Shown piece by piece: positions 1 through 64,000 of a DNA stretch of 64,000 nucleotides (within the stretch, counting starts at the first letter, position 1; every line of letters starts with the position of its first letter). The position numbers were made by a program, and so were the translations under genes. Location: assembly GCA_011170375.1 (NCBI GenBank), contig DUEV01000006.1, positions 89,255-153,254 of the forward strand, given 5' to 3'. The notes under the pieces were generated by a model. That model did no database searches. It was not told where the DNA came from and saw only the letters and a list, made by a program, of their open reading frames with translations. This DNA comes from Dehalococcoidia bacterium. Lineage in GTDB: Bacteria > Chloroflexota > Dehalococcoidia > Dehalococcoidales > Fen-1064.

Positions 1-515
1 GTGGACGGGACGTGATTATTCTGCTTGATGGTATCACCCGCCTCACCCGCTCCTACAACCTGGCAATGCCCTCAAGCGGTCGCACTCTTTCCGGTGGTAT
101 TGACCCGGCCGCTCTGTACCCGGCCAAGCACTTCTTCGGCGCTGCCCGAAACACCGAGGAGGGTGGCAGTCTGACAATACTGGCCACCTGCCTGGTTGAT
201 ACCGGCAGCCGGATGGACGACCTTATTTACGAAGAGTTCAAGGGCACCGGCAACATGGAAGTACACCTTGACCGTCGTCTGGCACAACGCCGCATCTACC
301 CCGCCATTGACATCGAGCTAAGCGGCACCCGACGCGAGGAGTTGCTCCTGGATGAGAACACCTTAAAGCAGGTCTGGCTCCTGCGGCGCATGGTGGCCAT
401 GATTTCAGCCGACTCGACCAACTTCGTTGAAGCCACCGAACGTGTCCTCGACCGCCTGCGACGGGCCAAAGACAACGCACAATTCCTAGCTAGCCTGAGC
501 AAGGACTCCGAATAA
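1..515 (+). CDS. rho: Transcription termination factor Rho, C-terminal part (5' end outside window)
   Basis: Frame open from window edge. Translation [17 protein letters not shown]...[46 protein letters not shown] matches the Rho ATPase core. Stop TAA 513-515. Confidence 0.9.
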
Positions 516-618
516 GCAGGCAAGGTCATAACACCTTTTCTTAGCATCCTGTTCTCCCCGAGGATACTCCCAAGGGGGATATGCCCTTTCTCACAAACAG
601 AATGATTACAAACACTTT

Positions 619-671
619 CCAAGGGGGACACCCCCTTGGTATCCCCCGTAAAGAGGGGTTTCACCCCTCTT
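619..671 (+). other. Two tandem perfect GC-rich hairpins in the rho-uvrC spacer
   Basis: CCAAGGGGG-aca-CCCCCTTGG (619-639) and AAGAGGGG-tttca-CCCCTCTT (651-671), read directly. Confidence 0.6.
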
Positions 672-787
672 GAACACCCCAAAACGGCGAGAGAACAATT
701 TCTTATGCAAGTACCTTCGCACCTTATAGGCATACCTCACTATCAGGTTAGATACTCCCTATTTACCACAGACTAAGAAGAGAGTTT

Positions 788-809
788 AAGAGGGCTACGC
801 CCTCTTTTT
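788..809 (+). terminator. Rho-independent terminator-like hairpin
   Basis: AAGAGGGC-tac-GCCCTCTT followed by a T-run, about 270 nt after the rho stop. Confidence 0.6.
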
Positions 810-950
810 CCTTAAGGGTGGCGGGTGGGAAAAGATAGATTGGGGATGGGGCCACCACCACCAAACAGAGGGCTATTACTGAACAAATTAACTTGCCAAA
901 AACCGAAATAAGGGGTTAAGCTTGGGGGAGGACAGTATCAGGGGGCCGAT

Positions 951-2786
951 TTGACGAGCAGCCTGATAATCGAACAGCTCAAGCAGTTACCTGCCAGCCC
1001 CGGTGTCTACCTGATGAAGGACACCGAAGGGAACATCCTTTACGTGGGCAAGGCCGCCGACCTCAGCCAGCGGGTACGGTCATATTTCAGCCCCGGGCAG
1101 AACCTGCCCTACAAGCTCCAGCAGATGGTTGGTAAGGCTCACGACATCGATTTCTATGTTACCAACCTCGACCAGGAAGCCCTCATCCTCGAACTGAACC
1201 TGATAAAGCAACACCACCCCCCTTACAACGTCCGTCTCAAGGATGACAAGACCTTCCCGTACCTCAAGATTTCGCTTAATAAAGAATGGCCCAGGGCATA
1301 TTTTACCCGCCGCCTGGAAGAGGACGGGGGACGCTACTTCGGGCCTTTCGCCAGCGCTAAATCGGTACGCCAGACACTCAAAGCGCTGAAGAGAATTTTC
1401 CCTTTCCGCTCCTGCTCTAAACCTATCACGGGTACCGACTCCAGGGCCTGTCTCGAATACCACATGAACCAGTGTGTCGGGCCATGTATCGGTGCTGTAA
1501 ACAAAGAAGAATATGCCGATGTCATCAGACAGGTCATCCTTTTCCTCGAGGGCAAGCAGGAGGTGGTCATCCGGGAGCTGGATAAAAAAATGCAGCAGGC
1601 CTCCAGGGCTCTCGAATTCGAGAAGGCTGCGATAATAAGAGACCAAATCGAGGCGATAAACAACGTGATAGAAGGACAAAGAATCGCCGATGTTACCAGC
1701 GATGAACAGGACGTTATCGCCTTCGCCCAGAATAGAAACCAGGCCTGTGTCCAGGTCTTCTTTGTCCGGGGTGGCCGGCTGATAGGCCGGGAGAGCTTTA
1801 CCATGCAGGGCACCCGTTCCGAAGAACCCATTCACATCATGTCCAGTTTCGTGAAGCAGTTCTACTCCTCCGCCCCGTATATTCCACCACTACTGTTACT
1901 GCAGCATCCGTTGGAAGACCAGGCGGCCATCGAGGAATGGCTTCAGGGAAAACGGGCAGGGCGAGTACGTATCCGGGTACCGCGCCGGGGCAACAAGAAG
2001 CGGCTGGTCAATATCGTCGCCGAAAATGCCGCACAGGGCCTCCAGCAGATGAAGCTCAGGCAACTGGCGGCCCCGGCAGCCCTGACGGCCGCACTGGAAG
2101 AGTTGGAAAAGGAGCTACGCCTCCCCCACACACCCTCCCGCCTCGAGGGGTACGACATCTCCAACATTCAGGGAAAAGGGGCGGTGGGCAGCATGGTGGT
2201 CTTCGACCAGGGCAGGCCCAAGCCCTCCCTCTACCGGCGCTTCCGCATCAAGACCGTCGAGGGGCCGGACGATTACGCCATGCTCCAGGAAGTGCTCCAG
2301 CGACGTTTCAAGAGAAGCGGTGGCAAGAACAATGAGACCTTAAAATCAGATACCTGGTCAGTCATGCCCGACCTCGTCCTTATTGACGGCGGTAAGGGAC
2401 AGCTCAATGCCGCCCTTTCGGCAATTGAGGAGGTCGGTGTTAAGTCAGTTCCTGTCGCCAGTCTGGCCAAGGAGAACGAGGAGGTCTTCATCCCGCAACG
2501 GAAAGAGCCGATAGTCCTCCCCGCGACCTCCCCCGGCCTGCAACTACTGCAACGCCTCCGCGACGAGGCTCACCGCTTCGCCGTGGGCTATCACCGCAAG
2601 GTCCGCCGCAAACAGACCTTTGATTCCTCGCTGGACGCCATACCGGGCATCGGCCCGAGGCGTAAACGTGCCCTGCTCCGACAGTTCGGCTCGGTGCGTG
2701 GCATCCGCGAGGCCTCCGTGGAGGAACTGGCTTCCGCAAAGGGTATGTCCATGAGTCTGGCCAGGAAAATAAAAGAATATCTGTAA
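951..2786 (+). CDS. uvrC: Excinuclease ABC subunit C
   Basis: 611 aa. N-terminal GIY-YIG (PGVYLMKD..GNILYVGKA), UVR domain (FEKAAIIRDQIEAI), C-terminal HhH (IPGIGPRRKRALLRQFGS). TTG start. Confidence 0.95.
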   Translation: MTSSLIIEQLKQLPASPGVYLMKDTEGNILYVGKAADLSQRVRSYFSPGQNLPYKLQQMVGKAHDIDFYVTNLDQEALILELNLIKQHHPPYNVRLKDDKTFPYLKISLNKEWPRAYFTRRLEEDGGRYFGPFASAKSVRQTLKALKRIFPFRSCSKPITGTDSRACLEYHMNQCVGPCIGAVNKEEYADVIRQVILFLEGKQEVVIRELDKKMQQASRALEFEKAAIIRDQIEAINNVIEGQRIADVTSDEQDVIAFAQNRNQACVQVFFVRGGRLIGRESFTMQGTRSEEPIHIMSSFVKQFYSSAPYIPPLLLLQHPLEDQAAIEEWLQGKRAGRVRIRVPRRGNKKRLVNIVAENAAQGLQQMKLRQLAAPAALTAALEELEKELRLPHTPSRLEGYDISNIQGKGAVGSMVVFDQGRPKPSLYRRFRIKTVEGPDDYAMLQEVLQRRFKRSGGKNNETLKSDTWSVMPDLVLIDGGKGQLNAALSAIEEVGVKSVPVASLAKENEEVFIPQRKEPIVLPATSPGLQLLQRLRDEAHRFAVGYHRKVRRKQTFDSSLDAIPGIGPRRKRALLRQFGSVRGIREASVEELASAKGMSMSLARKIKEYL

Positions 2787-2813
2787 TTACTCTCTCCTGT
2801 CCTTATTACTGCA

Positions 2814-3599
2814 ATGAATGTACCAATAAAGTTACCTCAATCATTTAGTGCCATTACGACCGGATATACCTGGAGTGAGGTGACGATTGGCAAGTCCACG
2901 GCAAAGACCTATCGTCTGCAGCATCGCCATCAGCCAACCATGTTCCTGAAGATAGACCAGAAATGGCCAAAGAGAGAACTACTAGAAGAAAAGAAGGTGC
3001 TGGAGTGGCTTTCGGGCAAATTACCTGTAGCCACCGTGTTATTTTTCGATGAGGATGACGATAATGAATATCTGCTAATATCTGGGATTCCAGGAACGGA
3101 TGCCGCGAACTTAATCGGCAGCATTAATAACACCAACCTAGTTATCCTTGTCGCAAAGGGGCTTCGGATGATTCGCGGAGTTCCTATTGCTGAATGCCCG
3201 TTTGAAAGAAGACTGGATAGAGTAATTACACTCGCTGAGTTTAACGTAAAACACAAGCTCGTCCATGAATGGGATTTTGCTGACATCAGGCACGGAAAAA
3301 CGGCCGAAGAACTGTATGAGGAACTCCTACTCCTGAGGCCAGCGGATGAGGACCTGGTTTTCACCCACGGAGACTACTGCCTTCCGAATATCATGATTCA
3401 CCAAAAAGAGATTGCAGGGTTTATCGATTTGCATAGAGCGGGCATCGCAGACCGGTATCAGGATATTGCTCTGGCAATAAGGAGCATAAGGTATAACATA
3501 GGCCCCGGTTACGAACAGGTTTTCCTCCAAGAATATGGAATTACCGAACCTGACGTCAATAAAATGGAGTACTACATGCTACTGGACGAATTCTTTTAG
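2814..3599 (+). CDS. aph(3'): Aminoglycoside 3'-phosphotransferase family kinase
   Basis: 261 aa. HGDYCLPNIM...GFIDLHRAGIADRYQDIALAIRSI and C-terminal YYMLLDEFF closely mirror APH(3')-II motifs (HGDACLPNIM, GVADRYQDIALA, YRLLDEFF). Gene looks AT-richer than its neighbours. Confidence 0.85.
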   Translation: MNVPIKLPQSFSAITTGYTWSEVTIGKSTAKTYRLQHRHQPTMFLKIDQKWPKRELLEEKKVLEWLSGKLPVATVLFFDEDDDNEYLLISGIPGTDAANLIGSINNTNLVILVAKGLRMIRGVPIAECPFERRLDRVITLAEFNVKHKLVHEWDFADIRHGKTAEELYEELLLLRPADEDLVFTHGDYCLPNIMIHQKEIAGFIDLHRAGIADRYQDIALAIRSIRYNIGPGYEQVFLQEYGITEPDVNKMEYYMLLDEFF

Positions 3600-3700
3600 A
3601 CGTCCCGCTCTCTCTAAAACGAGGGTTAACAGATACTCCATTTAGTATAGTAAAATACAATATAAATTGACGGACAAAGGCTTTTAAAGCTGGAGAAGAA

Positions 3701-4690
3701 ATGCCAGCAAACTTAACGCCTGCCTATTTCGAGGCCGAGAAGAGGTTCCGGGAGGCCAAAGCCAACCAGGACAAGATTGCCGCCTTGGAAGAGATGCTGG
3801 CGGTCATGCCCAAGCACAAGGGAACCGACCATCTTAAGGCCGACCTCAGGAGAAAAATCGCCAAGCTGACTCAGGCATCCGAGCGAAAAACGGCCACACA
3901 GCGCGCCTCAATGGTGCTCCCCAAAGAGGGGGCCGCTCAGGTGGTCATTGTCGGACTGCCCAATGCCGGTAAGTCCCAGCTTGTGGACGGTATCACCAAG
4001 GCCACCCCCACCGTGGCCGACTATCCTTTCACCACGCAGAACGCCACCCCGGGGATGATGGAGTTCGAGAACATCAAGATACAATTGGTCGACATGCCGC
4101 CACTGGTGTCCGGCTCGACACAATTCTGGGTACCGCCGATGCTGAGAAGGGCCGATGCCCTGATTATCATGGTAGACCTCAGCGATACCCCACTTGACCA
4201 GCTGGTGGAAATCTCCATGCAACTGGAAGAGTTGAAAATTGGCATCGGGGAAAAGAAGTCGGAGGAAGAAGCGCCCGGCTGGACATGGAAAAAGGCCCTC
4301 ATCATCGGCAGCAAACTAGACCTGCCCGAAGAGAACGGTACCGCCGAGGCAGACCTACAGGCCCTCCGGGATGAATACAAGGGCCAGGTGCCGGTGCTGG
4401 GCATCTCAGCGAAAAACGGTACCGGTTTGGAAGACCTGCGACTCAAGGTATTCGAGGTACTGGACATTATCCGGGTCTACACCAAGACACCGGGGCAAAA
4501 GCCAGACCTGAACGACCCCATCATTTTGGAGCGAGGGAGCACGCTGGCCGACGCCGCCGAGGACGTGCACAAGGACTTCCGCGCTAAGCTGAAATTTGCC
4601 CGTCTCTGGGGCTCGGGGAAGCACGATGGCGTCATGGTGAAGCGTGACCACGTGCTGGAAGACGGCGACATCATCGAGCTGCACATCTAG
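3701..4690 (+). CDS. DRG/Rbg-type GTPase with C-terminal TGS domain
   Basis: 329 aa. N-terminal helical segment (KHKGTDHLKADLRRKIAKL), G1 GLPNAGKS, G3 DMPP, G4 SKLD. TGS-like tail IRVYTKTPGQKPDLNDPIILERGSTLADAAEDVHKDF..ARLWG. Confidence 0.75.
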   Translation: MPANLTPAYFEAEKRFREAKANQDKIAALEEMLAVMPKHKGTDHLKADLRRKIAKLTQASERKTATQRASMVLPKEGAAQVVIVGLPNAGKSQLVDGITKATPTVADYPFTTQNATPGMMEFENIKIQLVDMPPLVSGSTQFWVPPMLRRADALIIMVDLSDTPLDQLVEISMQLEELKIGIGEKKSEEEAPGWTWKKALIIGSKLDLPEENGTAEADLQALRDEYKGQVPVLGISAKNGTGLEDLRLKVFEVLDIIRVYTKTPGQKPDLNDPIILERGSTLADAAEDVHKDFRAKLKFARLWGSGKHDGVMVKRDHVLEDGDIIELHI

Positions 4691-4749
4691 CAATTTGACA
4701 GTCTGCTAAGGGTGGGAGTAGCATAGCGGCAGAGGAGAGAGGAATTTCC

Positions 4750-5583
4750 ATGAACATCCTGGTAACCAATGACGACGGTATCGAGGCCCCTGGTCTCTGG
4801 GCACTGGCCGAGGCGATGAGCCGGGTGGGTAACACCATGGTCGTTGCCCCCACCGAGCAGAAAAGTGGTGCCGGTACTTCTGTCTCCCTGCACAGTGGCA
4901 TGAGAGTCGATGAGGTGCCCTCAAAAATATCTGGTATCGAGGCCTATGCCGTCGATGGCACACCGAGCGACTGTGTGATCGTCGGCCTACGACAGCTTGC
5001 CAAGGGACGGCACATCGATATGGTCATCTCCGGGATTAACGCCGGGGCCAATACCGGCCGCGATATCCCCTACTCCGGCACCGTCATGGCCACGCTCCAG
5101 GGCTACTTCCGCAGGATACCATCGATAGCCGTATCCCTGGCCTATAGAGAACGTGGCGAAGAGCTACGCTTCGATGTCGCCGCCATGGTAGCCGAGTCAC
5201 TGGCGCGCCGGGTAGAGGGCGGTAATATGCCGACCGACGTTATCATCAACACAAACATCCCCAATATCCCCCTGTCAGAAATTAAGGGTATGGTCACCAC
5301 CCGGGCTGCCGCCGGCTCCTACTATAGTATCCCCAGGAGCAGGGATAGTGACGTTACGAATATCTCGGTGACCAGTCTACCCACCATAGCCGACTTCCCT
5401 CATCAGGTAGGGGGTCTGAAGCCTGTTATCGAGGAAGGAACAGACATCTGGGCAATCATGTCCGACATGATATCGATTACCCCGTTGCGTATCGATGTTA
5501 CCGACCACGATTCCCTCGAGGCCCTGGAAGGACACGTCACAGCACTACAGTCCGACTTGCTTAGCGATGGTAGGAGGCTATAG
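4750..5583 (+). CDS. surE: 5'/3'-nucleotidase SurE
   Basis: MNILVTNDDGIEAPGL N-terminus and GINAGAN motif. 277 aa. Confidence 0.9.
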   Translation: MNILVTNDDGIEAPGLWALAEAMSRVGNTMVVAPTEQKSGAGTSVSLHSGMRVDEVPSKISGIEAYAVDGTPSDCVIVGLRQLAKGRHIDMVISGINAGANTGRDIPYSGTVMATLQGYFRRIPSIAVSLAYRERGEELRFDVAAMVAESLARRVEGGNMPTDVIINTNIPNIPLSEIKGMVTTRAAAGSYYSIPRSRDSDVTNISVTSLPTIADFPHQVGGLKPVIEEGTDIWAIMSDMISITPLRIDVTDHDSLEALEGHVTALQSDLLSDGRRL

Positions 5584-5591
5584 GAGACGGC

Positions 5592-5807
5592 ATGCCGATA
5601 CGACCGAGCTGGTACGAAGACTACTGGGACAAGCAGGACAAGGACGTCTCCGACAAGGTGAGAACGACCTGCCCCCGGTGCGGTAGCTCCCGGACATACT
5701 ACAACCAGCAGTACAAGGTCTGGCGCTGCGGCCGCTGCGAGCACTCCTTTATCATTGAGGGGATGGGCCGGAGGTCCTGGTGGAAGCGACTCTTCGGGAG
5801 GGGATAG
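5592..5807 (+). CDS. Small zinc-ribbon protein, function unknown
   Basis: 71 aa, CPRCGS-x16-CGRCEH (CxxC..CxxC). Starts 9 nt after surE. Confidence 0.5.
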   Translation: MPIRPSWYEDYWDKQDKDVSDKVRTTCPRCGSSRTYYNQQYKVWRCGRCEHSFIIEGMGRRSWWKRLFGRG

Positions 5808-5923
5808 TTCATATCCCACCCACCCACCCCCTTTTTTGGTATATCGACCAGCTTCGATTAATATCTCGCAGTGTAAGGGCAAACCACAATGCCCCAAAAC
5901 ACTGACCCCTGAAGAGGTGAGAG

Positions 5924-7159
5924 ATGCTGGAGAGGAAAACCGGTATTCCCTTAGCTCCGCAGGAGCTGGATAAACAGAAAATTACCAGCGACATCTATAC
6001 CGTCCAGTGCGGCGTCGTCCGACAGGATGCCCACACGGAATACACGAGCTGGGTAATCACCGATGACGGTGTCGTCATAATCGACCCGGGCAGTTACCGG
6101 GTGTGCACCATGCTCAGGGAAGAGCTGGACAAGGCCGGCCAGCCGGTCAAGTATCTCATCTATACTCACACGCATGGCGACCACATTGGCGGGGCGGCTG
6201 CCTTTCTCGACCAGGAACCAAAGGTCATCGCCCACGAAAACACACTGGAACGGTTACGCCGCTATGAAGTGAGCGCCGGTTATATCCGGCGTATCAACAG
6301 CATCCAGTTCCATTTCAATATTCCGGCCGGTACTCCGCGGCGGCGCTTCCCGCCGGTCTATCCTACCGATACATACCACCAGGAGTACCGTTTTGAACTG
6401 GGAGGAAAGACCTTCGAACTGTTCCACGCCAAGGGCGAGACCGATGACTTCACTGTCATCTGGGTACCGCAGCTAAAAGCCATCTTCCTCGGTGACTTGC
6501 TCGAGGCTTCCTTTCCCAACCTGGGCAACCCTTTCAAGGTGATGCGCTATGCCCGCGAGTGGGCTATAGCGCTGGAAAAGGCTCTTGCCCTTAAGCCCGA
6601 ATTCGCTATAGGCGGTGACTGCATTCTGACCGATAATAAGGAAATCAACGAAGTCCTGAGCGTGAATATCGAGCTGTTTAACTACCTGGAGAGCTCCGTT
6701 GTCCGAGCAGCCAATGATGGCCACAACCTGGAACAGATGATTGAAGAAATTCAGCTCCCGCCTCACCTGGCCGATAGCCCGTATCTGAAGCAGGTCTACT
6801 CCCGGCGGGAGTTTGCCATCTACAATATCTGGCGGCGTTACTGCGGCTACTTTGACTTCTCGCCATCCGGGCTGCTACCACGACCCAAGCGGGAGGTTGC
6901 CGGGGTGGCGCGCCAGCTGATTGACAACGACCAGGCCATTCTGCACAGAGCTGAGGAGTTGATGCGCCAAGGCGAGTTACAGCTCGCTCTGGAAACGCTG
7001 GATATCATCCTGAAAGTGGACTACGAGGATACGGCAGCACGGAGACTGAGGCACGAGATACTCCAGAAGATGGTGGAGACTGATGAGTGTCTGATGTCCC
7101 GCAATGTCTGGGTCCACTACCTTGAAGAGGATGAAAGCTTTCTGGGGCAGGAAAGCTGA
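5924..7159 (+). CDS. MBL-fold metallo-hydrolase with an alkyl-sulfatase-like helical C-terminal region
   Basis: 411 aa. HTHGDHIGG metal motif. The helical tail resembles the dimerisation region of MBL alkylsulfatases. No SCP2-like tail. Confidence 0.65.
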   Translation: MLERKTGIPLAPQELDKQKITSDIYTVQCGVVRQDAHTEYTSWVITDDGVVIIDPGSYRVCTMLREELDKAGQPVKYLIYTHTHGDHIGGAAAFLDQEPKVIAHENTLERLRRYEVSAGYIRRINSIQFHFNIPAGTPRRRFPPVYPTDTYHQEYRFELGGKTFELFHAKGETDDFTVIWVPQLKAIFLGDLLEASFPNLGNPFKVMRYAREWAIALEKALALKPEFAIGGDCILTDNKEINEVLSVNIELFNYLESSVVRAANDGHNLEQMIEEIQLPPHLADSPYLKQVYSRREFAIYNIWRRYCGYFDFSPSGLLPRPKREVAGVARQLIDNDQAILHRAEELMRQGELQLALETLDIILKVDYEDTAARRLRHEILQKMVETDECLMSRNVWVHYLEEDESFLGQES

Positions 7160-7218
7160 TAAGACCTGATGAGAAGACATCCCTCGTGGAAGAGTCTTCT
7201 TAGTAGGGGGTAGTTAAT

Positions 7219-7980
7219 ATGCCTCAAGAATCACCACCAAAACCACTGAAATGGTACCGGAAGCTGGCCGCCCGGAAGGGTCGGCTGGAGGCAGATGCCT
7301 TTATCGTCGAGGGGGAGCGGGCGGTGAGGCAGGTCGCAGAAAGCCTGCCTGAGGAGGTACTTGAAATCGTCACGGTGGAAGGGATAGCCACCCCATATCC
7401 CCGCTACCCACACCGGACTGTTACCGAAAGCCAGTTCCGCAGCATCTCCCAAGCACAGACCCCCCAGGGACTGCTGGCGGTTGTCCGGCCACCGTGGCTG
7501 ACATATACCGATAACCTGCCCCTCGACCCCGGTAGAAGGCTCCTCCTGCTGGAGGACATCCAAGACCCGGGAAACGTCGGCACGCTCATCCGCACCGCCG
7601 CCGCCCTCGGTTTCTCCGGAGTTATCCTCACCGAAAAGTGCGCCGACCCCTTTTCGCCGAAGTGCGTGCAGGCTTCCGCCGGTAGCATACTGTCAATCTG
7701 GCTGAGAAGGACAGATGAGTACCTAGAGATGGTCAAAGCCCTTAAGAAGCGGGGCTATTTAGTGCTGGCCGCCGACCTCGACGGCAAGGAAGACACGTCG
7801 GTATTTAATAAGCGGAGACTGTTACTGCTGGCACTGGGCAATGAGGCGGCCGGACTTTCCAAAGAGACGCTGGCCGTTTCCGACTACCAGCTTAGGCTCC
7901 CAATTGTCCGTGAAAAGGCGGAATCCCTGAACGTCGCCGCCTGCGGGGCAATCTTTATGTACCTTGTCACCCGGAAGTAA
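7219..7980 (+). CDS. TrmH/SpoU-family RNA 2'-O-methyltransferase
   Basis: 253 aa. LLLEDIQDPGNVGTLIRTAAALG, LALGNEAAGLS and SLNVAACGAI motifs of SpoU methylases. Confidence 0.8.
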   Translation: MPQESPPKPLKWYRKLAARKGRLEADAFIVEGERAVRQVAESLPEEVLEIVTVEGIATPYPRYPHRTVTESQFRSISQAQTPQGLLAVVRPPWLTYTDNLPLDPGRRLLLLEDIQDPGNVGTLIRTAAALGFSGVILTEKCADPFSPKCVQASAGSILSIWLRRTDEYLEMVKALKKRGYLVLAADLDGKEDTSVFNKRRLLLLALGNEAAGLSKETLAVSDYQLRLPIVREKAESLNVAACGAIFMYLVTRK

Positions 7981-8856
7981 CTACTGCCCGGCACCAGCAG
8001 CAGAGGCCTTCCTAGCCTGATACCTTACCTCGCCCTCACTGAAGAGCCTTTCCTCCTCCTCGGTGGCGATTATCAGCGGGGGTACCTCGGTCGGCCTGCC
8101 CTCGACATCGAGGGCTACCATAACAACATAGGCAGTCAACGCCTCGACCCTTTGTCCAGCAAGGAGGTCTTCCATCTCAATCCGGACCTGCACCTCCATT
8201 GAGGAACGACTGGTGAAGGTGAGCCGCCCGCGGACAATTACCAGGCTGCCGACCCGGACCGGGGTGCGGAAGATAATGTCGTCCACTCGGCCGGTGACGA
8301 TATTGGTACGGCAGTGCCGGGCTGCCACGACACCAGCGGCATTGTCCATCAGCTTCATTAGCTCGCCGCCGTGGACAAAACCGGCCGGATTCGCCTGATT
8401 GGGCAACATCACCTGTGCCATCTCGACCGCCGAATGGCTCACCGTCCTGCCCTCGAACTCCCCGCCCTTCTCAAACCCCTCGCGTAGCTTTTGATAGTTC
8501 GCCTCATGTCTCGCCTCGACCTTGCTCATCCGGCGGAAGAAATCGGCAATCTCGGTAAAGCCCTCCGCCTCAGCGGTCTCGGCCGCCTCGGGGTAGAAAC
8601 GGGTTGCCTCGAGATGCTCACCTCCGATTGCCCGCTCAAGGTTCTCCGCAACGTCACCGGCACCACCGAGAAACTCGAACTCGTGCCGGGCATGTTCCGC
8701 CTCATTCATCGCTGTGGCAGCAAACAGGTCGGCAATCTGCTCCAGACCGGCCTGCCTGGCAGCATCGGCAAAATAGCGGTAGCGGGCACTGACGCCCACC
8801 TCCGCCGAAAAGGCTTTCAACAGTACTTCCTCAGTTTTGCTTCCCTTCAGTTCCAT
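7981..8856 (-). CDS. Fusion protein: rubrerythrin/ferritin-like diiron domain plus hotdog acyl-CoA thioesterase domain
   Basis: The N-terminal half has two ExxH diiron motifs (NEAEHARHE, KVEARHEAN). The C-terminal half (MLPNQANPAGFVHGGELMKLMDNAAG) is typical of YciA/BFIT thioesterases. I prefer the ATG at 8856 (MELKGSK), preceded by GGAGGGGG, over the ORF-track start at 8928. Confidence 0.75.
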   Translation of the reverse strand: MELKGSKTEEVLLKAFSAEVGVSARYRYFADAARQAGLEQIADLFAATAMNEAEHARHEFEFLGGAGDVAENLERAIGGEHLEATRFYPEAAETAEAEGFTEIADFFRRMSKVEARHEANYQKLREGFEKGGEFEGRTVSHSAVEMAQVMLPNQANPAGFVHGGELMKLMDNAAGVVAARHCRTNIVTGRVDDIIFRTPVRVGSLVIVRGRLTFTSRSSMEVQVRIEMEDLLAGQRVEALTAYVVMVALDVEGRPTEVPPLIIATEEEERLFSEGEVRYQARKASAAGAGQ

Positions 8857-8869
8857 GATAATCCCCCTC

Positions 8870-9703
8870 CTAGAGTACGTACCTCTCAACGGCAGTCGCC
8901 ACACCACTGTGCTCAACATCAGGAACAATATGGTCGGCTACGGCTTTCAACTCATCAGGAGCATTAGCAACGGCAATCCCCAGCCCGGCCGCTGTCAACA
9001 ACGAGATGTCATTGGTACCATCGCCGATAGCCACGACCTGAGACAGCGGTATCCCCAGAAACGCCGCCAGCTCCTCCAAGGCCTTTCCCTTGGATACCTT
9101 CAGGCTGATAATATTCACCAGGTCTACATCGGGATAGACCGGTGTCTTTGTCCACGTGAAGTTGAGGCGGCCCTCGAAGTGACGGCAGAAAAGACGGGCC
9201 TGCGCCTTCTCTTCCGCCGAGCGCATCACCAGTGTCCCCTTGATAATACGCTCCTGCAGCCACACCTGGCTTAAGTCCGTGACGGTCGGCTCAAGCCCGA
9301 AGAACTTGCGGCGTATCTCAGTCCCCCAGTCCTCCTGCTTGACGTACAAATGGGTAGAGGAAAAGAGTTCAATCCTCATTTCCTGCTGATAAGCGAACTC
9401 GCCCATTTCCTTCACCAGTTCCGGTAATACCGGCTCCACGTAGACCTCTATATCACCGTGAACGTCAGCCACCAGGGCACCGTCAAAGAAGACATGATAT
9501 CCATCGAGCGAAAGTAACTCAAGAGTCTTCTGACAGGCCTGGGTCACCCGGCCGGTTGACAGGGCAACATGGACGCCTGCCTGTCTGGCACTGGCCAGTG
9601 CCTGCCTGTCCGTATCAGAAATGACACCAGCCTGGTTTATCAGCGTGCCGTCGATATCCACCACCAGGAGACGGGGGCGCTTTGTCAAGCCTTTTTCCTC
9701 CAT
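8870..9703 (-). CDS. Cof-type HAD-IIB phosphatase
   Basis: 277 aa. LLVVDIDGTL motif I, STGR motif II, GDGTNDISLL motif IV. Confidence 0.85.
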   Translation of the reverse strand: MEEKGLTKRPRLLVVDIDGTLINQAGVISDTDRQALASARQAGVHVALSTGRVTQACQKTLELLSLDGYHVFFDGALVADVHGDIEVYVEPVLPELVKEMGEFAYQQEMRIELFSSTHLYVKQEDWGTEIRRKFFGLEPTVTDLSQVWLQERIIKGTLVMRSAEEKAQARLFCRHFEGRLNFTWTKTPVYPDVDLVNIISLKVSKGKALEELAAFLGIPLSQVVAIGDGTNDISLLTAAGLGIAVANAPDELKAVADHIVPDVEHSGVATAVERYVL

Positions 9704-9744
9704 ATTGACCGATAGTAAACAGTGGAATTATGTCAATCTGTAGA

Positions 9745-9774
9745 TTGACGGACAGGTTCGCACTATGTTATATT
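9745..9774 (+). promoter_or_regulatory. Candidate sigma70-type promoter of the tRNA gene
   Basis: TTGACG (9745-9750), 18-nt spacer, TATATT (9769-9774). The tRNA starts 11 nt downstream. Confidence 0.5.
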
Positions 9775-9784
9775 TGACCTGCAC

Positions 9785-9857
<73 letters not shown>

Positions 9858-9884
9858 GCTTTTGTTTCCTGATGTTCCCGCCTG

Positions 9885-9893
9885 ATTATAGCA
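9885..9893 (-). promoter_or_regulatory. Minus-strand extended -10 box (TGCTATAAT) in the conserved tail downstream of the tRNA
   Basis: Plus strand ATTATAGCA reads TGCTATAAT on the minus strand. The same box sits in front of nrpR and the crotonase gene. Confidence 0.4.
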
Positions 9894-10611
9894 TATCGCT
9901 GGCTGGTTGAACGAGAAGCGAACACAACGGAAGTGATAACCAGGTATCTGTATGTTCAAGATTTTACAGGCTTCTACCGATAACTTGCATCATCGACAGT
10001 CACCCGGAAAAATTCACCGTCTGACTATTTAAATCATTGTCTCTGAGAATAGATGTTTACTTTATACACGGTAAACTCATAAATAATATCATGCAGTAAT
10101 GTTAGAAAAATCGTTTTTCTACTTCGGTGTGATAGCAAGTCGCATAGACCAATAACTTGTTGAGTTGAAGTTTACGTACTACTCATGCTAGACCACGCTC
10201 GGATTCTTGGTAGAATACTTACGGTATGCCGCATAGATCTATTTATCCTTAATCTCTAGTCCTTTCACCTTTCCCTAACAATTAGTCATAATGTGAAATT
10301 TCAAGAAATAGCTAAGTTATCAATCCCTGTCAGGCAGTTAGACTCAAGACTTTTTCGTTTGATTTCAGCATAGGACAATAATCGCTAGCGTTATATTTGA
10401 AATCCTAGCTAGATTATCTCCTCTTTCCAGAATTGGAGACCGTAATCAGTTTTTAAGGCTGCCTTACATCTTTACACCCACCATTTTAAAATGAGGTTTT
10501 GTATTTTAGGGAATTAATTACATCCCTTTTCTCTCGACAGGTAGCGCATTTCTCAGGCCGCCTAAAAGTGCGTTAAAGGCACCAAGATATATTCCGGACT
10601 CTAACGAATGC

Positions 10612-10640
10612 TTGAATATCATTAGGTAGAAGCGTAATAT
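10612..10640 (+). promoter_or_regulatory. Candidate promoter for the AOR gene
   Basis: TTGAAT (10612-10617), 17-nt spacer, TAATAT (10635-10640). The predicted leader contains stem GTCAGTAA (10657-10664) / TTACTGAC (10698-10705) with inner ATTAG/CTAAT. Confidence 0.45.
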
Positions 10641-10728
10641 TACCGTTACAGCTTGTGTCAGTAATTATTAGCTGATTGAGGCAACCCTAATTTACGGTTA
10701 CTGACAAGCAAGACAAGGAGGGTGAATT

Positions 10729-12585
10729 ATGGCAAGAGGCTATATGGGAAAGATGCTGATGGTGGATCTTTCCAAAAATGAGCTAAGAGATGAGCCACTC
10801 GATGACAAGTTTTGTCGCCAATTCATTGGAGGTTATGGCATTGGCGTTAGGATACTCTTCAGCCGACAAAAGGCTGGTGTCGATCCGCTAGGCCCAGATA
10901 ATACCTTCGGCATTCTTACTGGTCCATTTACTGGTACTGCAGCACTCTCAGGTACGAGACACACGGTGGTGGGAAAATCACCTCTGACGGGAGGTTGGGG
11001 TGATGCCAATTCAGGTGGTTATTTCGGTTCTGGTATGAAGTTCGCTGGCTATGACGCGGTGTTCTTTGCTGGCACATCTGAAAAGCCGGTATATCTCTTT
11101 ATTAATAATGGCAAGGCTGAGCTGAAAGACGCTACTCGCCTGTGGGGGAAGGATACTTACCAAACCCAAGACATACTTAAATCTGAATTGGGCAAGAATA
11201 TAGAAGTAGCCTGTATTGGCCAATCAGGAGAGAACCTCTCTCTAATCTCCGCAGTTGTGAGCAGGAGTAGAACCGCCGCTCGTTCGGGATTGGGCGCCGT
11301 GATGGGTTCAAAGAGGCTTAAAGCAGTAGTGGTGAAGGGCAACATGAAAGTCCCTGTTGCCGATGAAGAAAGGACAAGGAAGCTGAGAAGAAAATACCTC
11401 GGTCAACTGGGAGGGCATATTGTCTGGTTAAAGCCAATAGGCACGCCGTTCCTCACCGTCCCAGGCGTTCAGGATGGTGATTCACCAGTTAAGAACTGGG
11501 GGGGGGTGGGGGTTATTGACTTTCCTAACTCTGAACCTATTGGAGCCGACGCTGTGATTGAGCGCAGGTCAAAGAGGTTTGCCTGTTACCTGTGCCCCAT
11601 TGGATGTGGAGGGTACATGAAGGCAGGAACCGGAGAGTACAAATATAAGGCGGGCGCTCGTAGACCTGAGTATGAGACAATTGCTATGTTTGGCACCAAT
11701 TGCCTTAATAACAACCTTGAATCGATAATTAAAGCAAACGATATTTGCGACCGCCATGGACTCGACACCATTTCTACTGGAGCTACTATTGCCTTCGCTA
11801 TTGAATGCTTTGAGAACGGGCTTATTTCCAAGACAGACACTGACGGTATTGAGATGACGTGGGGCAATCATAGAGCTATCGTGGCTATGACGGAAAAGCT
11901 AGCTACGAGAGAGGGTTTCGGTGCTGTGTTAGCCGATGGAGTGAAGGTGGCGGCAGAGAAAATCGGTAAGGGCGCCGACAAATACGCCATGCATATTCAA
12001 GGGCAGGAGCTACCGGCACATGACCCGAAGGGAGCGTTTTTCTACGCAACTGGCTACAGACTGGACCCTACTCCGGGTCGTCACTTTGTAGGCTCAGAAT
12101 TGTCAATGGGACCAGAACATCCCAAAGGACTACTACCCCGATTCGACCATGGATCGTTTGCCGGAAGAGGAGAAGCACGCAAGATAGGTGGCAACTTCCA
12201 CCATGCCCTAGTTTGTGCCGGTATGTGCCTTTTCGTGTACTGGGCTTATCCTAATGTTGAGCCCATAGCCGAGTTCATGAGGGCGGTTACTGGTTGGGAC
12301 ATAACTAATGACGAGCTGCTCAGAACCGGTGAGAGAATTTCTAATATCCGTCAGGCTTTCAATATCCGCGAAGGGTTGAACCCGATGGAGTTCAAAGTCC
12401 CCGACAGGGTGCTTGGCCAACCGCCGCATACAGAGGGCCCTCTCGCCGGGGTAACCATTGATGAAAAGACACTGGATAAAGAGTATCTGGCCGCAATGGA
12501 CTGGGACCTGAAGACAGCAAAACCGAGTAAAAAGAAACTTCTCGAACTAGACCTAGCAGATGTGGCCCAGGAACTCTGGCCTTAG
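10729..12585 (+). CDS. Tungsten-type aldehyde:ferredoxin oxidoreductase (AOR family)
   Basis: 618 aa. N-terminal MGKMLMVDLS..GGYGIG, the CYLCPIGCG cluster region and overall length match the AOR family. GGAGGG RBS. Confidence 0.9.
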   Translation: MARGYMGKMLMVDLSKNELRDEPLDDKFCRQFIGGYGIGVRILFSRQKAGVDPLGPDNTFGILTGPFTGTAALSGTRHTVVGKSPLTGGWGDANSGGYFGSGMKFAGYDAVFFAGTSEKPVYLFINNGKAELKDATRLWGKDTYQTQDILKSELGKNIEVACIGQSGENLSLISAVVSRSRTAARSGLGAVMGSKRLKAVVVKGNMKVPVADEERTRKLRRKYLGQLGGHIVWLKPIGTPFLTVPGVQDGDSPVKNWGGVGVIDFPNSEPIGADAVIERRSKRFACYLCPIGCGGYMKAGTGEYKYKAGARRPEYETIAMFGTNCLNNNLESIIKANDICDRHGLDTISTGATIAFAIECFENGLISKTDTDGIEMTWGNHRAIVAMTEKLATREGFGAVLADGVKVAAEKIGKGADKYAMHIQGQELPAHDPKGAFFYATGYRLDPTPGRHFVGSELSMGPEHPKGLLPRFDHGSFAGRGEARKIGGNFHHALVCAGMCLFVYWAYPNVEPIAEFMRAVTGWDITNDELLRTGERISNIRQAFNIREGLNPMEFKVPDRVLGQPPHTEGPLAGVTIDEKTLDKEYLAAMDWDLKTAKPSKKKLLELDLADVAQELWP

Positions 12586-12686
12586 AATAAGACAATTTAG
12601 GCAGGTGCCAGTGAGACAGCATCATATAATCACGGCCTTACTAGCCCCTTTGATTGTTCGCCCGGGTGAAAAAATTAGTGCAACAT

Positions 12687-13454
12687 CTATAACATAAGGT
12701 GCCCGCCATTTATGAAGATGAGCTGACCCGTGATGAAATCAGACTCTTGTGAGGCCAAAAATACCGCGGTTCCAACGATGTCTGCTGGCTCTTCACGCCG
12801 TCTTATATATTGTGCTGCGATAACACTCTCAAATAATTGCTCACTCCCACTCTGGCTTAAACTAGCTTCCGTCGCTGTATACCCGGGAGCAATAGCATTT
12901 ACATTAATGCCTGATGGTCCCAGAGCTGCGGCCAAAGAATGAGTCATCGTATAAACCGCCACTTTACTTAAGGCATAAGCTAAAAAGTATTGGGAATCTG
13001 GCGATCTAATAATATCAGAAGTGATGTTGATAATCTTGCCACTAGACCGCTTTGTCATTAGTGGTGCTACTGCCTTACAACACAACCAAGTTCCGCGCAC
13101 ATTGACTGCAAATATCCGGTCCCATTCTTCCACTGTCCAAGTATCCCACGGTTTGGCTTCTATTCCATAGTAAATAGCAGCATTATTAAGGAGAATATCT
13201 ACCTTGCCATAGTGCTGCACAACCTCTTCCGCCATCTTTGTGGTAGCGTTTTCATCTGAGATGTCAGTCTCTACAGCCACGGCTTCTCCACCCTTAGCCC
13301 TTATCTCATCAGCCACACCTTCAGCCCTTTGCAGACTGATATCAGGTAAAAATAACCTGGCACCTTCATCGGCATACCTTAAAGCGAACGCCCGACCAAG
13401 ACCACGGCCAGCTCCAGTTATGATAGCCACTTTGTCCTTTAATAATGGTGACAT
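12687..13454 (-). CDS. Short-chain dehydrogenase/reductase
   Basis: 255 aa. TGAGRGLGRA cofactor motif, NNAA, YALSK catalytic YxxxK. Confidence 0.85.
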   Translation of the reverse strand: MSPLLKDKVAIITGAGRGLGRAFALRYADEGARLFLPDISLQRAEGVADEIRAKGGEAVAVETDISDENATTKMAEEVVQHYGKVDILLNNAAIYYGIEAKPWDTWTVEEWDRIFAVNVRGTWLCCKAVAPLMTKRSSGKIINITSDIIRSPDSQYFLAYALSKVAVYTMTHSLAAALGPSGINVNAIAPGYTATEASLSQSGSEQLFESVIAAQYIRRREEPADIVGTAVFLASQESDFITGQLIFINGGHLML

Positions 13455-13487
13455 ATCTCCCCCCTTTCAATATCTGCTTGCCATATC

Positions 13488-14036
13488 CTATACCGGTAAG
13501 TTAAGATTTCCTTTTTCAAACTCATCTAATATAATCTCAGTAGACCACCTAGCAGTTTGCATGATCGTGCACCCTTCGGTTATTCCTAGAAACTCCTGAC
13601 TCATATCATCACGTGTCAGATCCCAGGCTCTTCCAAAGAATTTTCTCTGCACGTCCTTACAAAGTATAGATGAATATTCCTTGTAATATTTATCCAGAAT
13701 AGTGTTCCTAATGGTGACACAGCCATCACGCATGACGCGATCGTCCTGGGATTCCCGCGAAATCCCCAACGCCAGACCAATTGCGAGGACAGCGCTGTTT
13801 ACAGCACCACAGGTGCCCTCTCCAGTCATGGCAACACCGGCGGTCATAACACATATCCCAGAAAATAGTCTATCTTCCATATCCTCTGGGATGAGTTCCA
13901 AGCCCCCCCATCTCAGAGCATCGATTATAGCCAGAAACGTACACTGACCGCAGCCCTTATATTTAGCCTCGTATTCCACTCCCAGTTCCTCTGCTTTATT
14001 TATTATTTCCTCTTTTGTCCTCTTGATTTCAACCAT
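13488..14036 (-). CDS. C_GCAxxG_C_C-family putative redox-active protein
   Basis: 182 aa. GCGQC...GTCGAVNSAVLAIG...C spacing as I remember it for this family. Confidence 0.55.
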   Translation of the reverse strand: MVEIKRTKEEIINKAEELGVEYEAKYKGCGQCTFLAIIDALRWGGLELIPEDMEDRLFSGICVMTAGVAMTGEGTCGAVNSAVLAIGLALGISRESQDDRVMRDGCVTIRNTILDKYYKEYSSILCKDVQRKFFGRAWDLTRDDMSQEFLGITEGCTIMQTARWSTEIILDEFEKGNLNLPV

Positions 14037-14072
14037 AATTAGCCCCCTTGTTTTCTGCCCTGCGCTCCAGCG

Positions 14073-14078
14073 ATTATA
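14073..14078 (-). promoter_or_regulatory. Candidate -10 box (TATAAT on minus strand) for the C_GCAxxG_C_C/SDR operon
   Basis: Plus strand ATTATA, about 37 nt upstream of the minus-strand start at 14036. Confidence 0.35.
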
Positions 14079-14343
14079 CTACATTAATATATCAAATACA
14101 TTATAGAATTGGTTAAACAATCTCAAAACTACACATTGCAATTCTATACATGTCGTGATAGAGTTATGAAGCTTATAAAAGAGGGTGTTTAAATACCAAT
14201 TCTCAATCAGATCTAGTTTCGCTGACTCGTTCTTACTATAGTTGTTTGAAGGCTAGAATCAGAAGATTTATTAGTAACAAGAAGGAGGTGAGAAACAAGA
14301 TAAGAGACCTTGGTTAAGCACTCTGTTTAAAAGGAGGCTACCA

Positions 14344-15606
14344 GTGAGAAGGAAATTATTAATTCTCATGGTTAGTTGCACGATGGTCCTGGCGTTGGCA
14401 GCACCGCTTTTTGCCGCAGGCTGTGACGAAGCAGAACCGGAGAAAGAAGTAATCGTTTTCGGAGCGGCCAGACCTCTCACAGGCCCATTCGCTGTCTATG
14501 AAGAAATGGCATTCGGGCCGATCTACAAGATGTGGGTTGATGAGGTTAATGCCAGAGGCGGGCTATATATCGAAGAGTACGGCAAGAGATTGCCGATAGA
14601 GCTCAAGATATATGACGACGGCAGCGATATGGGCACAATGACATCGATGTTGGAGAGACTAATCCTAGAGGATGAGGTTGACTTTATCTTACCTCCTGCC
14701 AGTACCGCCTTCCTCTTTGCCGCTGCCCCAATAGCCAATAAGCACGGCTATATATTAATGGGAGCTGAAGGTGGCGGGACCACCCTCACGCCACTACTGC
14801 CCAGTTTACCCTACTACTTCGGTGTCCTGAATTACTCCGACCACTACCAGATGCCGGTCCTGGCCGATATTCTTTCCGACGCTGGTATAGAGACAGCGGC
14901 GATAATGTACCTTGAAGACCTCCACGGTGTGGAATATAGCGGTGTAGCTGGTATTGAGTTAACCAATGCTGGTATCGATATCGTCATGACCAAGAGCGTG
15001 CCGCTGGGGGTTATGGATGTATCTTCGATAATTAATCAAGCCAAGACGCTTGGTGCCGAAGCCTTCCTCTCTTTCTGCTACCCCGACGAGAACTTCCTGG
15101 CTATTGGTACGGCAATTGCCCTTGATTACAACCCGGACGTCTTCCTGACCGGTCCTGGAGCCAATTTTGCCTTCTTCGCGGGTGTATTCGGTCCTGCGGC
15201 AGAGGGAATAATGGGTTACGGCGCCTGGAACACGAAGAGTTCGGCGGCGTCTGAGGACTTCTACGAAAAATTCATTGCCCTCTATGACCCGGGCTTACTC
15301 GATTGGTGGGGACACAACCTTTACTACGCCGGACTGCAGTTCTTTGAACAGGCTATCGAGGAAGCCGGGACCCTTGACCAGGCAGTAATCAGGGAAGTTA
15401 TGGCAACATCGACATTCGATACAATACTGGGACCTACCTGGTTTGACATGACAGCTGATGGTGAGGGTGGCGGACTTCTGGCTGAAGAGTGCTACACCGG
15501 GCAGGTCGGCCAATGGCAAAACGGCGTATTTGAGGTCGTTGACCCCGGTGCGAATCGCACCGCACCACCTGTTATCCCCAAGCCGGCATGGCCAGCAGAA
15601 GAATAG
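14344..15606 (+). CDS. ABC transporter substrate-binding lipoprotein, Leu/Ile/Val-binding (LivK-like) family
   Basis: 420 aa. Lipobox LFAAGC. Family-typical GAARPLTGPFA and size. AGGAGG RBS, GTG start. Confidence 0.8.
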   Translation: MRRKLLILMVSCTMVLALAAPLFAAGCDEAEPEKEVIVFGAARPLTGPFAVYEEMAFGPIYKMWVDEVNARGGLYIEEYGKRLPIELKIYDDGSDMGTMTSMLERLILEDEVDFILPPASTAFLFAAAPIANKHGYILMGAEGGGTTLTPLLPSLPYYFGVLNYSDHYQMPVLADILSDAGIETAAIMYLEDLHGVEYSGVAGIELTNAGIDIVMTKSVPLGVMDVSSIINQAKTLGAEAFLSFCYPDENFLAIGTAIALDYNPDVFLTGPGANFAFFAGVFGPAAEGIMGYGAWNTKSSAASEDFYEKFIALYDPGLLDWWGHNLYYAGLQFFEQAIEEAGTLDQAVIREVMATSTFDTILGPTWFDMTADGEGGGLLAEECYTGQVGQWQNGVFEVVDPGANRTAPPVIPKPAWPAEE

Positions 15607-15771
15607 ATATAAGAATATAGCAGCATTATCATCATAAATAGTGGGCAGGCTGTCTAAATGGTGCAGATAGCAACCAAAAAAGGTGGCTATTTTCACCAGA
15701 AGGTCTGCAGTGCCTCTTTCAGGCAGCCTGCCACATCTTGATTGCCGGAACCCGAAAGCTGTTTTATATTT

Positions 15772-16638
15772 ATGGTCGAGTTCTTAAATATATTCATTGG
15801 TGGGTTGATACTGGGTGGCATCTATGCCCTGATTGCTGTGGGGCTCAGCCTGCAGTATGGCGTTGCCCGGGTGCTGAACATATCTCACGGCGAGTTTATC
15901 ATGGTCGGGGCTTTTCTCACCTGGGCAATGTATACTTTCTGGGGACTCAATCCGCTGGCCTCTCTGGCTATTGTCGGCCCCGCTATATTTGTAGTAGGTT
16001 TTGTTCTGCACCGGACATTATTCACTCGTCTAAGGACTTCATCCGCATCGCCGGCTGCCTATGAGGGTGGTTCGCTTATAGCCACTTTCGGGCTGATGTT
16101 CATCATTCAGAATTTGGCCATTATCACCTGGGGCACTGATATAGAAGCGTACTCATTTCTAAATACCGGTGTGTCTATCTTTGGGGCCAGATTTGCTGCC
16201 AACCGCTTGACAATGCTCTTGTTTGCTGCCGGAATATGCGTGGTCTTCTATCTGTTTCTGGCCCGTACTCGCCTAGGTAAAGCGATTAGGGCGGCTGCAC
16301 AGGACCCCGAGACCGCCGGAATGATGGGGGTGAACATCAAACGGGTGCTGGCTCTATGCTTTGGCCTTGGTGCCTTGATGGCCGGTCTGGCTGGCTCATT
16401 ACTGAGTATGTGTTATCCTATTCGAACCACGATGGGTCTGGAATATACCATAATCGCCATCATAGTGGTCGTCCTCGGCGGAATGGGCAGTATTGTCGGT
16501 AGTTTTATCGGTGGTCTCATACTGGGCATGGTCGGCAGCATAGTGCTCTATATCGACCCGAGCCTGTCACTAGTTGCCTATTATTTCATCTTCATACTCC
16601 TGCTGCTAGTAAGACCAACTGGTATTTTGGGTAAGTAG
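15772..16638 (+). CDS. livH: Branched-chain-type ABC permease (LivH-like)
   Basis: MVEFLNIFIGGLILGGIYALIAVG matches the LivH N-terminus. I prefer the ATG at 15772 to the TTG at 15742. Confidence 0.85.
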   Translation: MVEFLNIFIGGLILGGIYALIAVGLSLQYGVARVLNISHGEFIMVGAFLTWAMYTFWGLNPLASLAIVGPAIFVVGFVLHRTLFTRLRTSSASPAAYEGGSLIATFGLMFIIQNLAIITWGTDIEAYSFLNTGVSIFGARFAANRLTMLLFAAGICVVFYLFLARTRLGKAIRAAAQDPETAGMMGVNIKRVLALCFGLGALMAGLAGSLLSMCYPIRTTMGLEYTIIAIIVVVLGGMGSIVGSFIGGLILGMVGSIVLYIDPSLSLVAYYFIFILLLLVRPTGILGK

Positions 16639-16642
16639 AGAA

Positions 16643-17596
16643 ATGAATAGTGTTGCCAGTATTGTGTTAAACAGGTCCTTTCAACTGGGATTACTGGCTG
16701 TAATCCTTATCGCACTGGCTACTCTGCCCTTACACTACCAGGGCTATAACATCGTACGGCTGCTCAATATCTTTATGTTTGTCGTCCTGACGGTAAGTTG
16801 GGTGATTTTTTCTGGCTCTACCGGCTATATGTCACTGGCATCGGCAGCCTTCTTCGGGGTTGGCATTTACACCTCGGCCTTACTCGGTGATAAATTGCCG
16901 ATAGCGGTTGTTGTCGGCATCGGCGCCCTGGTCAGTTCTTGTGTCGCCTTTCTGGTAGGTGCCCTCACACTCAGACTTAGAGGCATATACTTTGCTATCT
17001 TCACCTTCGGCCTTGTTGAGCTCATCAAGCACCTTACCCTCTGGTGGGAGATCAATATGGAGGACAGGCGGGGAAGGCTCGTTGTCTATGTAGAAAACGA
17101 CATTATCTTCTGGGTTATGCTCTCCATTCTTGTGGCAACACTGCTAACTGCCTACTTTATCCGACGCTCCAAGTGGGGATTGGCTTTACAAAGCATTGGT
17201 GAGAATGAAGAAGCTGCCGCCCACATGGGTATAAATGTGACCCTGGTGAAGGTCATCACCTTCGCTGTCAGCGCCCTATTCGTAGGGGCATCCGGGGCAA
17301 TAATAGCGACGAGGTGGACATATATTGACCCCGGCATCGCCTTTAATCCGCTCTATTCGTTTATGCCAGTCCTGATGGCCATCTTCGGCGGTATGGGGCG
17401 GCTCTTAGGCCCGGTGATAGGCGCAATCGCCTTTACTTACCTTAAGGAGGAGTTAGGAACCGAATTTCCCGAGTTGTACATGCTTATTTTCGGTATAATA
17501 CTTATTGTGGCTATATTGTATATGCCCAACGGGCTGGTGGGGTTGATACAAAGGTTGTGGATAAGGGGTTTCAGGAGGCAGGATGCGGATACTTGA
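16643..17596 (+). CDS. livM: Branched-chain-type ABC permease (LivM-like)
   Basis: 317 aa polytopic membrane protein following livH and overlapping livG by 14 nt. Confidence 0.85.
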   Translation: MNSVASIVLNRSFQLGLLAVILIALATLPLHYQGYNIVRLLNIFMFVVLTVSWVIFSGSTGYMSLASAAFFGVGIYTSALLGDKLPIAVVVGIGALVSSCVAFLVGALTLRLRGIYFAIFTFGLVELIKHLTLWWEINMEDRRGRLVVYVENDIIFWVMLSILVATLLTAYFIRRSKWGLALQSIGENEEAAAHMGINVTLVKVITFAVSALFVGASGAIIATRWTYIDPGIAFNPLYSFMPVLMAIFGGMGRLLGPVIGAIAFTYLKEELGTEFPELYMLIFGIILIVAILYMPNGLVGLIQRLWIRGFRRQDADT

Positions 17597-18302
17597 AGGT
17601 GAAGGCGTCAGTAAACATTTCGGCGGCTTGGCCGCACTATCGAATGTCGACTTTCATGTGGATGCGGGTGAAATTGTAGGTTTGATCGGTCCCAATGGTG
17701 CCGGCAAAACTACGTTGTTTAATCTGGTATCAGCAGCCCTTACCACTAAACAGGGGGTAATAAAATTCAAAGGCAGAAAGATTACCGGCCTCAAGCCCCA
17801 CCAGATATGTCGGATGGGGTTGGCCAGAACCTTTCAATCGGTTAAAATTTTCGGTAATATGCCGGCTCTTACCAACGTGTATATCGGTTCTTTATTCGGG
17901 ATTCCAGCCGGGACGCCGTCGGCATATGCTGCCAAGGGGGCTGAGGAACTACTGGAGTTTGTTGGCTTATCAGCATCTAAGGTGACTCCTGCTAAAGACC
18001 TGACACTGGTTAACCAGAAGCGTGTGGAGGTAGCCAGGGCACTGGCCACCAAGCCGGAGTTGTTGCTGCTTGATGAGCTTATGGCAGGCTTGAATCCTAC
18101 TGAAGTAGCCCAGGCTATGGAGTTGGTAACCAAGATTCGGGATAGAGGCATTACTGTCTTTGTAATTGAGCATGTAATGAAAGCAATTATGGGCGTATGT
18201 GACCGAATTATAGTACTCCACCACGGTGAGAAGATTGCCGAAGGAACACCTCAGGAGATTGCCAATAACAGAGCCGTTGTAGAGGTGTATCTGGGAGAAT
18301 AG
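17583..18302 (+). CDS. livG: ABC ATPase (LivG-like)
   Basis: Walker A GPNGAGKTT, signature region, Walker B LLLLDE. Confidence 0.9.
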   Translation: MRILEGEGVSKHFGGLAALSNVDFHVDAGEIVGLIGPNGAGKTTLFNLVSAALTTKQGVIKFKGRKITGLKPHQICRMGLARTFQSVKIFGNMPALTNVYIGSLFGIPAGTPSAYAAKGAEELLEFVGLSASKVTPAKDLTLVNQKRVEVARALATKPELLLLDELMAGLNPTEVAQAMELVTKIRDRGITVFVIEHVMKAIMGVCDRIIVLHHGEKIAEGTPQEIANNRAVVEVYLGE

Positions 18303-18306
18303 GCCA

Positions 18307-19011
18307 ATGCTGGAAGTCAATAATATCAATACCTTTTATGGCAAAGCACAGGCACTATTTGACCTATCCTTAAGAGTCGAAGAGTCAGAAATTTTTGCTC
18401 TGATCGGCTCAAACGGCGCCGGTAAAACTACATTGCTAAATACAATCTCCGGTTTAGTAACACCAGCTTCAGGTAATATAGAGTTCCTCGGTAAGAGAAT
18501 TAACGGTTTAGCACCCCACATCATTGTAGAAATGGGCATTTCTCATGTACCCGAGGGAGGCCGGATTTTCAATGAGATGACGGTGCGTGAGAACCTGGAG
18601 ATGGGTGCCTATTCTTCCCATGCCTGGAAGATCAGGTGGGGAACACTGCAGCAGGTTTACGAGATATTTCCCGTACTGAAGGAAAGGGAGAAACAGTTGG
18701 CCAGAACATTGAGTGGCGGTGAACACCAGATGCTGGCTATGGGGAGGGGTCTGATGTCAAGACCGAAACTGTGTATCCTCGATGAGCCGTCATATGGCCT
18801 GGCACCGAAATATGTCGAGGAGGTCTTCCGTATTATAAATTCGCTGCGTGAGCAGGGAATTACGATTTTACTGATTGAGCAGAATGTCAGGCATACCCTA
18901 GAAACGGCTGACCGGGCCTGTGTGCTTGAAAATGGCCATATTGTTCTGGATGATATCTGTGATAACCTCCTTCAGAGTGACCACGTAAGGAAAGCCTATT
19001 TAGGACTTTAA
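18307..19011 (+). CDS. livF: ABC ATPase (LivF-like)
   Basis: Walker A GSNGAGKTT, LSGGEHQML signature, Walker B ILDEPS. Confidence 0.9.
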   Translation: MLEVNNINTFYGKAQALFDLSLRVEESEIFALIGSNGAGKTTLLNTISGLVTPASGNIEFLGKRINGLAPHIIVEMGISHVPEGGRIFNEMTVRENLEMGAYSSHAWKIRWGTLQQVYEIFPVLKEREKQLARTLSGGEHQMLAMGRGLMSRPKLCILDEPSYGLAPKYVEEVFRIINSLREQGITILLIEQNVRHTLETADRACVLENGHIVLDDICDNLLQSDHVRKAYLGL

Positions 19012-19142
19012 TTTAGTGATATAATATGTGTCTTAAGTCGAGAGAATTAGTGGGCACCGAATAGGAATTATGACGCATAAAGTTGAAACGCTAATACTAA
19101 CTGATTGAAAAGACCAATACATAGGTTAGGAGGTAAAAGAAA

Positions 19143-19775
19143 ATGGCTGAAGACCTAATTGGGACATTAGCTGACTTAGAAGAAAAAGAGGCTCTAGAAA
19201 TTGTAAATAGAAGGTTAAGTGCTGGTGAAGCCCCTCTCGGTATTCTGGACGATGGCAGGCGTGCCATGGAGATCGTGGGCAAACGTTTTGCAGATGGAGA
19301 GTATTTCATCCCGGATTTGATATACTCGGGTGAAATACTGAAGAGCATTAACGAAATAGTTAAGCCGAAGCTGGCTGAGGCTGGAGAGGTTAAGCACTTA
19401 GGTAAGGTCGTCATAGGCACGGTTGCCGGAGACATTCATGACATTGGCAAAGACATTGTCGTCTTTATGCTTGATGTTAGCGGTTTCGAGGTTTACGACC
19501 TTGGTGTGGATGTCCCGGCACAGAAGTTTATCGACACAATTAAAGAGAGTGGTGCCCCTATAGTTGGCTTAAGCGGTTTTCTGACACTGGCTTATGATTC
19601 GATGAAACAGACCATACAGGCCATGAAGGACGCCAACCTTAGAGACAAAGTCAGGGTAATGATTGGCGGCGGTCAGATTACAAAGGAGATAATGAAATAT
19701 ACCGGTGCTGATGCTTATGGTAGAGATGCCATGGCTGGAGTATCCCTTGCTAAGAAATGGACTGGTACCGAGTAA
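19143..19775 (+). CDS. Cobalamin-binding corrinoid protein (MtmC/MtbC/MtaC-like)
   Basis: 210 aa. N-terminal helical cap plus B12-binding DxHxxG motif (GDIHDIGKDIV) and SGFLT. Confidence 0.8.
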   Translation: MAEDLIGTLADLEEKEALEIVNRRLSAGEAPLGILDDGRRAMEIVGKRFADGEYFIPDLIYSGEILKSINEIVKPKLAEAGEVKHLGKVVIGTVAGDIHDIGKDIVVFMLDVSGFEVYDLGVDVPAQKFIDTIKESGAPIVGLSGFLTLAYDSMKQTIQAMKDANLRDKVRVMIGGGQITKEIMKYTGADAYGRDAMAGVSLAKKWTGTE

Positions 19776-19810
19776 GAATCCTCAGCAGATAATGTGCAGG
19801 AGGTAATAAT

Positions 19811-21148
19811 ATGGAAAAGCAATGGGAAGAGATGTCATCAGATGAAAAACAGGAGGCACGGTTTGCAAAGTGGCTTTCGCCGGAGGGAGTGGAATTTGTC
19901 AGCCCCGAAGCCGAGAAGTTATACAAAGAAAGGGCAACCAGGATAAAAGATGCAATCCAACTAAAGAAGTTACCGGACAGGGTGCCGGTCATGCTGATTC
20001 CCAGCTTCTTCCCCGCTTTTTACTCCGGACTAACTCCCCTTGACGTCATGTATGACTACGAAAAAGCCAACAATGCCTGGAAGAAATTCTACGTAGATTT
20101 TCAACCAGACGCACACTTTGGTTGTGTGGCTCCCGGCCCCGGAAGGTTCTTTGATATTCTTGACTACAAGTTATACAAGTATCCCGGTCATGGAGTAGCG
20201 CCGGAATCCACCTACCAGTGTATCGAGGGCGAATACATGATGGCGGATGAATATGATGCCTTTTTACAGGACCCATCGCATTTCTTCACCACCACTGTTC
20301 TACCGCGTATATTTGGCGCTCTGGAGCCCTTCAAGCAGCTCCCTAACCTCACCACAATAAATGAAATGTACGGGTCTGGTATTACCTTTTTCCAATACGG
20401 TCTTCCCGATGTACAGGCCGCTTTTAAGGCTCTTCTGGATGCCGGGAGTGAAGCCCTGAAATGGATGGGGTATTTTGGTGCCTTCATGAAAGAGTTACCA
20501 GAATTAGGATTCCCCGCAGGTCAGGGCGGCTATACAAAAGCACCTTATGACATTCTCGGCGATACCCTCAGAGGCACGAGAGGGATAATGACGGATATAT
20601 ACCGGCAGCCTGAGAAGCTCATTGAAGCCATGGATAAAATGACGCCATTCTGGATTCAGAAAGGGGTAATCGAGGCAAACATGAACGCAAATCCCTTAAT
20701 ATTCTTACCCCTACATAAAGGTGCTGATGGTTTCCTCTCCGATGAGCAGTACAAGAAGTTCTACTGGCCGTATCTTAGAAAGATTCTCCTAGGCCTGATT
20801 GATGAGGGAGTCGTACCATTCATGTGGGCTGAGGGAGGATCCAACTCGCGGCTGGAGGTTATCTGCGATTTGCCTAAAGGTAAGACAGCCTGGTTGTTTG
20901 ACGACGTTGACATGATTAGAGCTAAGGAGATACTGGGTGACGTTGCCTGCGTAGCCGGCAACATGCCTATGGACCTGTTGACTGTAGGTACACCAGAGCA
21001 GGTAAAAGAATACGCAAAGAAACTGATTGATAATTGCGGTAAGGGTGGTGGTTATATCATGGCTAACTGTGCGTTCTTTGATAATGTCAAGCCGGAAAAT
21101 GTCAGGGCCATGGTTGACTTTACTAAGGAGTACGGCATATATAAATAG
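19811..21148 (+). CDS. Uroporphyrinogen-decarboxylase (URO-D)-fold protein, probable corrinoid methyltransferase
   Basis: 445 aa, immediately downstream of the corrinoid protein. Assigned from general resemblance to URO-D-family methyltransferases, not from a strict motif. Confidence 0.55.
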   Translation: MEKQWEEMSSDEKQEARFAKWLSPEGVEFVSPEAEKLYKERATRIKDAIQLKKLPDRVPVMLIPSFFPAFYSGLTPLDVMYDYEKANNAWKKFYVDFQPDAHFGCVAPGPGRFFDILDYKLYKYPGHGVAPESTYQCIEGEYMMADEYDAFLQDPSHFFTTTVLPRIFGALEPFKQLPNLTTINEMYGSGITFFQYGLPDVQAAFKALLDAGSEALKWMGYFGAFMKELPELGFPAGQGGYTKAPYDILGDTLRGTRGIMTDIYRQPEKLIEAMDKMTPFWIQKGVIEANMNANPLIFLPLHKGADGFLSDEQYKKFYWPYLRKILLGLIDEGVVPFMWAEGGSNSRLEVICDLPKGKTAWLFDDVDMIRAKEILGDVACVAGNMPMDLLTVGTPEQVKEYAKKLIDNCGKGGGYIMANCAFFDNVKPENVRAMVDFTKEYGIYK

Positions 21149-21157
21149 ATATTCAAC

Positions 21158-21609
21158 ATGAGTGAATCTGCCGAGAACAAATAATTATAAGCAATTACCG
21201 TGGTTGCCATGGTGGTTGTGGTGTCCTGGTCCATGTCAGAGACGGGACAATTGTCAAGATTGAAGGCGACCCTGATTTCCCCACCAACCACGGCAGCATG
21301 TGTAGTAAGGGTCTAGCCTTTCACCAGCTGGTGTACCATCCGGACCGGGTTAAGTACCCTCTCAAGCGGGCCGGCAAAAAGGGTGAGGGCAAGTGACAGA
21401 GAATCTCCTGGGATGAGGCCCTTGATACTATTGTCAGTAAACTTAAGCAGGTAATAAAAGACTATGGCCCTGAGTGTATTACCCTAGGACAGAGCACCTC
21501 CAGAGAAGGTGAGTCCTTTTTCGCCAGATTTGGCAACCCGCTGGGCACGCCTAATATCTTTACTGCCGGACACTTCTGCTATTTGTCCCTCGGCTTCAGA
21601 CTTATGTAG
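21158..21609 (+). pseudogene. Remnant of a molybdopterin (MopB-family) oxidoreductase: frameshifted, internal TGA, 3'-truncated
   Basis: ATG 21158 (MSESAENK) hits a stop. The +2 frame from 21181 reads IISNYRGCHGGCGVLVHVRDGTIVKIEGDPDFPTNHGSMCSKG (N-terminal 4Fe-4S motif of MopB enzymes), then GEGK-TGA(21394-21396)-QRISWDEALD, and ends at TAG 21607-21609 after about 140 codons of an expected 700 or more. Confidence 0.75.
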
Positions 21610-21758
21610 GAAGAGAAGTGCGGGTTCCTGAAGTCATTCGTCAACGAGATAGTCGTTTCGTATAAGACGATTACGATACATTACAGACTACTAATGCCAT
21701 CGGATAACTCTGAAGAAGAAAGACTATCAGTTCCACCTTTTATAAGGATTATAAGGAA

Positions 21759-21789
21759 TGGTAGGCCGTGCAGGCCTCGAACCTGCCGC
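21759..21789 (-). other. Orphan tRNA 3' fragment (T-arm, acceptor 3' strand, encoded CCA)
   Basis: Minus strand reads GCGGCAGGTTCGAGGCCTGCACGGCCTACCA. No matching 5' acceptor, D arm or anticodon arm upstream. Lies between the purF stop and the MopB remnant. Confidence 0.6.
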
Positions 21790-21831
21790 ACTCTCAGTGT
21801 CAACCGGGGTTGTCACCTACGTAGCAATTCT

Positions 21832-23295
21832 CTACATCTCCAGTGCTAGTTTATCCATTTCTAGCTGTACTGGCATCGGATACTCACCAGTGAAACAGGC
21901 CATACAAAACAATTCGCGGGGCATATCCACTGCCTTGAGCAACCCCTCAACACTCAGATATCCGAGGGAATCAACTCCGATAAAGCTCCGGATTTCTTCA
22001 ACTCTATTACATGCCGCTATAAGCTCTTGGCGGGTAGCCATGTCCACTCCAAGGAAACAGGGATAGCGAATCGGTGGGGCGCAGACACGCATATGCACCT
22101 CTTTGACTCCAGCTTTCCTCAGCAGGTTAACGACCTTCGGGGTAGTGGTGCCACGAACAATAGTATCGTCAACCACCACTAGCCGCACACCCTCCAGCAT
22201 CCGAGGCAATGGGTTGAACTTCAAACGGACACCAAGGTCCCTTATACGCTGGTCAGGTTCAATAAAGGTACGGCCTACGTAGCGGTTCTTTAACAGGCCT
22301 TCGCAGAATGGAAGGCCGGTCGCACGAGAATATCCGATTCCGGCGGCTGTCGCCGAGTCTGGAACGCCCATCACCATATCAGCCTCGACCGGATGTTCCT
22401 CAGCCAACTGGGCACCCATGGCCTGCCTTACGGGATAAAGCAGCTTGCCGTTGATGATACTATCAGGCCGGGCAAAGTAGATATACTCAAAGATGCACAG
22501 GGCTCTTCTCTCTACCTGCTCTTGACAGCTAGCAAGTCCGCTCCCACTGATGCGAATAATCTCGCCCGGCTCAATTTCGCGAATGAAGTCTGCCCCGATA
22601 TGGTCAAGCGCACAGCTTTCTGAAGCAACAATCCAGCCCCCGTCTATCGTCCCTAGACAGACCGGTCGTATACCCCAGGGGTCACGAACAGCAAACAGGC
22701 TGTCTCTGGTAAGAAGACAGAGGGAAAAGGCCCCCTGCAACCGGTGCATAGCATAGCGAATCCTGCCCAACCAGTCTTTTTCCGAGGAGGAGATTATCAG
22801 GTTGGCGATAACTTCAGTATCTGTAGACGTACGGAAGGTATAGCCTGCCTGCACGAGTTCATCGTGCAGGTGTTCAGCATTAATAATATTGCCGTTATGG
22901 GCGATGGCAATAGCATTATTACCTTGGCCAACAATGAAAGGTTGCACGTTGGATACCCGGCTCGAACCGCGGGTAGAGTAACGATTATGGCCGATAGCAA
23001 TATGTCCGATGAGGCTGCTGAGGGTCTCTTCATCAAATACCTGCGAGACAAGTCCCATATCACCGGCAACCTGCATCCGCTTGCCGTTAGCAACAGCAAT
23101 GCCGGCACTTTCCTGACCACGATGCTGTAGGGCAAAGAGAGCGAAGTACGTGAGCCGAGCTACATCCTCGCCAGGACTGTAAATTCCGAAAACACCGCAA
23201 CTCTCGTGCAAGGTTACCCCTCTTAGCTCATCTCCTGCCGTTTTATTATACAACAACGGGCAAACAGTATCCATCACATTACTGGTCCAGTTCAA
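21832..23295 (-). CDS. purF: Amidophosphoribosyltransferase (glutamine-PRPP amidotransferase)
   Basis: CGVFGIY Ntn-cysteine after a short propeptide, HNGNIINA and VVVDDTIVRGTT PRTase motifs. The exact start is uncertain (TTG at 23295 or an internal ATG/GTG). Confidence 0.9.
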   Translation of the reverse strand: MNWTSNVMDTVCPLLYNKTAGDELRGVTLHESCGVFGIYSPGEDVARLTYFALFALQHRGQESAGIAVANGKRMQVAGDMGLVSQVFDEETLSSLIGHIAIGHNRYSTRGSSRVSNVQPFIVGQGNNAIAIAHNGNIINAEHLHDELVQAGYTFRTSTDTEVIANLIISSSEKDWLGRIRYAMHRLQGAFSLCLLTRDSLFAVRDPWGIRPVCLGTIDGGWIVASESCALDHIGADFIREIEPGEIIRISGSGLASCQEQVERRALCIFEYIYFARPDSIINGKLLYPVRQAMGAQLAEEHPVEADMVMGVPDSATAAGIGYSRATGLPFCEGLLKNRYVGRTFIEPDQRIRDLGVRLKFNPLPRMLEGVRLVVVDDTIVRGTTTPKVVNLLRKAGVKEVHMRVCAPPIRYPCFLGVDMATRQELIAACNRVEEIRSFIGVDSLGYLSVEGLLKAVDMPRELFCMACFTGEYPMPVQLEMDKLALEM

Positions 23296-23336
23296 TCATG
23301 GTTGATAATCTAATACAGATATTGCTAGAAGGGGTA

Positions 23337-23365
23337 TTGACAAATTAGAAAAGTTGTATTATTAT
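23337..23365 (+). promoter_or_regulatory. Strong sigma70-like promoter of the glutamate synthase operon
   Basis: TTGACA (23337-23342), 17-nt spacer, TATTAT (23360-23365). Followed by palindrome CGGCAA-tcgg-TTGCCG at 23374-23389. Confidence 0.6.
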
Positions 23366-23415
23366 ATGGCATACGGCAATCGGTTGCCGCATTCCGTCCC
23401 GCAGGAGTAACTCGA

Positions 23416-23901
23416 ATGGGTAGGGTCTACATCAAAAAAGAGGTGTGTATTGGCTGTCACCTGTGTGAGCTGTATTGTCAGCTACAACACTCTCGGTCAA
23501 CAGACCTGATTAAGGCTTTCAAAAGGGAGTCGATGCGCCCTTCACCCAGACTGAGGGTGGAGGAAAAGGAAGCGGTATCTTTCTCCGTTCGCTGCCAGCA
23601 TTGTGATGAAGCCCCATGTGTTTACGCCTGCCTCTCTGGCGCCCTCACACGCGATAGTAAAACAGGACTGGTTAAAGTAGATGAGGAGAGGTGCATCGGT
23701 TGCTGGACTTGTCTGTTGGTTTGCCCGATCGGTGCAATAAGTCGGGACACAGCAGAAAAGAAGGTGCTGAAATGCGACCTCTGTCAAGGAGAAGATGTTC
23801 CAGCCTGTGTTGCCAATTGCCCTAATGAGGCATTGATATATGTGGAGGTGCAAGATGAGAGTCATAGCACAGAAGGTAAGGTAATTGCCATGATTCAATG
23901 A
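23416..23901 (+). CDS. 4Fe-4S dicluster ferredoxin-like protein (CooF/HybA-like)
   Basis: 161 aa with CIGCHLCELYC, CQHCDEAPC, CIGCWTCLLVCP and CDLC..C..CP cysteine groups. Confidence 0.8.
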   Translation: MGRVYIKKEVCIGCHLCELYCQLQHSRSTDLIKAFKRESMRPSPRLRVEEKEAVSFSVRCQHCDEAPCVYACLSGALTRDSKTGLVKVDEERCIGCWTCLLVCPIGAISRDTAEKKVLKCDLCQGEDVPACVANCPNEALIYVEVQDESHSTEGKVIAMIQ

Positions 23902-23942
23902 GTATAGGGTCGATTGACTAAATCAAACAAAAGGAGGCTTAT

Positions 23943-24312
23943 CGTGTCATACGATTGGGGACCGCACTATATTATTCCTTCGTCAGTAATAACCACCTAT
24001 TCTGGTAATGTTCGGTTGCGAGAGGAATTTGATGACGACCTATTACGTCAGGAATTGAGTGAGCTGGGATTCTCAAGCCCCATCGCAAGGGTGAGTAATC
24101 CATGGTATTACAGGAAGAAAGACTCAACAACCTGGATCAAGATTGGTGAATCCGACGATATGCGCGAGAACTTTCCGGTTACCTGGGATACGCAGAAGCT
24201 TGAGAATGGGCAATACGAAGTAATGGGACTAATGCACGTCTATTTTAAAGCGAATGGCACGATAAAGGCCATTGCCCGGCAAAATGTGGTGGAGGTCACA
24301 GTCAAGAACTAG
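23943..24312 (+). CDS. Hypothetical protein inside the glutamate synthase operon
   Basis: I prefer the GTG at 23943, 6 nt after AAGGAGG, to the ORF-track start at 23914. No recognisable motif; predicted beta-rich. Confidence 0.4.
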
Positions 24313-24486
24313 ACCTAGAAAACACGACATCATTGTCATAGTTGGCTACAGTGCTGGCAACCATAGCAGTGTGGCGAAGGCTCTTGATAAGAGTAGTGAG
24401 CTCAGCCTTAGGTTCTACGACACCTCTAGCAACGTTACTTTAGGTGTAAGGCTTAGTAGTCCATAGGCGGATTGGGCAGGTAAATA

Positions 24487-25854
24487 ATGACAAAGGCAGA
24501 GAGAGTTAAATACCTGATTATCGGAAACTCCGCTGGAGGTATTGGGGCAGCGGAAGCTATCCGTGAGGTGGACAGGGCCGGGGCAATAGCCATCGTTTCC
24601 AGCGAGCCTTACCACGCCTACTCGCGTCCATTGATATCACAGTATCTAGTCGAAGGGCGCCCTCTGCAGAGAATGATGTTTCGACCGGCTGATTTCTACA
24701 AAGAGAAAAATATTCAGGCTATTCTGGGCCAGGAAGTAACGGGTCTTAATATAGACAAACATAACGTTAAGCTCGACGACGGTAGAAGCATAATCTGGGA
24801 GAAGCTGTTGCTGGCTACTGGTAGTTCACCCATTGTACCTAATATAGAAGGTATTGGTCTGAAAGGAGTCTTCACCTTCACCACGCGTGATGATGCCAGG
24901 GCAATCTATAAGTTCCTGAACCAATATCATACAGAGGTAAGGGCTGTGGTCATTGGCGGTGGTCTCATCGGGATAAGTGCTACTGAGGCACTGGTGAAGA
25001 GAGGGGTTAAAGTCACTATCGTCGAGATGAAGGAACGAATTTTGAACACCATCCTCGACGAAGAAGCATCATTTCTCGTGGAGGCATCTTTGAATGAGCT
25101 GGGGGTTGAAATCATCAACGGTCATATCGTGAGTAGGATTACTAGCTTCTTACCTGGTAGGGCTACTGGTATAGCCCTTGATAACGACCGACCGATACCC
25201 TGCGAGATGGTGATCGTAGCTGTCGGTGTGCAGCCACGCACCAAGATAGTTTCAGAAACCGGGATAAGGATAGACCGTGGTATATTAGTTGACCACCATA
25301 TGGCCACATCCAGCCCTGACGTCTATGCCTGCGGGGACGTAGCCGAGGCCTACGACTTTATCTACGACGAGAACCGGCTTACCCCAATCTGGCCTAATGC
25401 CTACATAGGGGGCAGAATCGCCGGCTTCAACATGGCTGGGCTGCCGACTGAATATCAGGGCGGAACATCAATGAATGCTATGAAATATTTTGGACTGGCT
25501 ATTGTTTCAGCGGGCATATTGACTCCACCTGATGACAGCTACGAGGTAATTAGTGAGAAACATGGTCATGTCTATAAAAAGGTTGTTCTTAAAAACGGAC
25601 TAATAGTGGGCGTGATTTTTAGCGGCGACATTGAGAAATCGGGCATTATATACAATCTCATGAAAAACAGAGTAAACGTCGATACCTTTAAGCAAGCTCT
25701 CATCGCTGACGATTTCGGCCTTATCTCTCTCCCTGAGGAAATCTGGCGACCACTGCTGGAACATACTTCGCCAGTAACACCTTCCCTGGCAACCTCAGAT
25801 AAGCAGCCTGAAAAGATGGCTATTGGAGATTTGGGATTGGTGTCTGGGAGGTAA
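24487..25854 (+). CDS. FAD/NAD(P)-dependent pyridine nucleotide-disulfide-type oxidoreductase (probable electron-input subunit)
   Basis: 455 aa. Two Rossmann dinucleotide motifs (YLIIGNSAGGIGAAEA; AVVIGGGLIGISA) and ACGDVA. Confidence 0.8.
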   Translation: MTKAERVKYLIIGNSAGGIGAAEAIREVDRAGAIAIVSSEPYHAYSRPLISQYLVEGRPLQRMMFRPADFYKEKNIQAILGQEVTGLNIDKHNVKLDDGRSIIWEKLLLATGSSPIVPNIEGIGLKGVFTFTTRDDARAIYKFLNQYHTEVRAVVIGGGLIGISATEALVKRGVKVTIVEMKERILNTILDEEASFLVEASLNELGVEIINGHIVSRITSFLPGRATGIALDNDRPIPCEMVIVAVGVQPRTKIVSETGIRIDRGILVDHHMATSSPDVYACGDVAEAYDFIYDENRLTPIWPNAYIGGRIAGFNMAGLPTEYQGGTSMNAMKYFGLAIVSAGILTPPDDSYEVISEKHGHVYKKVVLKNGLIVGVIFSGDIEKSGIIYNLMKNRVNVDTFKQALIADDFGLISLPEEIWRPLLEHTSPVTPSLATSDKQPEKMAIGDLGLVSGR

Positions 25855-25859
25855 CGATT

Positions 25860-26996
25860 ATGAAAGATATTAAACACGTGAACAACCCTTACAACGATGA
25901 TAAGGTCATTGATGCCTGCTCCATATTCGGGGCCATGGATGCCTCAGGCAAGAGGTTTTCTGGAGACGGTGTTATCAGGGCAATTGTCAACATGCATGAC
26001 CGTGGTAACGGGCTGGGTGGGGGATTCGCTATCTATGGTCTATATCCCGATTATGCTGACCTCTACGCCCTTCACGTAATGTACCTTAGCCCTGAGGGTA
26101 AGCAAGAGACAGAGGCTTTGCTAAAGGCAAACTTCAACATCATTGAAAAAGAAGAGGTGCCCACAAGGCAAACACCAATGATTGCCAATCCACCATTGGT
26201 GTGGCGCTACTTCCTTGAGGTGGATCACCGTAAGCCTGAACAAGAATCTGAGGATGACTACGTTGTGGACAGGGTGATGACCATAAATACCGGATTGCGC
26301 GATAGCTTCGTCTTCTCCAGTGGTAAGGATATGGCTGTGTTCAAGGGTGTTGGTTATCCTGAGGAGATAGCTGATTACTTCTGCCTGGAGCAATATGAGG
26401 GCTACCTTTGGACAGCACATGGCCGTTTCCCTACCAATACCCCGGGCTGGTGGGGCGGGGCCCACCCGTTTTGTATCCTAGACTGGACAGTTGTTCATAA
26501 TGGTGAAATTTCTTCATATGGAATAAACCAGCGTTACCTGGGGCAATTCGGTTATCACTGCACGATGCAGACTGATACTGAGGTGGTAGCATACGCTGTT
26601 GACCTGCTGATGCGCAAGCATAACCTGCCGATAGAGATAGTGGCCAAGATACTGGCACCACCTTTTTGGAGTGACATTGAGCGCATGTCGCCAGAAGAAC
26701 AGAAGCTCATGCTGACTCTGCGGCAGGTGTATGCCAGTCTACTCTTAAACGGTCCGTTCACAGTAATCATTGCTCATCATGGTGAGATGATCGGACTGAC
26801 CGACCGCATAAGGTTACGGCCACTCACGGTTGGAGAAAAGGGTAGCATGCTCTACCTTTCATCAGAAGAGTCGGCCATTCGTCTTATATGCCCTGAGCTG
26901 GATAAGACCTGGATTCCTGTGGGCGGTGAACCCGTCGTGGGTACGTTGCGGGCACCGACCCAGCCACAACCCGTGGCTGCCGGGGAGAAGGTATGA
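25860..26996 (+). CDS. Glutamate synthase glutamine-amidotransferase (class II) domain protein, archaeal-type split GltS
   Basis: 378 aa. CSIFGAMD Ntn-Cys after a leader, HGRFPTNT and VHNGEISSYG motifs. Confidence 0.8.
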   Translation: MKDIKHVNNPYNDDKVIDACSIFGAMDASGKRFSGDGVIRAIVNMHDRGNGLGGGFAIYGLYPDYADLYALHVMYLSPEGKQETEALLKANFNIIEKEEVPTRQTPMIANPPLVWRYFLEVDHRKPEQESEDDYVVDRVMTINTGLRDSFVFSSGKDMAVFKGVGYPEEIADYFCLEQYEGYLWTAHGRFPTNTPGWWGGAHPFCILDWTVVHNGEISSYGINQRYLGQFGYHCTMQTDTEVVAYAVDLLMRKHNLPIEIVAKILAPPFWSDIERMSPEEQKLMLTLRQVYASLLLNGPFTVIIAHHGEMIGLTDRIRLRPLTVGEKGSMLYLSSEESAIRLICPELDKTWIPVGGEPVVGTLRAPTQPQPVAAGEKV

Positions 26997-26997
26997 A

Positions 26998-27108
26998 ATG
27001 CTGACGAAAAGAGTTATTCCCTGCCTTGATGTGAGAAACGGTCGAGTTGTAAATAATGCTGGCGGAGAGGAAGAAGTGTTAAAACGGGGAATCTCAATAA
27101 GGGTCTAG
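26998..27108 (+). pseudogene. 36-codon ORF whose first 18 residues are a HisF N-terminus (gene relic or coupled leader ORF)
   Basis: MLTKRVIPCLDVRNGRVV versus the HisF consensus [20 protein letters not shown]. Resemblance stops after residue 18. The ATG is 1 nt after the upstream TGA. Confidence 0.55.
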
Positions 27109-27119
27109 GAGAAAAGGCA

Positions 27120-28625
27120 GTGAAGACCTATCTGACACCCAAATTTCTAGTACAACGAGACCCTGAACGCTGTATCCAGTGTCAGGTATGTGTCAATCAG
27201 TGCACTTTCGACACTCACTACTATGATGTCGAAGACGATGAGGTGAGAAGTCATGATGAGAACTGCATTGGCTGTCTCCGCTGTGTTCTCTTCTGCCCAA
27301 CCCGAGCGCTAACTATCAGACAAAACCACCTCGACTACAGAGACAACTACAATTGGCGCCCCGAGGTGATTGAAGATATCGTTAAGCAGGCGGAAACTGG
27401 CGGGGTACTCCTCACGGGCATGGGCAATGATAAAGGCCAGCGCATCTACTGGGACCATCTGGTTCTCAACGCCAGTCAGGTAACCAACCCGTCTATTGAC
27501 CCACTACGCGAGCCAATGGAGCTCACCACATATCTGGGGCGAAAACCTGATCGGATAGAACTCGACTCGGAATCGTCCACTTTGAAGACAGAATTAGCTC
27601 CTCAGGTAAGTCTGGAAGTCCCGGTAATGTTTGCTGCCATGTCTTATGGTGCGGTCAGTCTTAACGTACATGAATCTCTGGCTAGAGCTGCCACCGAGAT
27701 GGGCACTCTTTGGAACACTGGTGAGGGAGGGCTCCACTCCAAGTTATATAAGTATGGAAACAATACTATTGTCCAAGTAGCTTCAGGGCGCTTCGGTGTC
27801 CATGCTGAATATCTGGACGTAGCTAGAGTAATCGAAATCAAGATTGGGCAAGGAGCAAAGCCTGGAATTGGTGGACACCTCCCAGGGGAGAAGGTGAGCA
27901 GCGAGGTATCGCTAACGCGGATGATTCCCCAAGGAACTGATGCACTGTCACCGGCTCCACAGCACGATATTTACTCAATTGAAGACCTGGCACAGCTTAT
28001 CTACGCTTTAAAAGAGGCAACAAACTACAGCAAGCCGATATCGGTTAAAATCGCCGCTGTTCATAACTCGGCTGCTATTGCCAGTGGCATGGTGAGAGCC
28101 GGCGCCGACATTATTGTTCTAGATGGACTAAGGGGGTCTACAGGCGCTGCTCCCAAGATTATCCGCGACAATGTTGGCATTCCCATTGAGATGGCCTTGG
28201 CCTCGGTAGATAGCCGACTGAGGCAGGAGGGAATACGCAACCAGGCCTCTGTCGTCGTCTCAGGAGGCATAAGGAATAGCGGTGACGTGGCTAAGGCAAT
28301 CGCCCTCGGTGCTGATGCCGTCTATATCGGGACAGCAGCTCTCATTGCCCTAGGCTGTCATGTCTGCCAGCAGTGTCATACAGGGAAATGCGCTTGGGGC
28401 ATTTGCACCACTGACCTTCGCCTGACTAAGAGGGTTAACCCAGACATTGGTGCCCGCAGACTGACCAACCTGCTTCGAGGTTGGAGCATTGAACTCAAGG
28501 ACATACTGGGTGGGCTTGGAGTTAACGCTCTAGAGAGTTTGAGGGGGAATCGCCTGCATTTAAGAGGCGTTGGGTTGACTGATACCGAGCTCGATATCTT
28601 GGGAGTAAGGATGGCGGGGAGCTGA
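27120..28625 (+). CDS. Glutamate synthase FMN/synthase domain with N-terminal 2x[4Fe-4S] ferredoxin domain
   Basis: 501 aa. CIQCQVCVNQC / CIGCLRCVLFCP, then IEIKIGQGAKPGIGGHLPGEKV and GGTGAAP-like motifs typical of GltB domain 2. Confidence 0.9.
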   Translation: MKTYLTPKFLVQRDPERCIQCQVCVNQCTFDTHYYDVEDDEVRSHDENCIGCLRCVLFCPTRALTIRQNHLDYRDNYNWRPEVIEDIVKQAETGGVLLTGMGNDKGQRIYWDHLVLNASQVTNPSIDPLREPMELTTYLGRKPDRIELDSESSTLKTELAPQVSLEVPVMFAAMSYGAVSLNVHESLARAATEMGTLWNTGEGGLHSKLYKYGNNTIVQVASGRFGVHAEYLDVARVIEIKIGQGAKPGIGGHLPGEKVSSEVSLTRMIPQGTDALSPAPQHDIYSIEDLAQLIYALKEATNYSKPISVKIAAVHNSAAIASGMVRAGADIIVLDGLRGSTGAAPKIIRDNVGIPIEMALASVDSRLRQEGIRNQASVVVSGGIRNSGDVAKAIALGADAVYIGTAALIALGCHVCQQCHTGKCAWGICTTDLRLTKRVNPDIGARRLTNLLRGWSIELKDILGGLGVNALESLRGNRLHLRGVGLTDTELDILGVRMAGS

Positions 28626-28627
28626 AA

Positions 28628-29386
28628 ATGGGGAGATGGAGAAACTCGACAGCGAAAATAGATGCTGCCGGAATTTACTATCGAGAACTCAATGCCAAGC
28701 TGAGAGGCGTTGTCTCGAATGGCACCAAAAAAATAGAGCTCCACAATATCCATGGGCAGCGGTATATCGGCACCGACCTGGATAAGCCGGTGGAGCTCGA
28801 GATATTTGGAACTCCTGGTAATGACTTGGGAGCGTTTATGAACGGACCAAGGATTATTGTGCATGGCAATGCCCAAGATGGCTGCGGTAACACGATGGAT
28901 AGCGGTGAGATAATCATACATGGTCACGCTGGAGATATCGTTGGGCTATCGGCCAGAGGCGGGAAAATTTTTGTCCGAGACGATGTCGGCTACCGGGCAG
29001 GTATCCATATGAAGGAGTACCAGGACAAGAAGCCCGTGCTCGTCATCGGCGGAACCGCACAGGACTTTCTTGGCGAATACATGGCCGGAGGCATCTTAAT
29101 TCTGCTGGGTCTGAATCTAGCCGAAGGTGAACATCATAAATCCAGATTTATTGGTACCGGAATGCATGGCGGCGTCATCTACCTGAGGGGAAATGTCGAG
29201 AATTACCAGCTTGGTAAAGAAGTCGGTGTTACCGACCTGGATGAAGAGGAGCGCCACATCCTGAAGCAGTATGTTGATGAGTTTGCCGAACACTTTAACT
29301 ACCAACCAGATGAAATACTGGATCAGGAGTTCCTCGAGCTCTACCCTCGCTGGCTCCGACCCTATGGAAGGCTCTACGCATATTGA
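28628..29386 (+). CDS. Glutamate synthase GXGXG (alpha-subunit C-terminal) domain protein
   Basis: 252 aa. Repeated G-x-G beta-helix motifs (HGNAQDGCGNTMDSGEIIIHGHAGDIVG..GGKIFVRDDVGYRAG). Confidence 0.85.
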   Translation: MGRWRNSTAKIDAAGIYYRELNAKLRGVVSNGTKKIELHNIHGQRYIGTDLDKPVELEIFGTPGNDLGAFMNGPRIIVHGNAQDGCGNTMDSGEIIIHGHAGDIVGLSARGGKIFVRDDVGYRAGIHMKEYQDKKPVLVIGGTAQDFLGEYMAGGILILLGLNLAEGEHHKSRFIGTGMHGGVIYLRGNVENYQLGKEVGVTDLDEEERHILKQYVDEFAEHFNYQPDEILDQEFLELYPRWLRPYGRLYAY

Positions 29387-29403
29387 TTGAGCGGAGATAG
29401 GCA

Positions 29404-30084
29404 ATGCCAAACCTGCTAATAATGGCTCAAGAAAGCATGGAACTAACAGGGCTGATTTCGGGACTCATCCGAAGTGGCTTTGCTTGCTCTATTGTTCGTC
29501 ATGGTAATGGATTATTAGAGCAGATTGCGGCTCAGTCTCCGGATTTAATCCTAGCGGAAATGGATGGGCATCTGGCCAATTCCAGAATACAGGAACTGGT
29601 TAAGAGCATGAAACAGAAAAAGCGTACACCAGTTATGGCTCTGGTTCCGGGAGAGATGCTGGATAGCATTGATGGACAGCTTAACATTGCCGATGATTTT
29701 CTCGCCAGTCCTTACGATGACAGGGAACTGGTGTTGAGAATAAAACGACTTCTAAATCATAAGGCCGAGGGCGCGGCCAGCACTGAGCTAATAAAAAGTG
29801 ATGGTCTTGTAATAGACCTCGCTAAGTGCGGGGTAACTGTGGGAAGTAAGGTGGTACAGCTGACCTTTAAAGAATATGAGTTACTCAAATTCCTGGCAAG
29901 CAACAGAGGGCGCGTCTATACTCGTGAAGCCCTGCTCAATAAGGTCTGGGGCTATGATTACTACGGCGGTGACCGGACGGTAGATGTCCATGTAAGGAGA
30001 CTTAGAAGCAAGATTGAGGACTCGAAACATACATACATTGAGACGGTAAGAAACATTGGCTACAGGTTCATAAAGGAGGCATAG
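29404..30084 (+). CDS. OmpR/PhoB-family transcription regulator with a degenerate (pseudo-)receiver domain
   Basis: Canonical winged-helix C-terminus (LTFKEYELLKFL..RTVDVHVRRLRSKIE..TVRNIGYRF). The receiver lacks the acidic pair (LLIMAQES), the phospho-Asp (DLILAEMDG), the Thr (PVMALVP) and the Lys (DDFLASPY). Confidence 0.8.
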   Translation: MPNLLIMAQESMELTGLISGLIRSGFACSIVRHGNGLLEQIAAQSPDLILAEMDGHLANSRIQELVKSMKQKKRTPVMALVPGEMLDSIDGQLNIADDFLASPYDDRELVLRIKRLLNHKAEGAASTELIKSDGLVIDLAKCGVTVGSKVVQLTFKEYELLKFLASNRGRVYTREALLNKVWGYDYYGGDRTVDVHVRRLRSKIEDSKHTYIETVRNIGYRFIKEA

Positions 30085-30088
30085 GTCT

Positions 30089-31612
30089 GTGTGTGGCATT
30101 GTTGCCATATTCGGTCATAATTCCCAGCTTGGGGTACCACACTTGGATACCATGCTAAATCGGCTATCCCATCGAGGACCGGATGACAGAGGCACCTTTG
30201 CTAATGGACACATTACTTTGGGCCAAACCAGACTTTCCATAGTGGATGTCGCTGGAGGCAGGCAGCCAATATTCTCTGAAGATGGGGAGAAATGTGTTAT
30301 CTGCAACGGCGAGATATATAACCATCTGGACCTGAGAAAAGCGCTTCACCAGGAACACTGTTTTCGAACCAACTCAGACACTGAGGCAATTCTTCACCTC
30401 TTCGAGGAAGAGGGAACTCAATCGGTCTTGAAGCTAGATGGGATGTTTGCTTTCGTAGTTTATGACGGCAAAGATATTCTAGTTGCCAGAGACCCTTTAG
30501 GGATAAAGCCCCTCTATTACAGTCAGGAGAATAGCTGCCTCCTCTTCGCCTCTGAGATTAAGGCGTTGCAGGGAATTGCGGGTAATATTCAGGAATTCCC
30601 CGCCGGTTATTACTACTCCCCCAGCCAAGGACTGACCCAGTACTACCGCCTGCCAGTAATCCCTGAGTGGCAGAGTAATGTCAGTGAAATAAGTCAGAAG
30701 CTACACGATAAGCTGTATGGAGCCGTGGAAAAACGCTGGATGTCTGATGTCCCTGTAGGTTGCTTTCTCAGCGGTGGCCTTGATAGCAGTCTTATCTGTG
30801 CGGTATCAAAACGTAACTTCGACCACCTCGACACGTTCTCCGTTGGTCTGGAGACAGAATCACAGGATTTGATATATGCCAGGAAGGTCGCTCAGTTTCT
30901 GGGTACAAATCACCACGAATATGTCTACACTATGAGTGACGTCCTTGAGGCGCTACCTGATGTTATCTACCACCTGGAGTCCTTTGACCCGGCGCTGGTA
31001 AGAAGCGCTATCCCCTGTTACTTTGTTTCTCGATTGGCCAGAGAGTATGTAAAGGTTATCCTCACTGGGGAAGGGTCGGATGAGGTATTTGCCGGGTATC
31101 ACTACTTTAAGCGGTTTAGTGATAAGCAAGATGTGTACCAAGAGTCTGTCAGGATTCTTACCGGGCTGCACAACATGAACTTACAGAGGGTTGACCGGGC
31201 CACCATGGCCCATTCGATAGAAGGGAGAGTACCCTTTCTTGATATTGGCTTCGTCGAATATGCCATGTCCATCGACCCGAGACTCAAACTAGCAGGGAAG
31301 AGTAAACGGATCGAAAAGTGGCTGCTAAGACAGGCTTTCACCCGTTACCTTCCTGACGAGATAATCTGGAGACCGAAGATGGAGTTTGCCGCTGGCTGTG
31401 GCTCTGAAGAGTTGATAACTGACATGGTTGAGGATGAAATCTCAGATGCTGAATTCGAACGGGAAAGGCAACGGCTACAGGAAATTAACATTTCCTCTAA
31501 AGAAGATCTGTACTATTTTCGGATATTCTATGATTTCTTCGGCTCTGACATTGATGCCACTGCCATCGGCAGATGGAAAGGCGGTTTTTCTAGAGAAGGT
31601 TCAGATTTATAG
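30089..31612 (+). CDS. asnB: Asparagine synthase (glutamine-hydrolysing)
   Basis: 507 aa. (M)CGIVAIFG Ntn-Cys, SGGLDSS PP-loop. Confidence 0.9.
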   Translation: MCGIVAIFGHNSQLGVPHLDTMLNRLSHRGPDDRGTFANGHITLGQTRLSIVDVAGGRQPIFSEDGEKCVICNGEIYNHLDLRKALHQEHCFRTNSDTEAILHLFEEEGTQSVLKLDGMFAFVVYDGKDILVARDPLGIKPLYYSQENSCLLFASEIKALQGIAGNIQEFPAGYYYSPSQGLTQYYRLPVIPEWQSNVSEISQKLHDKLYGAVEKRWMSDVPVGCFLSGGLDSSLICAVSKRNFDHLDTFSVGLETESQDLIYARKVAQFLGTNHHEYVYTMSDVLEALPDVIYHLESFDPALVRSAIPCYFVSRLAREYVKVILTGEGSDEVFAGYHYFKRFSDKQDVYQESVRILTGLHNMNLQRVDRATMAHSIEGRVPFLDIGFVEYAMSIDPRLKLAGKSKRIEKWLLRQAFTRYLPDEIIWRPKMEFAAGCGSEELITDMVEDEISDAEFERERQRLQEINISSKEDLYYFRIFYDFFGSDIDATAIGRWKGGFSREGSDL

Positions 31613-31710
31613 CTAGGCTGATGCATCAATCCCATGTAACACAGATTTAACATCCCGGAAATATTTCGGAAACAATAACGGGCTAGGCTGAAAGAAAAAG
31701 GAGGTTATTG

Positions 31711-33281
<1,571 letters not shown>

Positions 33282-33370
33282 GCAAGTTGCAGGGGTAAAC
33301 ATGCAGATAAGAAATTGATGATGAACAGTAATATTCCGACCAAACGAATAATCGCGAATTGGAGGCAATA

Positions 33371-34714
33371 ATGATTAACAGAAGCAGAGAAGAAGCTAAG
33401 GATTACGTTCTAAAGATGGCTGAGGAGCATGATGTTAAGTTTATCAGGCTGTGGTTCACCGATATCCTGGGTATGCTCAAGAGTTTTGCCATCACGGTGG
33501 AGGAACTGGAAGGGGCTTTAGAGGAGGGAATGGGTTTTGATGGTTCGTCAATAGAAGGGTTTGCCCGCATCGATGAAAGCGATATGGTAGCTCTGCCTGA
33601 CCCCGACACCTTTCAGTTGCTACCCTGGCAACCCCGCGAACACCGCGCGGTAGCCCGAATGTTCTGCGATATCTTGAAGCCCGGCGGTGAACCTTTTGAA
33701 GGTGACCCCAGATATGTCTTGAAAAAGAATTTGAAGCGGACAGCTGATTTAGGCTGCACCTTCTATGTGGGGCCAGAACTGGAATACTTCTATTTCCAGA
33801 ACTCGGGGGGGACTGAGCCATTAGACCAGGGAGGCTATTTCGACCTGACTCCGCGTGATGCAGCCACCGATATGAGGAAGGAAACAGTGCTAGCACTGGA
33901 AGAGTTGGGTATTGGCGTCGAATATTCCCACCATGAGGTTGCTACCAGCCAGCATGAAATAGACATGAGGTACACTGATGCCCTGACTATGGCCGATAAT
34001 GTGATGACATACCGCTTAGTGGTCAAAGAAGTAGCCTTGAAGTACGGCGTCTATGCTACTTTTATGCCCAAGCCGGTTTTCGGCATAAACGGCAGCGGTA
34101 TGCACGTACACCAGTCACTTTTCAAAGGAGAAAGTAATGCTTTCTTCGACAAGAATGACGAATATCACCTATCCCAGATGGCCAGGTACTATATAGCCGG
34201 CCTACTCAAACATGCTCCTGAACTTACTGCTGTGACCAATCAGTGGATTAACTCTTACAAACGTCTGGTTCCCGGCTACGAGGCACCGGTTTATCTCTCC
34301 TGGGCACGGCGTAACCGTTCTGATTTAGTCCGAGTCCCGGAGTACCGGCCTGGAAGGGAAAAGGCGACCCGCGTTGAGTTCAGGTCTCCTGACCCCGCCT
34401 GCAATCCTTACTTGGCTTTCAGTGTGATGCTGGCCGCCGGACTGGAAGGTATCGAAAAGGAATATGACGTACCCGAGCCAATCGAAGAAAATGTATATGA
34501 GATGACTGAAGACGAGAGGCGGAAGAGAGGAATAGGTACCTTACCTGCCAGCCTGTTGGAAGCCATACTACTAACAGAGAAAAGCGTGCTGGTGCGAAAG
34601 GCTCTAGGTGAGCATGTTTTCTCAGCTTTCATCCAGAACAAGAAAATAGAGTGGGACCACTACCGAACCCAGGTGACCGAATATGAGCTTAAGAGATACT
34701 TACCAATACTGTGA
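33371..34714 (+). CDS. glnA: Glutamine synthetase type I
   Basis: FTDILG, GFDGSSIEGF, GSGMHVHQS, NSYKRLVPGYEAP and the RVE.R motif series. ATG at 33371 after GGAGG. Confidence 0.92.
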   Translation: MINRSREEAKDYVLKMAEEHDVKFIRLWFTDILGMLKSFAITVEELEGALEEGMGFDGSSIEGFARIDESDMVALPDPDTFQLLPWQPREHRAVARMFCDILKPGGEPFEGDPRYVLKKNLKRTADLGCTFYVGPELEYFYFQNSGGTEPLDQGGYFDLTPRDAATDMRKETVLALEELGIGVEYSHHEVATSQHEIDMRYTDALTMADNVMTYRLVVKEVALKYGVYATFMPKPVFGINGSGMHVHQSLFKGESNAFFDKNDEYHLSQMARYYIAGLLKHAPELTAVTNQWINSYKRLVPGYEAPVYLSWARRNRSDLVRVPEYRPGREKATRVEFRSPDPACNPYLAFSVMLAAGLEGIEKEYDVPEPIEENVYEMTEDERRKRGIGTLPASLLEAILLTEKSVLVRKALGEHVFSAFIQNKKIEWDHYRTQVTEYELKRYLPIL

Positions 34715-34730
34715 GTAATGAGAGGTTGCT

Positions 34731-36488
34731 ATGTCGCAGTGGGCTAACACGCGTCGGTTGCGAATTGGGATGGCGCAAATCAATACTACCGTGGGTGATT
34801 TTGCCGGCAACAGGCAAAAAATACTAAAAGCTATGGACGAAGCCAGGACTTTGCACATAGACCTGCTTGCGTTCCCTGAACTCGCTATCTGCGGTTATCC
34901 ACCTGAGGACCTCCTGTTCAAGCCACGCTTTATTGCCGAGAATCTGCGGTCGTTAGATAAGGTAGTCGAAGCCTCCCCAGGACTTACTATCGTGGTTGGC
35001 TTTGTCGACGCTAAAGAAGACATCTACAATGCTGCAGCTATAATCCACGATGGCAAGCTAGCTGGCATCTATCACAAGATATACCTGCCCAATTATGGTG
35101 TCTTTGACGAGAATCGCTACTTCCGAGCGGGGAGCAAATGCCCTGTCTATGGCATCGCTGGCATTAGTGTCGGCGTCAGCATCTGCGAAGATATCTGGTA
35201 CGAGGCGGGGCCAGCTACCACCCAGGCTTACTCTGGGGCCGAGGTTATAGTCAACATAAGTGCCTCACCATACCACTTCGGTAAGGGAAGCTTTAGGGAA
35301 AGAATGGTAGCGACACGTGCTGCAGACAACGTGGCCGCTTTTGCCCTCTGCAACCTAGTAGGTGGGCAAGATGAGCTAGTTTTCGACGGAAATAGCATTG
35401 TACTGGATGAGAAAGGACAGTTGATAGCCAGAGGCAAACAGTTCGAGGAAGACCTAATAGTAGCTGACCTTGATGTCGAATCCGTCTTTCGGGCGCGCCT
35501 CCATGATTCTAGATGGAAGAAAGAGCTACTCCTCCACGAAGAGCAAGGATGGCGTAGTGCCCCCAAAATAGTGATATCCGAAGCGCCATTTAACACTGAA
35601 AAACCGTCGCTACCGCCCAGACAAGTTGAGGTGCAGGGCTTTCCGGGCGAGGTCTATGATGCTTTGGTGCTGGGAACTCGTGACTATATCCTCAAGAATG
35701 ATTTTGAGAAAGTGCTGATAGGTCTTTCCGGAGGAATAGACTCCAGCGTGGTAGCCGCTATCGCCGTTTATGCCTTAGGGAGCGTAAACGTGGTCGGGGT
35801 GGCCATGCCTTCAAGATACTCTTCTCCCGGCAGCGTATCAGATGCTGAACTTTTGGCTAAGAATCTGGGCATAAGGCTAATGACTATTCCTATTGAGAAA
35901 GTGTTTCAGGCATATCTGGATACACTGGCCGAGCATTTTAAAGGCACAGAGCCTAATGTGGCTGAAGAGAATATTCAAGCTAGAATCAGGGGCAATATCC
36001 TGATGGCACTATCAAACAAGTTTGGTTGGCTGGTTCTTACAACGGGTAACAAAAGCGAAATGGCTACGGGCTATACCACCTTATACGGAGACATGGCCGG
36101 TGGTTTTGCCGTGATAAAAGATGTACCGAAGACAATGGCTTACGAATTAGCCAGGTACCGAAACTCGCTGGCTGAGTCAGAACTAATACCACGTACAATC
36201 ATAGATAAGCCTCCGTCAGCCGAGTTAAGGTCCGACCAAAGGGATATTGACTCCCTACCACCGTACGAGCTACTCGACCCGGTATTAACTGCATATGTTG
36301 AGGAAGACAAAAGTGTCGAACAGATTATTGGTATGGGAGTCGATGAAAAGGCAGTCAAGCGTGCGGCCCGATTGGTAGACAAGAGTGAGTACAAACGCCG
36401 GCAGTCGCCACCAGGCGTGAAGATAACCCCTCGAGCCTTTGGTAGGGACAGAAGGTTGCCTATCACCAACAGATTCGAGGGATGGTGA
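34731..36488 (+). CDS. nadE: Glutamine-dependent NAD+ synthetase (CN-hydrolase plus synthetase domains)
   Basis: 585 aa. N-terminal nitrilase-like domain (FPELAICGYPPEDL, CEDIW) and GLSGGIDSS PP-loop domain. Confidence 0.9.
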   Translation: MSQWANTRRLRIGMAQINTTVGDFAGNRQKILKAMDEARTLHIDLLAFPELAICGYPPEDLLFKPRFIAENLRSLDKVVEASPGLTIVVGFVDAKEDIYNAAAIIHDGKLAGIYHKIYLPNYGVFDENRYFRAGSKCPVYGIAGISVGVSICEDIWYEAGPATTQAYSGAEVIVNISASPYHFGKGSFRERMVATRAADNVAAFALCNLVGGQDELVFDGNSIVLDEKGQLIARGKQFEEDLIVADLDVESVFRARLHDSRWKKELLLHEEQGWRSAPKIVISEAPFNTEKPSLPPRQVEVQGFPGEVYDALVLGTRDYILKNDFEKVLIGLSGGIDSSVVAAIAVYALGSVNVVGVAMPSRYSSPGSVSDAELLAKNLGIRLMTIPIEKVFQAYLDTLAEHFKGTEPNVAEENIQARIRGNILMALSNKFGWLVLTTGNKSEMATGYTTLYGDMAGGFAVIKDVPKTMAYELARYRNSLAESELIPRTIIDKPPSAELRSDQRDIDSLPPYELLDPVLTAYVEEDKSVEQIIGMGVDEKAVKRAARLVDKSEYKRRQSPPGVKITPRAFGRDRRLPITNRFEGW

Positions 36489-36549
36489 CAAATTGGCCAC
36501 GGAATAGGTAGCTTAGAATGGAGAAAATAACAGGGTCGCGAAGACAAAT

Positions 36550-37644
36550 ATGAGTAAAAAGGCATTTTTAGCCTTAGAAGATGGCTCGGTCCATCACGGA
36601 TTCACCTTTGGTGCGGAGGTTGATACCTTCGGCGAGGTAGTATTCTGCACTGCCATGACTGGTTACCAGGAGATGCTGACTGACCCCTCCTATGCTGGGC
36701 AGATTCTGGTTCCCACTTATCCCCTTATCGGCAACTACGGTATCAATGAGCAGGATATTGAGTCGGCCAAAATACAGGTCAGGGGGTTTGTTGTTAGAGA
36801 GGTGTGTCTTGAGCCCAGCCACTATCTGAGTCAGAAGACAATTCACCAGCATCTGGCCGAAAGTGGCATCCCCGGAATCCATGGGGTGGATACCCGCGCA
36901 ATAACTCGCCGACTTCGCTCGAGTGGTGTGATGATGGGCATGATAACCAGCAGCAAGTCTCCGCAACAGGCTCTGGAAGAATTAAAGAAAGTGCCCAGCT
37001 ATGGCTCCATCGATTTCGTCAAGCAGGTGACTACTCCAACCTCCTATCAGTGGCAGCCGGAGGACTCGGCGCCACTATACAACATAGTTGTGCTGGACTG
37101 TGGTCTGAAATATAACATCCTTCGCATCCTGAACCGCCTGGAGTGTAGCGTCACCGTTGTGCCCTGTACTATGTCTGCTGGAGAAATCCTCTCTCTAGAG
37201 CCAGATGGTATTCTCCTCTCGCCGGGCCCCGGCGACCCCGACATACCGAAGGTAAACTACGTCATTGACACCGTCAAGCAGCTCGTCGGTAAAAAGCCGA
37301 TAATAGGCATCTGCTTCGGCCAACAGCTCATTCACCGTGCCTTCGGTGGCTGCCATTTCAAGCTCAAGTTTGGCCACCGCGGTGGTAATCACCCTGTCCG
37401 TGAACTGGCTACCGGCAGAATCCATATCACGGCGCAAAATCATGGTTACGCCGTTGACCCAGATACTCTCGGAGAAGACCTGGAAATCACTCACATAAAC
37501 ATGAATGACAATACAGTAGAAGGCCTAAAGCACAGGGAGTTACCCATATTCGCCATCCAGTATCACTCCGAGGCTTCACCAGGTCCCTGGGACAATACCT
37601 ATCTCTTCGACAAATTTATTGAGATGGTAAAGGAGGCGAAATGA
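36550..37644 (+). CDS. carA: Carbamoyl-phosphate synthase small (glutaminase) subunit
   Basis: 364 aa. GICFGQQL triad Cys, [10 protein letters not shown]. Confidence 0.92.
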
Positions 37645-37660
37645 ATGTAGGAGTTATTGT

Positions 37661-40600
37661 TTGAAGCCCTCTAAGGTCTTAATAATCGGTTCTGGGCCTA
37701 TCATCATCGGACAGGCAGCGGAGTTTGACTATGCTGGTACTCAGGCGTGCCGGGCAATGCGTGAAGAAGGCATTACCTCAGTGCTGGTGAACTCAAATCC
37801 CGCCACCATCATGACTGACGAGGACATTGCCGACATCGTCTATATTGAGCCGCTGACCGTGGATGTACTGGCCCGCATCATTGAGCGAGAGCGTCCCGAT
37901 GGATTGTTACCTACGCTGGGCGGACAGACTGGCCTTAACCTGGCTGTAGCCTTAGCTGACACTGGTATTCTTAACAAATACAATGTCAGAAGTCTAGGGA
38001 CACCAATTCAAACGATAAGAAACGCCGAGGACCGTGAGCTGTTCAAGCGGATGCTGATTGATATCGGTGAGCCGGTACCGGCGAGCGCCGCCGTGAACAG
38101 TTTAGGAGCGGCCAGGGAGGTTGCCAGTAATATTGGCCTACCCTTGATAATCCGTCCGGCTTACACTCTGGGTGGAACCGGCGGAGGCATGGCTTGCAGC
38201 TGGGAGGAACTGGAGATAGCCGTTAGTAGAGGATTGGCAGCCAGCCCCATACATCAGGTGCTGCTTGAGGAATCCGTAGCAGGCTGGAAAGAGATTGAGT
38301 ATGAGGTGATGCGGGACAGTGCTGACAACTGCATCACCGTCTGCAATATGGAGAACCTTGACCCGATGGGAGTTCATACCGGCGATAGCATAGTCGTTGC
38401 TCCCAGCCAGACGCTGAACAACAAGGAATACCAGATGCTGCGAACGTCGAGCCTTAAGATTATCCGGGCGCTGGGCATCGAAGGTGGCTGTAATGTCCAG
38501 TTCGCCCTTGACCCCAAGAGCGAAAAATATTATGTGATTGAGGTCAATCCCCGGGTAAGCCGTAGCTCAGCCCTGGCCAGCAAGGCCACTGGTTACCCTA
38601 TTGCCCGTGTTGCGGCTAAAATAGCCGTGGGTAAGAGACTGGATCAAATCCCAAACCAGGTAACGGGAAAAACAATGGCCTCCTTTGAGCCGGCGCTCGA
38701 TTATGTGGTGGTCAAGATTCCCCGATGGACTTTTGATAAATTTACCTCCAGTGACCGCTCTATTGGCACCCAGATGAAAGCCACCGGCGAAGTAATGGCC
38801 ATTGACCGCTGTTTCGAAGCTGCTCTGCAGAAGGCAGTACGTTCTCTGGAATTCGGCAGGAGAACGCTCCTTTGGGAAGACCCCAAGTGGAAATCATCAA
38901 CCGATATCAATTCCTATCCCCTACAGCCCAACGAACTGAGACTGTGGGCCATAATGGCTGCCTTAAGAAGGGGAATAAGTGTGCAGGCAATAAGCGAGCA
39001 CACCACGATTGACCGGTGGTTTATAGATAGGATGCAAAATATTGTCGGTATGGAGAAACAATTCCTAACTCAGCCACTAACCCCCGAATTCTTGTGGCAG
39101 ATAAAGCGGCTCGGCTTTTCTGACGAGCAAATAGGAGTCCTATTAGGTGAACCTTACGAGCATATAAGACTGTTACGTCGTATTTGGAATATTCAACCTG
39201 TCTATAAGATTGTTGATACCTGCGCCGCCGAATTTGATGCTGCCACGCCGTACTACTATAGCGCCTACGAGCAGGAGGATGAGGCACAGCCTGATAAGAG
39301 GAAGAAAGCCATAGTCATCGGCAGTGGGCCTATTCGCATTGGCCAAGGAATAGAGTTCGATTATTGTTGTGTCCATGCCGCGTTTGCCCTGCGGGACGAG
39401 GGGTATGAGACGATAATGATTAACTGTAACCCGGAAACAGTCTCCACCGACTTTGACACCTCGGATAAGCTATATTTCGAACCGGTGACGGTTGAAGACG
39501 TTTTGAGTATCTACGAAGAGGAGAACCCCGTCGGCGTAATCGTTCAATTTGGCGGTCAGACACCACTTAATATCGCGGCGGAACTTGAGAAAGCTGGCGT
39601 TTCCATACTGGGCACATCGGTCAACTCGATAGACATTGCCTCTGACCGGGGCCGGTTCAGCCAGATAATGAAGAAATGCAGCATCCCCATGCCAGAATCG
39701 GGTACTGCTAGTAGCCTTAAAGAGGCCCTGGTTTTAGCGGAGCGCATCGGCTACCCACTTATAGTTCGCCCGTCATACGTCCTTGGCGGACGCGGTATGG
39801 AGATAGTACATGACGAAGAAGAACTAATAAGGTATGTGAGTGCAGCCGTCGTGGTAACGCCCGACCGGCCGATCTTGATTGATAAGTTTCTGGAGAATGC
39901 TATCGAGGCCGAGGCGGATGCCATTTCCGACGGGAATGATACTTTTGTGCCGGCAGTCATGGAGCATATCGAATTTGCTGGTGTCCATTCCGGCGATTCA
40001 GCCTGTGTGATTCCGTCCGCAAGCATACCAGCTAAGCATCTCACCACAATTCATGATTACACGAAGAGAATCGCCCGCAAACTTCATGTTGTCGGCCTGA
40101 TGAATGTCCAATATGCTATAGCTAAAGACGTTGTGTATGTTCTGGAGGCCAATCCCCGGGCATCACGCACCGTACCCATCGTCTCTAAGGTGTGTGATAT
40201 TCCCATGGTACATCTGGCAACTCAGGTTATGCTGGGCAGGAAGCTAGCTGAGCTTGACCTCAAGTCACGAAGGATTCCCTACTTCGGAGTTAAAGAGGCA
40301 GTTTTTCCGTTTCACATGTTTCCCGAAGTCGACCCGCTGCTCAGACCGGAGATGAAGTCCACGGGCGAAGTTCTGGGGATGGCCGATTCCTTTGGTCTGG
40401 CATTCTGGAAAGCGCAGGAGGCAGTTTCAATTCTCCCGACTGAGGGCACTGTGCTTATCACTGTCTCGGAACGTGACCGGCAAGCAGCAGGCAAGGTAGC
40501 CAGTCAGTTTGCTGACCTGGGGTTCAAGATTAAGGCTACGGCTGGCACCCATGCTTTTCTAACTAGCCTGGGCATAGCCTCAGAACCGATACTGAAGGAG

Positions 40601-40861
40601 CATGAGGGTAGGCCTAATATCACGGATGCCATAAGCAACAGGGAAGTTCAGCTAGTAATAAACACGCCGGCGGGGAAACTAAGTGCACATGATGACTCGT
40701 ACATCCGAAAGGCTGCTATAAAGTACAAGGTGCCATATATCACCACGCTAGCAGCCGCCATGGCAGCCTCCAAGGGAATAATAGCTTACCGTGAGGGTAA
40801 ATCAGATGTCAGGTCGCTGCAAAGTTACCACGACGACGTGAAGGAAATGCAAGAGAGCTGA
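37661..40861 (+). CDS. carB: Carbamoyl-phosphate synthase large subunit
   Basis: 1066 aa. Duplicated ATP-grasp halves ([17 protein letters not shown] / [17 protein letters not shown]) and an MGS-like tail. TTG start. Confidence 0.95.
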
Positions 40862-40945
40862 TCCTCCCCTCCGAATATTATCAGATACATTGATTGAGGC
40901 AGTAGGTGGAATTCGACGTGCTACTCACAACTTTCGTAACAGGCA

Positions 40946-40954
40946 TGCTATAAT
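40946..40954 (+). promoter_or_regulatory. Extended -10 promoter box TGCTATAAT upstream of nrpR
   Basis: GCATGCTATAAT at 40943-40954, 38 nt before the TTG start of nrpR. Confidence 0.5.
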
Positions 40955-40991
40955 AACCTGAAGATTATCCAAAGAAACAAGGAAGCTTCTG

Positions 40992-41987
40992 TTGGTACAA
41001 GGTTCTAGCTCCGAAACAGAGATAAAGATAATAGCCATTCTTAAGGTCTTGAGTGAGTCCTCTGAGCCACTCGGGTCAATTACTATTGCCCGTAAACTGG
41101 AGCAGGAGGGAGTTTTCCTGAGTGAGAGAGCAATCAGATATCACCTGAGAATAACAGATGAGCGTGGTTTTACCCAGCCGGGCGGTCGGGATGGCAGAAT
41201 GATTACTCCAGAAGGGCGGCAAGAGGTTAAGGACGCACTGGCACCGGAGCAGCTTGGTTTTGTGCGTGATAAGCTCGAGATGTTAGCTTTCCAAACCACA
41301 TTCGACCCACAAAAGAGAACCGGCCTGTTATCTGTAAACACCTCCTTAATTGACAAGAATAATTTCAAAAAGGCATTATCAGCCATGAGGGATGCATTCA
41401 AGGCCGGAATTTGTGTCAGCGACTTAGTGGCCACCGCGTCTGAAGGAGAAAGGCTTGGTTCGGTAATCGTGCCCAGTGGGAAAATCGGCCTGGCTACCGT
41501 CTGCAGCGTGGTGATATATGGGGTACTTCTGAAGGCAGGTGTGCCTACAGAATACAGGTTTGGAGGATTGCTCGAGGTTAGAAATTCAAAACCACGGCGC
41601 TTTGTAGCCATAATTGACTATCAGGGTACATCCCTCGACCCCTCTGAACAATTCATACGTGGCAACATGACGAGCGTTAATGAAGTTGCAAGGACAGGGA
41701 ATGGTAAGGTATTAGGTGTGTTCCGTACTCTGCCAGCACCGGCGAAAGAAATCGTCGAGGAGAAAATCGCTTTGCTCAAGGAAGCCGGCATCGGTGGGGT
41801 CTATGCTCTGGGCAATACCAGCGAGTCGATTTGTCGTGTTCCAGTGACTTTAAATCGGTTTGGTATCGTTCAACTCGGTGGTCTTAATCCAGTGGCGGCA
41901 GCCGTTGAGGCGGGAATCGAGATAGAAAACATAGCTGAGAGCGGGCTAATTGATTTTCAGCAGCTTCAACCTGTTTGGCAGATTTAG
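40992..41987 (+). CDS. nrpR: NrpR-like nitrogen repressor (winged HTH plus one NrpR/DUF128 domain)
   Basis: 331 aa. N-terminus IKIIAILKVL..SEPLGSITIARKLEQEGVFLSERAIRYHLRITDERGF..GRMITPEG resembles methanogen NrpR as I remember it. Single-domain length. Confidence 0.7.
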   Translation: MVQGSSSETEIKIIAILKVLSESSEPLGSITIARKLEQEGVFLSERAIRYHLRITDERGFTQPGGRDGRMITPEGRQEVKDALAPEQLGFVRDKLEMLAFQTTFDPQKRTGLLSVNTSLIDKNNFKKALSAMRDAFKAGICVSDLVATASEGERLGSVIVPSGKIGLATVCSVVIYGVLLKAGVPTEYRFGGLLEVRNSKPRRFVAIIDYQGTSLDPSEQFIRGNMTSVNEVARTGNGKVLGVFRTLPAPAKEIVEEKIALLKEAGIGGVYALGNTSESICRVPVTLNRFGIVQLGGLNPVAAAVEAGIEIENIAESGLIDFQQLQPVWQI

Positions 41988-42279
41988 CCCGAATATCCTG
42001 TCCTATCATGGATTTCGCTCTATTAGAAAGCGACCGAGCTTTATGCGGTAGAATTGCTCGGTTCCCGACGTTACTTCCATCGCCCTTCGCGACTGAAGAA
42101 AAAGTGTGAAATACTCGTGCTCAGTCTGCTTTCGGCAACGGTGATTCCCTAGGAAATGGAGAAGCTTCTTGGAAGGAGACCGACGGCCATGCTTTACTTG
42201 GGAAATGTACGACTTACTGAATTTGCTTAACTCGGCGATTTACGTTACGCTTAAGGAGTTAAGCAACCGTAGCGGGTGT

Positions 42280-42364
42280 GAGACCTCATAAGCCTTTGGT
42301 CGTGGGTTCGAATCCCCCCGCTGCCACTTTTTATTTCCCCACACTACCACAAAATTATAGCATA
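42280..42364 (+). repeat. Repeat copy C1: 3' 47 nt of tRNA-Met plus conserved tail
   Basis: 42280-42326 matches tRNA positions 27-73 at 44/47. TTATAGCATA at 42355-42364, 28 nt after the tRNA end, the same spacing as in the real gene. Confidence 0.85.
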
Positions 42365-42410
42365 ACACCAGACTTCGAGATAGCCTTCAATAAGATGGGG
42401 TGACTTAGAA

Positions 42411-43319
42411 ATGAGTAGAATTACTTTTGCAACCATGGCAACTCGGAATAACCTCACACGGGCCATCATGCTGTTTGATAGCCTACGAACGTTCGGTGGC
42501 GAACTCGGTGATTCTCTCTGTATCATACTTGTCCCTGAAAAGGGAGAGCCTTTACCCGATAAAGCAAGAGAACAGCTTAGCTTACTGGATGTACGCCTAT
42601 TACCTTTTGATATGGACGAGGGAGCCGTACGGTTCCCGCTCGCTTCAGTAGTTTATGCAGCAGCCAGAGCAGAGCAGCAGGTACACGATGAAACTGAAAT
42701 ATTGGTCTGGACGAATGAGGACACGCTGATAGTCAGCCCACCATCGGACTTTCTACTCGAAGAAGGTATTAATTTTGCCTACAGACCGGTACATCATACC
42801 AAGATTAGCTCAGTCTATGGCAAACCTCCGGATGATTTCTGGTCACTGATATATCAGTACTGCGGCATTGAGGAAGGCAAGGCGTTTCCTATGGAGACCT
42901 GTACCAGGGACAACACAATAAGGGCGCACTTTAATGCCGGACTGCTTGTGGTAAGACCAGAGCAACTTTTACTGGAGAAATGGCTTGACCATTTCAGGGA
43001 GCTATATCAACATCCTGATTTTCGGCCGTTCTTCAAGGAGGACGTTCTTTATATGGTATTCATGCATCAGACGGTGCTATCAGGCGTTGTTCTAAGTATG
43101 TTTAAGAGACGGGAATTACTGGAACTCCCGGAGACCGTTAACTATCCACTCCATCTGCACCAAGAATATCCTATCGAATACCAGCCTCAGGCATTAAATA
43201 ATCTAATAACCTGCCGCTACGAGGGTATCGAAGATTTGCGGAATTCCTTGAAAACAATTCCGGTAGAAGAGCCTTTAAAAGGTTGGTTGAATGAAAGACT
43301 GGGGCCAATGGAGGTTTGA
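42411..43319 (+). CDS. Hypothetical protein (302 aa)
   Basis: Long ORF with AT-rich upstream region. No motif I can name. Confidence 0.45.
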   Translation: MSRITFATMATRNNLTRAIMLFDSLRTFGGELGDSLCIILVPEKGEPLPDKAREQLSLLDVRLLPFDMDEGAVRFPLASVVYAAARAEQQVHDETEILVWTNEDTLIVSPPSDFLLEEGINFAYRPVHHTKISSVYGKPPDDFWSLIYQYCGIEEGKAFPMETCTRDNTIRAHFNAGLLVVRPEQLLLEKWLDHFRELYQHPDFRPFFKEDVLYMVFMHQTVLSGVVLSMFKRRELLELPETVNYPLHLHQEYPIEYQPQALNNLITCRYEGIEDLRNSLKTIPVEEPLKGWLNERLGPMEV

Positions 43320-43326
43320 TAGCTCC

Positions 43327-43341
43327 AATCCCTCCGCTGCC
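43327..43341 (+). repeat. Repeat copy C2: tRNA-Met T-arm/acceptor end only
   Basis: AATCCCTCCGCTGCC is identical to tRNA positions 58-72. It sits in the 33-nt gap between two convergent stop codons. Confidence 0.6.
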
Positions 43342-43352
43342 GCCAGATAATG

Positions 43353-44105
43353 TTAAGCAGAGTCGATTCTCTTCTTGATTCTACTCCACGTGTTTGTAAT
43401 CAGGAAACTCTCCTCCATGTTGTCAACCATGCTGGTGAACTTGCCAATAGGCACCGACAGCGTTATCACATCCGGTGGAACAAAGGGTCTTGCCGAAGGG
43501 TCGAACATGCCAATTATTGCTTTAGGATGCTCTGAGTCCTTTTCAAGGCAGGGATACTGCACAATCGTGGAACAACCAGAGCCAAATGGAGCGGACACTG
43601 CATTTCTATCCACTTCGTCAAATCGGGCTAGGGTGAAGAGTCCTGAAAGAACATCAGGTTTTGCGTAAAAAATTATGACTTCTGGATCATCCGATTCATC
43701 TAACTTGTCCCATCTTTTGAACACTATAAACCGAGATGGTGCCTTAAATGTTGGCGTATTTTTCATTATTTCCTTAACAAGCTCCGGCGATTTGCAGTAA
43801 CGTTCGCCCTCCAGCCTGCCCGGAATCCCGTAAGAAAGGAAGTATTCAAAACCACGCATGATACCCTCTGCAAAGCCAAGATATCTCTTCCCTCCAGGAC
43901 AACCAATCGAATCTGCATCAAAGCACAGAGAATTCCCCTCCCTCACATCTGTTAACGCACCAATCACACACCTCGAAGTAGACCCCGGTTCAACCATCTT
44001 GGCATGCCCTTCCTCATCTGTGTAATAAAAGGTAATTGGCAGTTCGGCACTGCCAAAGTATTTATTCCAGAGTCTGATAAATGTATTCCTGGCATGCATG
44101 TCCAT
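43353..44105 (-). CDS. DUF169-family protein
   Basis: 250 aa. Pattern CVIGAL...GCPGGKRYLGF...FGSGCS resembles DUF169 proteins as I remember them. Confidence 0.6.
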   Translation of the reverse strand: MDMHARNTFIRLWNKYFGSAELPITFYYTDEEGHAKMVEPGSTSRCVIGALTDVREGNSLCFDADSIGCPGGKRYLGFAEGIMRGFEYFLSYGIPGRLEGERYCKSPELVKEIMKNTPTFKAPSRFIVFKRWDKLDESDDPEVIIFYAKPDVLSGLFTLARFDEVDRNAVSAPFGSGCSTIVQYPCLEKDSEHPKAIIGMFDPSARPFVPPDVITLSVPIGKFTSMVDNMEESFLITNTWSRIKKRIDSA

Positions 44106-44190
44106 TGAACTCCTCCGGGATAATGAATAGATGAGTCAATTAAAAAGGGGAAATGGTAAGGCAGCTTCTCGCTTTCTTAACTTATCTGTA

Positions 44191-44249
44191 GTTCGAATCC
44201 CTCCGCTGCCACTTTCTTATTTCCCAAGTACCTGCCTGATTATAGCATA
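44191..44249 (+). repeat. Repeat copy C3: last 21 nt of tRNA-Met plus conserved tail
   Basis: GTTCGAATCCCTCCGCTGCCA (21/21), then TTATAGCATA at 44240-44249 after 28 nt. The tail carries minus-strand TGCTATAAT (44239-44247) facing the DUF169 gene. Confidence 0.85.
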
Positions 44250-44342
44250 ACACCAGATGTGAAACAGGCTTCTAGGCCGAATTCAAAGGTGGATGCCTGC
44301 AGGAAATTATGCAACAGCGTATTACAGGAGTAAAATGACGTC

Positions 44343-45272
44343 ATGAGCTTGACAGGTGACAGGTTTAAAAAAGCCGATATTCATATTCACATCATGGCCA
44401 GCGCGAACGAGGGTGGCTTTATCTCGCGGTCGCTGTTGAGCAAGCCGTGGTCGAAGTACATGTCCTACTGGCTCGGCTTGGAAAGCGACACGGTAGAGGA
44501 ATACATATCACGACTTGTAAGTTACATCAGAGAATCACCGCTTGATATTGGAGTAATCCTTGCCTGTGATGCAATTTATGACGAACATGGTGAGGTCGAC
44601 CCCAGGACTTCTTTCTTTGTCCCCAATGACGTGGTACTTAAAGTAGCTGGCACACATGAGGAGTTACTACCCGGTGTATCAATACACCCAAACCGGAAAG
44701 ACGCGCTGGAGGAAATCGACAGGTGTGTTGAGGCCGGTGCTGCACTTCTTAAATGGCTCCCAAATACACAGGTCATTGACCCATCGGATAAGAAGTATAA
44801 AGCGTTCTACCGTAAACTGAGTGACTACGGTTTGCCGCTACTGAGTCACAGTGGATTCGAATTCACAATGAAAGCAATAAATCAGAGACTGGGAGACCCG
44901 AACAAACTGAGACTCGCACTTGAGGAAGGAACCACAGTCATTTCTGCCCATTGCGGGATTTCTTATGCCGGCCTTTCAACCAGATACCTGAAGACCTGGC
45001 TTTCTCTGCTGAAGGAATACCCCACTCTATACGGTGACCTTGCCGCCCTATCGCTTGGCTTTGGTGGCAGGCTGATCAGGAAATTACTAGAAAACCAGAT
45101 AGCCAGTGAGCGGCTGGTCAACGGTTCGGATTTCCCGGTACCCCCCTTACGAACCGTGATTGACATATTTAGGAGGAGCAATCCTTTCATTAGGGATTAT
45201 CAGATTAAAACCACGCTCGGAGTACCCGACAGTGTATTCTACAGAGGTTACCAGCTAATACGCAGACAGTAG
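44343..45272 (+). CDS. Amidohydrolase-fold metal-dependent hydrolase
   Basis: 309 aa. N-terminal HxH (ADIHIHI) and C-terminal GSDFP typical of TIM-barrel amidohydrolases. Confidence 0.55.
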   Translation: MSLTGDRFKKADIHIHIMASANEGGFISRSLLSKPWSKYMSYWLGLESDTVEEYISRLVSYIRESPLDIGVILACDAIYDEHGEVDPRTSFFVPNDVVLKVAGTHEELLPGVSIHPNRKDALEEIDRCVEAGAALLKWLPNTQVIDPSDKKYKAFYRKLSDYGLPLLSHSGFEFTMKAINQRLGDPNKLRLALEEGTTVISAHCGISYAGLSTRYLKTWLSLLKEYPTLYGDLAALSLGFGGRLIRKLLENQIASERLVNGSDFPVPPLRTVIDIFRRSNPFIRDYQIKTTLGVPDSVFYRGYQLIRRQ

Positions 45273-45324
45273 ACATAGCCCAATACAGCCTACTATTAAA
45301 AGACACGGACGGTTTAGACACGAC

Positions 45325-46944
45325 ATGCGAGTATGTTCGTTTATTAGCAGGATAGGCCGGGCAGCAAAGCTAGATGTCAAACTCTACCAAGAGGTAAAGG
45401 CCGACAGCAAAGCCAGCTGGCAGGCATTCCTTGTCGTTGTATTGGTCAGTCTGGCAATAAGCATTGGTATTGGTATAGCCGGCTGGTTCGCGTTGGCAGG
45501 AGCGTGGTCTATCTGGGGTATACTCGCTGTGCTGGTTAGCTCTGTTATTGTGTGGCTAATCTGGGCGTCCTTTGCCTATTTCGTCGGGACAAGAGTATTT
45601 AGACGCCCGGAGACATCAGCCTCAATGGGTGCGTTGCTACGCACGATTGGCTTCTCCAGTTCCCCCGGGGCGTTGGGCGTCTTAGTATTCATACCTATGG
45701 CAGGGGGTATCATATTGCTCGGTGTATCCGTATGGGCTCTTGCCGCTGGTGTCATAGCTGTCAAGCAATCACTAGCGTTCACCACCCGTCGTGCTATCGC
45801 AACCTGCCTCGTAAGCTGGTCCGCCTGCGTATTGACTGCAGCACTAACCATGATTCCATTATCATCTTATATTATCGATGGAACTTGCACATGCGGTAGC
45901 AGCTTTGATAATCAATTAAACTCGATAGTGAATGCCTACCGTTTCAGCATAGTACGATGGGAGATTGCCTCTATTCCGCATGAGTGGGGTCAGTGGTTCA
46001 GTATCAGCGGTGAGGATATTGATAACGCAGTCGATAAAGTTGTCGATTATTTCTCTCACGAAGGAGAACGAGATAAAGAACTGGGAGACACAGTAGAAAG
46101 GATTTTAGAGAGTCAGATTAAAGAAATCCTGGTTCAACAGGATATCTATGGATTCCCTCCCGTGAACCTTAAGCTGGGTGAATTGCCTCATTTACTTGTA
46201 ATCTCACCCCGAGACAAGATAGAAAGCATGAGAGAAATAATGCTGCTACCCGGCATTAGCCTCGAGGAAATTGAAGATATCGAGGCCAAGGTAGATGAAT
46301 TGGGCGTTTCCTCACTCGTAGTGGGCCTGGGTGGTTTCGGAGGAACATACCCCAGCTTCGTAACAAATAGTGCCAGCCTGAGGGCCACCATTAATACTAC
46401 GGTTGAAGAATGGATACATCAACACCTGGCCTTCAAACCCCTCGGATTCCGATATTTGCTAGATATCCTCGGTATAGCGCGAAATTATGAAGTTGCCACC
46501 ATGAATGAAACCGTGGCCGGTATAGTCAGTAAGGAAATCGGCGCAATTCTTTATGAGACGTATTACCGTGACAAGGAAGAAAGTGTTATCGACCATCCCG
46601 AAGATAATGCAGACGAATCAGGGTTCGATTTCAACCAGGAGATGAGAGAAATACGAATAGCAGTCGATGCCTTTTTGGCCCGGGGAGAGATTGAACTGGC
46701 CGAGCAGTATATGGAACAGAAGCGCGAATATCTGGCCTCACAGGGTTACCATATCAGGAAGTTGAATCAGGCCTATTTTGCCTGGTACGGAACATACGCC
46801 GACGAACCAACCTCAGTCAGCCCGATTGGAACAGAGTTAAGGGAATTAAGAGACAGTAGTGCCTCGTTGAAGGATTTTCTGGATACAGTCGCCCAAATGA
46901 CAAGCAGACAGGAGCTTAAAAGTACTGTCGAATCAATACGATAA
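45325..46944 (+). CDS. Membrane protein: Yip1-like 5-TM N-terminal domain fused to about 350 aa soluble domain of unknown function
   Basis: 539 aa. Hydrophobic segments in residues 30-190 resemble the Yip1 domain layout. The C-terminal part has no motif I recognise. Confidence 0.5.
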   Translation: MRVCSFISRIGRAAKLDVKLYQEVKADSKASWQAFLVVVLVSLAISIGIGIAGWFALAGAWSIWGILAVLVSSVIVWLIWASFAYFVGTRVFRRPETSASMGALLRTIGFSSSPGALGVLVFIPMAGGIILLGVSVWALAAGVIAVKQSLAFTTRRAIATCLVSWSACVLTAALTMIPLSSYIIDGTCTCGSSFDNQLNSIVNAYRFSIVRWEIASIPHEWGQWFSISGEDIDNAVDKVVDYFSHEGERDKELGDTVERILESQIKEILVQQDIYGFPPVNLKLGELPHLLVISPRDKIESMREIMLLPGISLEEIEDIEAKVDELGVSSLVVGLGGFGGTYPSFVTNSASLRATINTTVEEWIHQHLAFKPLGFRYLLDILGIARNYEVATMNETVAGIVSKEIGAILYETYYRDKEESVIDHPEDNADESGFDFNQEMREIRIAVDAFLARGEIELAEQYMEQKREYLASQGYHIRKLNQAYFAWYGTYADEPTSVSPIGTELRELRDSSASLKDFLDTVAQMTSRQELKSTVESIR

Positions 46945-47032
46945 ATGGATTTTGCAGACCCAAAAGTGAAAACCAGTACCTGTTCTATCACAAGATTCGT
47001 ACTGCCAATGCGCGTACATAAATACAGGATAT

Positions 47033-47061
47033 TTGATAGTTAACATATTTAATGTTAGAAT
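47033..47061 (+). promoter_or_regulatory. Candidate promoter with embedded palindrome upstream of cysK
   Basis: TTGATA (47033-47038), 17-nt spacer, TAGAAT (47056-47061). Palindrome TAACAT-attta-ATGTTA at 47041-47057 fills the spacer. Confidence 0.45.
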
Positions 47062-47170
47062 CCTATATATAGTGCCTGGTAAGGTTAATTTCGTATTCAT
47101 GCGCAAATGCTCGATGAAACCGGAATAACCCGATCCAAATAGAAATCTCGGATAGAGCTTTTTAATTCAA

Positions 47171-48070
47171 ATGACAGACATTCAAGATGTATCACATGGT
47201 CTACTGGACCTCATTGGAAACACGCCACTAATCAGAATAGGCAACGTTTACGCCAAATTCGAGGGAATGAATCCCAGTGGTAGCATCAAGGACAGAGTTG
47301 CACTTGAAATAATAGAGGCTGCTGAAAGAGAGGGAAAATTACAGGAAGGTTACACAATAGTAGAAGCCAGCAGCGGAAATACTGGAATCTCTTTAGCCAT
47401 GGTAGCCGCTTTCAAAGGCTACAAGATGCTTGTGGTAATGCCCGAAAACATGAGCGAAGAGAGAAAACAGATGATGCGGGCATATAACGCGGAACTGGTT
47501 CTTACTTCCAAAAGTGGTAGCCTGATGGAAGCTATAGAGACAGCAGAGCAGATTGCCCAGAAACCAAAGACATTTTATGCAAGACAGTTTAGCAATCCCA
47601 ATAACATAAAAGCGCAGGAAAAGACTGGGCAAGAGATTCTCAAAGAAATAGGACCAGTGGATGCTGTTGTAGCTGGTGTTGGTACCGGCGGAACACTAAT
47701 GGGCATTTCAAACGTGATGAAAGAGGCCAATCCAGAAGTACGAGTAATAGCAGTCGAACCGGAAGAGGCTGCGGTGATGTTTGGCGGAAGTGATGTCAGG
47801 ATAAGAGAGCACCAGATACAGGGAATCGGTGACGGATTCATACCTCAGCTGATAGACATGAGTAGCGTTGATGAAGTTTTTACAGTCGATAGTCAGGAAG
47901 CTGTACATACAGCAAGAAGACTCTCGAAAGAATACGGACTATTAGTAGGAATAAGCTCCGGGGCTAACATGCTCATCGCGCAAAGGATATCAAGGGACTA
48001 CGGTAAGGTCGCCACGGTTCTACCGGATAGAGGAGAAAGATATCTGAGCATGAACCTGTTCAAAGAATGA
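47171..48070 (+). CDS. cysK: Cysteine synthase (O-acetylserine sulfhydrylase)
   Basis: 299 aa. NPSGSIKDR PLP-lysine motif, SSGNTG, GVGTGGT. Confidence 0.9.
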   Translation: MTDIQDVSHGLLDLIGNTPLIRIGNVYAKFEGMNPSGSIKDRVALEIIEAAEREGKLQEGYTIVEASSGNTGISLAMVAAFKGYKMLVVMPENMSEERKQMMRAYNAELVLTSKSGSLMEAIETAEQIAQKPKTFYARQFSNPNNIKAQEKTGQEILKEIGPVDAVVAGVGTGGTLMGISNVMKEANPEVRVIAVEPEEAAVMFGGSDVRIREHQIQGIGDGFIPQLIDMSSVDEVFTVDSQEAVHTARRLSKEYGLLVGISSGANMLIAQRISRDYGKVATVLPDRGERYLSMNLFKE

Positions 48071-48075
48071 ATAAA

Positions 48076-48118
48076 GAAAAAGGCTGGCAGGAATTTGGCA
48101 ACCTGCCAGCCTTTGTGT
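48076..48118. terminator. Bidirectional terminator hairpin between convergent cysK and the lipoprotein gene
   Basis: A-run, AGGCTGGCAGG-aatttggcaa-CCTGCCAGCCT, T-rich run. Confidence 0.7.
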
Positions 48119-48158
48119 GCTCTAGACCCCGCAGCCTTACAGGCTACTCAGACCCATC

Positions 48159-48527
48159 TCAGCCCGACTCCGTGACATTGATGCTTAGCCGCTCACTTGA
48201 TTCACTACCGCTCTTATCCGTTACCGTAACGGTAACCAAATACGTACCATAGATATCTGGAGCCGTCCAGGTAACTACGGAACTCGTTCCTGAAATACTG
48301 CCACCGGTTGCCGTCCACTCGTAGGTAAGTCCATTGCCATATCTGGCAGCAGTAATACACTCCACCTGAGTAGACTCGCCTCTTTTTACAGCAGGGAATT
48401 CACTGGTCAGGTCTTCGATGATTGAAGTGTTACCAGCCTGACCGCAGCCAATAACAGCTCCCGAAAAAATGATTAGAATCAAAAAACCAAGAATTACTTT
48501 TTTTATATATACGCCAACTGCTCGCAT
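48159..48527 (-). CDS. Small lipoprotein with PKD/Ig-like domain
   Basis: Preferred start MRAVG at 48527. Signal plus lipobox (IGCGQ). YEWTATGGSISG..VTWTAP..GTYLVTVTVTD is PKD-like. Confidence 0.55.
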   Translation of the reverse strand: MRAVGVYIKKVILGFLILIIFSGAVIGCGQAGNTSIIEDLTSEFPAVKRGESTQVECITAARYGNGLTYEWTATGGSISGTSSVVTWTAPDIYGTYLVTVTVTDKSGSESSERLSINVTESG

Positions 48528-48758
48528 GGGAGCCAATCTCCTAGGAATGCTACGAATTTCCATAGTGCACGCATATCCTAATATTGAATATGGATTAATA
48601 CTTATTCATAGTCAAGCGGTTTTACCAGTACTTTGGTACATATGAGTACTAATGCACTATTGATAGAGGAATCCGACAGGCATAGCATAAGGGTATGCGA
48701 CTCCTTGTCTCCTGCCGAACGTAAATAGAATAATAATGAAGAGGAGGTGAACTCATAG

Positions 48759-48989
48759 GTGAAAAAATTCCTGCAATCTCTTCATCGCGGTAAGAAGGGT
48801 TTCACATTGATTGAGTTACTGGTGGTAATAGGCATCCTCGGTGCGTTAGCAGGCGTTGCTGTGCCCAATGTCGGCAAATTCATGAACTCGGGCAATACTG
48901 AGGCAATGGACACTGAGCTGCACAATGTGGAGCTGGCAATGGCTTCAGGGATGATTGTCAATAACCTGACTTCAGTGTCCGCAAACTGA
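48759..48989 (+). CDS. Prepilin-type N-terminal methylation-motif protein (type IV pilin-like), possibly interrupted
   Basis: KKGFTLIELLVVIGILGAL class III signal. GAGGAGG RBS, GTG start. In-frame TGA at 48987-48989, followed by 44 more in-frame sense codons and a stop at 49122-49124. Confidence 0.75.
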   Translation: MKKFLQSLHRGKKGFTLIELLVVIGILGALAGVAVPNVGKFMNSGNTEAMDTELHNVELAMASGMIVNNLTSVSAN

Positions 48990-49192
48990 GGATGCTGGAC
49001 AAATGACCTGTCAGGAAAGCCTGGTGAGTTTGACCTAGCCGATTACCTGACCCCCGCTACAACCGAATTTTACTACAAGTGGGATACCGACGGCACAATA
49101 TATCAGGACGAAGACGGGTCATGAAGGAGTGGTAGTTTACCACTGAGGATAAAAATACGAAGACAGTCCCCCTCTAAATTCTATTTCCTTAT

Positions 49193-49229
49193 GAAAGCAC
49201 CACCATTTGTATGGCGGTGCTTTCTTTCC
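49193..49229 (+). terminator. Rho-independent terminator after the pilin locus
   Basis: GAAAGCACCaCCA-tttgta-TGGcGGTGCTTTC followed by a T-rich tract. Confidence 0.65.
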
Positions 49230-49243
49230 CGCATTTTTCTAAA

Positions 49244-49302
49244 GGATTCAAATCCCTCCGCTGCTACTTTATTCGCTCACGCTACCACATTTTTATCACA
49301 TA
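49244..49302 (+). repeat. Repeat copy C4: tRNA-Met T-arm/acceptor end plus degenerate tail
   Basis: GGATTCAAATCCCTCCGCTGCTA (20/23 to the tRNA). Tail CTACCACA...TTATCACATA aligns with the C1 tail. Confidence 0.75.
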
Positions 49303-49327
49303 AAACCTGATTTCCAATTGCATCCTG

Positions 49328-50098
49328 TCATTCCCATACCAAGGAATCTGCAAACTCAAGGAGATGCCGATTGAACTCTTCGGGTGAATCCAGGAGGCAC
49401 CTATGCCCGGCTTTGCCCATAACAACTACCTTCGAGTTTTTAATCTTCTCGCGATACAATCGCTCACCCCTTCGAAAAATACGGTCTTTCTCCCCGTTGA
49501 TAATCAGCACTGGCTTTTCGAACGACATTAGGCCAGAGAGGAAGTCCTTTCCACCGATTTCCTTTTCCAGGTCCGACACAGCCTTATGATAGAATCCCGC
49601 TTTAATAACCGGCTCGGCAACCATTGCTCCATACCTTGACCGCCAAAGACGAGCCTCACGTTTAGCCAGCCATCTATGGTCAATAATCCTGTAAAGGAAG
49701 GCCAATAAGTGGTAGGGTATAGAAACAAGTCCCTTCGGGACAGTGCTTGAACTAACGAGCACGAGCCCGTTAACCCTGTCTGGATAGTGATTTACAAACT
49801 CTGAAGCCAGATAACCACCCAAGGAAAACCCAACAACCAGTACCTTATTACAATCTGTCTCTTCGAGGAGGGTCTTTAGTCCTGCCAACGCCCTTTCAAA
49901 CGTAAACATCTCATGGCTTCTGCTACCATGGCTTGGCAGGTCTGGAGCTAGCAGCTGATAGGACGATGACATAGATATCATCTGAGGAGCCCACATCTTC
50001 CTGGTAACAGCTATGCCATGAAGCAGTAGTATGGTCTTTTTATGACCACTACCGGATACATCGTAGTGAGGATATTCTGTAATTTCTTTGAGTCTCAA
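49328..50098 (-). CDS. Alpha/beta-fold hydrolase
   Basis: 256 aa. HGIAVT oxyanion region, GFSLGG nucleophile elbow, C-terminal GH. Confidence 0.8.
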   Translation of the reverse strand: MRLKEITEYPHYDVSGSGHKKTILLLHGIAVTRKMWAPQMISMSSSYQLLAPDLPSHGSRSHEMFTFERALAGLKTLLEETDCNKVLVVGFSLGGYLASEFVNHYPDRVNGLVLVSSSTVPKGLVSIPYHLLAFLYRIIDHRWLAKREARLWRSRYGAMVAEPVIKAGFYHKAVSDLEKEIGGKDFLSGLMSFEKPVLIINGEKDRIFRRGERLYREKIKNSKVVVMGKAGHRCLLDSPEEFNRHLLEFADSLVWE

Positions 50099-50227
50099 TT
50101 TGCTGTGGCACTGGTATTTACAGTGAATAGCGCTCAGGGCTGTTCTGAAATCTCTTCAAGGTAGAGATAGCAGTTACGAATCAGCACGCTTGATTCAGCC
50201 TAGCAGCACCTTGCTCTTTACCTATCG

Positions 50228-50252
50228 GTAGTTCAAATCTCTTAACTACTAC
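50228..50252 (+). repeat. Repeat copy C4b: strongly degenerate tRNA-end copy
   Basis: GTAGTTCAAATCTCTTAACTACTAC versus C3 GTAGTTCGAATCCCTCCGCTGCCAC (about 17/25). Overlaps the stop codon of the crotonase gene. Confidence 0.4.
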
Positions 50253-51040
50253 TCACCTTTGAAGACAGGGTCCCGCTTCTCCGTGAAGGAGCGTACACCC
50301 TCCCGGAAATCTTCCGTCTGGAAGAGTCGACCCTGAGCGAGTACCGAGAACTCCAGGTTAGACTCGTAGTCTGAACTAAGCCCCAGGCGCATTTGCCGCT
50401 TGGCTGTCTGGACAGCCAAGGGGGCATTATTGGCTATCTTTGTTGCCCATTCTCTGGTGGTCTGCTCTAACTCTTCATGAGGGACAACCACATTTACCAA
50501 ACCGATGCGCGCCGCCTCGGTAGCATCCATCCTTTCACCAAGGAACATAATTTCGCAGGCCTTGGCCCAGCCAATCAGCCGCGGCAGCAGCCAGTGGCCT
50601 CCGTTGTCGGGCACCAGCCCCCGCTTAACATGCATGTCTCCTATAACAGCCTTATCCGAGGCTATTCTGATATCGCAGAGCTGGGCCAGCTCAAAACCCC
50701 ATCCTATTGCCGGACCGTTGATGGAAGCAATCGTCGGTTTGTCCAGTGAAAGCATGAGGGTAGAGAGAGAAGGTCCACCGATTCTGATTCTTCTCTCGGT
50801 TCCACCCGAACCTGCTCCCTGACCACTGGCCTGAGCCGCCAGATCAAGCCCGGAGCAGAAACCTCTGCCGGCGCCGGTGATGACTATCACCCTGATATCA
50901 TTATCATCTCTAGCATCCTTAATGCCCGCCATGAGTCCCGATATCATCGAGCTTGTGAAAGCGTTGAGTCTATCAGGCCGATTCAATGTTAGCGTAGCAA
51001 CCGGTCCTTCTTTCGTGTAGATAATGTCCTGCGATTCCAT
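50249..51040 (-). CDS. Enoyl-CoA hydratase/isomerase (crotonase) family protein
   Basis: Crotonase motifs (VIVITGAGRGFCSG, GPAIGWGFELA). Preferred ATG at 51040 (MESQD), 5 nt after GAGGAGG. Confidence 0.85.
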   Translation of the reverse strand: MESQDIIYTKEGPVATLTLNRPDRLNAFTSSMISGLMAGIKDARDDNDIRVIVITGAGRGFCSGLDLAAQASGQGAGSGGTERRIRIGGPSLSTLMLSLDKPTIASINGPAIGWGFELAQLCDIRIASDKAVIGDMHVKRGLVPDNGGHWLLPRLIGWAKACEIMFLGERMDATEAARIGLVNVVVPHEELEQTTREWATKIANNAPLAVQTAKRQMRLGLSSDYESNLEFSVLAQGRLFQTEDFREGVRSFTEKRDPVFKGE

Positions 51041-51098
51041 CGAATTCCTCCTCTGCAACTTTATTAATTATTTCGCCACAACACTTGATTATAGCATG
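51041..51098 (+). repeat. Repeat copy C5: degenerate tRNA end plus conserved tail, doubling as RBS and promoter of the crotonase gene
   Basis: CGAATTCCTCCTCTGCAA versus CGAATCCCTCCGCTGCCA (15/18). TTATAGCATG at 51089-51098. Minus strand reads GCATGCTATAAT ... GAGGAGG ... ATG. Confidence 0.7.
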
Positions 51099-51219
51099 CT
51101 ACTGAAATACCTCACATCTTATCCAAAACAGGGATTGAAAAGCGCAAAAATAGTGAGTATGATAGTGCCACTCCCCAAAAACCGCCAATAGACCGGATAT
51201 TTTGGCAAGGAGGTCATAA

Positions 51220-53094
51220 ATGAAGGATAGCTTCTGGTACAAACTATTAATGCCGTTCCTGGTACTGATGCTGACAGTATCGGTCACGGTATCCTGCAAT
51301 GGTGTAGAGGGACAACAGGAGGAGGAAGAGGAAGAAGAACAGTCAACCGAAATAGTTGACCCGATAATGACAGACGCCGGACTAGTTTCGGGGACGGTGG
51401 TGGGGGACGTTGGAGAAGAGGTACGCGTCTACAAAGGCATACCGTTTGCCGCTCCGCCCGTGGGCGATTTACGGTGGAAGCCACCGCAGCCAGTTGAACC
51501 CTGGGATGGAGTCCTTGATTGCACCGAGTTTGCCCCGATTGCCCCACAAATAACAAGCAGTGAGGTGGAACAAAGCGAGGACTGCCTTTACCTGAACGTA
51601 TATACGCCGGCTACGAATACCACCGACCTTCTGCCTGTATTTGTTAGTATCCATGGTGGCGCGATGGTCATAGGTTCTTCACGCTCGCCGGACATGACAT
51701 ACTTTGCCCAGCAGAACGATGTCGTCGGCGTATCTATCGCCTATCGACTAGGCGGCCTCGGTTTCTTTGCTCACCCCCTGCTTTCTGAGGAATCGGAAAA
51801 TGGGGTTTCCGGTAATTATGGCCTGATGGACCAGGTTGCTGCCCTGGAGTGGGTACAGAATAATATTGCCGCCTTTGGCGGTGACCCGGATAACGTGACT
51901 ATTCAGGGCTGCTCGTCCGGCGGCGAATCGGTTCTTTTCCTGATGGCCTCACCTTTCAGTGAAGGGCTTCTCCATCAGGCCATCGCTGATGCCGGTGTGT
52001 ATGGCTCCAGCCGGACCCCACCTCTTGAAGAAATGGAAACGCGGGGTGAGAACCTTGCAATCGAGCTTGGCGTCGCTGACGAACCCGATGTACTTGCCGC
52101 CCTGCGTGCTCTCGGTGCTGATGAAATCGTGGCGGCTGTCCCCGTCAGTACTTCGGGAACAGAGCTACAGCTTCCGAACGTGGATGGCTGGTTCCTGCCA
52201 GACCTGCCGCTTGAAGTTTTCCAGGCAGGCAATCAACAGAATGTGCCCCTGATGATAGGCAGCGGCAGCGATGACCTTGCCAAAGAATGGAACCAGTATG
52301 GGGACAAGAACTTCGCCTGCGCCATGAGCACGGTCTCATCCGAGGTATATGCCTGGATTTTCGACCATGCACCCTGTGGCAGCGGAGGCGGCACTCATTG
52401 CCTTGACCTGACCTATCTGTTCGCCGATTTAAGTACTCGAGAAGATATGTGTGATGTTGACTTAGAGGTATCTGAAGCAATGGTCGCCATGTGGGTCCAG
52501 TTTGCCAGGACCGGAGACCCTAATGTCGAGGGCCTTATCGAATGGCCAACCTATGAAGAGGCTACTGACCAGTACCTCAAAATCGGAGACCCGGTAGAGG
52601 TAAAAACCGGACTGTACATACCACCTGAAGCCGGGGAAGAGGAGGAGGAAACCCCGGCCGAACCAGCCACCTATACCAATACTGAATACGGGTTCTCTCT
52701 GGAATACCCCGGTGACTGGGTAGAGAAGACGGAAGACCTCGGGCCTGGTGTTGTCTGGCGAGTTGGTACTACGTATACCGTACCTGCAGTAAGAGTTATC
52801 ATCCGCGATGAATCTGAGGGAACTACCCTGGAGGAGGTATTCACCATTCACCTGACGGAGGACGGTGAGAAGACGATTGACACCTTTACAGCGAGCGACG
52901 TCACCATCAACGACACTGATTTTACCCAGGCTGAAGTCACTTATTCCAGCACTGCATATGATTACGAGAGTGTGATTATCGGGCTGGTCACGGACGGCAA
53001 GTGGATTATCATCGAAGTATATACCGTCTCTATATTACCGTTTGACTATGAGGACCAGCAAGCAGAGATTCTCAGTACCGTGACATTCGAGTAG
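51220..53094 (+). CDS. Secreted lipoprotein carboxylesterase (type B) with acidic linkers and an extra C-terminal domain
   Basis: 624 aa. Lipobox VSC; YKGIPFAAPPVGDLRW, EDCLYLNVY and G-C-S-S-G nucleophile elbow. EEEEEEE linkers flank the catalytic domain. The C-terminal 150 aa are unassigned. Confidence 0.85.
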   Translation: MKDSFWYKLLMPFLVLMLTVSVTVSCNGVEGQQEEEEEEEQSTEIVDPIMTDAGLVSGTVVGDVGEEVRVYKGIPFAAPPVGDLRWKPPQPVEPWDGVLDCTEFAPIAPQITSSEVEQSEDCLYLNVYTPATNTTDLLPVFVSIHGGAMVIGSSRSPDMTYFAQQNDVVGVSIAYRLGGLGFFAHPLLSEESENGVSGNYGLMDQVAALEWVQNNIAAFGGDPDNVTIQGCSSGGESVLFLMASPFSEGLLHQAIADAGVYGSSRTPPLEEMETRGENLAIELGVADEPDVLAALRALGADEIVAAVPVSTSGTELQLPNVDGWFLPDLPLEVFQAGNQQNVPLMIGSGSDDLAKEWNQYGDKNFACAMSTVSSEVYAWIFDHAPCGSGGGTHCLDLTYLFADLSTREDMCDVDLEVSEAMVAMWVQFARTGDPNVEGLIEWPTYEEATDQYLKIGDPVEVKTGLYIPPEAGEEEEETPAEPATYTNTEYGFSLEYPGDWVEKTEDLGPGVVWRVGTTYTVPAVRVIIRDESEGTTLEEVFTIHLTEDGEKTIDTFTASDVTINDTDFTQAEVTYSSTAYDYESVIIGLVTDGKWIIIEVYTVSILPFDYEDQQAEILSTVTFE

Positions 53095-53120
53095 CCGTAT
53101 CCAGCTTGGCAGGAACTGAC

Positions 53121-53160
53121 GAAGGGCGTACCCGAAACAAGGTACGCCCTTCAGATTTTC
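53121..53160 (+). terminator. Rho-independent terminator after the esterase gene
   Basis: GAAGGGCGTACC-cgaaacaa-GGTACGCCCTTC then AGATTTTC. Confidence 0.75.
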
Positions 53161-53223
53161 AAATCCTAATCCTAGGTTCCCACTCGCCACTCTCATTTGA
53201 CACCAATCACCCTGTAGGTTAAT

Positions 53224-54510
53224 GTGGACTGGATGACCACCGATTCAGAGTCGCCAACCACCTTCCAGGTAATACTCAGGCCAGGCGGGGTACAATGCGA
53301 CCTTGCCTGCAGTTACTGTCCCTATCCACCAGAAGAACGGCAGTACAAAAAGAAGACCTCCCGCATGACGAAAAACATCCTTGACACCTTCACCCGCCAG
53401 TACATCGAAGCCCAGCAGGTGCCGGAGGTGATTTTCAACTGGCAGGGGGGAGAACCGCTTCTAATGGGGCTGGAATTCTTCCAGCAGGCAGTCAATTTCC
53501 AGTTCCAGTATAGAGGCCCCGAGATGACAGTTTATAACACCGTGCTGACTAACGGCCTTTCAATAGATGACGACTGGTGCCGCTTCTTCAAGGAAAACGG
53601 TTTCCTCATTATCATTGGTATTGATGGCCCGGGGGATATCCACGACACTAGCCGCATCGACAGCAACGGGCAGCCCACGCTGGAGCGCGTCATGGCCGGA
53701 GTGGATTTACTGCACAAGCACGGAGTTGAGTTCAACACCCTGACCCATTTGCATGCCGGGAATACCGATTGTCTTGCAGAAATATACCGGTTCCTCCGGG
53801 ATGATGTGAAGGCCCGTTTCATGCAGTTCACCCCGGTCGTCAAACAAGAAGGAAAGAAGGTAACCGGGGCATCGGTAACAGGCCGGCAATACGGCGATTT
53901 CCTCAAGAGAATCTTCGACGAATGGGTGCGGCGCGATGTCAGGACGGTCTCCGTGGACATTTTCGATGCCGCCCTGGCCACCTGGGTGGGGCAGCCACCA
54001 GGCCTCTGTATCTTTGATGAGACCTGTGGTAAATCGCTGGCAGTTGAACAAGATGGCGACCTCTATTCCTGCAATTACTTCGTCGAACCGCACCATTATC
54101 TCGGCAGCATCAAGAACAAAAGCCTAGCCGAGATGGTCAACTCAGAGCAACAAGCCCGGTTCGGTCGTGCCAAGAGTGATTCTCTACCTGTCCACTGCCT
54201 CCAGTGCCGGGTAAGGCTTGTCTGCAACGGAGGCTGTCCGAAAAACCGGCTTCTGCATACGCCTGATGGCGAACCGGGGCTGAATTACTTGTGCGAGGGA
54301 TACCAGGACTTCTTCAACTACATCGGGCCGGCGATGGCGTTCATGGCGGAGGAACTAGAGACCGACCGTTCCCCGGCCAATGTAATGCACCTCATCGCTC
54401 AGCAGGACGCCATGCTGCAAATGATGCTCTCCCAAGTAGAACCAAATAATCCTTGCCCCTGTGGTAGTGGCCTCAAGTTCAAGGACTGCCATGGACGTCA
54501 GGAGGTCTGA
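53224..54510 (+). CDS. Radical SAM/SPASM enzyme of the anaerobic sulfatase-maturase type with C-terminal SEC-C motif
   Basis: CDLACSYC (Cx3Cx2C), later Cys clusters (CxxxxxC, CLQCRVRLVCNGGC) typical of the anSME SPASM domain. Tail NNPCPCGSGLKFKDCHG is a SEC-C zinc motif. Confidence 0.8.
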   Translation: MDWMTTDSESPTTFQVILRPGGVQCDLACSYCPYPPEERQYKKKTSRMTKNILDTFTRQYIEAQQVPEVIFNWQGGEPLLMGLEFFQQAVNFQFQYRGPEMTVYNTVLTNGLSIDDDWCRFFKENGFLIIIGIDGPGDIHDTSRIDSNGQPTLERVMAGVDLLHKHGVEFNTLTHLHAGNTDCLAEIYRFLRDDVKARFMQFTPVVKQEGKKVTGASVTGRQYGDFLKRIFDEWVRRDVRTVSVDIFDAALATWVGQPPGLCIFDETCGKSLAVEQDGDLYSCNYFVEPHHYLGSIKNKSLAEMVNSEQQARFGRAKSDSLPVHCLQCRVRLVCNGGCPKNRLLHTPDGEPGLNYLCEGYQDFFNYIGPAMAFMAEELETDRSPANVMHLIAQQDAMLQMMLSQVEPNNPCPCGSGLKFKDCHGRQEV

Positions 54511-54560
54511 TTTCGCCTGAAGTCTCTGTTATGAAGTAGAATGGAATGAGGTGAAGCTTG

Positions 54561-55469
54561 ATGAGTGACTACGTTATCATTGATGCCCACGTCCACACCT
54601 ACCAGACCCGGCAAGTTGGTCTTCAGGCCAAGCAAGGCAATGCTATAACCGACTACGCAGGTACTATCGATGAACTACTCCCCATCATGGAGAAGGCTAA
54701 TATCAGCCGGGCGGTAATGGTCAATATGCTCCCGCTGGCTGAAATGAAGAAGGCAGCTGTGGACAGACTGCCAGAGAACCTCAGCCAGGCACAACGAGAT
54801 GATGCCCTCAAAGAAATAGACACCCGGATGCTGGGGCGGCTGGAGCGCCGTAACGCCTGGACCTGTAACCTTGCCCGCGAGAACCCGAACCTGATTCCTT
54901 TCATCAACCTCGACCCCCTACAGGACGAGACCACCATGACTGCCGAATTGATTGATAAGGTCAACAACCACGGTGCTAAAGGGATAAAACTCCATCCCGG
55001 CGCCCAGTGGTTTTACCCAGACGACCGCAGGCTCTGGCCAGCCTACCGAACCGCTCAGGAAATGGGGTTGCCCGTCATCTTTCACGCTGGCCGCTTTGTG
55101 AGCCCCGAAACTTTTTCTCGACCGAAAAACTTCGTTGAAGTGCTGGAATCATTCCCTGAACTCACTTTGGTAATGGCCCACATCGGCCTCGGCAATGAAG
55201 ATGAGGCAGTCTCCCTCACCAAAGATTTCCCCAACCTCGTGTTTGACTGCTCTGCTATCATCGGGAACGTCACCCTGGATGGAGACCTTACAGAAGAACG
55301 CCTCACTTCCCTGACAAGAGAGGTCGGGGTGGAACGGGTCATGTTTGGCTCGGACTTCCCCTGGTACGACCCGGCTGACTCCGTAGCACGGCTGCTCCGG
55401 CTCGATTTCAGTGAGGAAGAGAGACGCTTGCTCCTTGCCGAGAACGCCATCCGAATCTATAAGCTCTAG
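54561..55469 (+). CDS. Amidohydrolase_2 (ACMSD-like) family metal hydrolase
   Basis: IIDAHVHTY, KLHPG, FHAG and GSDFPW motifs. Confidence 0.75.
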   Translation: MSDYVIIDAHVHTYQTRQVGLQAKQGNAITDYAGTIDELLPIMEKANISRAVMVNMLPLAEMKKAAVDRLPENLSQAQRDDALKEIDTRMLGRLERRNAWTCNLARENPNLIPFINLDPLQDETTMTAELIDKVNNHGAKGIKLHPGAQWFYPDDRRLWPAYRTAQEMGLPVIFHAGRFVSPETFSRPKNFVEVLESFPELTLVMAHIGLGNEDEAVSLTKDFPNLVFDCSAIIGNVTLDGDLTEERLTSLTREVGVERVMFGSDFPWYDPADSVARLLRLDFSEEERRLLLAENAIRIYKL

Positions 55470-55508
55470 GATAAGTATACCACGTCTGAACAGGGTGGAG
55501 CGAAGGCT

Positions 55509-57812
55509 CTACTCCGACCGCCTTCTTAGACTTAGCAGGCGTTTTAACAAGAAGGGGCAGAGTTCCACCCAGGACTTCTGCATCCTCCCTTTTTGCAGCC
55601 CGGTCAGCTCCTTGCTGCGACCGAATTGAGTCTCGATGTAGGTCTGGGCAATCGTATTGACTGCCTGAGCTTGTGACGGTATCACCCGTGCCAGTCGGCC
55701 GGAGTATTCCAGCGGCGTTTCCTCAGGTCGCGGCCCGAATTTACTCAGTGATGCCAAGTAGCACATCCGATTGTAGACATCGGCCGGGTTGTCCACTCTC
55801 TTAAGACGCACCAGCCAGTAGGCATAGCCGAGTCTCACTGCCAGGTACAGCACCAGCGGAATCCCGAACACAGCAAAGTAAACATACAAGGCCGGGCCCG
55901 GTAAACCACTGCGACCCGCCGTACCGGACGATTTATAGTCTCCCTCTACGGGAGAGGATGTATCCTCAGGGAGGATCTCCGGAGGGTACAAAGGCTCGGA
56001 TGTCCCGTCGTCGCTGGTATCAATAACTGCACTCGTGTCATCATCGCCAGGCGTCGCTGAAAACTCCACCCAACCATATTCGGGAAAATAGACCTCGGTC
56101 CGGGCGTGATAGTCTTTGGCCCGAAGGGTATAGCTACCGGTATCCCTATCATACACGCCCTCAAGATACCCGGTATTAAGTCTGGACGGCACGCCTACGG
56201 AACGCAACATCACCGCCAGTGCCGAGGAGAAAGAAGTACAGACGCCCTCCTTTGATTCAAATAGAAAGTAAGCAACTCCATCAGCACCCTCAGGAGGCTT
56301 TTCGGCCTCACGATTATATTCAAAGTCCTGCAGGTACTCCTTAACTGCTATTACCTTGTCATAGGCCGTCTCTGCTTCTGCCGTTACCTCCTGGCTGAGT
56401 AGTCTGACCTCCAACGGCAGGGTATCCGGCAACTGCAGATAGTGATCAATGATTGCCTCCGGATAGTCCTCCCCGGCCTGTGATAGCTCCTCCGGCGTCA
56501 GCGCGGTGATACTAGTGCTAGCCGCGTAACGCTGATAGGGTCCCATTAACTTCGGTGACACCACGGCGACGATGTCAGTTTCCACTTCGGTCGAAACGCC
56601 ATCAGATGAGTCCAGAGGCACTTCCTCATTCTCCACAGTAACAAACACCTGCCCCAGTGCCGGGATATTGATGGAGACAACCTCACCCGACACGAGCAGG
56701 ACATCCGTTCTCAGCCTATTTTCCACCGTATAAGTCACCAACTCACTCTCAGTCGGGTCCGTATCCTCAATGGCCACGAGTTGACTAATGTCATACTCAA
56801 CAACCTCACTGCTGGTCCACCCCCAGGACTGATAGTCATCATACCGCCTGACACGCCAGTAGGACGGCTGGTCAGCGGTAACAATAAACAGTGTCCGTGT
56901 GCTGGTGCTCACCGAAGAACTGAAGGACAACTGCATCTGGTTATCACTGTCGATCTTTACCCATTTGGTGCGGGCCACAGCGAATATGTTATACCACTGG
57001 TTCTGAGCATTATCTCTAAGAAGAGCAACCAGGTCCAGCCCCATCTGTTCTACCGGGGGCTTCGGTACCACCCAGGCAGTAGTCACCGTGATGACACTGA
57101 TGACAACCACAGCCCCGACCACTTTGATGACACTTGGCCGAGAGAAGCGGATATTATGCTGTTGGAACCAGACACCCTGCTTTGCCAGGCTCGCCTGACC
57201 GAGCAACAACAGTGCTACAAATAAAAAGATGGGCAGAAAGTAATAGTCCTCCTGGCGAAGGTTGCTCAGGTTTATCAGAATAGTAACCGTGCCTGCGGTA
57301 ACGGCCACCCAGGCGTTCCGCCTCCGCACGAGAAACCATGTCGAAATAAAGCCCGCCACCCAGGTTACAAGGATAAGGAACATGGCGAGAAAGATGGGGT
57401 CCTCGTTGGGACGGTCACTGGTTAATGTCTGCCACCAGTTCCCCAGAGCCGACTCCGTCTCTGATGTAGGCACAAGACCGACGGATTGCCATACGGTAAC
57501 GCCTATCCCAAGAACAATTGCAAGAGGATAAACCACCTTGCCTGGCCAACGACCCCTGGCAAGCCATAGACCAGCGAGCACCGAGAGACCGAGTACCAGT
57601 ATCAGTGACGGTTCTCTCTTAACCCAGTTGGCATGCTCAATAGACCACACCGCGACAGCCAGGGTAAAAAAGAGGAGCACGATGCCAATCCACTCCTGCG
57701 GGCTACCGAGGACATTCCGGATGGTCGCGATGATTTGTGCAGGTATCCTGAGCCTGCCAGTCAAACGCGAGGCGTTGCTCTGTGCTCCACTACCACTACC
57801 TATACCATCCAT
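55509..57812 (-). CDS. Transglutaminase-like membrane protein (TgpA-like)
   Basis: 767 aa. N-terminal multi-TM region; core GVCTSFSSALAVMLRSVGVPSR..DYHARTEVY.. (Cys-His-Asp transglutaminase core); C-terminal TM plus DUF4129-like tail. Confidence 0.8.
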   Translation of the reverse strand: MDGIGSGSGAQSNASRLTGRLRIPAQIIATIRNVLGSPQEWIGIVLLFFTLAVAVWSIEHANWVKREPSLILVLGLSVLAGLWLARGRWPGKVVYPLAIVLGIGVTVWQSVGLVPTSETESALGNWWQTLTSDRPNEDPIFLAMFLILVTWVAGFISTWFLVRRRNAWVAVTAGTVTILINLSNLRQEDYYFLPIFLFVALLLLGQASLAKQGVWFQQHNIRFSRPSVIKVVGAVVVISVITVTTAWVVPKPPVEQMGLDLVALLRDNAQNQWYNIFAVARTKWVKIDSDNQMQLSFSSSVSTSTRTLFIVTADQPSYWRVRRYDDYQSWGWTSSEVVEYDISQLVAIEDTDPTESELVTYTVENRLRTDVLLVSGEVVSINIPALGQVFVTVENEEVPLDSSDGVSTEVETDIVAVVSPKLMGPYQRYAASTSITALTPEELSQAGEDYPEAIIDHYLQLPDTLPLEVRLLSQEVTAEAETAYDKVIAVKEYLQDFEYNREAEKPPEGADGVAYFLFESKEGVCTSFSSALAVMLRSVGVPSRLNTGYLEGVYDRDTGSYTLRAKDYHARTEVYFPEYGWVEFSATPGDDDTSAVIDTSDDGTSEPLYPPEILPEDTSSPVEGDYKSSGTAGRSGLPGPALYVYFAVFGIPLVLYLAVRLGYAYWLVRLKRVDNPADVYNRMCYLASLSKFGPRPEETPLEYSGRLARVIPSQAQAVNTIAQTYIETQFGRSKELTGLQKGRMQKSWVELCPFLLKRLLSLRRRSE

Positions 57813-57824
57813 TTCCCAACACCC

Positions 57825-59090
57825 TCAAATATGTCTTGCATGCAACAGCGAGACGCGGTGGTCGAGCGCTGTCGCCAGCTCATCTCCTTGCCCAACAACA
57901 TAGACCTGCACACCGGTGGCACTCAGGTTGCGTGCGATGTTAAGTGCACCGGGTTGTCCCCCGAAGCTGGAGGTATCAATCTGGACGACGACAACAGCGT
58001 CAACACGATTCCTCAATTGCCGGATGGCGTCAAATAATTCCCCGCTGACCGACGGCGTGATAACGATAACGATTGAATTACCCCTGAGATGCTCCATCTG
58101 GTCAGAGAGAAGCCGCCCCACCGGTTCTTCCCCGGTTGCCCTCGCCACGGCAAGAGTCCCCAGGACACGCCACAGGTGCTCCTCGCCCCTCTCAGGCGGA
58201 ATGTAGTAAAACCGGTCAGCGTAGGCCATCAGCCCGACACGCATCCCCGTATCCAGATGTTTTTTCGCCATCGAAGACGCAATGGCCACCGCATACTCCT
58301 CCGTGGACTCATCACCCTCGCCGACGTGAGACGCTGCCTGCATATCGAGGACAACCCAGACCGTTTTGGCCACATTCGAAGAACGGTCAGCATCAAATAA
58401 CTTGACCATCAGTCTGCCGGTATGGGCCGTACTCCGCCAGTGGATGTGGTTGAGACTATCACCAGAATAGAACTCACGCACGCTGGAGGCATTAGGACTT
58501 ATCTGACTGATGGACTGGTAGCCGGCGCTCCGGCCGAACTCATTAAAAGAAACAGCCCTGAACAGGGGTAGGTCAAAAGTCGCCGGGTAGACGAGGACGC
58601 TCTGTGGCTCCCCAAGAGTGCGCTTCCGCGAAAACAGACCAAAGGGGTCGACTGAGGTGACAACGACCGTGCCAAGGTCGTATTGGCCCCGGCGCCGGCA
58701 GTAGACGCCGGACTCCCAGCTATGGGAACTTCGCGCCGACAGGTTTAGCACCTCGACATCACGGTAACCCGGCATATTGGCACCTTCTTCTATCCTGAGC
58801 CAGAGCTTGGGGATACGGCTGCTATTGGTAACCGTAATCCCCTGCTGGAACTTTTTACCCACCTGGCAGTGCTCCGGTGGCGGCTCAGCCCGAACACGAA
58901 TGCCACGAACACCAAACACCGTCCACAGAAAGCTTACCAGCAGTAACAGCACCGATAGGAAGAAGAGGCGCAGCACTAGACCGGAACCTCCTAGCAGTGA
59001 TACAGCAAGAAGTGCCGTTGGAATTGCGGTAATTAATACAACCTTTCGGACTTTCATCGCCTTCGTACCGGACGTTGTCCACCCTGACAC
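57825..59090 (-). CDS. DUF58 (vWA-like) protein
   Basis: 421 aa, two N-terminal TM helices, DUF58-like core (EFYSGDSLNHIHWRSTA). Sits between MoxR and the transglutaminase protein as in the common triad. Confidence 0.75.
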   Translation of the reverse strand: MSGWTTSGTKAMKVRKVVLITAIPTALLAVSLLGGSGLVLRLFFLSVLLLLVSFLWTVFGVRGIRVRAEPPPEHCQVGKKFQQGITVTNSSRIPKLWLRIEEGANMPGYRDVEVLNLSARSSHSWESGVYCRRRGQYDLGTVVVTSVDPFGLFSRKRTLGEPQSVLVYPATFDLPLFRAVSFNEFGRSAGYQSISQISPNASSVREFYSGDSLNHIHWRSTAHTGRLMVKLFDADRSSNVAKTVWVVLDMQAASHVGEGDESTEEYAVAIASSMAKKHLDTGMRVGLMAYADRFYYIPPERGEEHLWRVLGTLAVARATGEEPVGRLLSDQMEHLRGNSIVIVITPSVSGELFDAIRQLRNRVDAVVVVQIDTSSFGGQPGALNIARNLSATGVQVYVVGQGDELATALDHRVSLLHARHI

Positions 59091-59113
59091 AGATTGTTGA
59101 GGTTGGTCGGGAC

Positions 59114-60103
59114 TTACTCCTTCAGCACGGTTCCGGGCACGGGAATGGTCTCCAGTAACTCAGCGATACCAGCCCTCCCCGTCCTGTCCTGAGACACATC
59201 GGTCAGCCGTATTATCAGCCGGTGTGCCAGAACAGGACCCGCCAGAACCTTAACATCATCAGGTAACACGTAATCCCGCCCATGTATAAGGGCACGAGCC
59301 TGAGCCGTTCGAAAAAGAGCCAAAGAACCACGTGGCGAGGCACCTAGATATATCGTGGGGTGGTCACGGGTGGCAGCCACCAGAGACACGATGTACTGCT
59401 TAACCAAATCGTCCACGTACACGTCTTTCACTACCGTCTGTAACACCAGGAGGTCATCACCGGTGGCTACCGGAGAAATATTTTCAATCGGGTGGGTGTA
59501 TTGTTGCTTTTCCACAACAGCAATTTCATCAGACTGGGAAAGATAGCCGAGGTGTATGCGCATGAGAAACCTGTCCAGTTGTGTCTCCGGGAGGGGAAAG
59601 GTGCCCTCATACTCGATAGGGTTCTGAGTAGCCAATACATGGAAGGGAGACGGTATCTGATGGGTAACACCATCAACCGTTATCTGCCCCTCTTCCATAC
59701 ACTCCAGCAAAGCCGATTGCACCTTAGGGGTAGCCCGGTTTATCTCATCGGCAAGAACCATCTGTGCCATGATTGGTCCAGGACGGAACTCAAAGTCCTG
59801 TATCTTCTGGTTATACACCGAGACTCCGGTAATGTCGCCGGGAAGCATATCAGGCGTAAACTGGATTCTCCGAAAGGTACAGTCCAGTGATCTGGCCAGA
59901 CTGCGAGCCAGCATTGTCTTGCCAACGCCCGGAGCATCTTCAATCAGCAGGTGCCCCTTGCTAATCAGGGCTATTACCGCCAGTTCAACCACTTCCTTCT
60001 TGCCGAGAATAACCTGCTGCACATTGTCCAATAGTGTGGTAGCAGTCTTCTGGGCTTGAACCATCGCGTCGTCCATCTCTACCCCCGTCCTCATCTCACT
60101 CAC
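59114..60103 (-). CDS. MoxR-family AAA+ ATPase
   Basis: [11 protein letters not shown] Walker A, VLADEINR Walker B, ATQNP sensor. Confidence 0.9.
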
Positions 60104-60138
60104 AGCAATAAACCAGGTTGCATCCGGTGTTCACTGCT

Positions 60139-60147
60139 ATTTTAGCA
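60139..60147 (-). promoter_or_regulatory. Minus-strand extended -10 box TGCTAAAAT upstream of the MoxR operon
   Basis: Plus strand ATTTTAGCA. The flanking GTTCACTGCTATTTTAGCATAA resembles the conserved tail of the tRNA-derived repeat. Confidence 0.4.
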
Positions 60148-60220
60148 TAAAGTACAGAACAAGGATAAGAAAACAGCAGGCCTAACGGCGGATAGTATGA
60201 GGAAAGGTATAGCAGGCAAT

Positions 60221-60269
60221 AAACAAAAAGAAAACGCCCGCACTCTAGGACAGAGTATCGCGGGCGTTT
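60221..60269 (-). terminator. Rho-independent terminator after the zinc-ribbon gene
   Basis: Long hairpin AAACGCCCGC-ACTCT..AGAGT-..GCGGGCGTTT, with a T-run on the minus strand. Confidence 0.75.
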
Positions 60270-60328
60270 CACCTACTCTTTTGTAAAATATGATGCCGAT
60301 GTGTTATCTATACGACAGTGGAGTACAG

Positions 60329-60517
60329 CTAGGTTGCCGGTGAAGTCTCGGAACGCTCGGTCCCGACCGTCACTGGCTGCCGCTCCAGTTCATCCAGATT
60401 TTCCATCTCACGCCGATGGGAGCACTGAAGGCACTGGACATACCACGTGTCTATGTCTCTATCAATAAAGAGGTCGCCACCACATCGGGGGCAATTCTTC
60501 AGCTTCCACATCACCAT
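60329..60517 (-). CDS. Small zinc-ribbon protein
   Basis: 62 aa from MVMWKLKNCPRCGG...CLQCSH. AGGAG lies 8 nt upstream of the ATG at 60517. Confidence 0.45.
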   Translation of the reverse strand: MVMWKLKNCPRCGGDLFIDRDIDTWYVQCLQCSHRREMENLDELERQPVTVGTERSETSPAT

Positions 60518-60836
60518 AGCCGTTACTCCTTTCTGAACCACAGTGCAATTAAGGGGTAAATTGAATGCACTCACTATCTCACCCAAGCCGCCCGTTTGTA
60601 AGACCCAAAGAGATGATATACCTGAGCCAAATGGACTATCTTTTTAACCGTGTCGGACAGTCCGGTGATACTATTGCAGACTATTGCTCCGGTACTACCC
60701 GCCATAGCCTAAGAGCGGAGTTGCCTGCACCAAGGCTGAGGAGACTGCCTGCCCATGGAAAAGTAACCCTTTAGGGTCACCCGAATGAGCCAAACGTATC
60801 TTACAAAGGTATCCTTCCGGTACCAGAATAGACTAA

Positions 60837-61634
60837 ATGGAACCAATCCCGGGAAAAAAGATGGAGATTACAGACCTGAGAAAGCTCCGGGAGCAGTCGC
60901 GTCAATCCCAGCTTCTGGCGACTCTAAGGGAGATGATGGCCGGTATTGCCAACGAAGTGAACAACCCCTTGGGCAGCATCCTCCTCTATTCAGAACTACT
61001 GATGGCGGGGGACGTCTCACCACAGACCCAAAAGGACCTGAAGGTCATACATGACGAGGCCAAGCGTGCTGCCAAGGCAATGACCTACCTTCTGACCTAC
61101 TGCCAGCAGGAAAGGCCAGAACTACGCTACCTTGATATAAACAGGATTCTTGAGAAACTCCTCCGCATGCGCCATCATTCAGAGACGGCGCATAACATCA
61201 CCATAACCACCGATTTTCAGTATGGCCTGCTCCCGGTGAAGGGTGAGCCATCTCAACTCAATCAGCTTTTCATGAACCTGATAGTCAACGCCGAGGAATC
61301 CCTGAAACAAGTCGATGGAGGCCATATCACGGTCACTACACGGAGGGAGGGGAAGTGGGTGAAGATATCAATCACTGATGATGGCCCGGGAATACCCCCG
61401 GAAAACCTGCGGCAGATTTTCTATCCCTTCTTCACAACCAAACAAAATGGAGAGGGTTCCGGGCTCGGCCTGAGCACCTGCCATGGTATCGCCACCAGCC
61501 ACAAGGGGCTGATACACGCCGAAAATAACAGAACCGGGGGCGCCACTTTTATCGTGGAGCTACCGCTGGCCGAGGCACCGGAGAAAACACGGACAAGCGA
61601 AGATGCCAGGATGGCAGGTTCGTTAGTAATTTGA
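60837..61634 (+). CDS. Cytoplasmic histidine-kinase-like protein lacking the phospho-acceptor His
   Basis: H-box reads AGIANEVNNPL (Asn codon AAC 60951-60953 where AGIAHEINNPL is expected). N, G1 (DDGPGI), F and G2 (GSGLGLS) boxes are intact. Confidence 0.8.
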   Translation: MEPIPGKKMEITDLRKLREQSRQSQLLATLREMMAGIANEVNNPLGSILLYSELLMAGDVSPQTQKDLKVIHDEAKRAAKAMTYLLTYCQQERPELRYLDINRILEKLLRMRHHSETAHNITITTDFQYGLLPVKGEPSQLNQLFMNLIVNAEESLKQVDGGHITVTTRREGKWVKISITDDGPGIPPENLRQIFYPFFTTKQNGEGSGLGLSTCHGIATSHKGLIHAENNRTGGATFIVELPLAEAPEKTRTSEDARMAGSLVI

Positions 61635-61662
61635 TGGGATCGAGTGGAGCGGAGAGATAGCG

Positions 61663-62151
61663 ATGACAACAAGAAGTCCGCTAGTCCTGATAGTAGATGA
61701 TGAGCCTCACCTGCTGAGTGGCTTACGTCGTGTCCTGGAGAAAGAAGGGTACGAGGTAACGACCGCATTGGACGGCGAGACAGCACTCCAGCTTGCCAGA
61801 GAGAAGAAGCCTGACGTAGTCCTGCTGGACATCATGATGCCCGGGATGGACGGCAGGGAGGCATGCCGGAGAATTCGTGAGGTCGCTGAAGGAGTCCAGG
61901 TAATTTACATCACCGCCAGAGCAGAGCTGAATGACCCACTACAATTAAAACGGCTCCGAAGTGAGGCTAACGCCTTCATTACCAAGCCGACCACCAGCAA
62001 AAGGATAATATCAGCCGTAAATGGCCTTTCACGAAGTACCCGCCAACAGCCTGAAGAGTCACAGCTATGCCGGACAGGACAGTTGACCAAAGCAGAAGAC
62101 TACTCACAAAGCACTGAGGCCAGCGAGGACGACAGAAGGCCAATTCGTTGA
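61663..62151 (+). CDS. Single-domain response regulator (receiver plus short low-complexity tail)
   Basis: VLIVDDE, VLLDIMMPGMDG, IYITA, ITKP: all receiver residues are canonical. Confidence 0.85.
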   Translation: MTTRSPLVLIVDDEPHLLSGLRRVLEKEGYEVTTALDGETALQLAREKKPDVVLLDIMMPGMDGREACRRIREVAEGVQVIYITARAELNDPLQLKRLRSEANAFITKPTTSKRIISAVNGLSRSTRQQPEESQLCRTGQLTKAEDYSQSTEASEDDRRPIR

Positions 62152-62188
62152 CAATAAATGTCAGCAGGGGTATATTTTTAGCAAATTC

Positions 62189-63817
62189 GTGACCGCATTC
62201 TCGGCAGAGGAGATAGATAGAAGAACAGGCGGGACTGTCACAACTACCGCCTGGGGTCGGGGTAAAATGAGAAGTGGCAACATCTTAATGCTGGAGGCTA
62301 ACGAAGGCCTCCGCCTCAACAGGAGCCGTGCTCTATCACGGGAGGGCTACAGTGTTACCAGCGTTGCCAGTATTGGAGAGACCATCGAGGCAACCCGGCA
62401 GCAGTCCTATGACCTGCTGGTCATCAGTATCGGAGAGCCGGAACAGCTCCGTACGCTTCTGACCCCACTCCCCCCAGAAATGAATGTGTTGATAGTGACC
62501 TCTATTGACACCATCGGCCAGGTCACCGAGTATGCTGGCACAGGGATACACTCTTTCCTGCTTGAGCCGTTTACCTTGAGCAGGTTCAAGGCTGCAGTCG
62601 CCCAGGCGATTGATGGTGCCCGGCTGATAAAAGGAGGTATCCGCAGTGAGGTCCTGACCTCCCTGGCACGTGCTAACTGGCCGCCCTCTCCCGGAACCGG
62701 GGCAGACCAGTTCTTCAAACGCATCGTAGAAATCAGCGCCGCCGATATCGAGGCGGAACATATCTTCCTGATGGTTAAAGATGAAGCGACCGGTGCGCTC
62801 GTTACCAAGGCCCGGATGGGTGACCACCAACCAGACCTGCACACCGTATGCAACCGGGTGGTAGATACAGGAGAGCCGGTCGTTATTGACAAAACAACCC
62901 GAGACGCCGAACTGCGTGGGCTGGTGGCTGAAACAGACGCCACGGCCGTCATGTGCGTACCCCTGTTAATCAAGGGCAGCGTCGTTGGGGTGATAGGTCA
63001 CGTCAAGCTGACCGAGAGGGCACAGTTCACCTCCAACGACCTGAGCTTTGCTTCGCTTATCGCCTGGTGGAGTAGCATGGTGCTAGAAAATGCCCGACTA
63101 TTTGGCCGGGTCCAAAAGCAGTATCTCCACATGGAGAGACTGCTGGAGGAGATAAGGGTCGCCCAAGAGAATGAACGCCGACGGGTAGCTGTCGAGATAC
63201 ACGATGGTGTTGCCCAGTGGATGGTCGGGGCTTCCTATGGTATCAAAGCAATCGGTCACCTCATCTCAGAACAAAGGCTGGCCGACCTTGAGCTTGAGTT
63301 GACCAAGATAAGAGATACGGTGCAGACAAGCATCAAAGAGCTTCGCCGCACCATCGCCAACCTGCGCCCGTTGCCGCTTGAAGAATTGGGTCTTGTGGCG
63401 GCTGTCCGCCAGGCGACGGAGTCTCTGCAGGAAGACGGTATCAGGTACCACAGCGTAATCGACAGAGACCTGCCCGAGCTTACACTCGCCCAAGAAAGCA
63501 CAACCTACTGGATAGTCCAAGAGATGCTATCTAACATCAGGAAGCATTCCGGAGCCAGCGAAGTTACCGTCCATATCCGGTATTATGATAGCATGTTCTC
63601 AGTCGAGGTCAGTGACAACGGGCAGGGCTTTAACCCGGAACAGGTGATGCACAGCGAATCGCCACTGGTACACCTGGGTCTTCTCGGCATGAGGGAAAGG
63701 GCAGAACTGCTAGGCGGCAGTTTGGCAATAAAAAGCGAACAAGGAAAGGGAACCTCGGTAAGCTTCACCTTCCCGGTTTCCGACTCGGAAACCGCAGAAG
63801 CAATGATATCAGGTTGA
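62189..63817 (+). CDS. Pseudo-receiver / GAF / HisKA_3 / HATPase sensor kinase
   Basis: The N-terminal receiver-like fold lacks DD, phospho-Asp and Lys (LMLEANEG, DLLVISIG, FLLEPF). GAF-like middle, VEIHDGVAQ H-box, C-terminal GGSLAIKSEQGKGTS. Start uncertain (GTG 62189 or ATG 62267). Confidence 0.8.
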   Translation: MTAFSAEEIDRRTGGTVTTTAWGRGKMRSGNILMLEANEGLRLNRSRALSREGYSVTSVASIGETIEATRQQSYDLLVISIGEPEQLRTLLTPLPPEMNVLIVTSIDTIGQVTEYAGTGIHSFLLEPFTLSRFKAAVAQAIDGARLIKGGIRSEVLTSLARANWPPSPGTGADQFFKRIVEISAADIEAEHIFLMVKDEATGALVTKARMGDHQPDLHTVCNRVVDTGEPVVIDKTTRDAELRGLVAETDATAVMCVPLLIKGSVVGVIGHVKLTERAQFTSNDLSFASLIAWWSSMVLENARLFGRVQKQYLHMERLLEEIRVAQENERRRVAVEIHDGVAQWMVGASYGIKAIGHLISEQRLADLELELTKIRDTVQTSIKELRRTIANLRPLPLEELGLVAAVRQATESLQEDGIRYHSVIDRDLPELTLAQESTTYWIVQEMLSNIRKHSGASEVTVHIRYYDSMFSVEVSDNGQGFNPEQVMHSESPLVHLGLLGMRERAELLGGSLAIKSEQGKGTSVSFTFPVSDSETAEAMISG

Positions 63818-63828
63818 AAGGTGCAGAC

Positions 63829-64000
63829 ATGGGAGAATCACCAGCTATCAAGGTACTCATTGTTGATGACCACAATGTCGTGAGAGAAGGGCTACGACGA
63901 ATACTGGCAACAGACGAGAGCATAGACGTGGTTGGCGAGGCCCGGAATGGAGAGGAGGCAATCGCTAAGGCCATAACACTCAGACCAGATGTCGTTATCA
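63829..64000 (+). CDS. NarL/LuxR-family response regulator, N-terminal part (continues beyond window)
   Basis: IKVLIVDDHNVVREGLRRIL...PDVVI receiver start. Follows a HisKA_3 kinase. Confidence 0.8.
   Translation, partial: MGESPAIKVLIVDDHNVVREGLRRILATDESIDVVGEARNGEEAIAKAITLRPDVVI

Follow-up and report, generated by a model that had tools for sequence, protein, structure and literature searches.

A putative gene cluster for import, B12-dependent demethylation and aldehyde oxidation in an uncultured Dehalococcoidales-type bacterium

The closest characterised relative of the methyltransferase I (MTI) described here is MtvB of MtvABC, the vanillate/aryl methyl ether O-demethylase of Moorella thermoacetica. 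A related MTI, MtoB, belongs to MtoABCD, which serves methoxydotrophy in Methermicoccus shengliensis and Archaeoglobus fulgidus and has four components, namely MTI, corrinoid protein (CP), MTII and activase (PMC10989822; PMC13222342). The sole solved MTI of the extended UroD type is CdmB (9rui), from the chloromethane dehalogenase/methyltransferase CdmBCA of Acetobacterium dehalogenans, and its authors describe it as a hydrophobic scaffold lacking catalytic residues (PMC13222342).

Here, we analysed a 64,000-nucleotide stretch of DNA (the window) and read one region of it, with moderate confidence, as a gene cluster for catabolism in an uncultured bacterium of Dehalococcoidales type. Clusters that combine an importer with B12-dependent demethylation and aldehyde/alcohol oxidation are common in sediment Dehalococcoidia and apparently new to the literature.

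Gene content of the locus and its relatives

Pfam and NCBIfam models recovered all ten genes that an earlier note on this DNA had listed, as given below with the features on either side.

9785..9857, + strand: tRNA-Met (CAT), called by ARAGORN, 68.5 bits to the Rfam tRNA model; left edge of the lower-GC tract
9858..10728, no strand: 871-bp AT-rich non-coding spacer 5' of the AOR gene, by composition (GC 0.385)
10729..12585, + strand: aldehyde:ferredoxin oxidoreductase (AOR) of the tungstopterin AOR family, 618 aa (AFOR_N 243.6 bits, AFOR_C 343 bits)
12687..13454, - strand: classical short-chain dehydrogenase/reductase (SDR), 255 aa (adh_short_C2 196.9 bits)
13488..14036, - strand: C_GCAxxG_C_C putative redox protein, 182 aa (PF09719 39.3 bits, cut-off 27)
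14344..15606, + strand: LIV-family (Peripla_BP_6) substrate-binding protein, 420 aa (PF13458 145.9 bits)
15742..16638, + strand: LivH-type permease (BPD_transp_2)
16643..17596, + strand: LivM-type permease, 317 aa (BPD_transp_2)
17583..18302, + strand: LivG-type ABC ATPase, 239 aa (ABC_tran and BCA_ABC_TP_C; NF008449 206 bits)
18307..19011, + strand: LivF-type ABC ATPase, 234 aa (ABC_tran; NF008626 252 bits)
19143..19775, + strand: corrinoid protein, 210 aa, with a B12-binding_2 cap and a B12-binding Rossmann domain (PF02310, PF02607)
19811..21148, + strand: MtvB-like long UroD-fold MTI, 445 aa (PF01208 73.4 bits)
21172..21588, + strand: pseudogene, N-terminal 20% of an acetylene-hydratase-like W/Mo-bis-PGD enzyme (Molybdop_Fe4S4 and start of the Molybdopterin domain)
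21762..21812, - strand: possible 3' fragment of a long-variable-arm tRNA, T-arm/acceptor-like and weak (truncated match to Rfam tRNA-Sec)

Gene callers place the start of the LivH-type permease at 15772, which gives 288 aa (same-strain locus L001). The layout was identical on contigs of five independent metagenome assemblies; the arrangement is therefore real and not an assembly artefact. Pfam scans of about 50 long ORFs found no regulator, no pterin-binding MTII and no RACo activase in the window; the earlier note had reported their absence from the module.

Among GTDB species representatives, the related loci number at least 529, most of them from Dehalococcoidales. The gene set recurs with MTIs of 66-89% identity in L006, L009, L011, L020 and L039; it is also present in L010, without an AOR inside the 10-kb flank, and in L017, where the reading frames are fragmented and score lower. 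The corrinoid protein gene lies directly 5' of the MTI gene in 52 of the 74 related loci that could be tested, and the pairing of SDR and GCAxxG genes was seen in 21 of 84 independent ones. In the sister MTI subclades, the neighbours are GlcDEF-like 2-hydroxyacid oxidases (two FAD_binding_4 proteins and a CCG protein), Zn-ADH, ALDH, TRAP carboxylate transporters, CoA-transferases and β-oxidation genes. Neighbouring genes of the wider family fit aliphatic methoxy-acids and phenylpropanoid side chains equally well.

Most close relatives encode four additional proteins directly downstream: a MetH-activation-domain-like protein (U229), a RACo activase, a tetrahydrofolate (THF)-type MTII and a CoA ligase. 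The first three directly follow the gene set in L006, L009, L010, L011, L017, L020 and L039, with the ligase also downstream in L009, L010, L011 and L020, while L021 has U229 and the ligase without RACo and MTII. The MTII of the relatives scored 298 bits against the methyl-THF:corrinoid methyltransferase model NF005719 (cut-off 259), U229 matched the MetH activation-domain protein 1J6R (E 7e-7), and the ligase is FadD-like (NF004837, 520 bits). All four genes are missing here, with the truncated pseudogene in their place, and tblastn searches of the whole window with the relatives' U229, RACo, MTII and CoA ligase returned 0 matches. Thus, the window copy looks like a version of a recurrent cluster without its downstream half. 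The proposal that the partners are encoded elsewhere holds in that they are absent from the locus, but not as a self-contained design, since most close relatives carry them downstream; likewise, the gene set does recur among relatives, yet these mostly add the half that the window lacks. An importer-CP-MTI array without the downstream genes was also found in L015 (88% identity) and L024 (67%), and many genomes hold several paralogous MTIs, some of them standing alone. Such arrangements are consistent with a shared MTII and activase acting in trans.

The methyltransferase pair, the importer and the candidate substrate

The MTI is 34.5% identical to MtvB over 415 residues (216 bits, E 3e-69), a level too low for substrate specificity to be transferred to the window MTI clade, 30.6% identical to MtoB (179 bits) and 25% to CdmB (147 bits). 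In a simple NJ tree, its family was monophyletic with 100% support and sister to MtvB with a support of only 70%, and the two grouped with MtoB and CdmB at 87%. D251, H302 and E341 of the window protein are common to MtvB and MtoB, while CdmB has S, W and Q at these positions. An AF2 model, poor over residues 107-212, has the URO-D fold, and the three residues may line the active site, judging only by their position at the barrel strand ends. Assignment as HemE was rejected (29.8 bits to TIGR01464, cut-off 303), as was assignment as MtaA. The subfamily check that the earlier note had called for thus separates the protein from HemE and groups it with the O-demethylase MTIs MtvB and MtoB.

The corrinoid protein carries the DxHxxG motif as DIHDIG at residue 99 and scored 159 bits against TIGR02370, under the cut-off of 215 bits. 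The view that this protein and its URO-D-fold neighbour are the half of a corrinoid methyltransferase system that activates the substrate is supported.

The AOR aligned end to end with Pyrococcus furiosus 1AOR (E 1.7e-108) and keeps the CxxCxxxC motif and the equivalents of Glu313, His448 and Cys494. The PDB matches of the SDR were generic FabG-like or alcohol dehydrogenase SDRs.

All PDB relatives of the binding protein are distant. It keeps the equivalents of LivJ Thr102 and Tyr202; at the position of Glu226, by contrast, all 17 binding proteins of the cluster have another residue and no acidic one close by. Its score with the LIV binding-protein model was only 39 bits (cut-off 477). Glu226 binds the amino group in LivJ, so the ligand is probably a carboxylate rather than an α-amino acid. 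The pocket is thus non-canonical for Leu/Ile/Val, a point that the earlier note had left to be checked.

We propose that an organic acid without an α-amino group would be taken up by the LIV-family ABC importer. The MtvB-like MTI would then move a methyl group, most probably an O-methyl (methoxy) group to judge by homology, to Co(I) of the 210-aa corrinoid protein. The AOR and the SDR with its GCAxxG partner may interconvert the alcohol, aldehyde and acid forms of the substrate or product, and the electrons from these steps would pass to ferredoxin and NAD(P). In the complete cluster, whose four additional downstream genes are shown in relatives, the THF-type MTII is expected to pass the methyl of methyl-Co(III) on to tetrahydrofolate, the RACo activase to repair Co(II), and the FadD-like ligase to make a CoA thioester, with the MetH-activation-domain-like protein as a near-constant partner. 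For the half present in the window to function, the genome would have to encode an MTII and an activase at some other site.

We consider O-methyl chemistry moderately likely, while an aromatic substrate is a tentative suggestion at somewhat less than even chances. Our best guess is an aromatic acid or aldehyde that carries a methoxy group and derives from lignin. The methoxylated substrate suggested in the earlier note is a reasonable guess because the MTI groups with MtvB and MtoB and the binding protein lacks a canonical Leu/Ile/Val pocket. The methylated amine that it had offered as another option is unlikely because the known MTIs for amines and quaternary amines belong to the MttB, MtmB and MtbB families rather than to the UroD fold.

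A non-aromatic methylated acid, such as an aliphatic methoxy-acid, a methylated sugar acid or an S-methyl acid, strikes us as rather unlikely, with arguments on both sides. Here, loss of the methyl group would bare a hydroxyl or thiol, and the SDR and AOR would take the alcohol via the aldehyde to the acid; for the phenol that an aryl methyl ether yields, no alcohol or aldehyde dehydrogenase is required. The oxidases, transporters and other neighbours of the sister subclades point the same way, as do the FadD-like ligase and a binding protein that is carboxylate-like and has no close kin among the solved binders of aromatic acids. However, ADH, AOR, CoA ligase and β-oxidation genes suit coniferyl- or ferulate-type side chains too, and the flanks of L013, a related locus, encode 4-hydroxybenzoyl-CoA-reductase-like enzymes of the XDH family together with a PaaK-like ligase. 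Furthermore, the nearest characterised MTIs, MtvB and MtoB, use aryl methyl ethers (PMC13222342).

Integrity and edges of the locus

The absence of the downstream half raises the question of whether the locus is a non-functional remnant, decaying since the loss of MTII, activase and partners. Apart from the four missing genes, this improbable reading draws on the pseudogene with a premature stop that adjoins the MTI gene and on the corrinoid protein, which has more lineage-specific substitutions (29) than its L009 counterpart (7), an excess that could reflect relaxed constraint. Against it, all ten ORFs are intact and full length, with sizes that match those of orthologues, and lineage-specific substitutions reveal no rate acceleration in MTI (22 vs 20), AOR (41 vs 34) or SDR (23 vs 16). 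Neither the DxHxxG motif nor the AOR cofactor ligands have been lost, the same truncated layout occurs in two more lineages (L015 and L024), and the protein sequence is identical across contigs of several metagenomes.

The pseudogene itself, already noticed in the earlier note, is real. Residues 6-144 of an acetylene-hydratase-like enzyme of 706 aa (L042:6841-8961; best PDB match 2E7Z, E 1e-120) align to it with 81% identity; an in-frame TGA replaces Trp80, and about 80% of the gene is missing. Its truncation beside the MTI gene marks a rearrangement at the right edge.

The earlier note had taken the module for a horizontally acquired island, AT-richer than both flanks and bounded by a tRNA-Met gene on one side and by a pseudogene with a tRNA scar on the other. 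The tRNA-Met gene is present on the left, and GC3 drops sharply at exactly this point, from 0.68 in the left flank to 0.51 in the module, followed by the AT-rich spacer, for which blastn and tblastx found homology in same-strain contigs only. On the right, by contrast, the difference disappears: GC3 is 0.535 from 21.8 to 42 kb, the module does not differ in GC3 from the next 29 kb (Mann-Whitney p=0.92), and the tetranucleotide profiles correlate (r 0.72-0.79). These 29 kb hold core nitrogen-assimilation genes, namely purF, gltB-like genes, asnB, amt, glnA, nadE and carAB. The supposed scar matched the 3' part of the tRNA-Sec model at a non-significant 10 bits (E=9.2) and was not called by ARAGORN. 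Scans of the window's long ORFs turned up neither an integrase nor a transposase, and a search for flanking direct repeats, including att-like ones, found none. The mosaic of best relatives (L009 for MTI, L013 for AOR and corrinoid protein), the patchy distribution of the cluster across phyla and the pseudogene on the right edge would fit a discrete low-GC island of 10.7-21.1 kb inserted at the tRNA-Met gene, but we regard such an insertion as quite unlikely. An island bounded at 21.1 kb, which draws on the left-hand GC step only, is not supported. We found no close relative (>95% ANI) in which tRNA-Met directly adjoins purF, as an island would predict, or in which the module has host-like composition, which would speak against one.

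Comparison with known systems

The comparison with CdmBCA bears on one further reading. CdmB is the top match among solved structures (E 8e-40), and the window MTI aligns to its residues 14-427, a span that takes in the N-terminal and inter-strand extensions, so that the extended UroD architecture is common to both. The window MTI is not a CdmB orthologue, and a haloalkane (chloromethane) dehalogenating methyltransferase is very improbable, given an identity of 25-29% (the conservation homologues in the CdmB paper were chosen at ≥40%; PMC13222342), the higher scores of MtvB and MtoB, the S, W and Q noted above, and a gaseous substrate whose metabolism has no use for a binding-protein-dependent importer or aldehyde/alcohol oxidoreductases.

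The accessory genes have counterparts in well-described systems. The importer has the five components and Pfam families of E. coli LivJ/K-HMGF and differs from it in its binding protein, which lacks Glu226 and falls far below the LIV model cut-off. The AOR resembles Pyrococcus furiosus tungsten AOR in its [4Fe-4S] cysteines and in the Glu313 and His448 equivalents; however, the latter enzyme works in amino-acid fermentation, whereas the window gene lies in a methyltransferase cluster, with metal and substrates putative.

The complete cluster of the relatives encodes homologues of three MetH parts as separate proteins: the cobalamin-binding domain has its counterpart in the corrinoid protein (metH model, 120 bits), the pterin-binding domain in MTII (152 bits) and the activation domain in U229. 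In contrast to MetH, a UroD-fold MTI replaces the homocysteine-binding domain and reactivation would proceed via an ATP-dependent RACo; the window retains the cobalamin-binding module alone.

MtoABCD resembles the cluster in its extended UroD-type MTI (27-31% identity), which belongs to the same 87%-supported group and has the conserved Asp, His and Glu. MtoB is more distant than MtvB, however, the neighbouring genes differ, and the MTII of the window's relatives is a bacterial methyl-THF:corrinoid enzyme (AcsE/MeTr-like). The closest system remains MtvABC. MtvB has the KAPFD.LGDTLRG, PLH+GA and AEG motifs of the window MTI, which include D251, H302 and E341, and related loci, with their MTII, share the scheme of methyl transfer from MTI via the corrinoid protein to a THF-dependent MTII. 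The differences are that only one third of the residues are identical, that the window family forms its own fully supported clade, and that the window copy has no MTII and no activase, while related loci add to the MtvABC scheme a MetH-activation-like protein, AOR, SDR, GCAxxG protein and a LIV-type importer.

Gene content of the module

An ORF listing and profile searches recovered every gene that the earlier note had named in the low-GC module, at the following positions in the window.

Features of the module and its borders

9785-9857: tRNA-Met gene, followed by an 871-bp spacer (38% GC) before the AOR gene
10729-12585 (+): aldehyde oxidoreductase (AOR), with AFOR_N and AFOR_C domains
12687-13454 (-): classical short-chain dehydrogenase (SDR), adh_short_C2
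13488-14036 (-): C_GCAxxG_C_C protein (GCAxxG protein), PF09719
14344-15606 (+): binding protein of the importer, Peripla_BP_6
15742-17596 (+): two permeases, BPD_transp_2
17583-19011 (+): LivG- and LivF-like ATPases, ABC_tran
19143-19775 (+): corrinoid protein of 210 aa, with DIHDIG at residue 99
19811-21148 (+): URO-D-fold protein of 445 aa (MTI), PF01208
21172-21588: acetylene-hydratase-like pseudogene, corresponding to residues 6-144 of a 706-aa enzyme, the other 80% being missing

The gene order of the module, including purF downstream, was identical on contigs of five independent metagenome assemblies, and thus the arrangement is not an assembly artefact. The AOR could be aligned over the whole length of its counterpart from Pyrococcus furiosus (E 1.7e-108). 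In addition to the AFOR_N and AFOR_C domains, it retains the four cysteines that bind the [4Fe-4S] cluster (CxxCxxxC...C) and the equivalents of the catalytic residues Glu313 and His448. The protein is, by its sequence, a member of the tungsten aldehyde:ferredoxin oxidoreductase family, and it is predicted to contain tungsten and to oxidize aldehydes with ferredoxin. A PDB search with the SDR returned generic or distant relatives, which indicated no ligand. The corrinoid protein, whose stop codon lies 35 bases upstream of the MTI gene, combines a B12-binding_2 cap (PF02607) with a Rossmann domain (PF02310) and the DxHxxG base-off/His-on motif. It scored 159.1 bits against TIGR02370, below the 215.3-bit subfamily cut-off, and its domains place it in the family but outside any curated subfamily.

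The five importer genes form one operon encoding a binding protein, two BPD_transp_2 permeases and two ATPases, which is the composition of a LIV/HAAT-type importer. Only distant solved relatives of the binding protein were found in the PDB, and these indicated no ligand. When compared with E. coli LivJ, the protein keeps the equivalents of Thr102 and Tyr202, which we take to be the carboxylate contacts, with Glu226 presumably holding the alpha-ammonium group. The Glu226 position is occupied by proline, with no acidic residue within four residues, in all 17 of the 17 cluster binding proteins, as read from a low-identity alignment of uncertain register. Thus, the pocket appears to depart from that of the canonical Leu/Ile/Val binders, in line with the earlier note, and the replacement argues for a ligand with a carboxylate but no alpha-amino group.

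The ten reading frames of the module all have their full length. A three-taxon relative-rate test compared the window with the related locus L009, with locus L006 as the outgroup; the numbers of unique substitutions (window versus L009) revealed no acceleration in MTI (22 versus 20), the AOR (41 versus 34) or the SDR (23 versus 16). The corrinoid protein carried 29 lineage-specific substitutions in the window and 7 in L009, an excess that could stem either from relaxed constraint or from adaptation of the protein to another set of partners. For the corrinoid protein, the best relative was found in locus L013 (80%) and that of the adjacent MTI in L009 (89%); these differing best relatives and rates suggest recombination within the cluster. 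A window-specific excess in the ABC genes and the binding protein was not accepted as a sign of decay: from locus to locus these genes are mosaic or paralogous, with an identity of 35-57% for the binding protein, so that the outgroup is not valid for them.

The recurrent cluster and its downstream genes in relatives

A protein search with MTI, the predicted substrate:corrinoid methyltransferase, returned 7,489 homologues, of which 120 shared 66% identity or more. Among the GTDB species representatives, at least 529 loci were detected, mostly in Dehalococcoidales and Dehalococcoidia, with others in Anaerolineae, Promethearchaeota, Bathyarchaeia, Desulfobacterota and Spirochaetota. Because the best match among these genomes was 88% identical, the window species itself is not among the representatives. 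We found the same ten gene families, in shuffled order, in loci L006, L009, L011, L020 and L039 (MTI identity 66-89%), and in L017 with fragmented reading frames.

Directly downstream in these six loci and in L010 lie genes for a 229-aa protein, a RACo reductive activase and an MTII, the enzyme that passes the methyl group from the corrinoid to THF; a FadD-like CoA ligase is often the fourth gene. Locus L021 has the 229-aa protein and the ligase without RACo and MTII. The MTII of the relatives scored 298 bits against the methyl-THF:corrinoid methyltransferase model (cut-off 259). A distant relationship to the MetH activation domain was found for the 229-aa protein (1J6R, E 7e-7; Met_synt_B12, 23 bits). 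It is encoded, for instance, at L009:11411-12100 and L006:11384-12073, as well as in 32 further related loci, and is absent from the window. Its gene, which has no precomputed Pfam annotation, directly follows MTI in 31 of 81 testable loci. To our knowledge, no role in O-demethylase systems has been assigned to a protein of this type.

Neighbor frequencies were computed over 84 independent loci. The corrinoid protein was the most frequent partner, and its gene was immediately upstream of MTI in 52 of 74 testable related loci.

Share of MTI loci with each neighbor

Corrinoid protein: 76%
229-aa protein: 40%
SDR: 31%
ABC importer: about 30%
GCAxxG protein: 25%
MTII: 24%
RACo: 23%
AOR: 17%

The combination of AOR, SDR, GCAxxG protein and LIV importer is concentrated in the MTI subclade of the window. 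The partners in other subclades are GlcDEF-like oxidases, Zn-ADH, ALDH, TRAP transporters, DUF169 proteins, CoA-transferases and beta-oxidation genes. The window itself encodes a DUF169 protein (43353-44105, -); this family adjoins stand-alone MTI paralogues in eight loci of other Dehalococcoidia, which also contain GlcDEF-like oxidases and TRAP transporters. In five related clusters, the CoA ligase is followed by a gene for a protein of about 716 aa (L011:16499-18649 and four other loci), which contains 13 RCC1 repeats together with lipocalin-like and InlB B-repeat domains.

A tblastn search revealed no trace of the four downstream genes in the 64-kb window. Pfam scans of about 50 long window ORFs likewise detected neither a pterin-binding MTII nor a RACo activase in the window, and no regulator inside the module. 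The earlier note had described the module as half of a methyltransferase system, and this proved to be real, as the partners are found in relatives and are absent here. Together, these data establish the identities of the genes, the partnership of the relatives' cluster with MTII, RACo, the MetH-activation-like protein and the ligase, and the absence of these four from the window. The locus is most plausibly a variant of the cluster that lacks the downstream half and has to rely on an MTII and an activase from another part of the genome. The importer, corrinoid protein and MTI without the downstream half were also found in two other lineages (L015, 88%; L024, 67%), and many metagenome-assembled genomes carry several paralogous MTIs, some of them stand-alone.

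Composition and borders of the locus

The earlier note had regarded the module as horizontally acquired, AT-richer than both flanks and bounded by tRNA-Met on the left and by a pseudogene and a tRNA scar on the right. The GC3 of the genes was 0.68 in the left flank (1-9.7 kb), 0.51 in the module, 0.535 at 21.8-42 kb, 0.48 at 42-50 kb and 0.61 at 50-64 kb. Thus, the difference in composition holds toward the left flank but not toward the right, as the module was indistinguishable from the next 29 kb (Mann-Whitney p=0.92), and both differed from the two outer flanks (p<0.001). In tetranucleotide composition, the module correlated with the 21.8-50 kb region at r 0.72-0.79 and with the outer flanks at 0.44-0.52, while the outer flanks resembled each other (r 0.84). 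These data indicate that the lower-GC tract spans about 40 kb, roughly from 9.86 to 50.1 kb. It includes purF, glutamate-synthase-like genes, asnB, amt, glnA, nadE, carAB and an NrpR regulator. Since core nitrogen-assimilation genes lie inside it, the tract (9858-50100) is not an obvious accessory island.

Several single genes in the window deserve mention. The NrpR-type nitrogen repressor (40992-41987, +; HTH_12 and NRD1_2, 263 bits), a regulator family best known from euryarchaea, closes the nitrogen-assimilation gene cluster. An APH-family phosphotransferase gene (2814-3599, +; GC 0.457, GC3 0.50) is a single-gene outlier in the left flank, where GC3 is about 0.69. Also on the left, a rubrerythrin/4HBT-thioesterase fusion, taken at its longest frame, runs 59 bases into the 3' end of a HAD-hydrolase gene (7981-8928, -, and 8870-9703, -); the true start codon of the fusion probably lies farther downstream. 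Two ORFs of 302 aa (42411-43319, +) and 539 aa (45325-46944, +) remained without a Pfam match at a threshold as loose as E=0.1. Between carboxylesterase and amidohydrolase genes lies a gene (53224-54510, +) for a radical SAM/SPASM protein that carries a SEC-C motif at its C terminus.

The pseudogene at the right-hand edge is genuine. An intact orthologue (L042:6841-8961), whose nearest solved relative is acetylene hydratase (2E7Z, E 1e-120), is 81% identical over the fragment, which is truncated and carries a premature in-frame TGA (21391-21393) in place of the conserved Trp80 (GEGRWERISW in L042). The intact orthologue is downstream of the CoA ligase in L042 and upstream of the cluster in L044 and L055. 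Its position varies between loci, and one clean deletion reaching from the stop codon of MTI as far as the pseudogene could not be demonstrated. The putative tRNA scar (21762-21812, -) is not proven: the fragment alone matched the 3' part of the tRNA-Sec model at only 10 bits (E=9.2), and an Rfam search of it in its sequence context returned no match. The TGA-bearing pseudogene lies about 170 bases from this weak tRNA-Sec-like fragment, which is probably a coincidence.

The position next to a tRNA gene, with tRNA-Met 871 bp upstream of the AOR gene, is a feature expected of an island. Against this reading, no integrase was found by Pfam scans among the roughly 50 long ORFs of the window, a repeat search found no att-like direct repeats flanking the module but only chance-level families of 18-20 nt, and the composition differs from the left flank only. 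When metagenome contigs were scanned with purF as the anchor, in search of an empty site or a relative with conserved synteny, the best relatives reached at most 76% identity and had no neighbors in common with the window. When the 871-bp spacer and the putative scar were compared with all fetched loci by blastn and tblastx, only same-strain contigs matched. The reading as a horizontally acquired island was not supported; the locus is an ordinary accessory catabolic cluster without its downstream half and not a demonstrable island.

The predicted 445-aa methyltransferase, its possible substrates and known systems

MTI matched PF01208 with 73.4 bits, over its C-terminal 200 residues only. The best fold matches of its AF2 model (pLDDT 75.6) were UROD structures, and Foldseek against the PDB (structures up to 8 April 2026) returned exclusively UROD and MtaA-type structures, CdmB (9rui) not being among the matches. 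The modeled structure thus confirms the fold and indicates nothing finer. By sequence, the best solved relative was CdmB 9rui, the chloromethane methyltransferase of Acetobacterium dehalogenans (E 8e-40, CdmB residues 14-427 aligned), with UROD structures at E 1e-5 or worse. We compared MTI by BLASTP with the reference sequences in Supplementary Data 3 of the CdmB paper (PMC13222342).

BLASTP comparison of MTI with reference proteins

MtvB (Moorella): 34.5% identity over 415 aa, 216 bits
MtoB (four sequences): 27-31% identity, 149-179 bits
CdmB: 25% identity, 147 bits
UroD, CmuA, MecE, OdmB and VdmB: marginal, below 50 bits (UroD 37, MecE 45, OdmB and VdmB about 20)

In a neighbor-joining tree (389 columns, 100 bootstraps), the MTI family of the window was monophyletic (100%), sister to MtvB (70%) and joined with MtoB and CdmB (87%). 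The 445-aa protein is therefore assigned, on its sequence, to the MtvB/MtoB/CdmB group of long UroD-fold corrinoid methyltransferases I and not to HemE, MtaA, CmuA, MecE or the short OdmB/VdmB type, and it is predicted to transfer a methyl group to Co(I). Members of this group are about 400-450 aa long and have a URO-D (TIM-barrel) fold that is extended at the N terminus and between strands.

Three other assignments were considered and rejected. Orthology to CdmB, which would entail cdmBCA synteny, was rejected on the identity of 25-29%, the lack of an adjacent MTII and the differing polar residues; the CdmB authors set at least 40% identity for their conservation homologues (PMC13222342). A methylcobamide:CoM-type MTII such as MtaA, CmuA or MtbA would be expected to exceed cut-offs of 235 bits for TIGR01463 and 244 bits for NF004889, against which MTI scored 45.8 and 44.9. 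The HemE reading, which the earlier note had set against its own, failed both in the profile search (TIGR01464, 29.8 bits versus a 303-bit cut-off) and in the phylogeny, where the protein falls with MtvB, MtoB and CdmB; B. subtilis UroD was 24% identical over 219 residues (E 9e-6).

As a member of the MtvB/MtoB/CdmB group, MTI would move the methyl group of a substrate, possibly an organic acid taken up by the importer, to the Co(I) of the corrinoid protein. The AOR, and the SDR together with the GCAxxG protein, may interconvert alcohol, aldehyde and acid functions. In the complete clusters, the methyl group would be delivered to THF, and the remaining skeleton would be activated by thioester formation with CoA. 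Genes for 4-hydroxybenzoyl-CoA-reductase-like enzymes and a PaaK-like ligase flank the related locus L013. Because of these neighbors, and because the nearest characterized enzymes act on aryl methyl ethers, lignin-type methoxylated aromatics are favored as candidate substrates. Across the family as a whole, the alcohol, aldehyde and 2-hydroxyacid oxidoreductases among the neighbors fit aliphatic methoxy-acids equally well.

Few routes give anaerobes access to the carbon and energy of methoxy groups, and corrinoid-dependent demethylation is one of them. Such groups are plentiful in the organic matter of sediments, including that derived from lignin. Dehalococcoidia, which rank among the most abundant bacteria there, have few known substrates. 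The MtvB-like clade is large and well delimited, comes mostly from uncultured Dehalococcoidia and has no characterized member. Its conserved partners (importer, AOR, SDR, GCAxxG protein, MetH-activation-like protein, RACo, THF-type MTII and CoA ligase) provide a concrete set of proteins. We regard it as possible, but on the unlikely side, that the MtvB-like family and its partners mark an undescribed and ecologically major anaerobic demethylation pathway, acting on an imported methoxylated acid outside the known substrates that may be non-aromatic. If so, the methyl-THF that it produces would enter the Wood-Ljungdahl pathway, and ferredoxin would be reduced as the demethylated skeleton is oxidized.

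The locus is a system of the corrinoid O-demethylase type whose MTI clade and partner genes are both distinct; the window carries it in a cut-down form. Literature searches found no description of the cluster or the clade in Dehalococcoidia, and neither Chloroflexota nor Dehalococcoidia are named in the CdmB paper's supplementary files, among them its table of tree sequences (PMC13222342). The Bathyarchaeia-specific O-demethylase "MtgB" belongs to an unrelated family of about 300 aa (PMC10989822). Residues D251, H302 and E341 are common to the MTI family of the window, MtvB and MtoB, and correspond to S, W and Q in CdmB. In the AF2 model, H302 and E341 lie just after barrel strands, which is the usual place of an active site. 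Together with this placement, the three residues support an O-demethylase-like chemistry for MTI, and they are candidate specificity residues that distinguish the ether-cleaving enzymes from the haloalkane enzyme CdmB. The authors of the CdmB paper describe that enzyme as a hydrophobic scaffold without an active role in catalysis; the family found in the window is polar at all three positions.

What the first reader, a model, noticed from the sequence alone, without database searches (positions are those of the whole stretch)
21832..41987. A 20-kb supercluster gathers most of the usual glutamine-amide-using pathways with glutamine synthesis and ammonium uptake
Seen: consecutive genes encode:
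- PurF (Gln-PRPP amidotransferase)
- a split glutamate synthase with its own ferredoxin and flavoprotein
- AsnB (Gln-hydrolysing)
- Amt, PII and GlnA
- Gln-dependent NadE (with CN-hydrolase domain)
- CarA/CarB

Two regulators flank or interrupt the set: a pseudo-receiver OmpR-type protein and an NrpR-like protein. A HisF N-terminal relic at 26998 adds a trace of yet another glutamine amidotransferase system (HisHF). Every enzyme gene in the interval either makes glutamine or spends its amide nitrogen.

Established: amt-glnB-glnA linkage is common. Linkage of purF, asnB, nadE, carAB and gltS to it is not something I know as a standard arrangement.

Inference: this is a co-regulated glutamine-economy regulon assembled in one locus, possibly transferred as a unit (see the tRNA bracket).
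Basis: partly seen in the sequence, partly recalled or inferred. Interest (0 to 1): 0.65.

Follow-up and report, generated by a model that had tools for sequence, protein, structure and literature searches.

The report
Glutamine-enzyme supercluster with two nitrogen regulators
A Dehalococcoidia bacterium keeps glutamine synthesis, ammonium uptake and five unrelated glutamine-consuming enzymes in one 20-kb block with two nitrogen regulators; relatives have the same block with other glutamine-consuming enzymes swapped in, so this is a lineage-wide design that I did not find described.

Summary
Window 21832-41987 encodes PurF, a ferredoxin, a flavoprotein, a three-gene split glutamate synthase, AsnB, Amt, PII, GlnA, glutamine-dependent NadE, CarA/CarB, an OmpR-type pseudo-receiver regulator and an NrpR homologue.

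- **HisHF relics.** The HisF relic is real: relatives carry a full hisF at that exact place. A hisH relic also exists.
- **Conservation.** I examined 27 loci of at least 8 kb, counting the window. The core is Fdx-HisH-flavoprotein-GltS/HisF-(NrpR)-regulator-Amt-PII-GlnA-NadE-NrpR. AsnB, CarA(B), PdxT, PurF, PyrG and PurL/Q come and go. Nine glutamine amidotransferase systems appear in all.
- **Conserved DNA signals.** A palindrome, CGGCAA-N4-TTGCCG, sits just after a near-consensus promoter before fdx and is a candidate NrpR operator. Before amt there are four direct 5-mers at 11-bp spacing, GTAAC-n6-TTAAC-n6-GTAAT-n6-GAAAC. These match the actinobacterial GlnR box.

I infer a two-tier, nitrogen-status-controlled super-operon. 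No expression data exist.

The "tRNA bracket" is partly real. tRNA-Met at 9785 has four partial 3' copies at 42.3-49.3 kb, but there is no integrase gene, and relatives' synteny argues against a recent transfer of the cluster as a unit.

Verdict: a new variant of a known kind, with moderately high interest.

The parts
21832..23295 (-). purF, glutamine-PRPP amidotransferase. It is divergent from the fdx operon and shares its 120-bp control region.
   Evidence: TIGR01134 scores 516.6 bits against a 350 cut-off. GATase_6/7 and Pribosyltran domains are found. The catalytic Cys lies in ...HESCGVFG. purF sits inside the operon in L170/L171 and near it in L098.
23337..23365 (+). Sigma-70-type promoter of the fdx-gltS unit (TTGACA-17-TATTAT).
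   Evidence: It matches 11 of 12 positions, the best match in 21000-40900. The same TTGACA/-10 layout is conserved before fdx in L091, L094, L103, L110, L112, L116, L120 and L126.
23374..23389 (.). Palindrome CGGCAATCGGTTGCCG overlapping the predicted transcription start. It is the candidate NrpR operator; that assignment is inferred.
   Evidence: It is a perfect match in the window. With at most 1 mismatch it lies 29-56 bp before the fdx start in the window and in all 10 other loci that include that region. It also occurs before the regulator or hisH in differently arranged loci.
23416..23901 (+). Poly-ferredoxin (4Fe-4S dicluster protein), first gene of the operon. It is the presumed electron carrier to GltS.
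   Evidence: Fer4_11 and related domains are found. The gene is conserved at the head of the cluster in 14 of 27 loci, many of which are truncated on that side.
23944..24312 (+). Conserved 122-aa protein of unknown function ('Unk122'), a recurrent member of the cluster.
   Evidence: It has no Pfam or NCBIfam hit. There are 1219 homologues at 52-86% identity, all named hypothetical or misnamed. It lies after fdx or after glnA in 8 of 27 loci. The AlphaFold2 model has pLDDT 82.7 and is a beta-sandwich. Foldseek against the PDB gave no significant match.
24332..24445 (+). hisH relic. The N-terminal ~20 codons and C-terminal ~19 codons of a deleted class-I glutaminase gene lie in the spacer before the flavoprotein gene.
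   Evidence: The spacer translates as IVIVGYSAGNHSSVAKAL.... tblastn with HisH from L010, L091, L103 and L110 matches residues 1-20 (8-27 for L010; E 0.001-0.005) and 182-200 for L091/L103 (E 0.017) within a 270-nt target. A full hisH occupies this position in 17 of 27 loci. The evidence is weaker than for hisF.
24487..25854 (+). FAD/NAD(P) pyridine-nucleotide-disulfide oxidoreductase with a rubredoxin-reductase C-terminal domain. It is the presumed NAD(P)H-side electron input for GltS.
   Evidence: Pyr_redox_2 E 2e-52 and Rubredoxin_C. The best NCBIfam similarity is PadH-type, below its cut-off. It always lies next to the GltS genes.
25860..26996 (+). Glutamate synthase, glutaminase (class-II GATase) subunit.
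   Evidence: GATase_2. The Cys lies in DACSIFG. Relatives are 67-83% identical.
26998..27119 (+). hisF relic. The 5' ~55-75 nt and 3' ~50 nt of hisF remain; the 36-codon ORF reads MLTKRVIPCLDVRNGRVV...
   Evidence: Translation is. A full His_biosynth gene (E about 1e-80) lies at the same place in L009 and L010 and in 21 of 27 loci. blastn aligns the window on both sides of a ~670-bp gap relative to L099 and L089.
27120..28625 (+). Glutamate synthase FMN subunit with an N-terminal 2x[4Fe-4S] domain.
   Evidence: Glu_synthase E 2e-138 plus Fer4_10.
28628..29386 (+). Glutamate synthase GXGXG subunit.
   Evidence: PF01493 E 4e-32.
29404..30084 (+). GlnR-type orphan OmpR/PhoB regulator with a degenerate receiver. 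It is the proposed activator of the amt unit.
   Evidence: Trans_reg_C E 3e-29. The phospho-pocket residues are replaced. Among the best PDB matches are 8hih and 8hml, which are actinobacterial GlnR. The Pfam GlnR_1st domain passes its cut-off in the L173 orthologue, is sub-threshold in three others and is absent in the window protein. No histidine kinase gene lies in the cluster.
30089..31612 (+). asnB, glutamine-hydrolysing asparagine synthetase.
   Evidence: NF006949 scores 596.9 bits against a 499 cut-off. The N-terminal (M)CGI nucleophile is present. The same position is occupied in L089, L091 and L173.
31636..31673 (+). Array of four direct 5-mers at 11-bp period, GTAAC-n6-TTAAC-n6-GAAAT-n6-GAAAC. 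A -10-like TAGGCT follows. It is a GlnR-box-type activator site before amt.
   Evidence: It is the only match in the window, with 0 expected in 100 shuffles. The array is conserved before amt in 37 distinct sequences and before glnA in 5. It matches the published GlnR box gTnAc-n6-GaAAc-n6-GtnAC-n6-GAAAc (PMC10704036).
31708..32946 (+). amt, ammonium transporter.
   Evidence: PF00909 E 5e-130.
32943..33281 (+). PII (GlnK/GlnB-type) signal protein; it overlaps amt by 4 nt.
   Evidence: PF00543 E 1e-28.
33359..34714 (+). glnA, type-I glutamine synthetase. Gene callers on same-species contigs start it at about 33371, giving 447 aa.
   Evidence: Gln-synt_N and Gln-synt_C.
34731..36488 (+). nadE, glutamine-dependent NAD+ synthetase (nitrilase-type glutaminase domain + synthetase).
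   Evidence: CN_hydrolase and NAD_synthase. It follows glnA in 15 of 27 loci.
36550..37644 (+). carA, carbamoyl-phosphate synthase glutaminase subunit.
   Evidence: CPSase_sm_chain and GATase. The GICFGQQ Cys is present. The same position is occupied in L169 and L110. carA occurs without carB in L170 and L173.
37661..40861 (+). carB, carbamoyl-phosphate synthase large subunit.
   Evidence: CPSase_L domains and MGS.
40992..41987 (+). nrpR homologue (winged helix + one NRD domain), with its own TGnTATAAT promoter. It is the proposed 2-oxoglutarate-responsive repressor.
   Evidence: HTH_12 E 6e-18 and NRD1_2 E 2e-78. PDB 3nek, the M. jannaschii MJ0159 NRD domain, matches at E 4e-23. It closes the cluster in L091, L094, L103, L112, L119, L126, L169, L170, L172 and L175. 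The conserved extended -10 is shown.
42280..42364 (+). Direct partial copy of tRNA-Met (from the anticodon loop to the 3' end, plus downstream sequence). It is an att-like scar about 300 bp after nrpR. It is context, not part of the operon.
   Evidence: blastn gives 97.6% identity over 42 nt to 9816-9857. The repeat finder family D1 has 3 copies of 85 nt and D2 has 5 copies of 27 nt.

Best explanation
This is one instance of a nitrogen-assimilation super-operon that is conserved across Dehalococcoidia. Its organising principle is glutamine.

**Core and variable parts**
- The core holds ammonium uptake (Amt and PII), glutamine synthesis (GlnA) and a ferredoxin/flavoprotein-linked split glutamate synthase.
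- The glutaminase-bearing genes of otherwise unrelated pathways are recruited next to the core and exchanged over time.
- This genome carries PurF, AsnB, NadE and CarAB, plus the deleted remains of HisH/HisF.
- Relatives carry HisHF, PdxT, PyrG, PurLQ, or CarA alone.

**Proposed control (inferred from sequence, not measured)**
1. A strong sigma-70 promoter before fdx is shut by a repressor bound to the palindrome over the transcription start. The repressor is most likely the NrpR homologue, which is released when 2-oxoglutarate is high, that is, when nitrogen is short.
2. This first unit, fdx to asnB, includes the gene of a GlnR-type orphan regulator.
3. That regulator then binds four head-to-tail boxes that replace the -35 region before amt. 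It activates the second unit, amt-PII-glnA-nadE-carAB.
4. nrpR has its own promoter.

**Net effect.** When glutamine is scarce, the cell raises ammonium capture, glutamine synthesis and the enzymes that compete for the amide nitrogen, all together. It needs only two regulatory sites in a small genome with few regulators.
For: **Shown directly**
- Gene identities and intact catalytic residues.
- All genes from fdx to carB lie on one strand, with gaps of -4 to 174 nt. The two largest gaps are the hisH and hisF deletion scars. No terminator-like site falls in any spacer.
- The core order recurs in 27 loci (counting the window) at 40-93% protein identity. These include genome-scale contigs of 1.22 and 1.39 Mb.
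- Nine glutamine-amidotransferase systems appear across these loci. Twenty-five of the 27 hold two or more.
- Glutaminase subunits occur without their synthase partners: PdxT in 7 loci, and CarA alone in L170 and L173.
- Outside the group such linkage is rare.
- The palindrome lies before fdx in the window and in all 10 other loci that include that region, always 4-8 nt after the -10.
- The four-box array lies before amt or glnA in at least 42 distinct sequences. It occurs once in the window against 0 expected.

**From the literature**
- The box equals the actinobacterial GlnR box. GlnR activates as four head-to-tail protomers on four sites (PMC10704036; PMC10235972).
- NrpR homologues in Dehalococcoides were already noted as archaeal-type nif/glnA repressors (PMC1852104).

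**Regulator identity**
- The pseudo-receiver residues are replaced.
- PDB matches include GlnR.
- The Pfam GlnR_1st domain passes its cut-off in one orthologue.
- The NrpR NRD domain matches 3nek.
Against: - No expression, binding or metabolite data exist for any of these organisms, so the operon structure and both regulator-site assignments are inferences.
- The published methanogen NrpR operator, as I recall it, is GGAA-N6-TTCC. It is absent from the interval. The palindrome found here is different, so NrpR binding to it is a guess based on co-occurrence.
- The palindrome lies at the start of the transcript, and some copies keep pairing through G-T changes. It could therefore act as an RNA hairpin instead (read by eye).
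- The window's own regulator does not hit Pfam GlnR_1st. Its nearest PDB match, RegX3, is not GlnR.
- purF is on the opposite strand and has no detected box.
- No GlnR-type box was found before nadE, carA or nrpR in the window. Their control therefore depends on read-through from amt.
- I could not test whether the clustered genes are each genome's only copies.
Confidence: 0.7

Rival explanations
1. The cluster, or the 32-kb segment holding it, reached this genome as a mobile island. It would have integrated into tRNA-Met by site-specific recombination. This does not exclude the best explanation.
For: - An intact tRNA-Met lies at 9785-9857.
- Direct copies of its 3' part lie at 42280, 43323, 44165 and 49247. 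The first starts at the anticodon loop and the third at the T-loop, as in classical att sites.
- G+C is 0.45-0.52 from 10 to 50 kb, against 0.53-0.59 in both flanks. The drop starts right after the tRNA.
- The left flank holds core genes, uvrC and a GTPase.
- Synteny with the closest relative, L169, ends right after nrpR.
- Relatives show no tRNA or tRNA fragment there.
Against: - No integrase or recombinase gene occurs anywhere in the 64-kb window.
- The bracket encloses 12 kb of unrelated metabolic genes as well: an aldehyde ferredoxin oxidoreductase, a Liv-type transporter and corrinoid methyltransferases.
- The cluster itself is conserved in order across many Dehalococcoidia. In L170 it sits next to the ribosomal-protein/secY operon, a core location.
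- The genes are essential housekeeping functions.
- The G+C difference is small.
Confidence: 0.25
2. The conserved palindrome after the fdx promoter is not a protein operator. It is a 5'-leader RNA hairpin, such as an attenuator, a stability element or an unrecognised riboswitch stem.
For: - It begins at about +1 of the predicted transcript in every locus.
- The arms extend to 10-12 nt in some loci (L091, L110).
- Some differences are G-T compatible (L094, L126).
- All of the above were read.
Against: - Rfam finds no family there or anywhere in the cluster.
- L112 has a C/A mismatch that breaks RNA pairing.
- The central four bases appear in either orientation (GCGG or CCGC), as expected for a DNA palindrome.
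- The position over the start site right after a consensus promoter is typical of repressor operators.
- An NrpR gene is always nearby.
Confidence: 0.15
3. The grouping is a by-product of genome streamlining and operon fusion in small genomes. The member genes share no common regulation or functional logic.
For: - Dehalococcoidia genomes are small; the contigs of 1.2-1.4 Mb look near-complete.
- Unrelated genes do sit inside some versions. Examples are a Na+/H+ exchanger and a class-I aminoacyl-tRNA synthetase in L009, and FtsJ and a hydrolase in L098.
Against: - The recruited genes are overwhelmingly glutamine amidotransferases from different pathways.
- They are often only the glutaminase subunit.
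- The rough chance estimate is about 1e-12.
- Conserved regulatory sites sit at the unit heads.
Confidence: 0.07
4. Clustering serves physical coupling rather than transcription. Co-translated GlnA and glutaminase subunits would form a complex that hands glutamine or ammonia directly to the amidotransferases.
For: - Stand-alone glutaminase subunits are preferentially recruited: HisH, PdxT, and CarA without CarB.
- A conserved small beta-sandwich protein of unknown function travels with the cluster.
Against: - No evidence of interaction exists.
- Known amidotransferases channel ammonia within their own heterodimers.
- The conserved promoters and operators already explain the selection for adjacency.
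Confidence: 0.05

Closest known systems
amtB-glnK(-glnA) operons and GS/GOGAT gene clusters of bacteria and archaea
   Same: - amt and PII overlap by 4 nt and are followed by glnA, as in many phyla.
- In the Amt-anchored survey, PII was adjacent in most of the 80 loci. glnA lay within 10 kb in about 15 of the 76 loci outside the group.
- A split GltS lies next to amt/glnA in Gaiellales and Methanoregulaceae loci, and GAT and FMN homologues do in a Methanophagales locus.
   Different: The operon here is extended on both sides by amidotransferases of purine, asparagine, NAD, arginine/pyrimidine, histidine, vitamin B6 and CTP synthesis. None of the 76 outside loci had purF or carA, and only one had carB.
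NrpR regulon of methanogenic Euryarchaeota (Methanococcus maripaludis, Methanosarcina mazei)
   Same: - The regulator has a winged-helix plus NRD architecture and matches the solved NRD domain 3nek.
- It is associated with glnA and amt.
- A palindromic site lies over the transcription start.
- Some loci have two copies or an NRD-only protein, recalling NrpRI/NrpRII.
- Homologues in Dehalococcoides were noted in PMC1852104.
   Different: - The host is bacterial, with sigma-70 promoters.
- The candidate operator is CGGCAA-N4-TTGCCG, not GGAA-N6-TTCC (my recollection of Lie and Leigh's work; absent from the interval).
- The targets are scattered operons in methanogens but one super-operon here.
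- The 2-oxoglutarate response is untested.
Actinobacterial GlnR, an orphan OmpR/PhoB-type global nitrogen regulator, and its GlnR boxes
   Same: - It is an orphan regulator with an atypical, apparently unphosphorylatable receiver.
- Strong PDB matches include GlnR entries 8hih and 8hml.
- Four 5-nt sites with 6-nt spacers, GTAAC/TTAAC/GTAAT/GAAAC, lie before amt and glnA. They match gTnAc-n6-GaAAc (a-b-a-b) and t/gTAAC-n6-Gc/aAAC.
- The four-protomer activation geometry is published (PMC10235972).
   Different: - The phylum is Chloroflexota, not Actinomycetota.
- The window protein has E in place of the conserved Asp and does not reach the Pfam GlnR_1st model.
- The gene is embedded in the operon it presumably helps to control, downstream of an NrpR-type site.
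- Only one box array is seen in the window.
Archaeal-type split glutamate synthase with separate GATase, FMN/Fe-S and GXGXG proteins. From my memory, untested here: it is also found in Thermotoga next to an NADH-oxidase-like flavoprotein and an Fe-S protein.
   Same: - Three separate genes are present, and the FMN subunit has an N-terminal 2x[4Fe-4S] domain.
- A ferredoxin and a pyridine-nucleotide-disulfide flavoprotein accompany them in place of a GltD small subunit.
   Different: In most relatives, hisH and hisF are interleaved between these genes: fdx-hisH-flavoprotein-GAT-hisF-FMN-GXGXG. PdxT or CarA is sometimes interleaved as well.
tRNA- and tmRNA-targeted genomic islands, for example the ssrA islands of Dehalococcoides mccartyi (my recollection of McMurdie et al. 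2011)
   Same: - An intact tRNA gene lies at one end.
- Several direct partial copies of its 3' end lie downstream.
- The enclosed DNA has lower G+C.
   Different: - No integrase gene is present.
- The cargo is core nitrogen metabolism, not accessory genes.
- The cluster is syntenic in relatives that lack the repeats.

Membership tests
NrpR-family nitrogen repressor | N-terminal winged-helix DNA-binding domain followed by one or two NRD regulatory domains | tested here: met
   PF08461 E 6e-18 covers residues 14-78. PF01995 E 2e-78 covers residues 88-326. PDB 3nek, the MJ0159 NRD domain, matches at E 4e-23.
NrpR-family nitrogen repressor | Binds a palindromic operator of the GGAA-N6-TTCC type at nitrogen-regulated promoters (operator sequence from my memory of the M. 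maripaludis work) | tested here: not met
   No GGAA-N6-TTCC or GGAA-N5-7-TTCC occurs in 20-46 kb. A different conserved palindrome, CGGCAA-N4-TTGCCG, overlaps the fdx transcription start. Its binding by NrpR is only inferred.
NrpR-family nitrogen repressor | DNA binding relieved by 2-oxoglutarate | not testable with these tools
   This needs purified protein and gel-shift or footprinting with and without 2-oxoglutarate.
Actinobacterial-type GlnR (orphan OmpR/PhoB regulator) | OmpR/PhoB-type C-terminal winged-helix domain | tested here: met
   Trans_reg_C E 3e-29. Full-length similarity to MtrA, PhoB and RegX3.
Actinobacterial-type GlnR (orphan OmpR/PhoB regulator) | Atypical receiver domain, with no cognate kinase gene next to it | tested here: met
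   D10 is Q, D53 is E, T83 is V and K105 is S relative to PhoB. Response_reg is below its cut-off. No histidine kinase domain appears among the annotated genes of the cluster-bearing loci examined.
Actinobacterial-type GlnR (orphan OmpR/PhoB regulator) | GlnR-specific N-terminal domain (Pfam PF21695, GlnR_1st) | tested here: inconclusive
   The L173 orthologue scores 30.1 bits against a 27 cut-off. L012 scores 19.6, L174 17.9 and L010 13.5. The window protein and L009 have no hit.
Actinobacterial-type GlnR (orphan OmpR/PhoB regulator) | Target promoters carry GlnR boxes: 5-nt a and b sites separated by 6 nt, often a-b-a-b, before amtB and glnA | tested here: met
   Window 31636-31673 reads GTAAC-n6-TTAAC-n6-GAAAT-n6-GAAAC, with 0 expected. 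The array is conserved before amt (37 sequences) and glnA (5). Binding itself was not tested.
Split (archaeal-type) glutamate synthase | Separate genes for the class-II glutaminase, the FMN/Fe-S synthase domain and the GXGXG domain | tested here: met
   PF00310, PF01645 + Fer4 and PF01493 fall on three consecutive ORFs. The nucleophile Cys is present. Enzyme activity and electron donor were not tested.
Glutamine-dependent amidotransferases (PurF, AsnB, NadE, CarA) | Family-level match above the curated cut-off, and an intact glutaminase nucleophile | tested here: met
   PurF scores 517 against 350, and AsnB 597 against 499. NadE has CN_hydrolase + NAD_synthase, and CarA has CPSase_sm_chain + GATase.
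Single operon / super-operon | Same strand, short spacers and no internal terminators | tested here: met
   The internal promoter before amt implies at least two units.
Single operon / super-operon | Co-transcription and a common response to nitrogen status | not testable with these tools
   This needs RNA-seq or RT-PCR across the junctions.
tRNA-integrated genomic island | Intact tRNA gene at one end and a direct repeat of its 3' part at the other | tested here: met
   tRNA-Met lies at 9785-9857. Repeats lie at 42280, 43323, 44165 and 49247.
tRNA-integrated genomic island | Integrase/recombinase gene next to the att site | tested here: not met
   Pfam found no integrase domain in any ORF I scanned. 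These were the larger ORFs in 1-21 kb and 42-64 kb, and a few smaller ones there were not scanned.
tRNA-integrated genomic island | Atypical composition and absence from the same site in relatives | tested here: inconclusive
   G+C is 0.45-0.52 inside against 0.53-0.59 outside. Relatives have the cluster without the repeats, but their flanks are mostly unavailable.

The most novel reading that the evidence does not exclude
Dehalococcoidia run their whole glutamine economy from one plastic super-operon. It is governed by a hybrid cascade: an archaeal-type NrpR repressor that senses 2-oxoglutarate sits on top of an actinobacterial-type GlnR activator.

Selection would act specifically on the glutaminase subunits. 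HisH, PdxT and CarA are recruited without, or apart from, their synthase partners. Their dosage would therefore be set jointly with glutamine synthetase.

This would extend the GlnR/GlnR-box system beyond Actinomycetota. It would also give the first defined bacterial NrpR operator.
Probability: 0.35. Interest if true: 0.75.

Novelty: new variant of a known kind. Interest (0 to 1): 0.62.

Why it matters
**Regulators in an unexpected host.** Nitrogen control in Chloroflexota is essentially uncharted. NrpR has been studied only in methanogens, and GlnR-type regulators only in actinobacteria.
- Both appear here, each with a conserved and testable DNA site, in front of one gene block.
- This gives a concrete regulatory model for a large, mostly uncultured, environmentally abundant class that includes the organohalide-respiring Dehalococcoides.

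**How a regulon can grow.** The cluster is an unusually clean natural case of a regulon expanding by adjacency.
- Genes from at least nine pathways share only their use of glutamine's amide nitrogen.
- They are repeatedly moved into, and lost from, the same locus.

**Practical uses.**
- It allows a direct test of whether amidotransferase dosage is tuned to glutamine supply.
- It provides markers for reading nitrogen status in metatranscriptomes: the two motifs and a conserved 122-aa unknown protein.

Tried and rejected
- **Methanogen NrpR operator.** I searched for GGAA-N6-TTCC and variants. None lies in 20-46 kb.
- **RNA families.** Rfam at gathering threshold over the whole window finds only tRNA-Met. 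No glutamine riboswitch or other leader appears.
- **tRNA-like fragments.** Permissive Rfam scans of the two tRNA-like spots gave only noise at 21.5-21.9 kb. At 42234-42329 they gave a weak tmRNA/tRNA-like hit (12.5 bits). That hit proved to be a copy of the tRNA-Met 3' part. The minus-strand tRNA-like piece at 21759-21840 appears only with relaxed ARAGORN and is poor.
- **Unk132 as the hisH relic.** Rejected: it shows no similarity to HisH and is a conserved family of its own. The hisH relic lies in the spacer after it.
- **Second palindrome copy.** The perfect copy at 14580 lies inside a binding-protein gene and is taken as chance. Five matches with up to 2 mismatches were found against 2.5 expected.
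- **Further GlnR-type boxes in the window.** A two-box pattern found none beyond the amt site.
- **Unk122 fold.** The fold search gave only generic Ig-like sandwiches.
- **Integrase search.** Nothing was found among the ORFs scanned across the window.
- **Literature.** Searches were run for NrpR + Dehalococcoides, for DET locus tags, for amidotransferase cluster + NrpR, and for Dehalococcoidia nitrogen operons. They returned only the 2007 note that Dehalococcoides has two NrpR homologues.
- **D. mccartyi.** I could not retrieve a named D. mccartyi locus. L175, a 1.39-Mb contig, may be a close relative, but its identity is unknown.
- **Divergent neighbours of fdx in relatives.** They are unrelated genes: a C_GCAxxG_C_C protein, a transposase, PspC and others. 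purF is therefore not a conserved left border.

Full report
**1. What is in the interval.**

- purF lies on the minus strand at 21832-23295.
- On the plus strand the order is as follows:
  - a poly-ferredoxin;
  - a 122-aa protein without any family match;
  - a pyridine-nucleotide-disulfide flavoprotein;
  - the three pieces of a split glutamate synthase (GATase_2; Fer4 + Glu_synthase; GXGXG);
  - an OmpR-type regulator;
  - asnB, amt, PII, glnA and nadE (nitrilase-type glutaminase plus synthetase);
  - carA, carB and an nrpR homologue.

PurF and AsnB pass NCBIfam equivalog cut-offs. The glutaminase nucleophile cysteines are all present. Spacers from fdx to carB run from -4 to 174 nt. No terminator-like site falls in a spacer. 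The organism is an uncultured Dehalococcoidia bacterium. An identical NrpR protein is on record as 'MAG TPA: Dehalococcoidia bacterium' on a 170-kb contig. Same-species contigs occur in several sediment metagenomes.

**2. The relics.**

The 36-codon ORF at 26998 starts MLTKRVIPCLDVRNGRVV, a HisF N-terminus.
- In L009 and L010 a full-length His_biosynth gene (E about 1e-80) sits between the same two gltS genes. It does so in 21 of the 27 loci surveyed.
- Nucleotide alignment to the closest relatives with hisF, L099 and L089, shows that the window keeps the 5' and 3' ends of hisF. About 670 bp in between are missing.
- In relatives, a class-I glutaminase gene, hisH, lies between fdx (or the 122-aa gene) and the flavoprotein gene.
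- In the window that spacer translates as IVIVGYSAGNHSSVAKAL... and matches both ends of HisH.

Both genes of a sixth glutamine-amidotransferase system were therefore deleted in this lineage.

**3. How common the arrangement is.**

Three kinds of neighbourhood data were collected:
- 80 Amt-anchored loci from one genome per species;
- 80 metagenome loci anchored on the regulator;
- contexts of NrpR and Unk122 homologues.

Among 76 Amt loci from other phyla, PII was usually adjacent and glnA was often near. GltS lay nearby in six loci and nadE in two. carB appeared in one locus, weak asnB-like hits in three, and purF and carA in none.

In contrast, 27 Dehalococcoidia-type loci of at least 8 kb, counting the window, share a core. 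The core is fdx-hisH-flavoprotein-gltS(GAT)-hisF-gltS(FMN)-GXGXG-(nrpR)-regulator-amt-PII-glnA-(Unk122)-nadE-...-nrpR.

The variable slots hold other glutamine amidotransferases:
- asnB after the regulator (window, L089, L091, L173);
- carA-carB before nrpR (window, L169, L110), or divergent nearby (L176);
- pdxT in seven loci;
- in L170/L171, the run nadE-carA-pdxT-purF-pyrG-purS/L-purQ-nrpR;
- in L173, pdxT and carA inserted among the gltS genes.

Nine amidotransferase systems occur in all. Glutaminase subunits often appear without their synthase partner. Contigs of 1.22 and 1.39 Mb, probably near-complete genomes, carry the core. A rough hypergeometric estimate for eight or more such genes among 17 neighbours is about 1e-12. 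The grouping is real, is organised around glutamine, and is a property of the lineage rather than of this genome.

**4. Regulatory signals.**

*Before fdx.* The best sigma-70 match in the region, TTGACA-17-TATTAT at 23337-23365, is followed 8 nt later by CGGCAATCGGTTGCCG. The window and all 10 other loci that include the fdx upstream region have the same promoter and the same palindrome 29-56 nt before the start codon. The arms sometimes extend to 12 nt. The palindrome also precedes the regulator gene or hisH in differently arranged loci.

*Before amt.* The window has GTAAC-n6-TTAAC-n6-GAAAT-n6-GAAAC at 31636-31673. It is the only match in 64 kb, with none in 100 shuffles.
- The consensus from 63 sequences is GTAACA-n5-TTTAAC-n6-GTAAT-n6-GAAACA, followed by TAnaCT.
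- It lies before amt in 37 distinct sequences and before glnA in 5.
- It equals the published actinobacterial GlnR box. The published forms are gTnAc-n6-GaAAc-n6-GtnAC-n6-GAAAc and, in M. smegmatis, t/gTAAC-n6-Gc/aAAC (PMC10704036).
- GlnR is known to activate as four head-to-tail protomers on four sites (PMC10235972).

*Before nrpR.* There is a conserved TGnTATAAT element.

**5. The regulators.**

The OmpR-type protein lacks the acidic pocket, the Thr and the Lys of a phosphorylatable receiver. It falls below the Response_reg cut-off.
- Its PDB matches are led by RegX3, followed by the GlnR entries 8hih and 8hml.
- Pfam's GlnR N-terminal model passes its cut-off for the L173 orthologue. It is sub-threshold for three others and silent for the window protein.
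- No kinase gene lies in the cluster.
- Together with the box array immediately downstream of its gene, I read it as a GlnR-type regulator. Whether it is an orthologue or a convergent relative is open.

The NrpR homologue has the winged helix and one NRD domain and matches the solved M. jannaschii NRD domain. Two Dehalococcoides homologues were noted in 2007 as likely archaeal imports (PMC1852104). Several loci here have two copies or an NRD-only protein.

Assigning the palindrome to NrpR rests on position and co-occurrence only. The methanogen operator, as I remember it, is different and is absent here.

**6. Proposed mechanism (inferred).**

- *Nitrogen sufficiency.* NrpR occupies the palindrome and blocks the strong fdx promoter.
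- *Nitrogen limitation.* High 2-oxoglutarate releases NrpR. The first unit is then transcribed: electron carriers, glutamate synthase, the GlnR-like regulator and asnB.
- *Second unit.* The GlnR-like protein activates amt-PII-glnA-nadE-carAB from the four-box promoter, which lacks a -35.
- *Outcome.* Amidotransferases that compete for a shrinking glutamine pool rise together with its supply.
- *purF.* It shares the 120-bp control region with fdx, but no site could be assigned to it.

**7. The tRNA bracket.**

Only one tRNA gene exists in the window, tRNA-Met at 9785-9857. Its 3' part recurs in direct orientation four times:
- at 42280, 45 nt from the anticodon loop with 1 mismatch, plus about 40 nt of similar downstream sequence;
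- at 44165, from the T-loop;
- in degenerate form at 43323 and 49247.

G+C drops right after the tRNA and recovers near 50 kb. This looks like a hot spot of serial site-specific integration. However, no integrase is present, and the first segment also holds 12 kb of unrelated genes. The cluster is syntenic in relatives that lack the repeats, and in one case it lies beside the ribosomal-protein operon. I rate recent arrival of the cluster as an island at about 0.25.

**8. Comparison and novelty.**

The parts are all known kinds: amt-glnK-glnA operons, split GOGAT, NrpR, GlnR boxes and tRNA att scars. Three things appear new:
- the systematic, plastic recruitment of glutamine amidotransferases of unrelated pathways into one nitrogen operon;
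- the coexistence of an archaeal-type and an actinobacterial-type nitrogen regulator in it, each with a recognisable site;
- the presence of GlnR-type boxes outside Actinomycetota.

My full-text searches found no description of these. The library lacks many subscription papers, so prior mention, for example in Dehalococcoides transcriptome work, cannot be excluded.

**9. Limits.**

- Everything about regulation is inferred from sequence.
- Taxonomy of the metagenome loci is by similarity only.
- Locus windows of about 20 kb truncate many clusters, so the counts are lower bounds.
- I could not check whether the clustered genes are unique copies.

Noticed in passing
window 9785-9857, 42280-42364, 43323-43349, 44165-44249, 49247-49273: An intact tRNA-Met is followed by four direct partial copies of its 3' end, with similar downstream sequence. 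Together they bound a 10-49 kb stretch of lower G+C (0.45-0.52 against 0.53-0.59). It looks like an integration hot spot with decayed tandem islets. No integrase gene occurs anywhere in the window.
   Followed up: partly
window 24332-24445: The spacer before the flavoprotein gene holds the N- and C-terminal remains of a deleted hisH (IVIVGYSAGNHSSVAKAL...).
   Followed up: yes
window 23944-24312 (and L094, L103, L110, L126, L173, L174, L175): A conserved 122-aa protein with no family assignment travels with the nitrogen cluster. It has 1219 homologues at 52-86% identity. Its predicted fold is an Ig-like beta-sandwich. Some 150-aa variants carry a 28-residue internal duplication.
   Followed up: partly
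window ~21200-21650 and 21759-21840: Just downstream of purF there is what reads by eye as a fragment of a molybdopterin-oxidoreductase gene with an in-frame TGA. Next to it is a poor tRNA-like sequence on the minus strand, found only by relaxed ARAGORN.
   Followed up: no
L003 13540-13836 (same species, JGI 3300028823): One same-species contig has a 98-aa PII gene with no Pfam hit, 42 nt shorter than in the window. This could be a population variant or an assembly error.
   Followed up: no
L170 1267-2372, L173 17249-18352, and pdxT in L012, L116, L132, L170, L172, L173, L176: Glutaminase subunits are recruited without their synthase partners: carA without carB, and pdxT without pdxS. In L170/L171 carA is split into two ORFs, which suggests a frameshift.
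   Followed up: partly
L112, L126, L175 (two nrpR copies); L174 16608-17477: Several clusters carry two nrpR genes, one in the middle and one at the end. L174 has an NRD-only protein of 289 aa. This recalls the NrpRI/NrpRII split of Methanosarcina.
   Followed up: no
L146, L149, L152, L153, L154: More distant contigs, with a regulator only 38-42% identical, still show nadE followed by the GlnR-like gene. All five carry GlnR-box arrays, and L152-L154 also have amt (with PII and glnA in L153 and L154). This module may reach beyond Dehalococcoidia. The taxonomy of these contigs is unknown.
   Followed up: no
L009 6206-9541 and 13007-17445: One relative has extra genes inserted within the cluster: three amt paralogues, a second divergent glnA (40% identity), a Na+/H+ exchanger and a class-I aminoacyl-tRNA synthetase.
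   Followed up: no
window 10729-21148: Several unrelated genes lie between the tRNA-Met and the cluster. They include an aldehyde:ferredoxin oxidoreductase, a short-chain dehydrogenase and a Liv-type amino-acid ABC transporter. A corrinoid-protein and URO-D-type methyltransferase pair is also there.
   Followed up: partly

Follow-up and report, generated by a model that had tools for sequence, protein, structure and literature searches.

A GlnR homologue with a degenerate receiver domain and a linked, putative four-repeat operator upstream of amt–glnB in a Dehalococcoidia nitrogen-assimilation cluster

The window analyzed here, a 64-kb stretch of DNA from a Dehalococcoidia bacterium, contains at 29404..30084 (stop codon included) an open reading frame for a 226-residue OmpR/PhoB-type protein that matches a Dehalococcoidia MAG protein at 100%; this gene and the cluster features described below all lie on the + strand. 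The Pfam profile Trans_reg_C (PF00486) is matched with 101 bits (E 3e-29) over residues 150–222, in line with the original prediction of a canonical winged-helix output domain, and the Response_reg profile reaches only 16.8 bits, against a cut-off of 30.2. Among NCBIfam profiles, NblR scores comparatively well, although its 113.7 bits fall far under the 300-bit cut-off. The start codon used in the NCBI annotation (M7, giving 220 residues) was rejected in favor of M1 at 29404, which is supported by the family alignment and by the position of strand b1. A reading of the gene as a decaying pseudogene was likewise discarded: more than 100 sequence clusters preserve the protein, and its DNA-contact and interface residues do not vary.

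The regulator gene is embedded in a cluster of nitrogen-assimilation genes. On its 5' side, Pfam assignments delineate a series at 23416..29386 encoding, in order, a Fer4 protein, a 132-residue protein, a Pyr_redox_2 protein, and the GATase, FMN, and GXGXG parts of a split glutamate synthase (gltS), with a hisF remnant between the gltB GATase and gltB FMN genes. These genes probably form an operon. The regulator begins 17 bp after the GXGXG gene with no terminator-like site between them, and the gene order is conserved in the related loci L081–L087. On the 3' side, the asparagine synthetase gene asnB (30089..31612; Pfam; GTG start, protein beginning MCGI) starts 5 bp past the regulator stop codon. 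It is a lineage-variable insertion between the regulator gene and the operator described below; L087 and several metagenome loci carry it, and L086 has kept a 5' remnant. It is followed by the ammonium transporter and PII genes amt and glnB (31708..33281; Pfam Ammonium_transp and P-II), in which amt spans 31708–32946 with a likely ATG start at 31711 and glnB/PII spans 32943–33281, and by the glutamine synthetase gene glnA (33359..34714; Pfam). At the end of the cluster, nrpR (40992..41987; Pfam HTH_12 and NRD1_2) encodes a second nitrogen regulator, in the same position as in L081, L083, L084, and L086. The placement of the regulator between gltS and asnB, and its tie to nitrogen assimilation beside the NrpR and PII genes, are therefore as originally proposed, as is its orphan status: no kinase gene is found within 30 kb, and the only histidine kinases of the window (60837–63817) flank a receiver gene of their own (61663–62151). 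Neither riboswitches nor leader RNAs were identified in the cluster by Rfam searches at the gathering threshold for the whole window and at an E-value threshold for 23200–42500; the matches comprised a tRNA-Met and a sub-threshold tmRNA-like fragment.

The N-terminal domain (residues 1–119; 29404..29760) was classified as a pseudo-receiver from alignments, AF2 secondary structure, and orthologue residue counts. The receiver fold itself is present, as five strand–helix units of a (beta-alpha)5 domain in the AlphaFold model (pLDDT 76), and a receiver-only phmmer search retrieves CpxR with an E value of 1e-10. Every phosphorylation residue is replaced, as the original prediction held: the acidic pair by A8/Q9 (codons 29425–29430), the phospho-Asp by E52 (codon 29557–29559), the conserved Thr by V81 in most alignments (the TorR alignment gives P82 and the CpxR alignment a gap), and the conserved Lys by S102. 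These assignments derive from pairwise HMMER alignments to the RegX3, CpxR, TorR, PmrA, and GlnR structures, and the same positions emerged when MAFFT was used to align the protein with 19 canonical regulators; no profile alignment restored an Asp at the phospho-acceptor position. The earlier description of that position as A-E holds insofar as the acceptor is replaced, but it resolves to E52, with A51 being the preceding strand residue. In the model, the replaced residues are located at the C-termini of strands b1 (residues 3–7), b3 (48–52), b4 (77–82), and b5 (98–102), which are the canonical active-site positions.

The degeneracy of the receiver is conserved in 26 relatives with 63–80% identity and in 57 operator-linked orthologues, and it is therefore attributable to neither chance nor decay. 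Among the 58 distinct sequences made up of these orthologues and the window protein, column 8 of the acidic pair has no acidic residue in any sequence, neither T nor S occurs in the Thr column, and the phospho-Asp column contains D in 25, E in 21, A in 9, N in 2, and V in 1. Residue D54, two positions past E52 in the b3–a3 loop, hardly varies within the closest family, which, with the kinase genes at the far end of the window, could indicate that the regulator still depends on phosphorylation through another acceptor, such as D54, and a distant kinase. Such a mechanism is scarcely credible given that the Thr and Lys are missing along with the acidic pair that binds metal, that column 54 contains D, N, S, or G and column 52 D, E, A, N, or V among orthologues, and that the kinases lie more than 30 kb away beside their own receiver gene. 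A different set of residues is under strict conservation: E108, R112, and R115 of helix 5 are invariant in 58/58 sequences, and D98 and F99 are invariant in the 26-sequence family alignment, a pattern that is consistent with a conserved helix4–strand5–helix5 dimer interface. As part of the overall model presented below, the pseudo-receiver would keep its fold and this dimerization face while being incapable of aspartyl phosphorylation.

GlnR, which Actinobacteria use as a nitrogen regulator, is an atypical orphan of the OmpR/PhoB type, and several lines of evidence relate it to the winged-helix domain of the regulator (residues 128–224; 29785..30075). A search of solved structures with the DNA-binding domain alone returned the GlnR entries 8HML (101 bits), 8HIG (99 bits), and 8HIH (96 bits) as the top three matches, separated by about 20 bits from the next families, VicR (80 bits) and PhoB (76 bits). 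The structures 8HIH and 8HML are those of GlnR (PMC10235972). The recognition helix, R191-T-V-D-V195-H-V-R198-R199-L-R201, is of the GlnR type: the 15 residues with which S. erythraea GlnR contacts DNA all recur unchanged in the regulator, including the base contacts R186, V190, R193, and R194 (S. erythraea numbering) and the backbone contacts, and 12 of the 15 are invariant among operator-linked orthologues. Foldseek superimposes the regulator on the S. erythraea DNA-binding domain with TM scores of 0.89–0.91; a Foldseek search of the PDB with the full-length model returned generic OmpR/PhoB matches and was not discriminating. Over the whole protein, identity to a Nocardioides GlnR (itself verified by a score of 294 bits to 8HIH) is 40% (130 bits), compared to only 31% (84 bits) for a canonical regulator of a related Dehalococcoidia contig. 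In neighbor-joining trees, GlnR-like pseudo-receiver proteins are set apart from the 19 canonical regulators with bootstrap values of 100/100 for full-length sequences and 92 for receivers, but just 22 for DNA-binding domains, the canonical outgroups having been drawn from a pattern scan that is biased toward GlnR-like helices. Because that scan of genome contigs used two peptide patterns with this bias, it served for context only and not as evidence of relatedness.

Judged from its sequence, the regulator is a homologue of GlnR in Chloroflexota (Dehalococcoidia). The original prediction had described it as functionally analogous to GlnR, and the portrait of a phosphorylation-independent, orphan OmpR-type protein tied to nitrogen stands; the term analogous, however, understates a relationship that the DNA-binding domain, its contact residues, and a shared four-site element mark as homology. 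Nothing relevant was returned by literature searches on GlnR together with Chloroflexi, Chloroflexota, or Dehalococcoides, or on nitrogen limitation in Dehalococcoides.

The four-site element is located at 31636..31673, upstream of amt–glnB, and was defined by a window scan, matrix scoring, conservation, and metagenome linkage. It consists of four 5-bp direct repeats with 11-bp phasing, GTAAC (31636–31640), TTAAC (31647–31651), GAAAT (31658–31662), and GAAAC (31669–31673). The zero-mismatch pattern occurs once in the 64-kb window, and a matrix built with the window left out scores the element at 31.7 bits, whereas 30 shuffles gave no score above 16.9. The operator is conserved in 11 related operators from 10 loci, in which regulator identity falls as low as 45%. 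A -10-like hexamer, TAGGCT (31684..31689), follows 10 nt after site 4; its TAnnnT signature is present in 11/11 family operators and at exactly +10 in 54/73 metagenome operators. A -35 element is missing at the expected position, where the match to TTGACA is 1.2/6 and about 1.5 would be expected at random. In an exact-pattern metagenome scan, amt lies within 400 bp 3' of the operator in 69/75 loci and the regulator gene precedes it, within 2.6 kb upstream, in 52/68, so that the operator is linked both to amt and to the regulator gene. In three metagenome loci, the operator is placed directly 5' of glnA.

Elsewhere in the window, the matrix scan detected no two-, three-, or four-site box above the shuffle maximum, whether at glnA, which lacks an operator site of its own, at Fer4/gltS, nrpR, or carA, or in the rest of the sequence. 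The suggestion that the regulator directly controls the gltS or nrpR promoters consequently finds no support in the position-weight-matrix scan, and a pattern noted by eye upstream of glnA (GTAAA-n6-GATAA...) was dropped for the same reason. The single operator found in 64 kb gives no support to the role of a 'master regulator'. A GGAA...TTCG palindrome inside the operator was not read as an NrpR site because the other loci do not conserve it. Among further loci that were scanned, which are mostly actinobacterial, four-site arrays were found in two (L052 and L069), neither of them an actinobacterial GlnR locus.

The linkage of operator and regulator is correlative, and 16/68 metagenome loci have no regulator within 2.6 kb upstream, which would be expected if a different OmpR-type protein bound the repeats and the product of 29404–30084 acted elsewhere in the genome. 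Inspection of 18 loci, comprising these 16 and two near the 2.6-kb cut-off, revealed a divergent Fer4<->amt arrangement in seven, in which Fer4 lies nearby on the opposite strand and the regulator would be sited distally in the operon on that strand. In addition, the GTAAC/GAAAC half-site with its n6 spacing is what the GlnR recognition residues read, and these are invariant here, making a foreign binder quite improbable.

The data as a whole are best explained, with a probability of roughly 0.7, by a model in which a GlnR-family pseudo-receiver regulator binds the four repeats, activates amt–glnB, and is itself controlled by abundance. Probably four protomers, paired into two dimers, would place their winged-helix domains head-to-tail on repeats centered near -58, -47, -36, and -25 of the amt–glnB promoter, although binding at about -25 could conceivably get in the way of RNA polymerase. 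Because this promoter has a -10 but no -35 element, the bound regulator is predicted to recruit RNA polymerase and thereby turn on ammonium uptake and PII expression. Expression of glnA may be activated too, by read-through.

Alternatively, the regulator could act as a repressor, its four sites over the -35 to -25 region blocking RNA polymerase at amt when nitrogen is plentiful. Sites 3 and 4 do overlap the core promoter region, and GlnR is reported as an activator or a repressor according to binding position. Repression is nevertheless unlikely: the near-random -35 is typical of activator-dependent promoters, equal geometry activates in the GlnR–polymerase complex, and it would be physiologically odd for glutamate synthase to be co-expressed with a repressor of ammonium uptake.

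Control by abundance, the preferred reading, is suggested by the organization of the upstream operon. A sigma-70-type promoter, TTGACA-17-TATTAT (23337..23365), matches the consensus at 11/12 positions upstream of Fer4, recurs in L081, L083, L084, and L085, and probably drives the operon holding the regulator gene. Just downstream of its -10 lies a palindrome, CGGCAA-TCGG-TTGCCG (23374..23389). The exact form CGGYAA-n4-TTRCCG occurs seven times in 615 kb of family loci, where 0.15 would be expected, and six of the seven are just upstream of Fer4; within the single window, its occurrence is not above chance. The palindrome is a probable repressor operator, and NrpR is a candidate binder that is probably part of one circuit with the regulator. 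The regulator gene is near the end of the Fer4–gltS operon, with asnB alone after it, and NrpR could plausibly bind the palindrome past the strong promoter. On this view, a shortage of nitrogen would lift the repression of glutamate synthase and of the activator at once, and amt–glnB would in turn be switched on by the activator.

A different form of control, the one put forward in the original prediction, would make the pseudo-receiver a sensor, with activity switched by a small ligand (2-oxoglutarate or glutamine) or a partner (PII or an NrpR-type sensor-domain protein) instead of abundance. The one hint of ligand or PII control is that a gene for an NrpR paralogue, full in L083, or for an NRD1_2-only protein without a DNA-binding domain (L084) lies 3–4 bp 5' of the regulator, with the same adjacency in L002, L003, and 13/52 metagenome loci with the regulator upstream of the operator. 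Residues E10, E52, and D54 form an acidic patch conserved in the close family. The activating signal of actinobacterial GlnR is also still called unknown in the literature. Yet no NrpR-type gene adjoins the regulator in the window, L081, L085, L086, or most other loci, and the variability of columns 52 and 54 among operator-linked orthologues argues against a fixed ligand pocket at E52/D54. Direct sensing is accordingly regarded as clearly less probable than control by abundance.

The closest known system is actinobacterial GlnR, represented by S. coelicolor SCO4159, M. tuberculosis Rv0818, and S. erythraea GlnR (PDB 8HIH, 8HML, 8HIG, and 4O1H/4O1I). Shared features are the orphan OmpR/PhoB type, a receiver without a phosphorylation pocket, nitrogen-assimilation targets (predicted in the present case), and four 5-bp sites (gTnAc / GaAAc) with 6-nt gaps, from about -60 to -25, at an amtB promoter whose -35 is poor. 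GlnR boxes are built of 5-bp a and b sites, usually four; in the actinobacterial amtB promoter, sites a1-b1-a2-b2 lie within -64..+13, with b2 downstream of a non-optimal -35 (PMC10235972). The GlnR homodimer is said to be stabilized by an Asp50-Arg52-Thr9 charge network in which the Asp is unphosphorylated; this network is absent from the regulator, where the equivalents are E52, D54, and A8, so that the conserved Asp of GlnR is a Glu here and D/E/A/N/V across orthologues. The regulator also differs in belonging to Chloroflexota, in its overall identity of about 40%, in being encoded within a gltS–amt–glnA cluster beside NrpR rather than by a standalone gene, and in having one target site detected in the 64-kb window.

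More distant parallels can be drawn. Streptomyces GlnRII resembles the regulator, by description, in its GlnR-like DNA-binding domain, its degenerate N-terminal domain without phosphorylation residues, the lack of a kinase nearby, and a gene near glutamine synthetase genes; it is, however, an actinomycete paralogue, the second OmpR-type nitrogen regulator of Streptomyces. Cyanobacterial NblR, Chlamydia ChxR, and Helicobacter HP1043 share the OmpR/PhoB architecture with an unphosphorylated receiver, and ChxR likewise has a Glu at the acceptor position, but these proteins belong to other DNA-binding domain lineages with other regulons, and none is as similar as GlnR. The atypical orphan regulator 2HQR was among the Foldseek matches of the model. 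Canonical OmpR/PhoB regulators have the winged helix and receiver fold in common with the regulator, whose locus lacks the phosphorylation residues and adjacent kinase of those systems. NrpR, known as a 2-oxoglutarate-sensing nitrogen repressor of Euryarchaeota, is encoded in the cluster and, in some relatives, directly upstream of the regulator; it belongs to an unrelated family (HTH_12 and NRD1_2) and binds palindromes, not direct repeats.

The family to which the regulator belongs is large, with 1,758 of 1.84 billion cluster representatives scoring E <= 1e-30, and nearly all of the best 150, the ones inspected, lack the canonical phosphorylation residues. The database names seen for its members are generic ('response regulator transcription factor', 'PhoP'), and cluster-member names convey hardly any taxonomy. 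In the literature searched, GlnR is treated as an actinobacterial regulator; the locus reveals that GlnR-like pseudo-receiver proteins with generic annotations form a large clade beyond Actinobacteria, one that retains the DNA-reading residues of GlnR and the four-site amtB promoter architecture. A more far-reaching and rather doubtful proposal is that GlnR-type control of ammonium uptake is an ancient module, found in Chloroflexota, Actinomycetota, Armatimonadota, and others, rather than an actinobacterial invention. In Dehalococcoidia, the input long sought for GlnR-type regulators may come from archaeal-type NrpR, either by gating of the regulator operon through CGGYAA-n4-TTRCCG or by 2-oxoglutarate sensor-domain proteins binding the pseudo-receiver. 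More generally, the findings offer a functional annotation for the generically named GlnR-like genes, a predicted nitrogen-control cis-element for the mostly uncultured Dehalococcoidia, and a natural experiment on the 'essential' Asp of GlnR, which is swapped for Glu, Ala, or Asn. With NrpR genes so tightly coupled to the family, there is a testable route to understanding the control of phosphorylation-independent regulators of this kind.

The open reading frame at 29404–30084 (+) encodes a protein of 226 amino acids in which Pfam recognizes a strong, canonical winged-helix output domain (Trans_reg_C, 101 bits, residues 150–222), as originally described, and a receiver domain at just 16.8 bits, below the curated Response_reg cut-off of 30.2 bits. 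Many OmpR/PhoB equivalogs of NCBIfam (MtrA, PhoB, YycF, NblR, and others) match the protein, all far under their cut-offs. Alignments to the structures of RegX3, CpxR, TorR, PmrA, and GlnR place A8/Q9 at the acidic pair, E52 at the phospho-aspartate, and S102 at the conserved lysine; the threonine position corresponds to V81 in most of them, with P82 in the alignment to TorR and a gap in that to CpxR. Identical column assignments were obtained in a MAFFT alignment with 19 canonical regulators. None of the alignments run restored an aspartate at the acceptor position, and the original prediction of a degenerate receiver, which had been staked on that residue, therefore stands. In an AlphaFold2 model (mean pLDDT 76.4), the receiver adopts a (beta-alpha)5 fold with strands at residues 3–7, 27–31, 48–52, 77–82, and 98–102. 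Given these strand limits, the four substituted positions lie at the C-terminal strand ends, the usual location of the active site. Public annotation begins the protein at M7 (29422; 220 residues) and thereby loses strand b1. M1 at 29404, with GGAG 9 nt upstream, is favored by both the family alignment and the AlphaFold2 model.

The absence of an adjacent cognate kinase gene, also part of the original prediction, was borne out. The histidine kinase genes nearest to the regulator, at 60837–61634 and 62189–63817, are more than 30 kb away and flank a receiver gene (61663–62151) as their own partner. This separate signaling cluster (60837–63817) encodes a HisKA/HATPase_c kinase, a single-domain receiver, and a receiver–GAF–HisKA_3–HATPase_c hybrid kinase; these are the sole kinases of the window and bear no relation to the nitrogen cluster.

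The closest characterized relative of the window regulator is GlnR. When solved structures were searched with the DNA-binding domain only, GlnR occupied the top three places (8HML, 101 bits; 8HIG, 99; 8HIH, 96), followed by VicR (80), PhoB (76), and RegX3 (74 bits). 8HIH is Mycobacterium tuberculosis GlnR within a transcription activation complex, and 8HML is the Saccharopolyspora erythraea GlnR DNA-binding domain bound to DNA (PMC10235972). In the latter protein, bases are contacted by R186, V190, R193, and R194, and the backbone by T149, K151, R169, W177, T187, H191, R196, T209, R211, N212, and Y215 (PMC10235972). With a constant offset of 5 in the structure alignment, all of these residues are identical in the window protein (R191, V195, R198, and R199 for the bases; T154, K156, R174, W182, T192, H196, R201, T214, R216, N217, and Y220 for the backbone). 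The protein shares 40% identity (130 bits) with a Nocardioides GlnR, itself checked as genuine by a score of 294 bits to 8HIH and by matches to the GlnR receiver structures 4O1I and 4O1H, versus just 31% (84 bits) with a canonical kinase-linked regulator from a related Dehalococcoidia contig.

Neighbor-joining trees separated 33 proteins with a pseudo-receiver from 19 canonical regulators. The former comprised the family of the window regulator, proteins from other Dehalococcoidia, Armatimonadota, and Omnitrophota, glnA-linked Acidimicrobiia proteins, classical GlnR, and a few other pattern-scan matches (Massilia, Leptospirales, Fimbriimonadaceae). Bootstrap support for the split was 100/100 with full-length sequences and 92/100 with the receiver alone, but just 22/100 with the DNA-binding domain alone, and common ancestry with GlnR at the subfamily level is therefore considered likely rather than proven.

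A Dehalococcoidia metagenome-assembled genome (MAG) encodes a protein 100% identical to the window protein, and at least 120 protein clusters share at least 62% identity with the latter; those named by organism belong to Chloroflexota, and the database names met for family members are generic. The receiver substitutions extend across 26 aligned relatives, in which E10 is invariant, A8, E52, and D54 are nearly so, position 81 is V, I, or L, and S predominates at position 102. When 1.84 billion cluster representatives were searched with a profile, 1,758 proteins scored E <= 1e-30. Among the best 150 of these, from which residue patterns were read, all but one or two carry VWGYDY[YF]GG[DT]RTVDVH[IV]RRLR, the signature of the actinobacterial GlnR helix, or a close variant; the acidic pair and threonine are missing in nearly all, and the acceptor column holds D in 88 and E in 23.

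A predicted target lies immediately downstream of asnB. The asnB–amt spacer (31636–31689) reads GTAAC-acagat-TTAAC-atcccg-GAAAT-atttcg-GAAAC, followed after 10 nt by TAGGCT. The 64-kb window contains a single exact match to the degenerate pattern KWAAY(n6) x4, and a half-site matrix built solely from other loci scores the array at 31.7 bits, against a maximum of 16.9 bits across 30 dinucleotide shuffles; the same matrix finds no further site above threshold in the window. Eleven operators from 10 loci share the layout, their consensus at the successive sites being GTAAC(A), TTAAC, GTAAT, and GAAAC(A), with TAnnnT after 10 nt. As a reverse test, a metagenome collection was scanned with the exact 20-base pattern, and 80 loci were read. 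Where downstream sequence sufficed, amt starts within 400 bp of the operator in 69 of 75 loci and glnA takes its place in 3 more; where upstream sequence sufficed, a regulator homologue (41–87% identity) ends within 2.6 kb of the operator in 52 of 68, usually at a distance of 16–140 bp. Fer4, the first gene of the gltS operon, lies nearby on the opposite strand, divergent from amt, in 7 of 18 loci inspected; in the metagenome contigs L099, L123, L128, L142, and L163 the operator occupies this divergent intergenic region, and one spacer serves both operons.

TAnnnT occurs at exactly +10 in 54 of 73 distinct operators and within +8 to +13 in 68, and the -35 position of these operators matches TTGACA at 1.2 of 6 bases, approximately the random level. 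If the -10 element occupies -12 to -7, the four sites come to lie near -60 to -56, -49 to -45, -38 to -34, and -27 to -23, the arrangement published for GlnR promoters, in which 5-bp a and b sites (gTnAc, GaAAC) are separated by 6-nt spacers and four protomers bind head-to-tail about a non-optimal -35, with b2 downstream and a scaffold from -64 to +13 (PMC10235972). A review describes the fourth base of the GlnR half-site, an A, as irreplaceable, and this A is likewise near-invariant in the family operators (31 of 32 half-sites).

Fifty-seven regulators are physically linked to the operator; once the window protein is added, the set comprises 58 distinct sequences. Their acceptor column holds D in 25, E in 21, A in 9, N in 2, and V in 1. 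A, T, G, or S fills column 8, the threonine column has V, L, I, M, or A, and the lysine column mainly K (25), S (17), or E (8). Twelve of the 15 DNA-contact residues are invariant, with slight variation at K156, R198, and N217, and E108, R112, and R115 of helix 5 are invariant in 58/58. From these column counts we infer that the acceptor site can even do without an acidic residue, and that strong constraint acts on the surface that reads DNA and on the probable dimer face, a pattern that fits a phosphorylation-independent, constitutively dimerizing regulator. According to a review, Asp50, Arg52, and Thr9 form a charge network in actinomycete GlnR, and D48A in M. smegmatis GlnR gives a null phenotype. 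The network residues correspond to E52, D54, and A8 in the window regulator, and the variability of the acceptor column among operator-linked orthologues sets this group apart from actinomycete GlnR.

The window regulator thus resembles GlnR in its DNA-binding domain, contact residues, degenerate orphan receiver, and, in silico, four-site amtB promoter, and differs in lacking the Asp-centered charge network and in its host outside Actinobacteria. The original interpretation is partly supported: its central point, a functional analogy with GlnR, is strengthened to homology on the basis of the DNA-binding-domain matches and the 15 identical contacts, with a predicted target in the operator upstream of amt, and the window regulator is predicted to work like GlnR; control by a ligand or PII and the scope of a "master regulator" are unsupported. 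The kind of system is already known. Our literature search, whose coverage was incomplete, found no description of GlnR-type regulators or GlnR boxes in Chloroflexota/Dehalococcoidia, which is absence of evidence only.

The regulator gene sits in a nitrogen/glutamine supercluster that comprises a purF-like amidotransferase gene (minus strand), Fer4, a gene for a 132-residue protein, Pyr_redox_2, gltB GATase, gltB FMN, GXGXG, the regulator, asnB, amt, glnB, glnA, nadE, carA, carB, and nrpR. This order recurs in the related contigs L081–L087 (regulators 64–74% identical), without asnB and usually with embedded hisH and hisF, and in the species representatives L001–L003 (45–50%). The conserved small protein (122–132 residues; 23914–24312 in the window) has no Pfam match and follows Fer4 in the window, L081, L084, and L087, with no match in L083. 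hisH and hisF are intact within the gltS operon of L081 and L083–L087; both are lost from the window, where a 5' remnant of hisF (26997–27119, ORF 26830–27108; …MLTKRVIPCLDVRNGRVV…) persists in the spacer that separates gltB GATase from gltB FMN. asnB (30089–31612), which separates the regulator from the amt operator, is an insertion that varies among lineages: it is present in the window and in L087 (10680–12574), where an ABM-domain gene accompanies it, survives as a 5' remnant in L086 (7204–7395), and is missing from L081 and L083–L085. The PII–glnA spacer (33282–33358) holds a Shine-Dalgarno-like sequence and a five-codon mini-ORF (MQIRN*), comparable to MRARE* in L083 (13752–13845), and matches no Rfam family; glnA probably starts at an internal ATG (MINRSREE…) rather than at the TTG at 33359. 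Downstream of nrpR, a tRNA-/tmRNA-like 3' end (42234–42329; …GGGTTCGAATCCCCCCGCTGCCAC) may be an integration-site remnant; as a tmRNA it scores just 12.5 bits in Rfam (E 0.21), and ARAGORN reports nothing there.

Distant relatives also adjoin nitrogen genes (gltS–glnA–regulator in Armatimonadota, nadE–regulator in Omnitrophota). The order glnA–regulator occurs in about 28 loci, mostly of Acidimicrobiia/Actinomycetota; in many MAGs of Acidimicrobiia and other Actinomycetota, a GlnR-like pseudo-receiver regulator lies directly 3' of glnA, often with nadE near (L008, L010, L011, L013–L019, L021, L023, L024, L026, L029, L030, L032, L035–L037, L040, L047, L058, L063, and L071). Classical actinomycete GlnR genes are standalone, without such linkage.

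The regulator gene starts 17 bp past GXGXG and ends 5 bp ahead of asnB, with no terminator-like site between them, and its transcription probably starts at the Fer4 promoter (TTGACA-17-TATTAT, 23337–23365; 11 of 12 consensus positions). Nine base pairs past the -10 of this promoter lies the palindrome CGGCAA-TCGG-TTGCCG (CGGCAATCGGTTGCCG; 23374–23389). The pattern CGGYAA-n4-TTRCCG is not significant within the single 64-kb window; across 615 kb of family loci there are 7 occurrences, versus 0.15 expected, six of them just upstream of Fer4 and one beside an amt operator. Its half-sites switch independently between CGGCAA and CGGTAA, changes that would break an RNA hairpin and therefore indicate a protein-binding DNA operator, probably that of a repressor. 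NrpR, which is encoded in every cluster, is the obvious candidate and possibly binds the palindrome upstream of Fer4. A repressor, possibly NrpR, would then gate glutamate synthase along with the GlnR-like activator, which, once made, would turn on amt–glnB. Alternatively, or in addition to this cascade, an NrpR-type protein might control the regulator directly as its partner. An NrpR paralogue, or a protein with the NrpR sensor domain and no DNA-binding domain, is encoded immediately upstream of the regulator in L083 (8984–9997), L084 (9128–9997), L002 (4239–5216), and L003 (6806–7780); among the 52 metagenome loci in which the regulator precedes the operator, 13 have an NrpR-type gene in this position. 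The L084 protein consists of NRD1_2 only (289 residues, without a DNA-binding domain), its gene 3–4 bp from that of the regulator; the window has no second NrpR gene beside the regulator. For specialists in nitrogen regulation, the phylogenetic reach of the GlnR-like family, its dispensable aspartate, and its coupling to NrpR would be worth an experiment.
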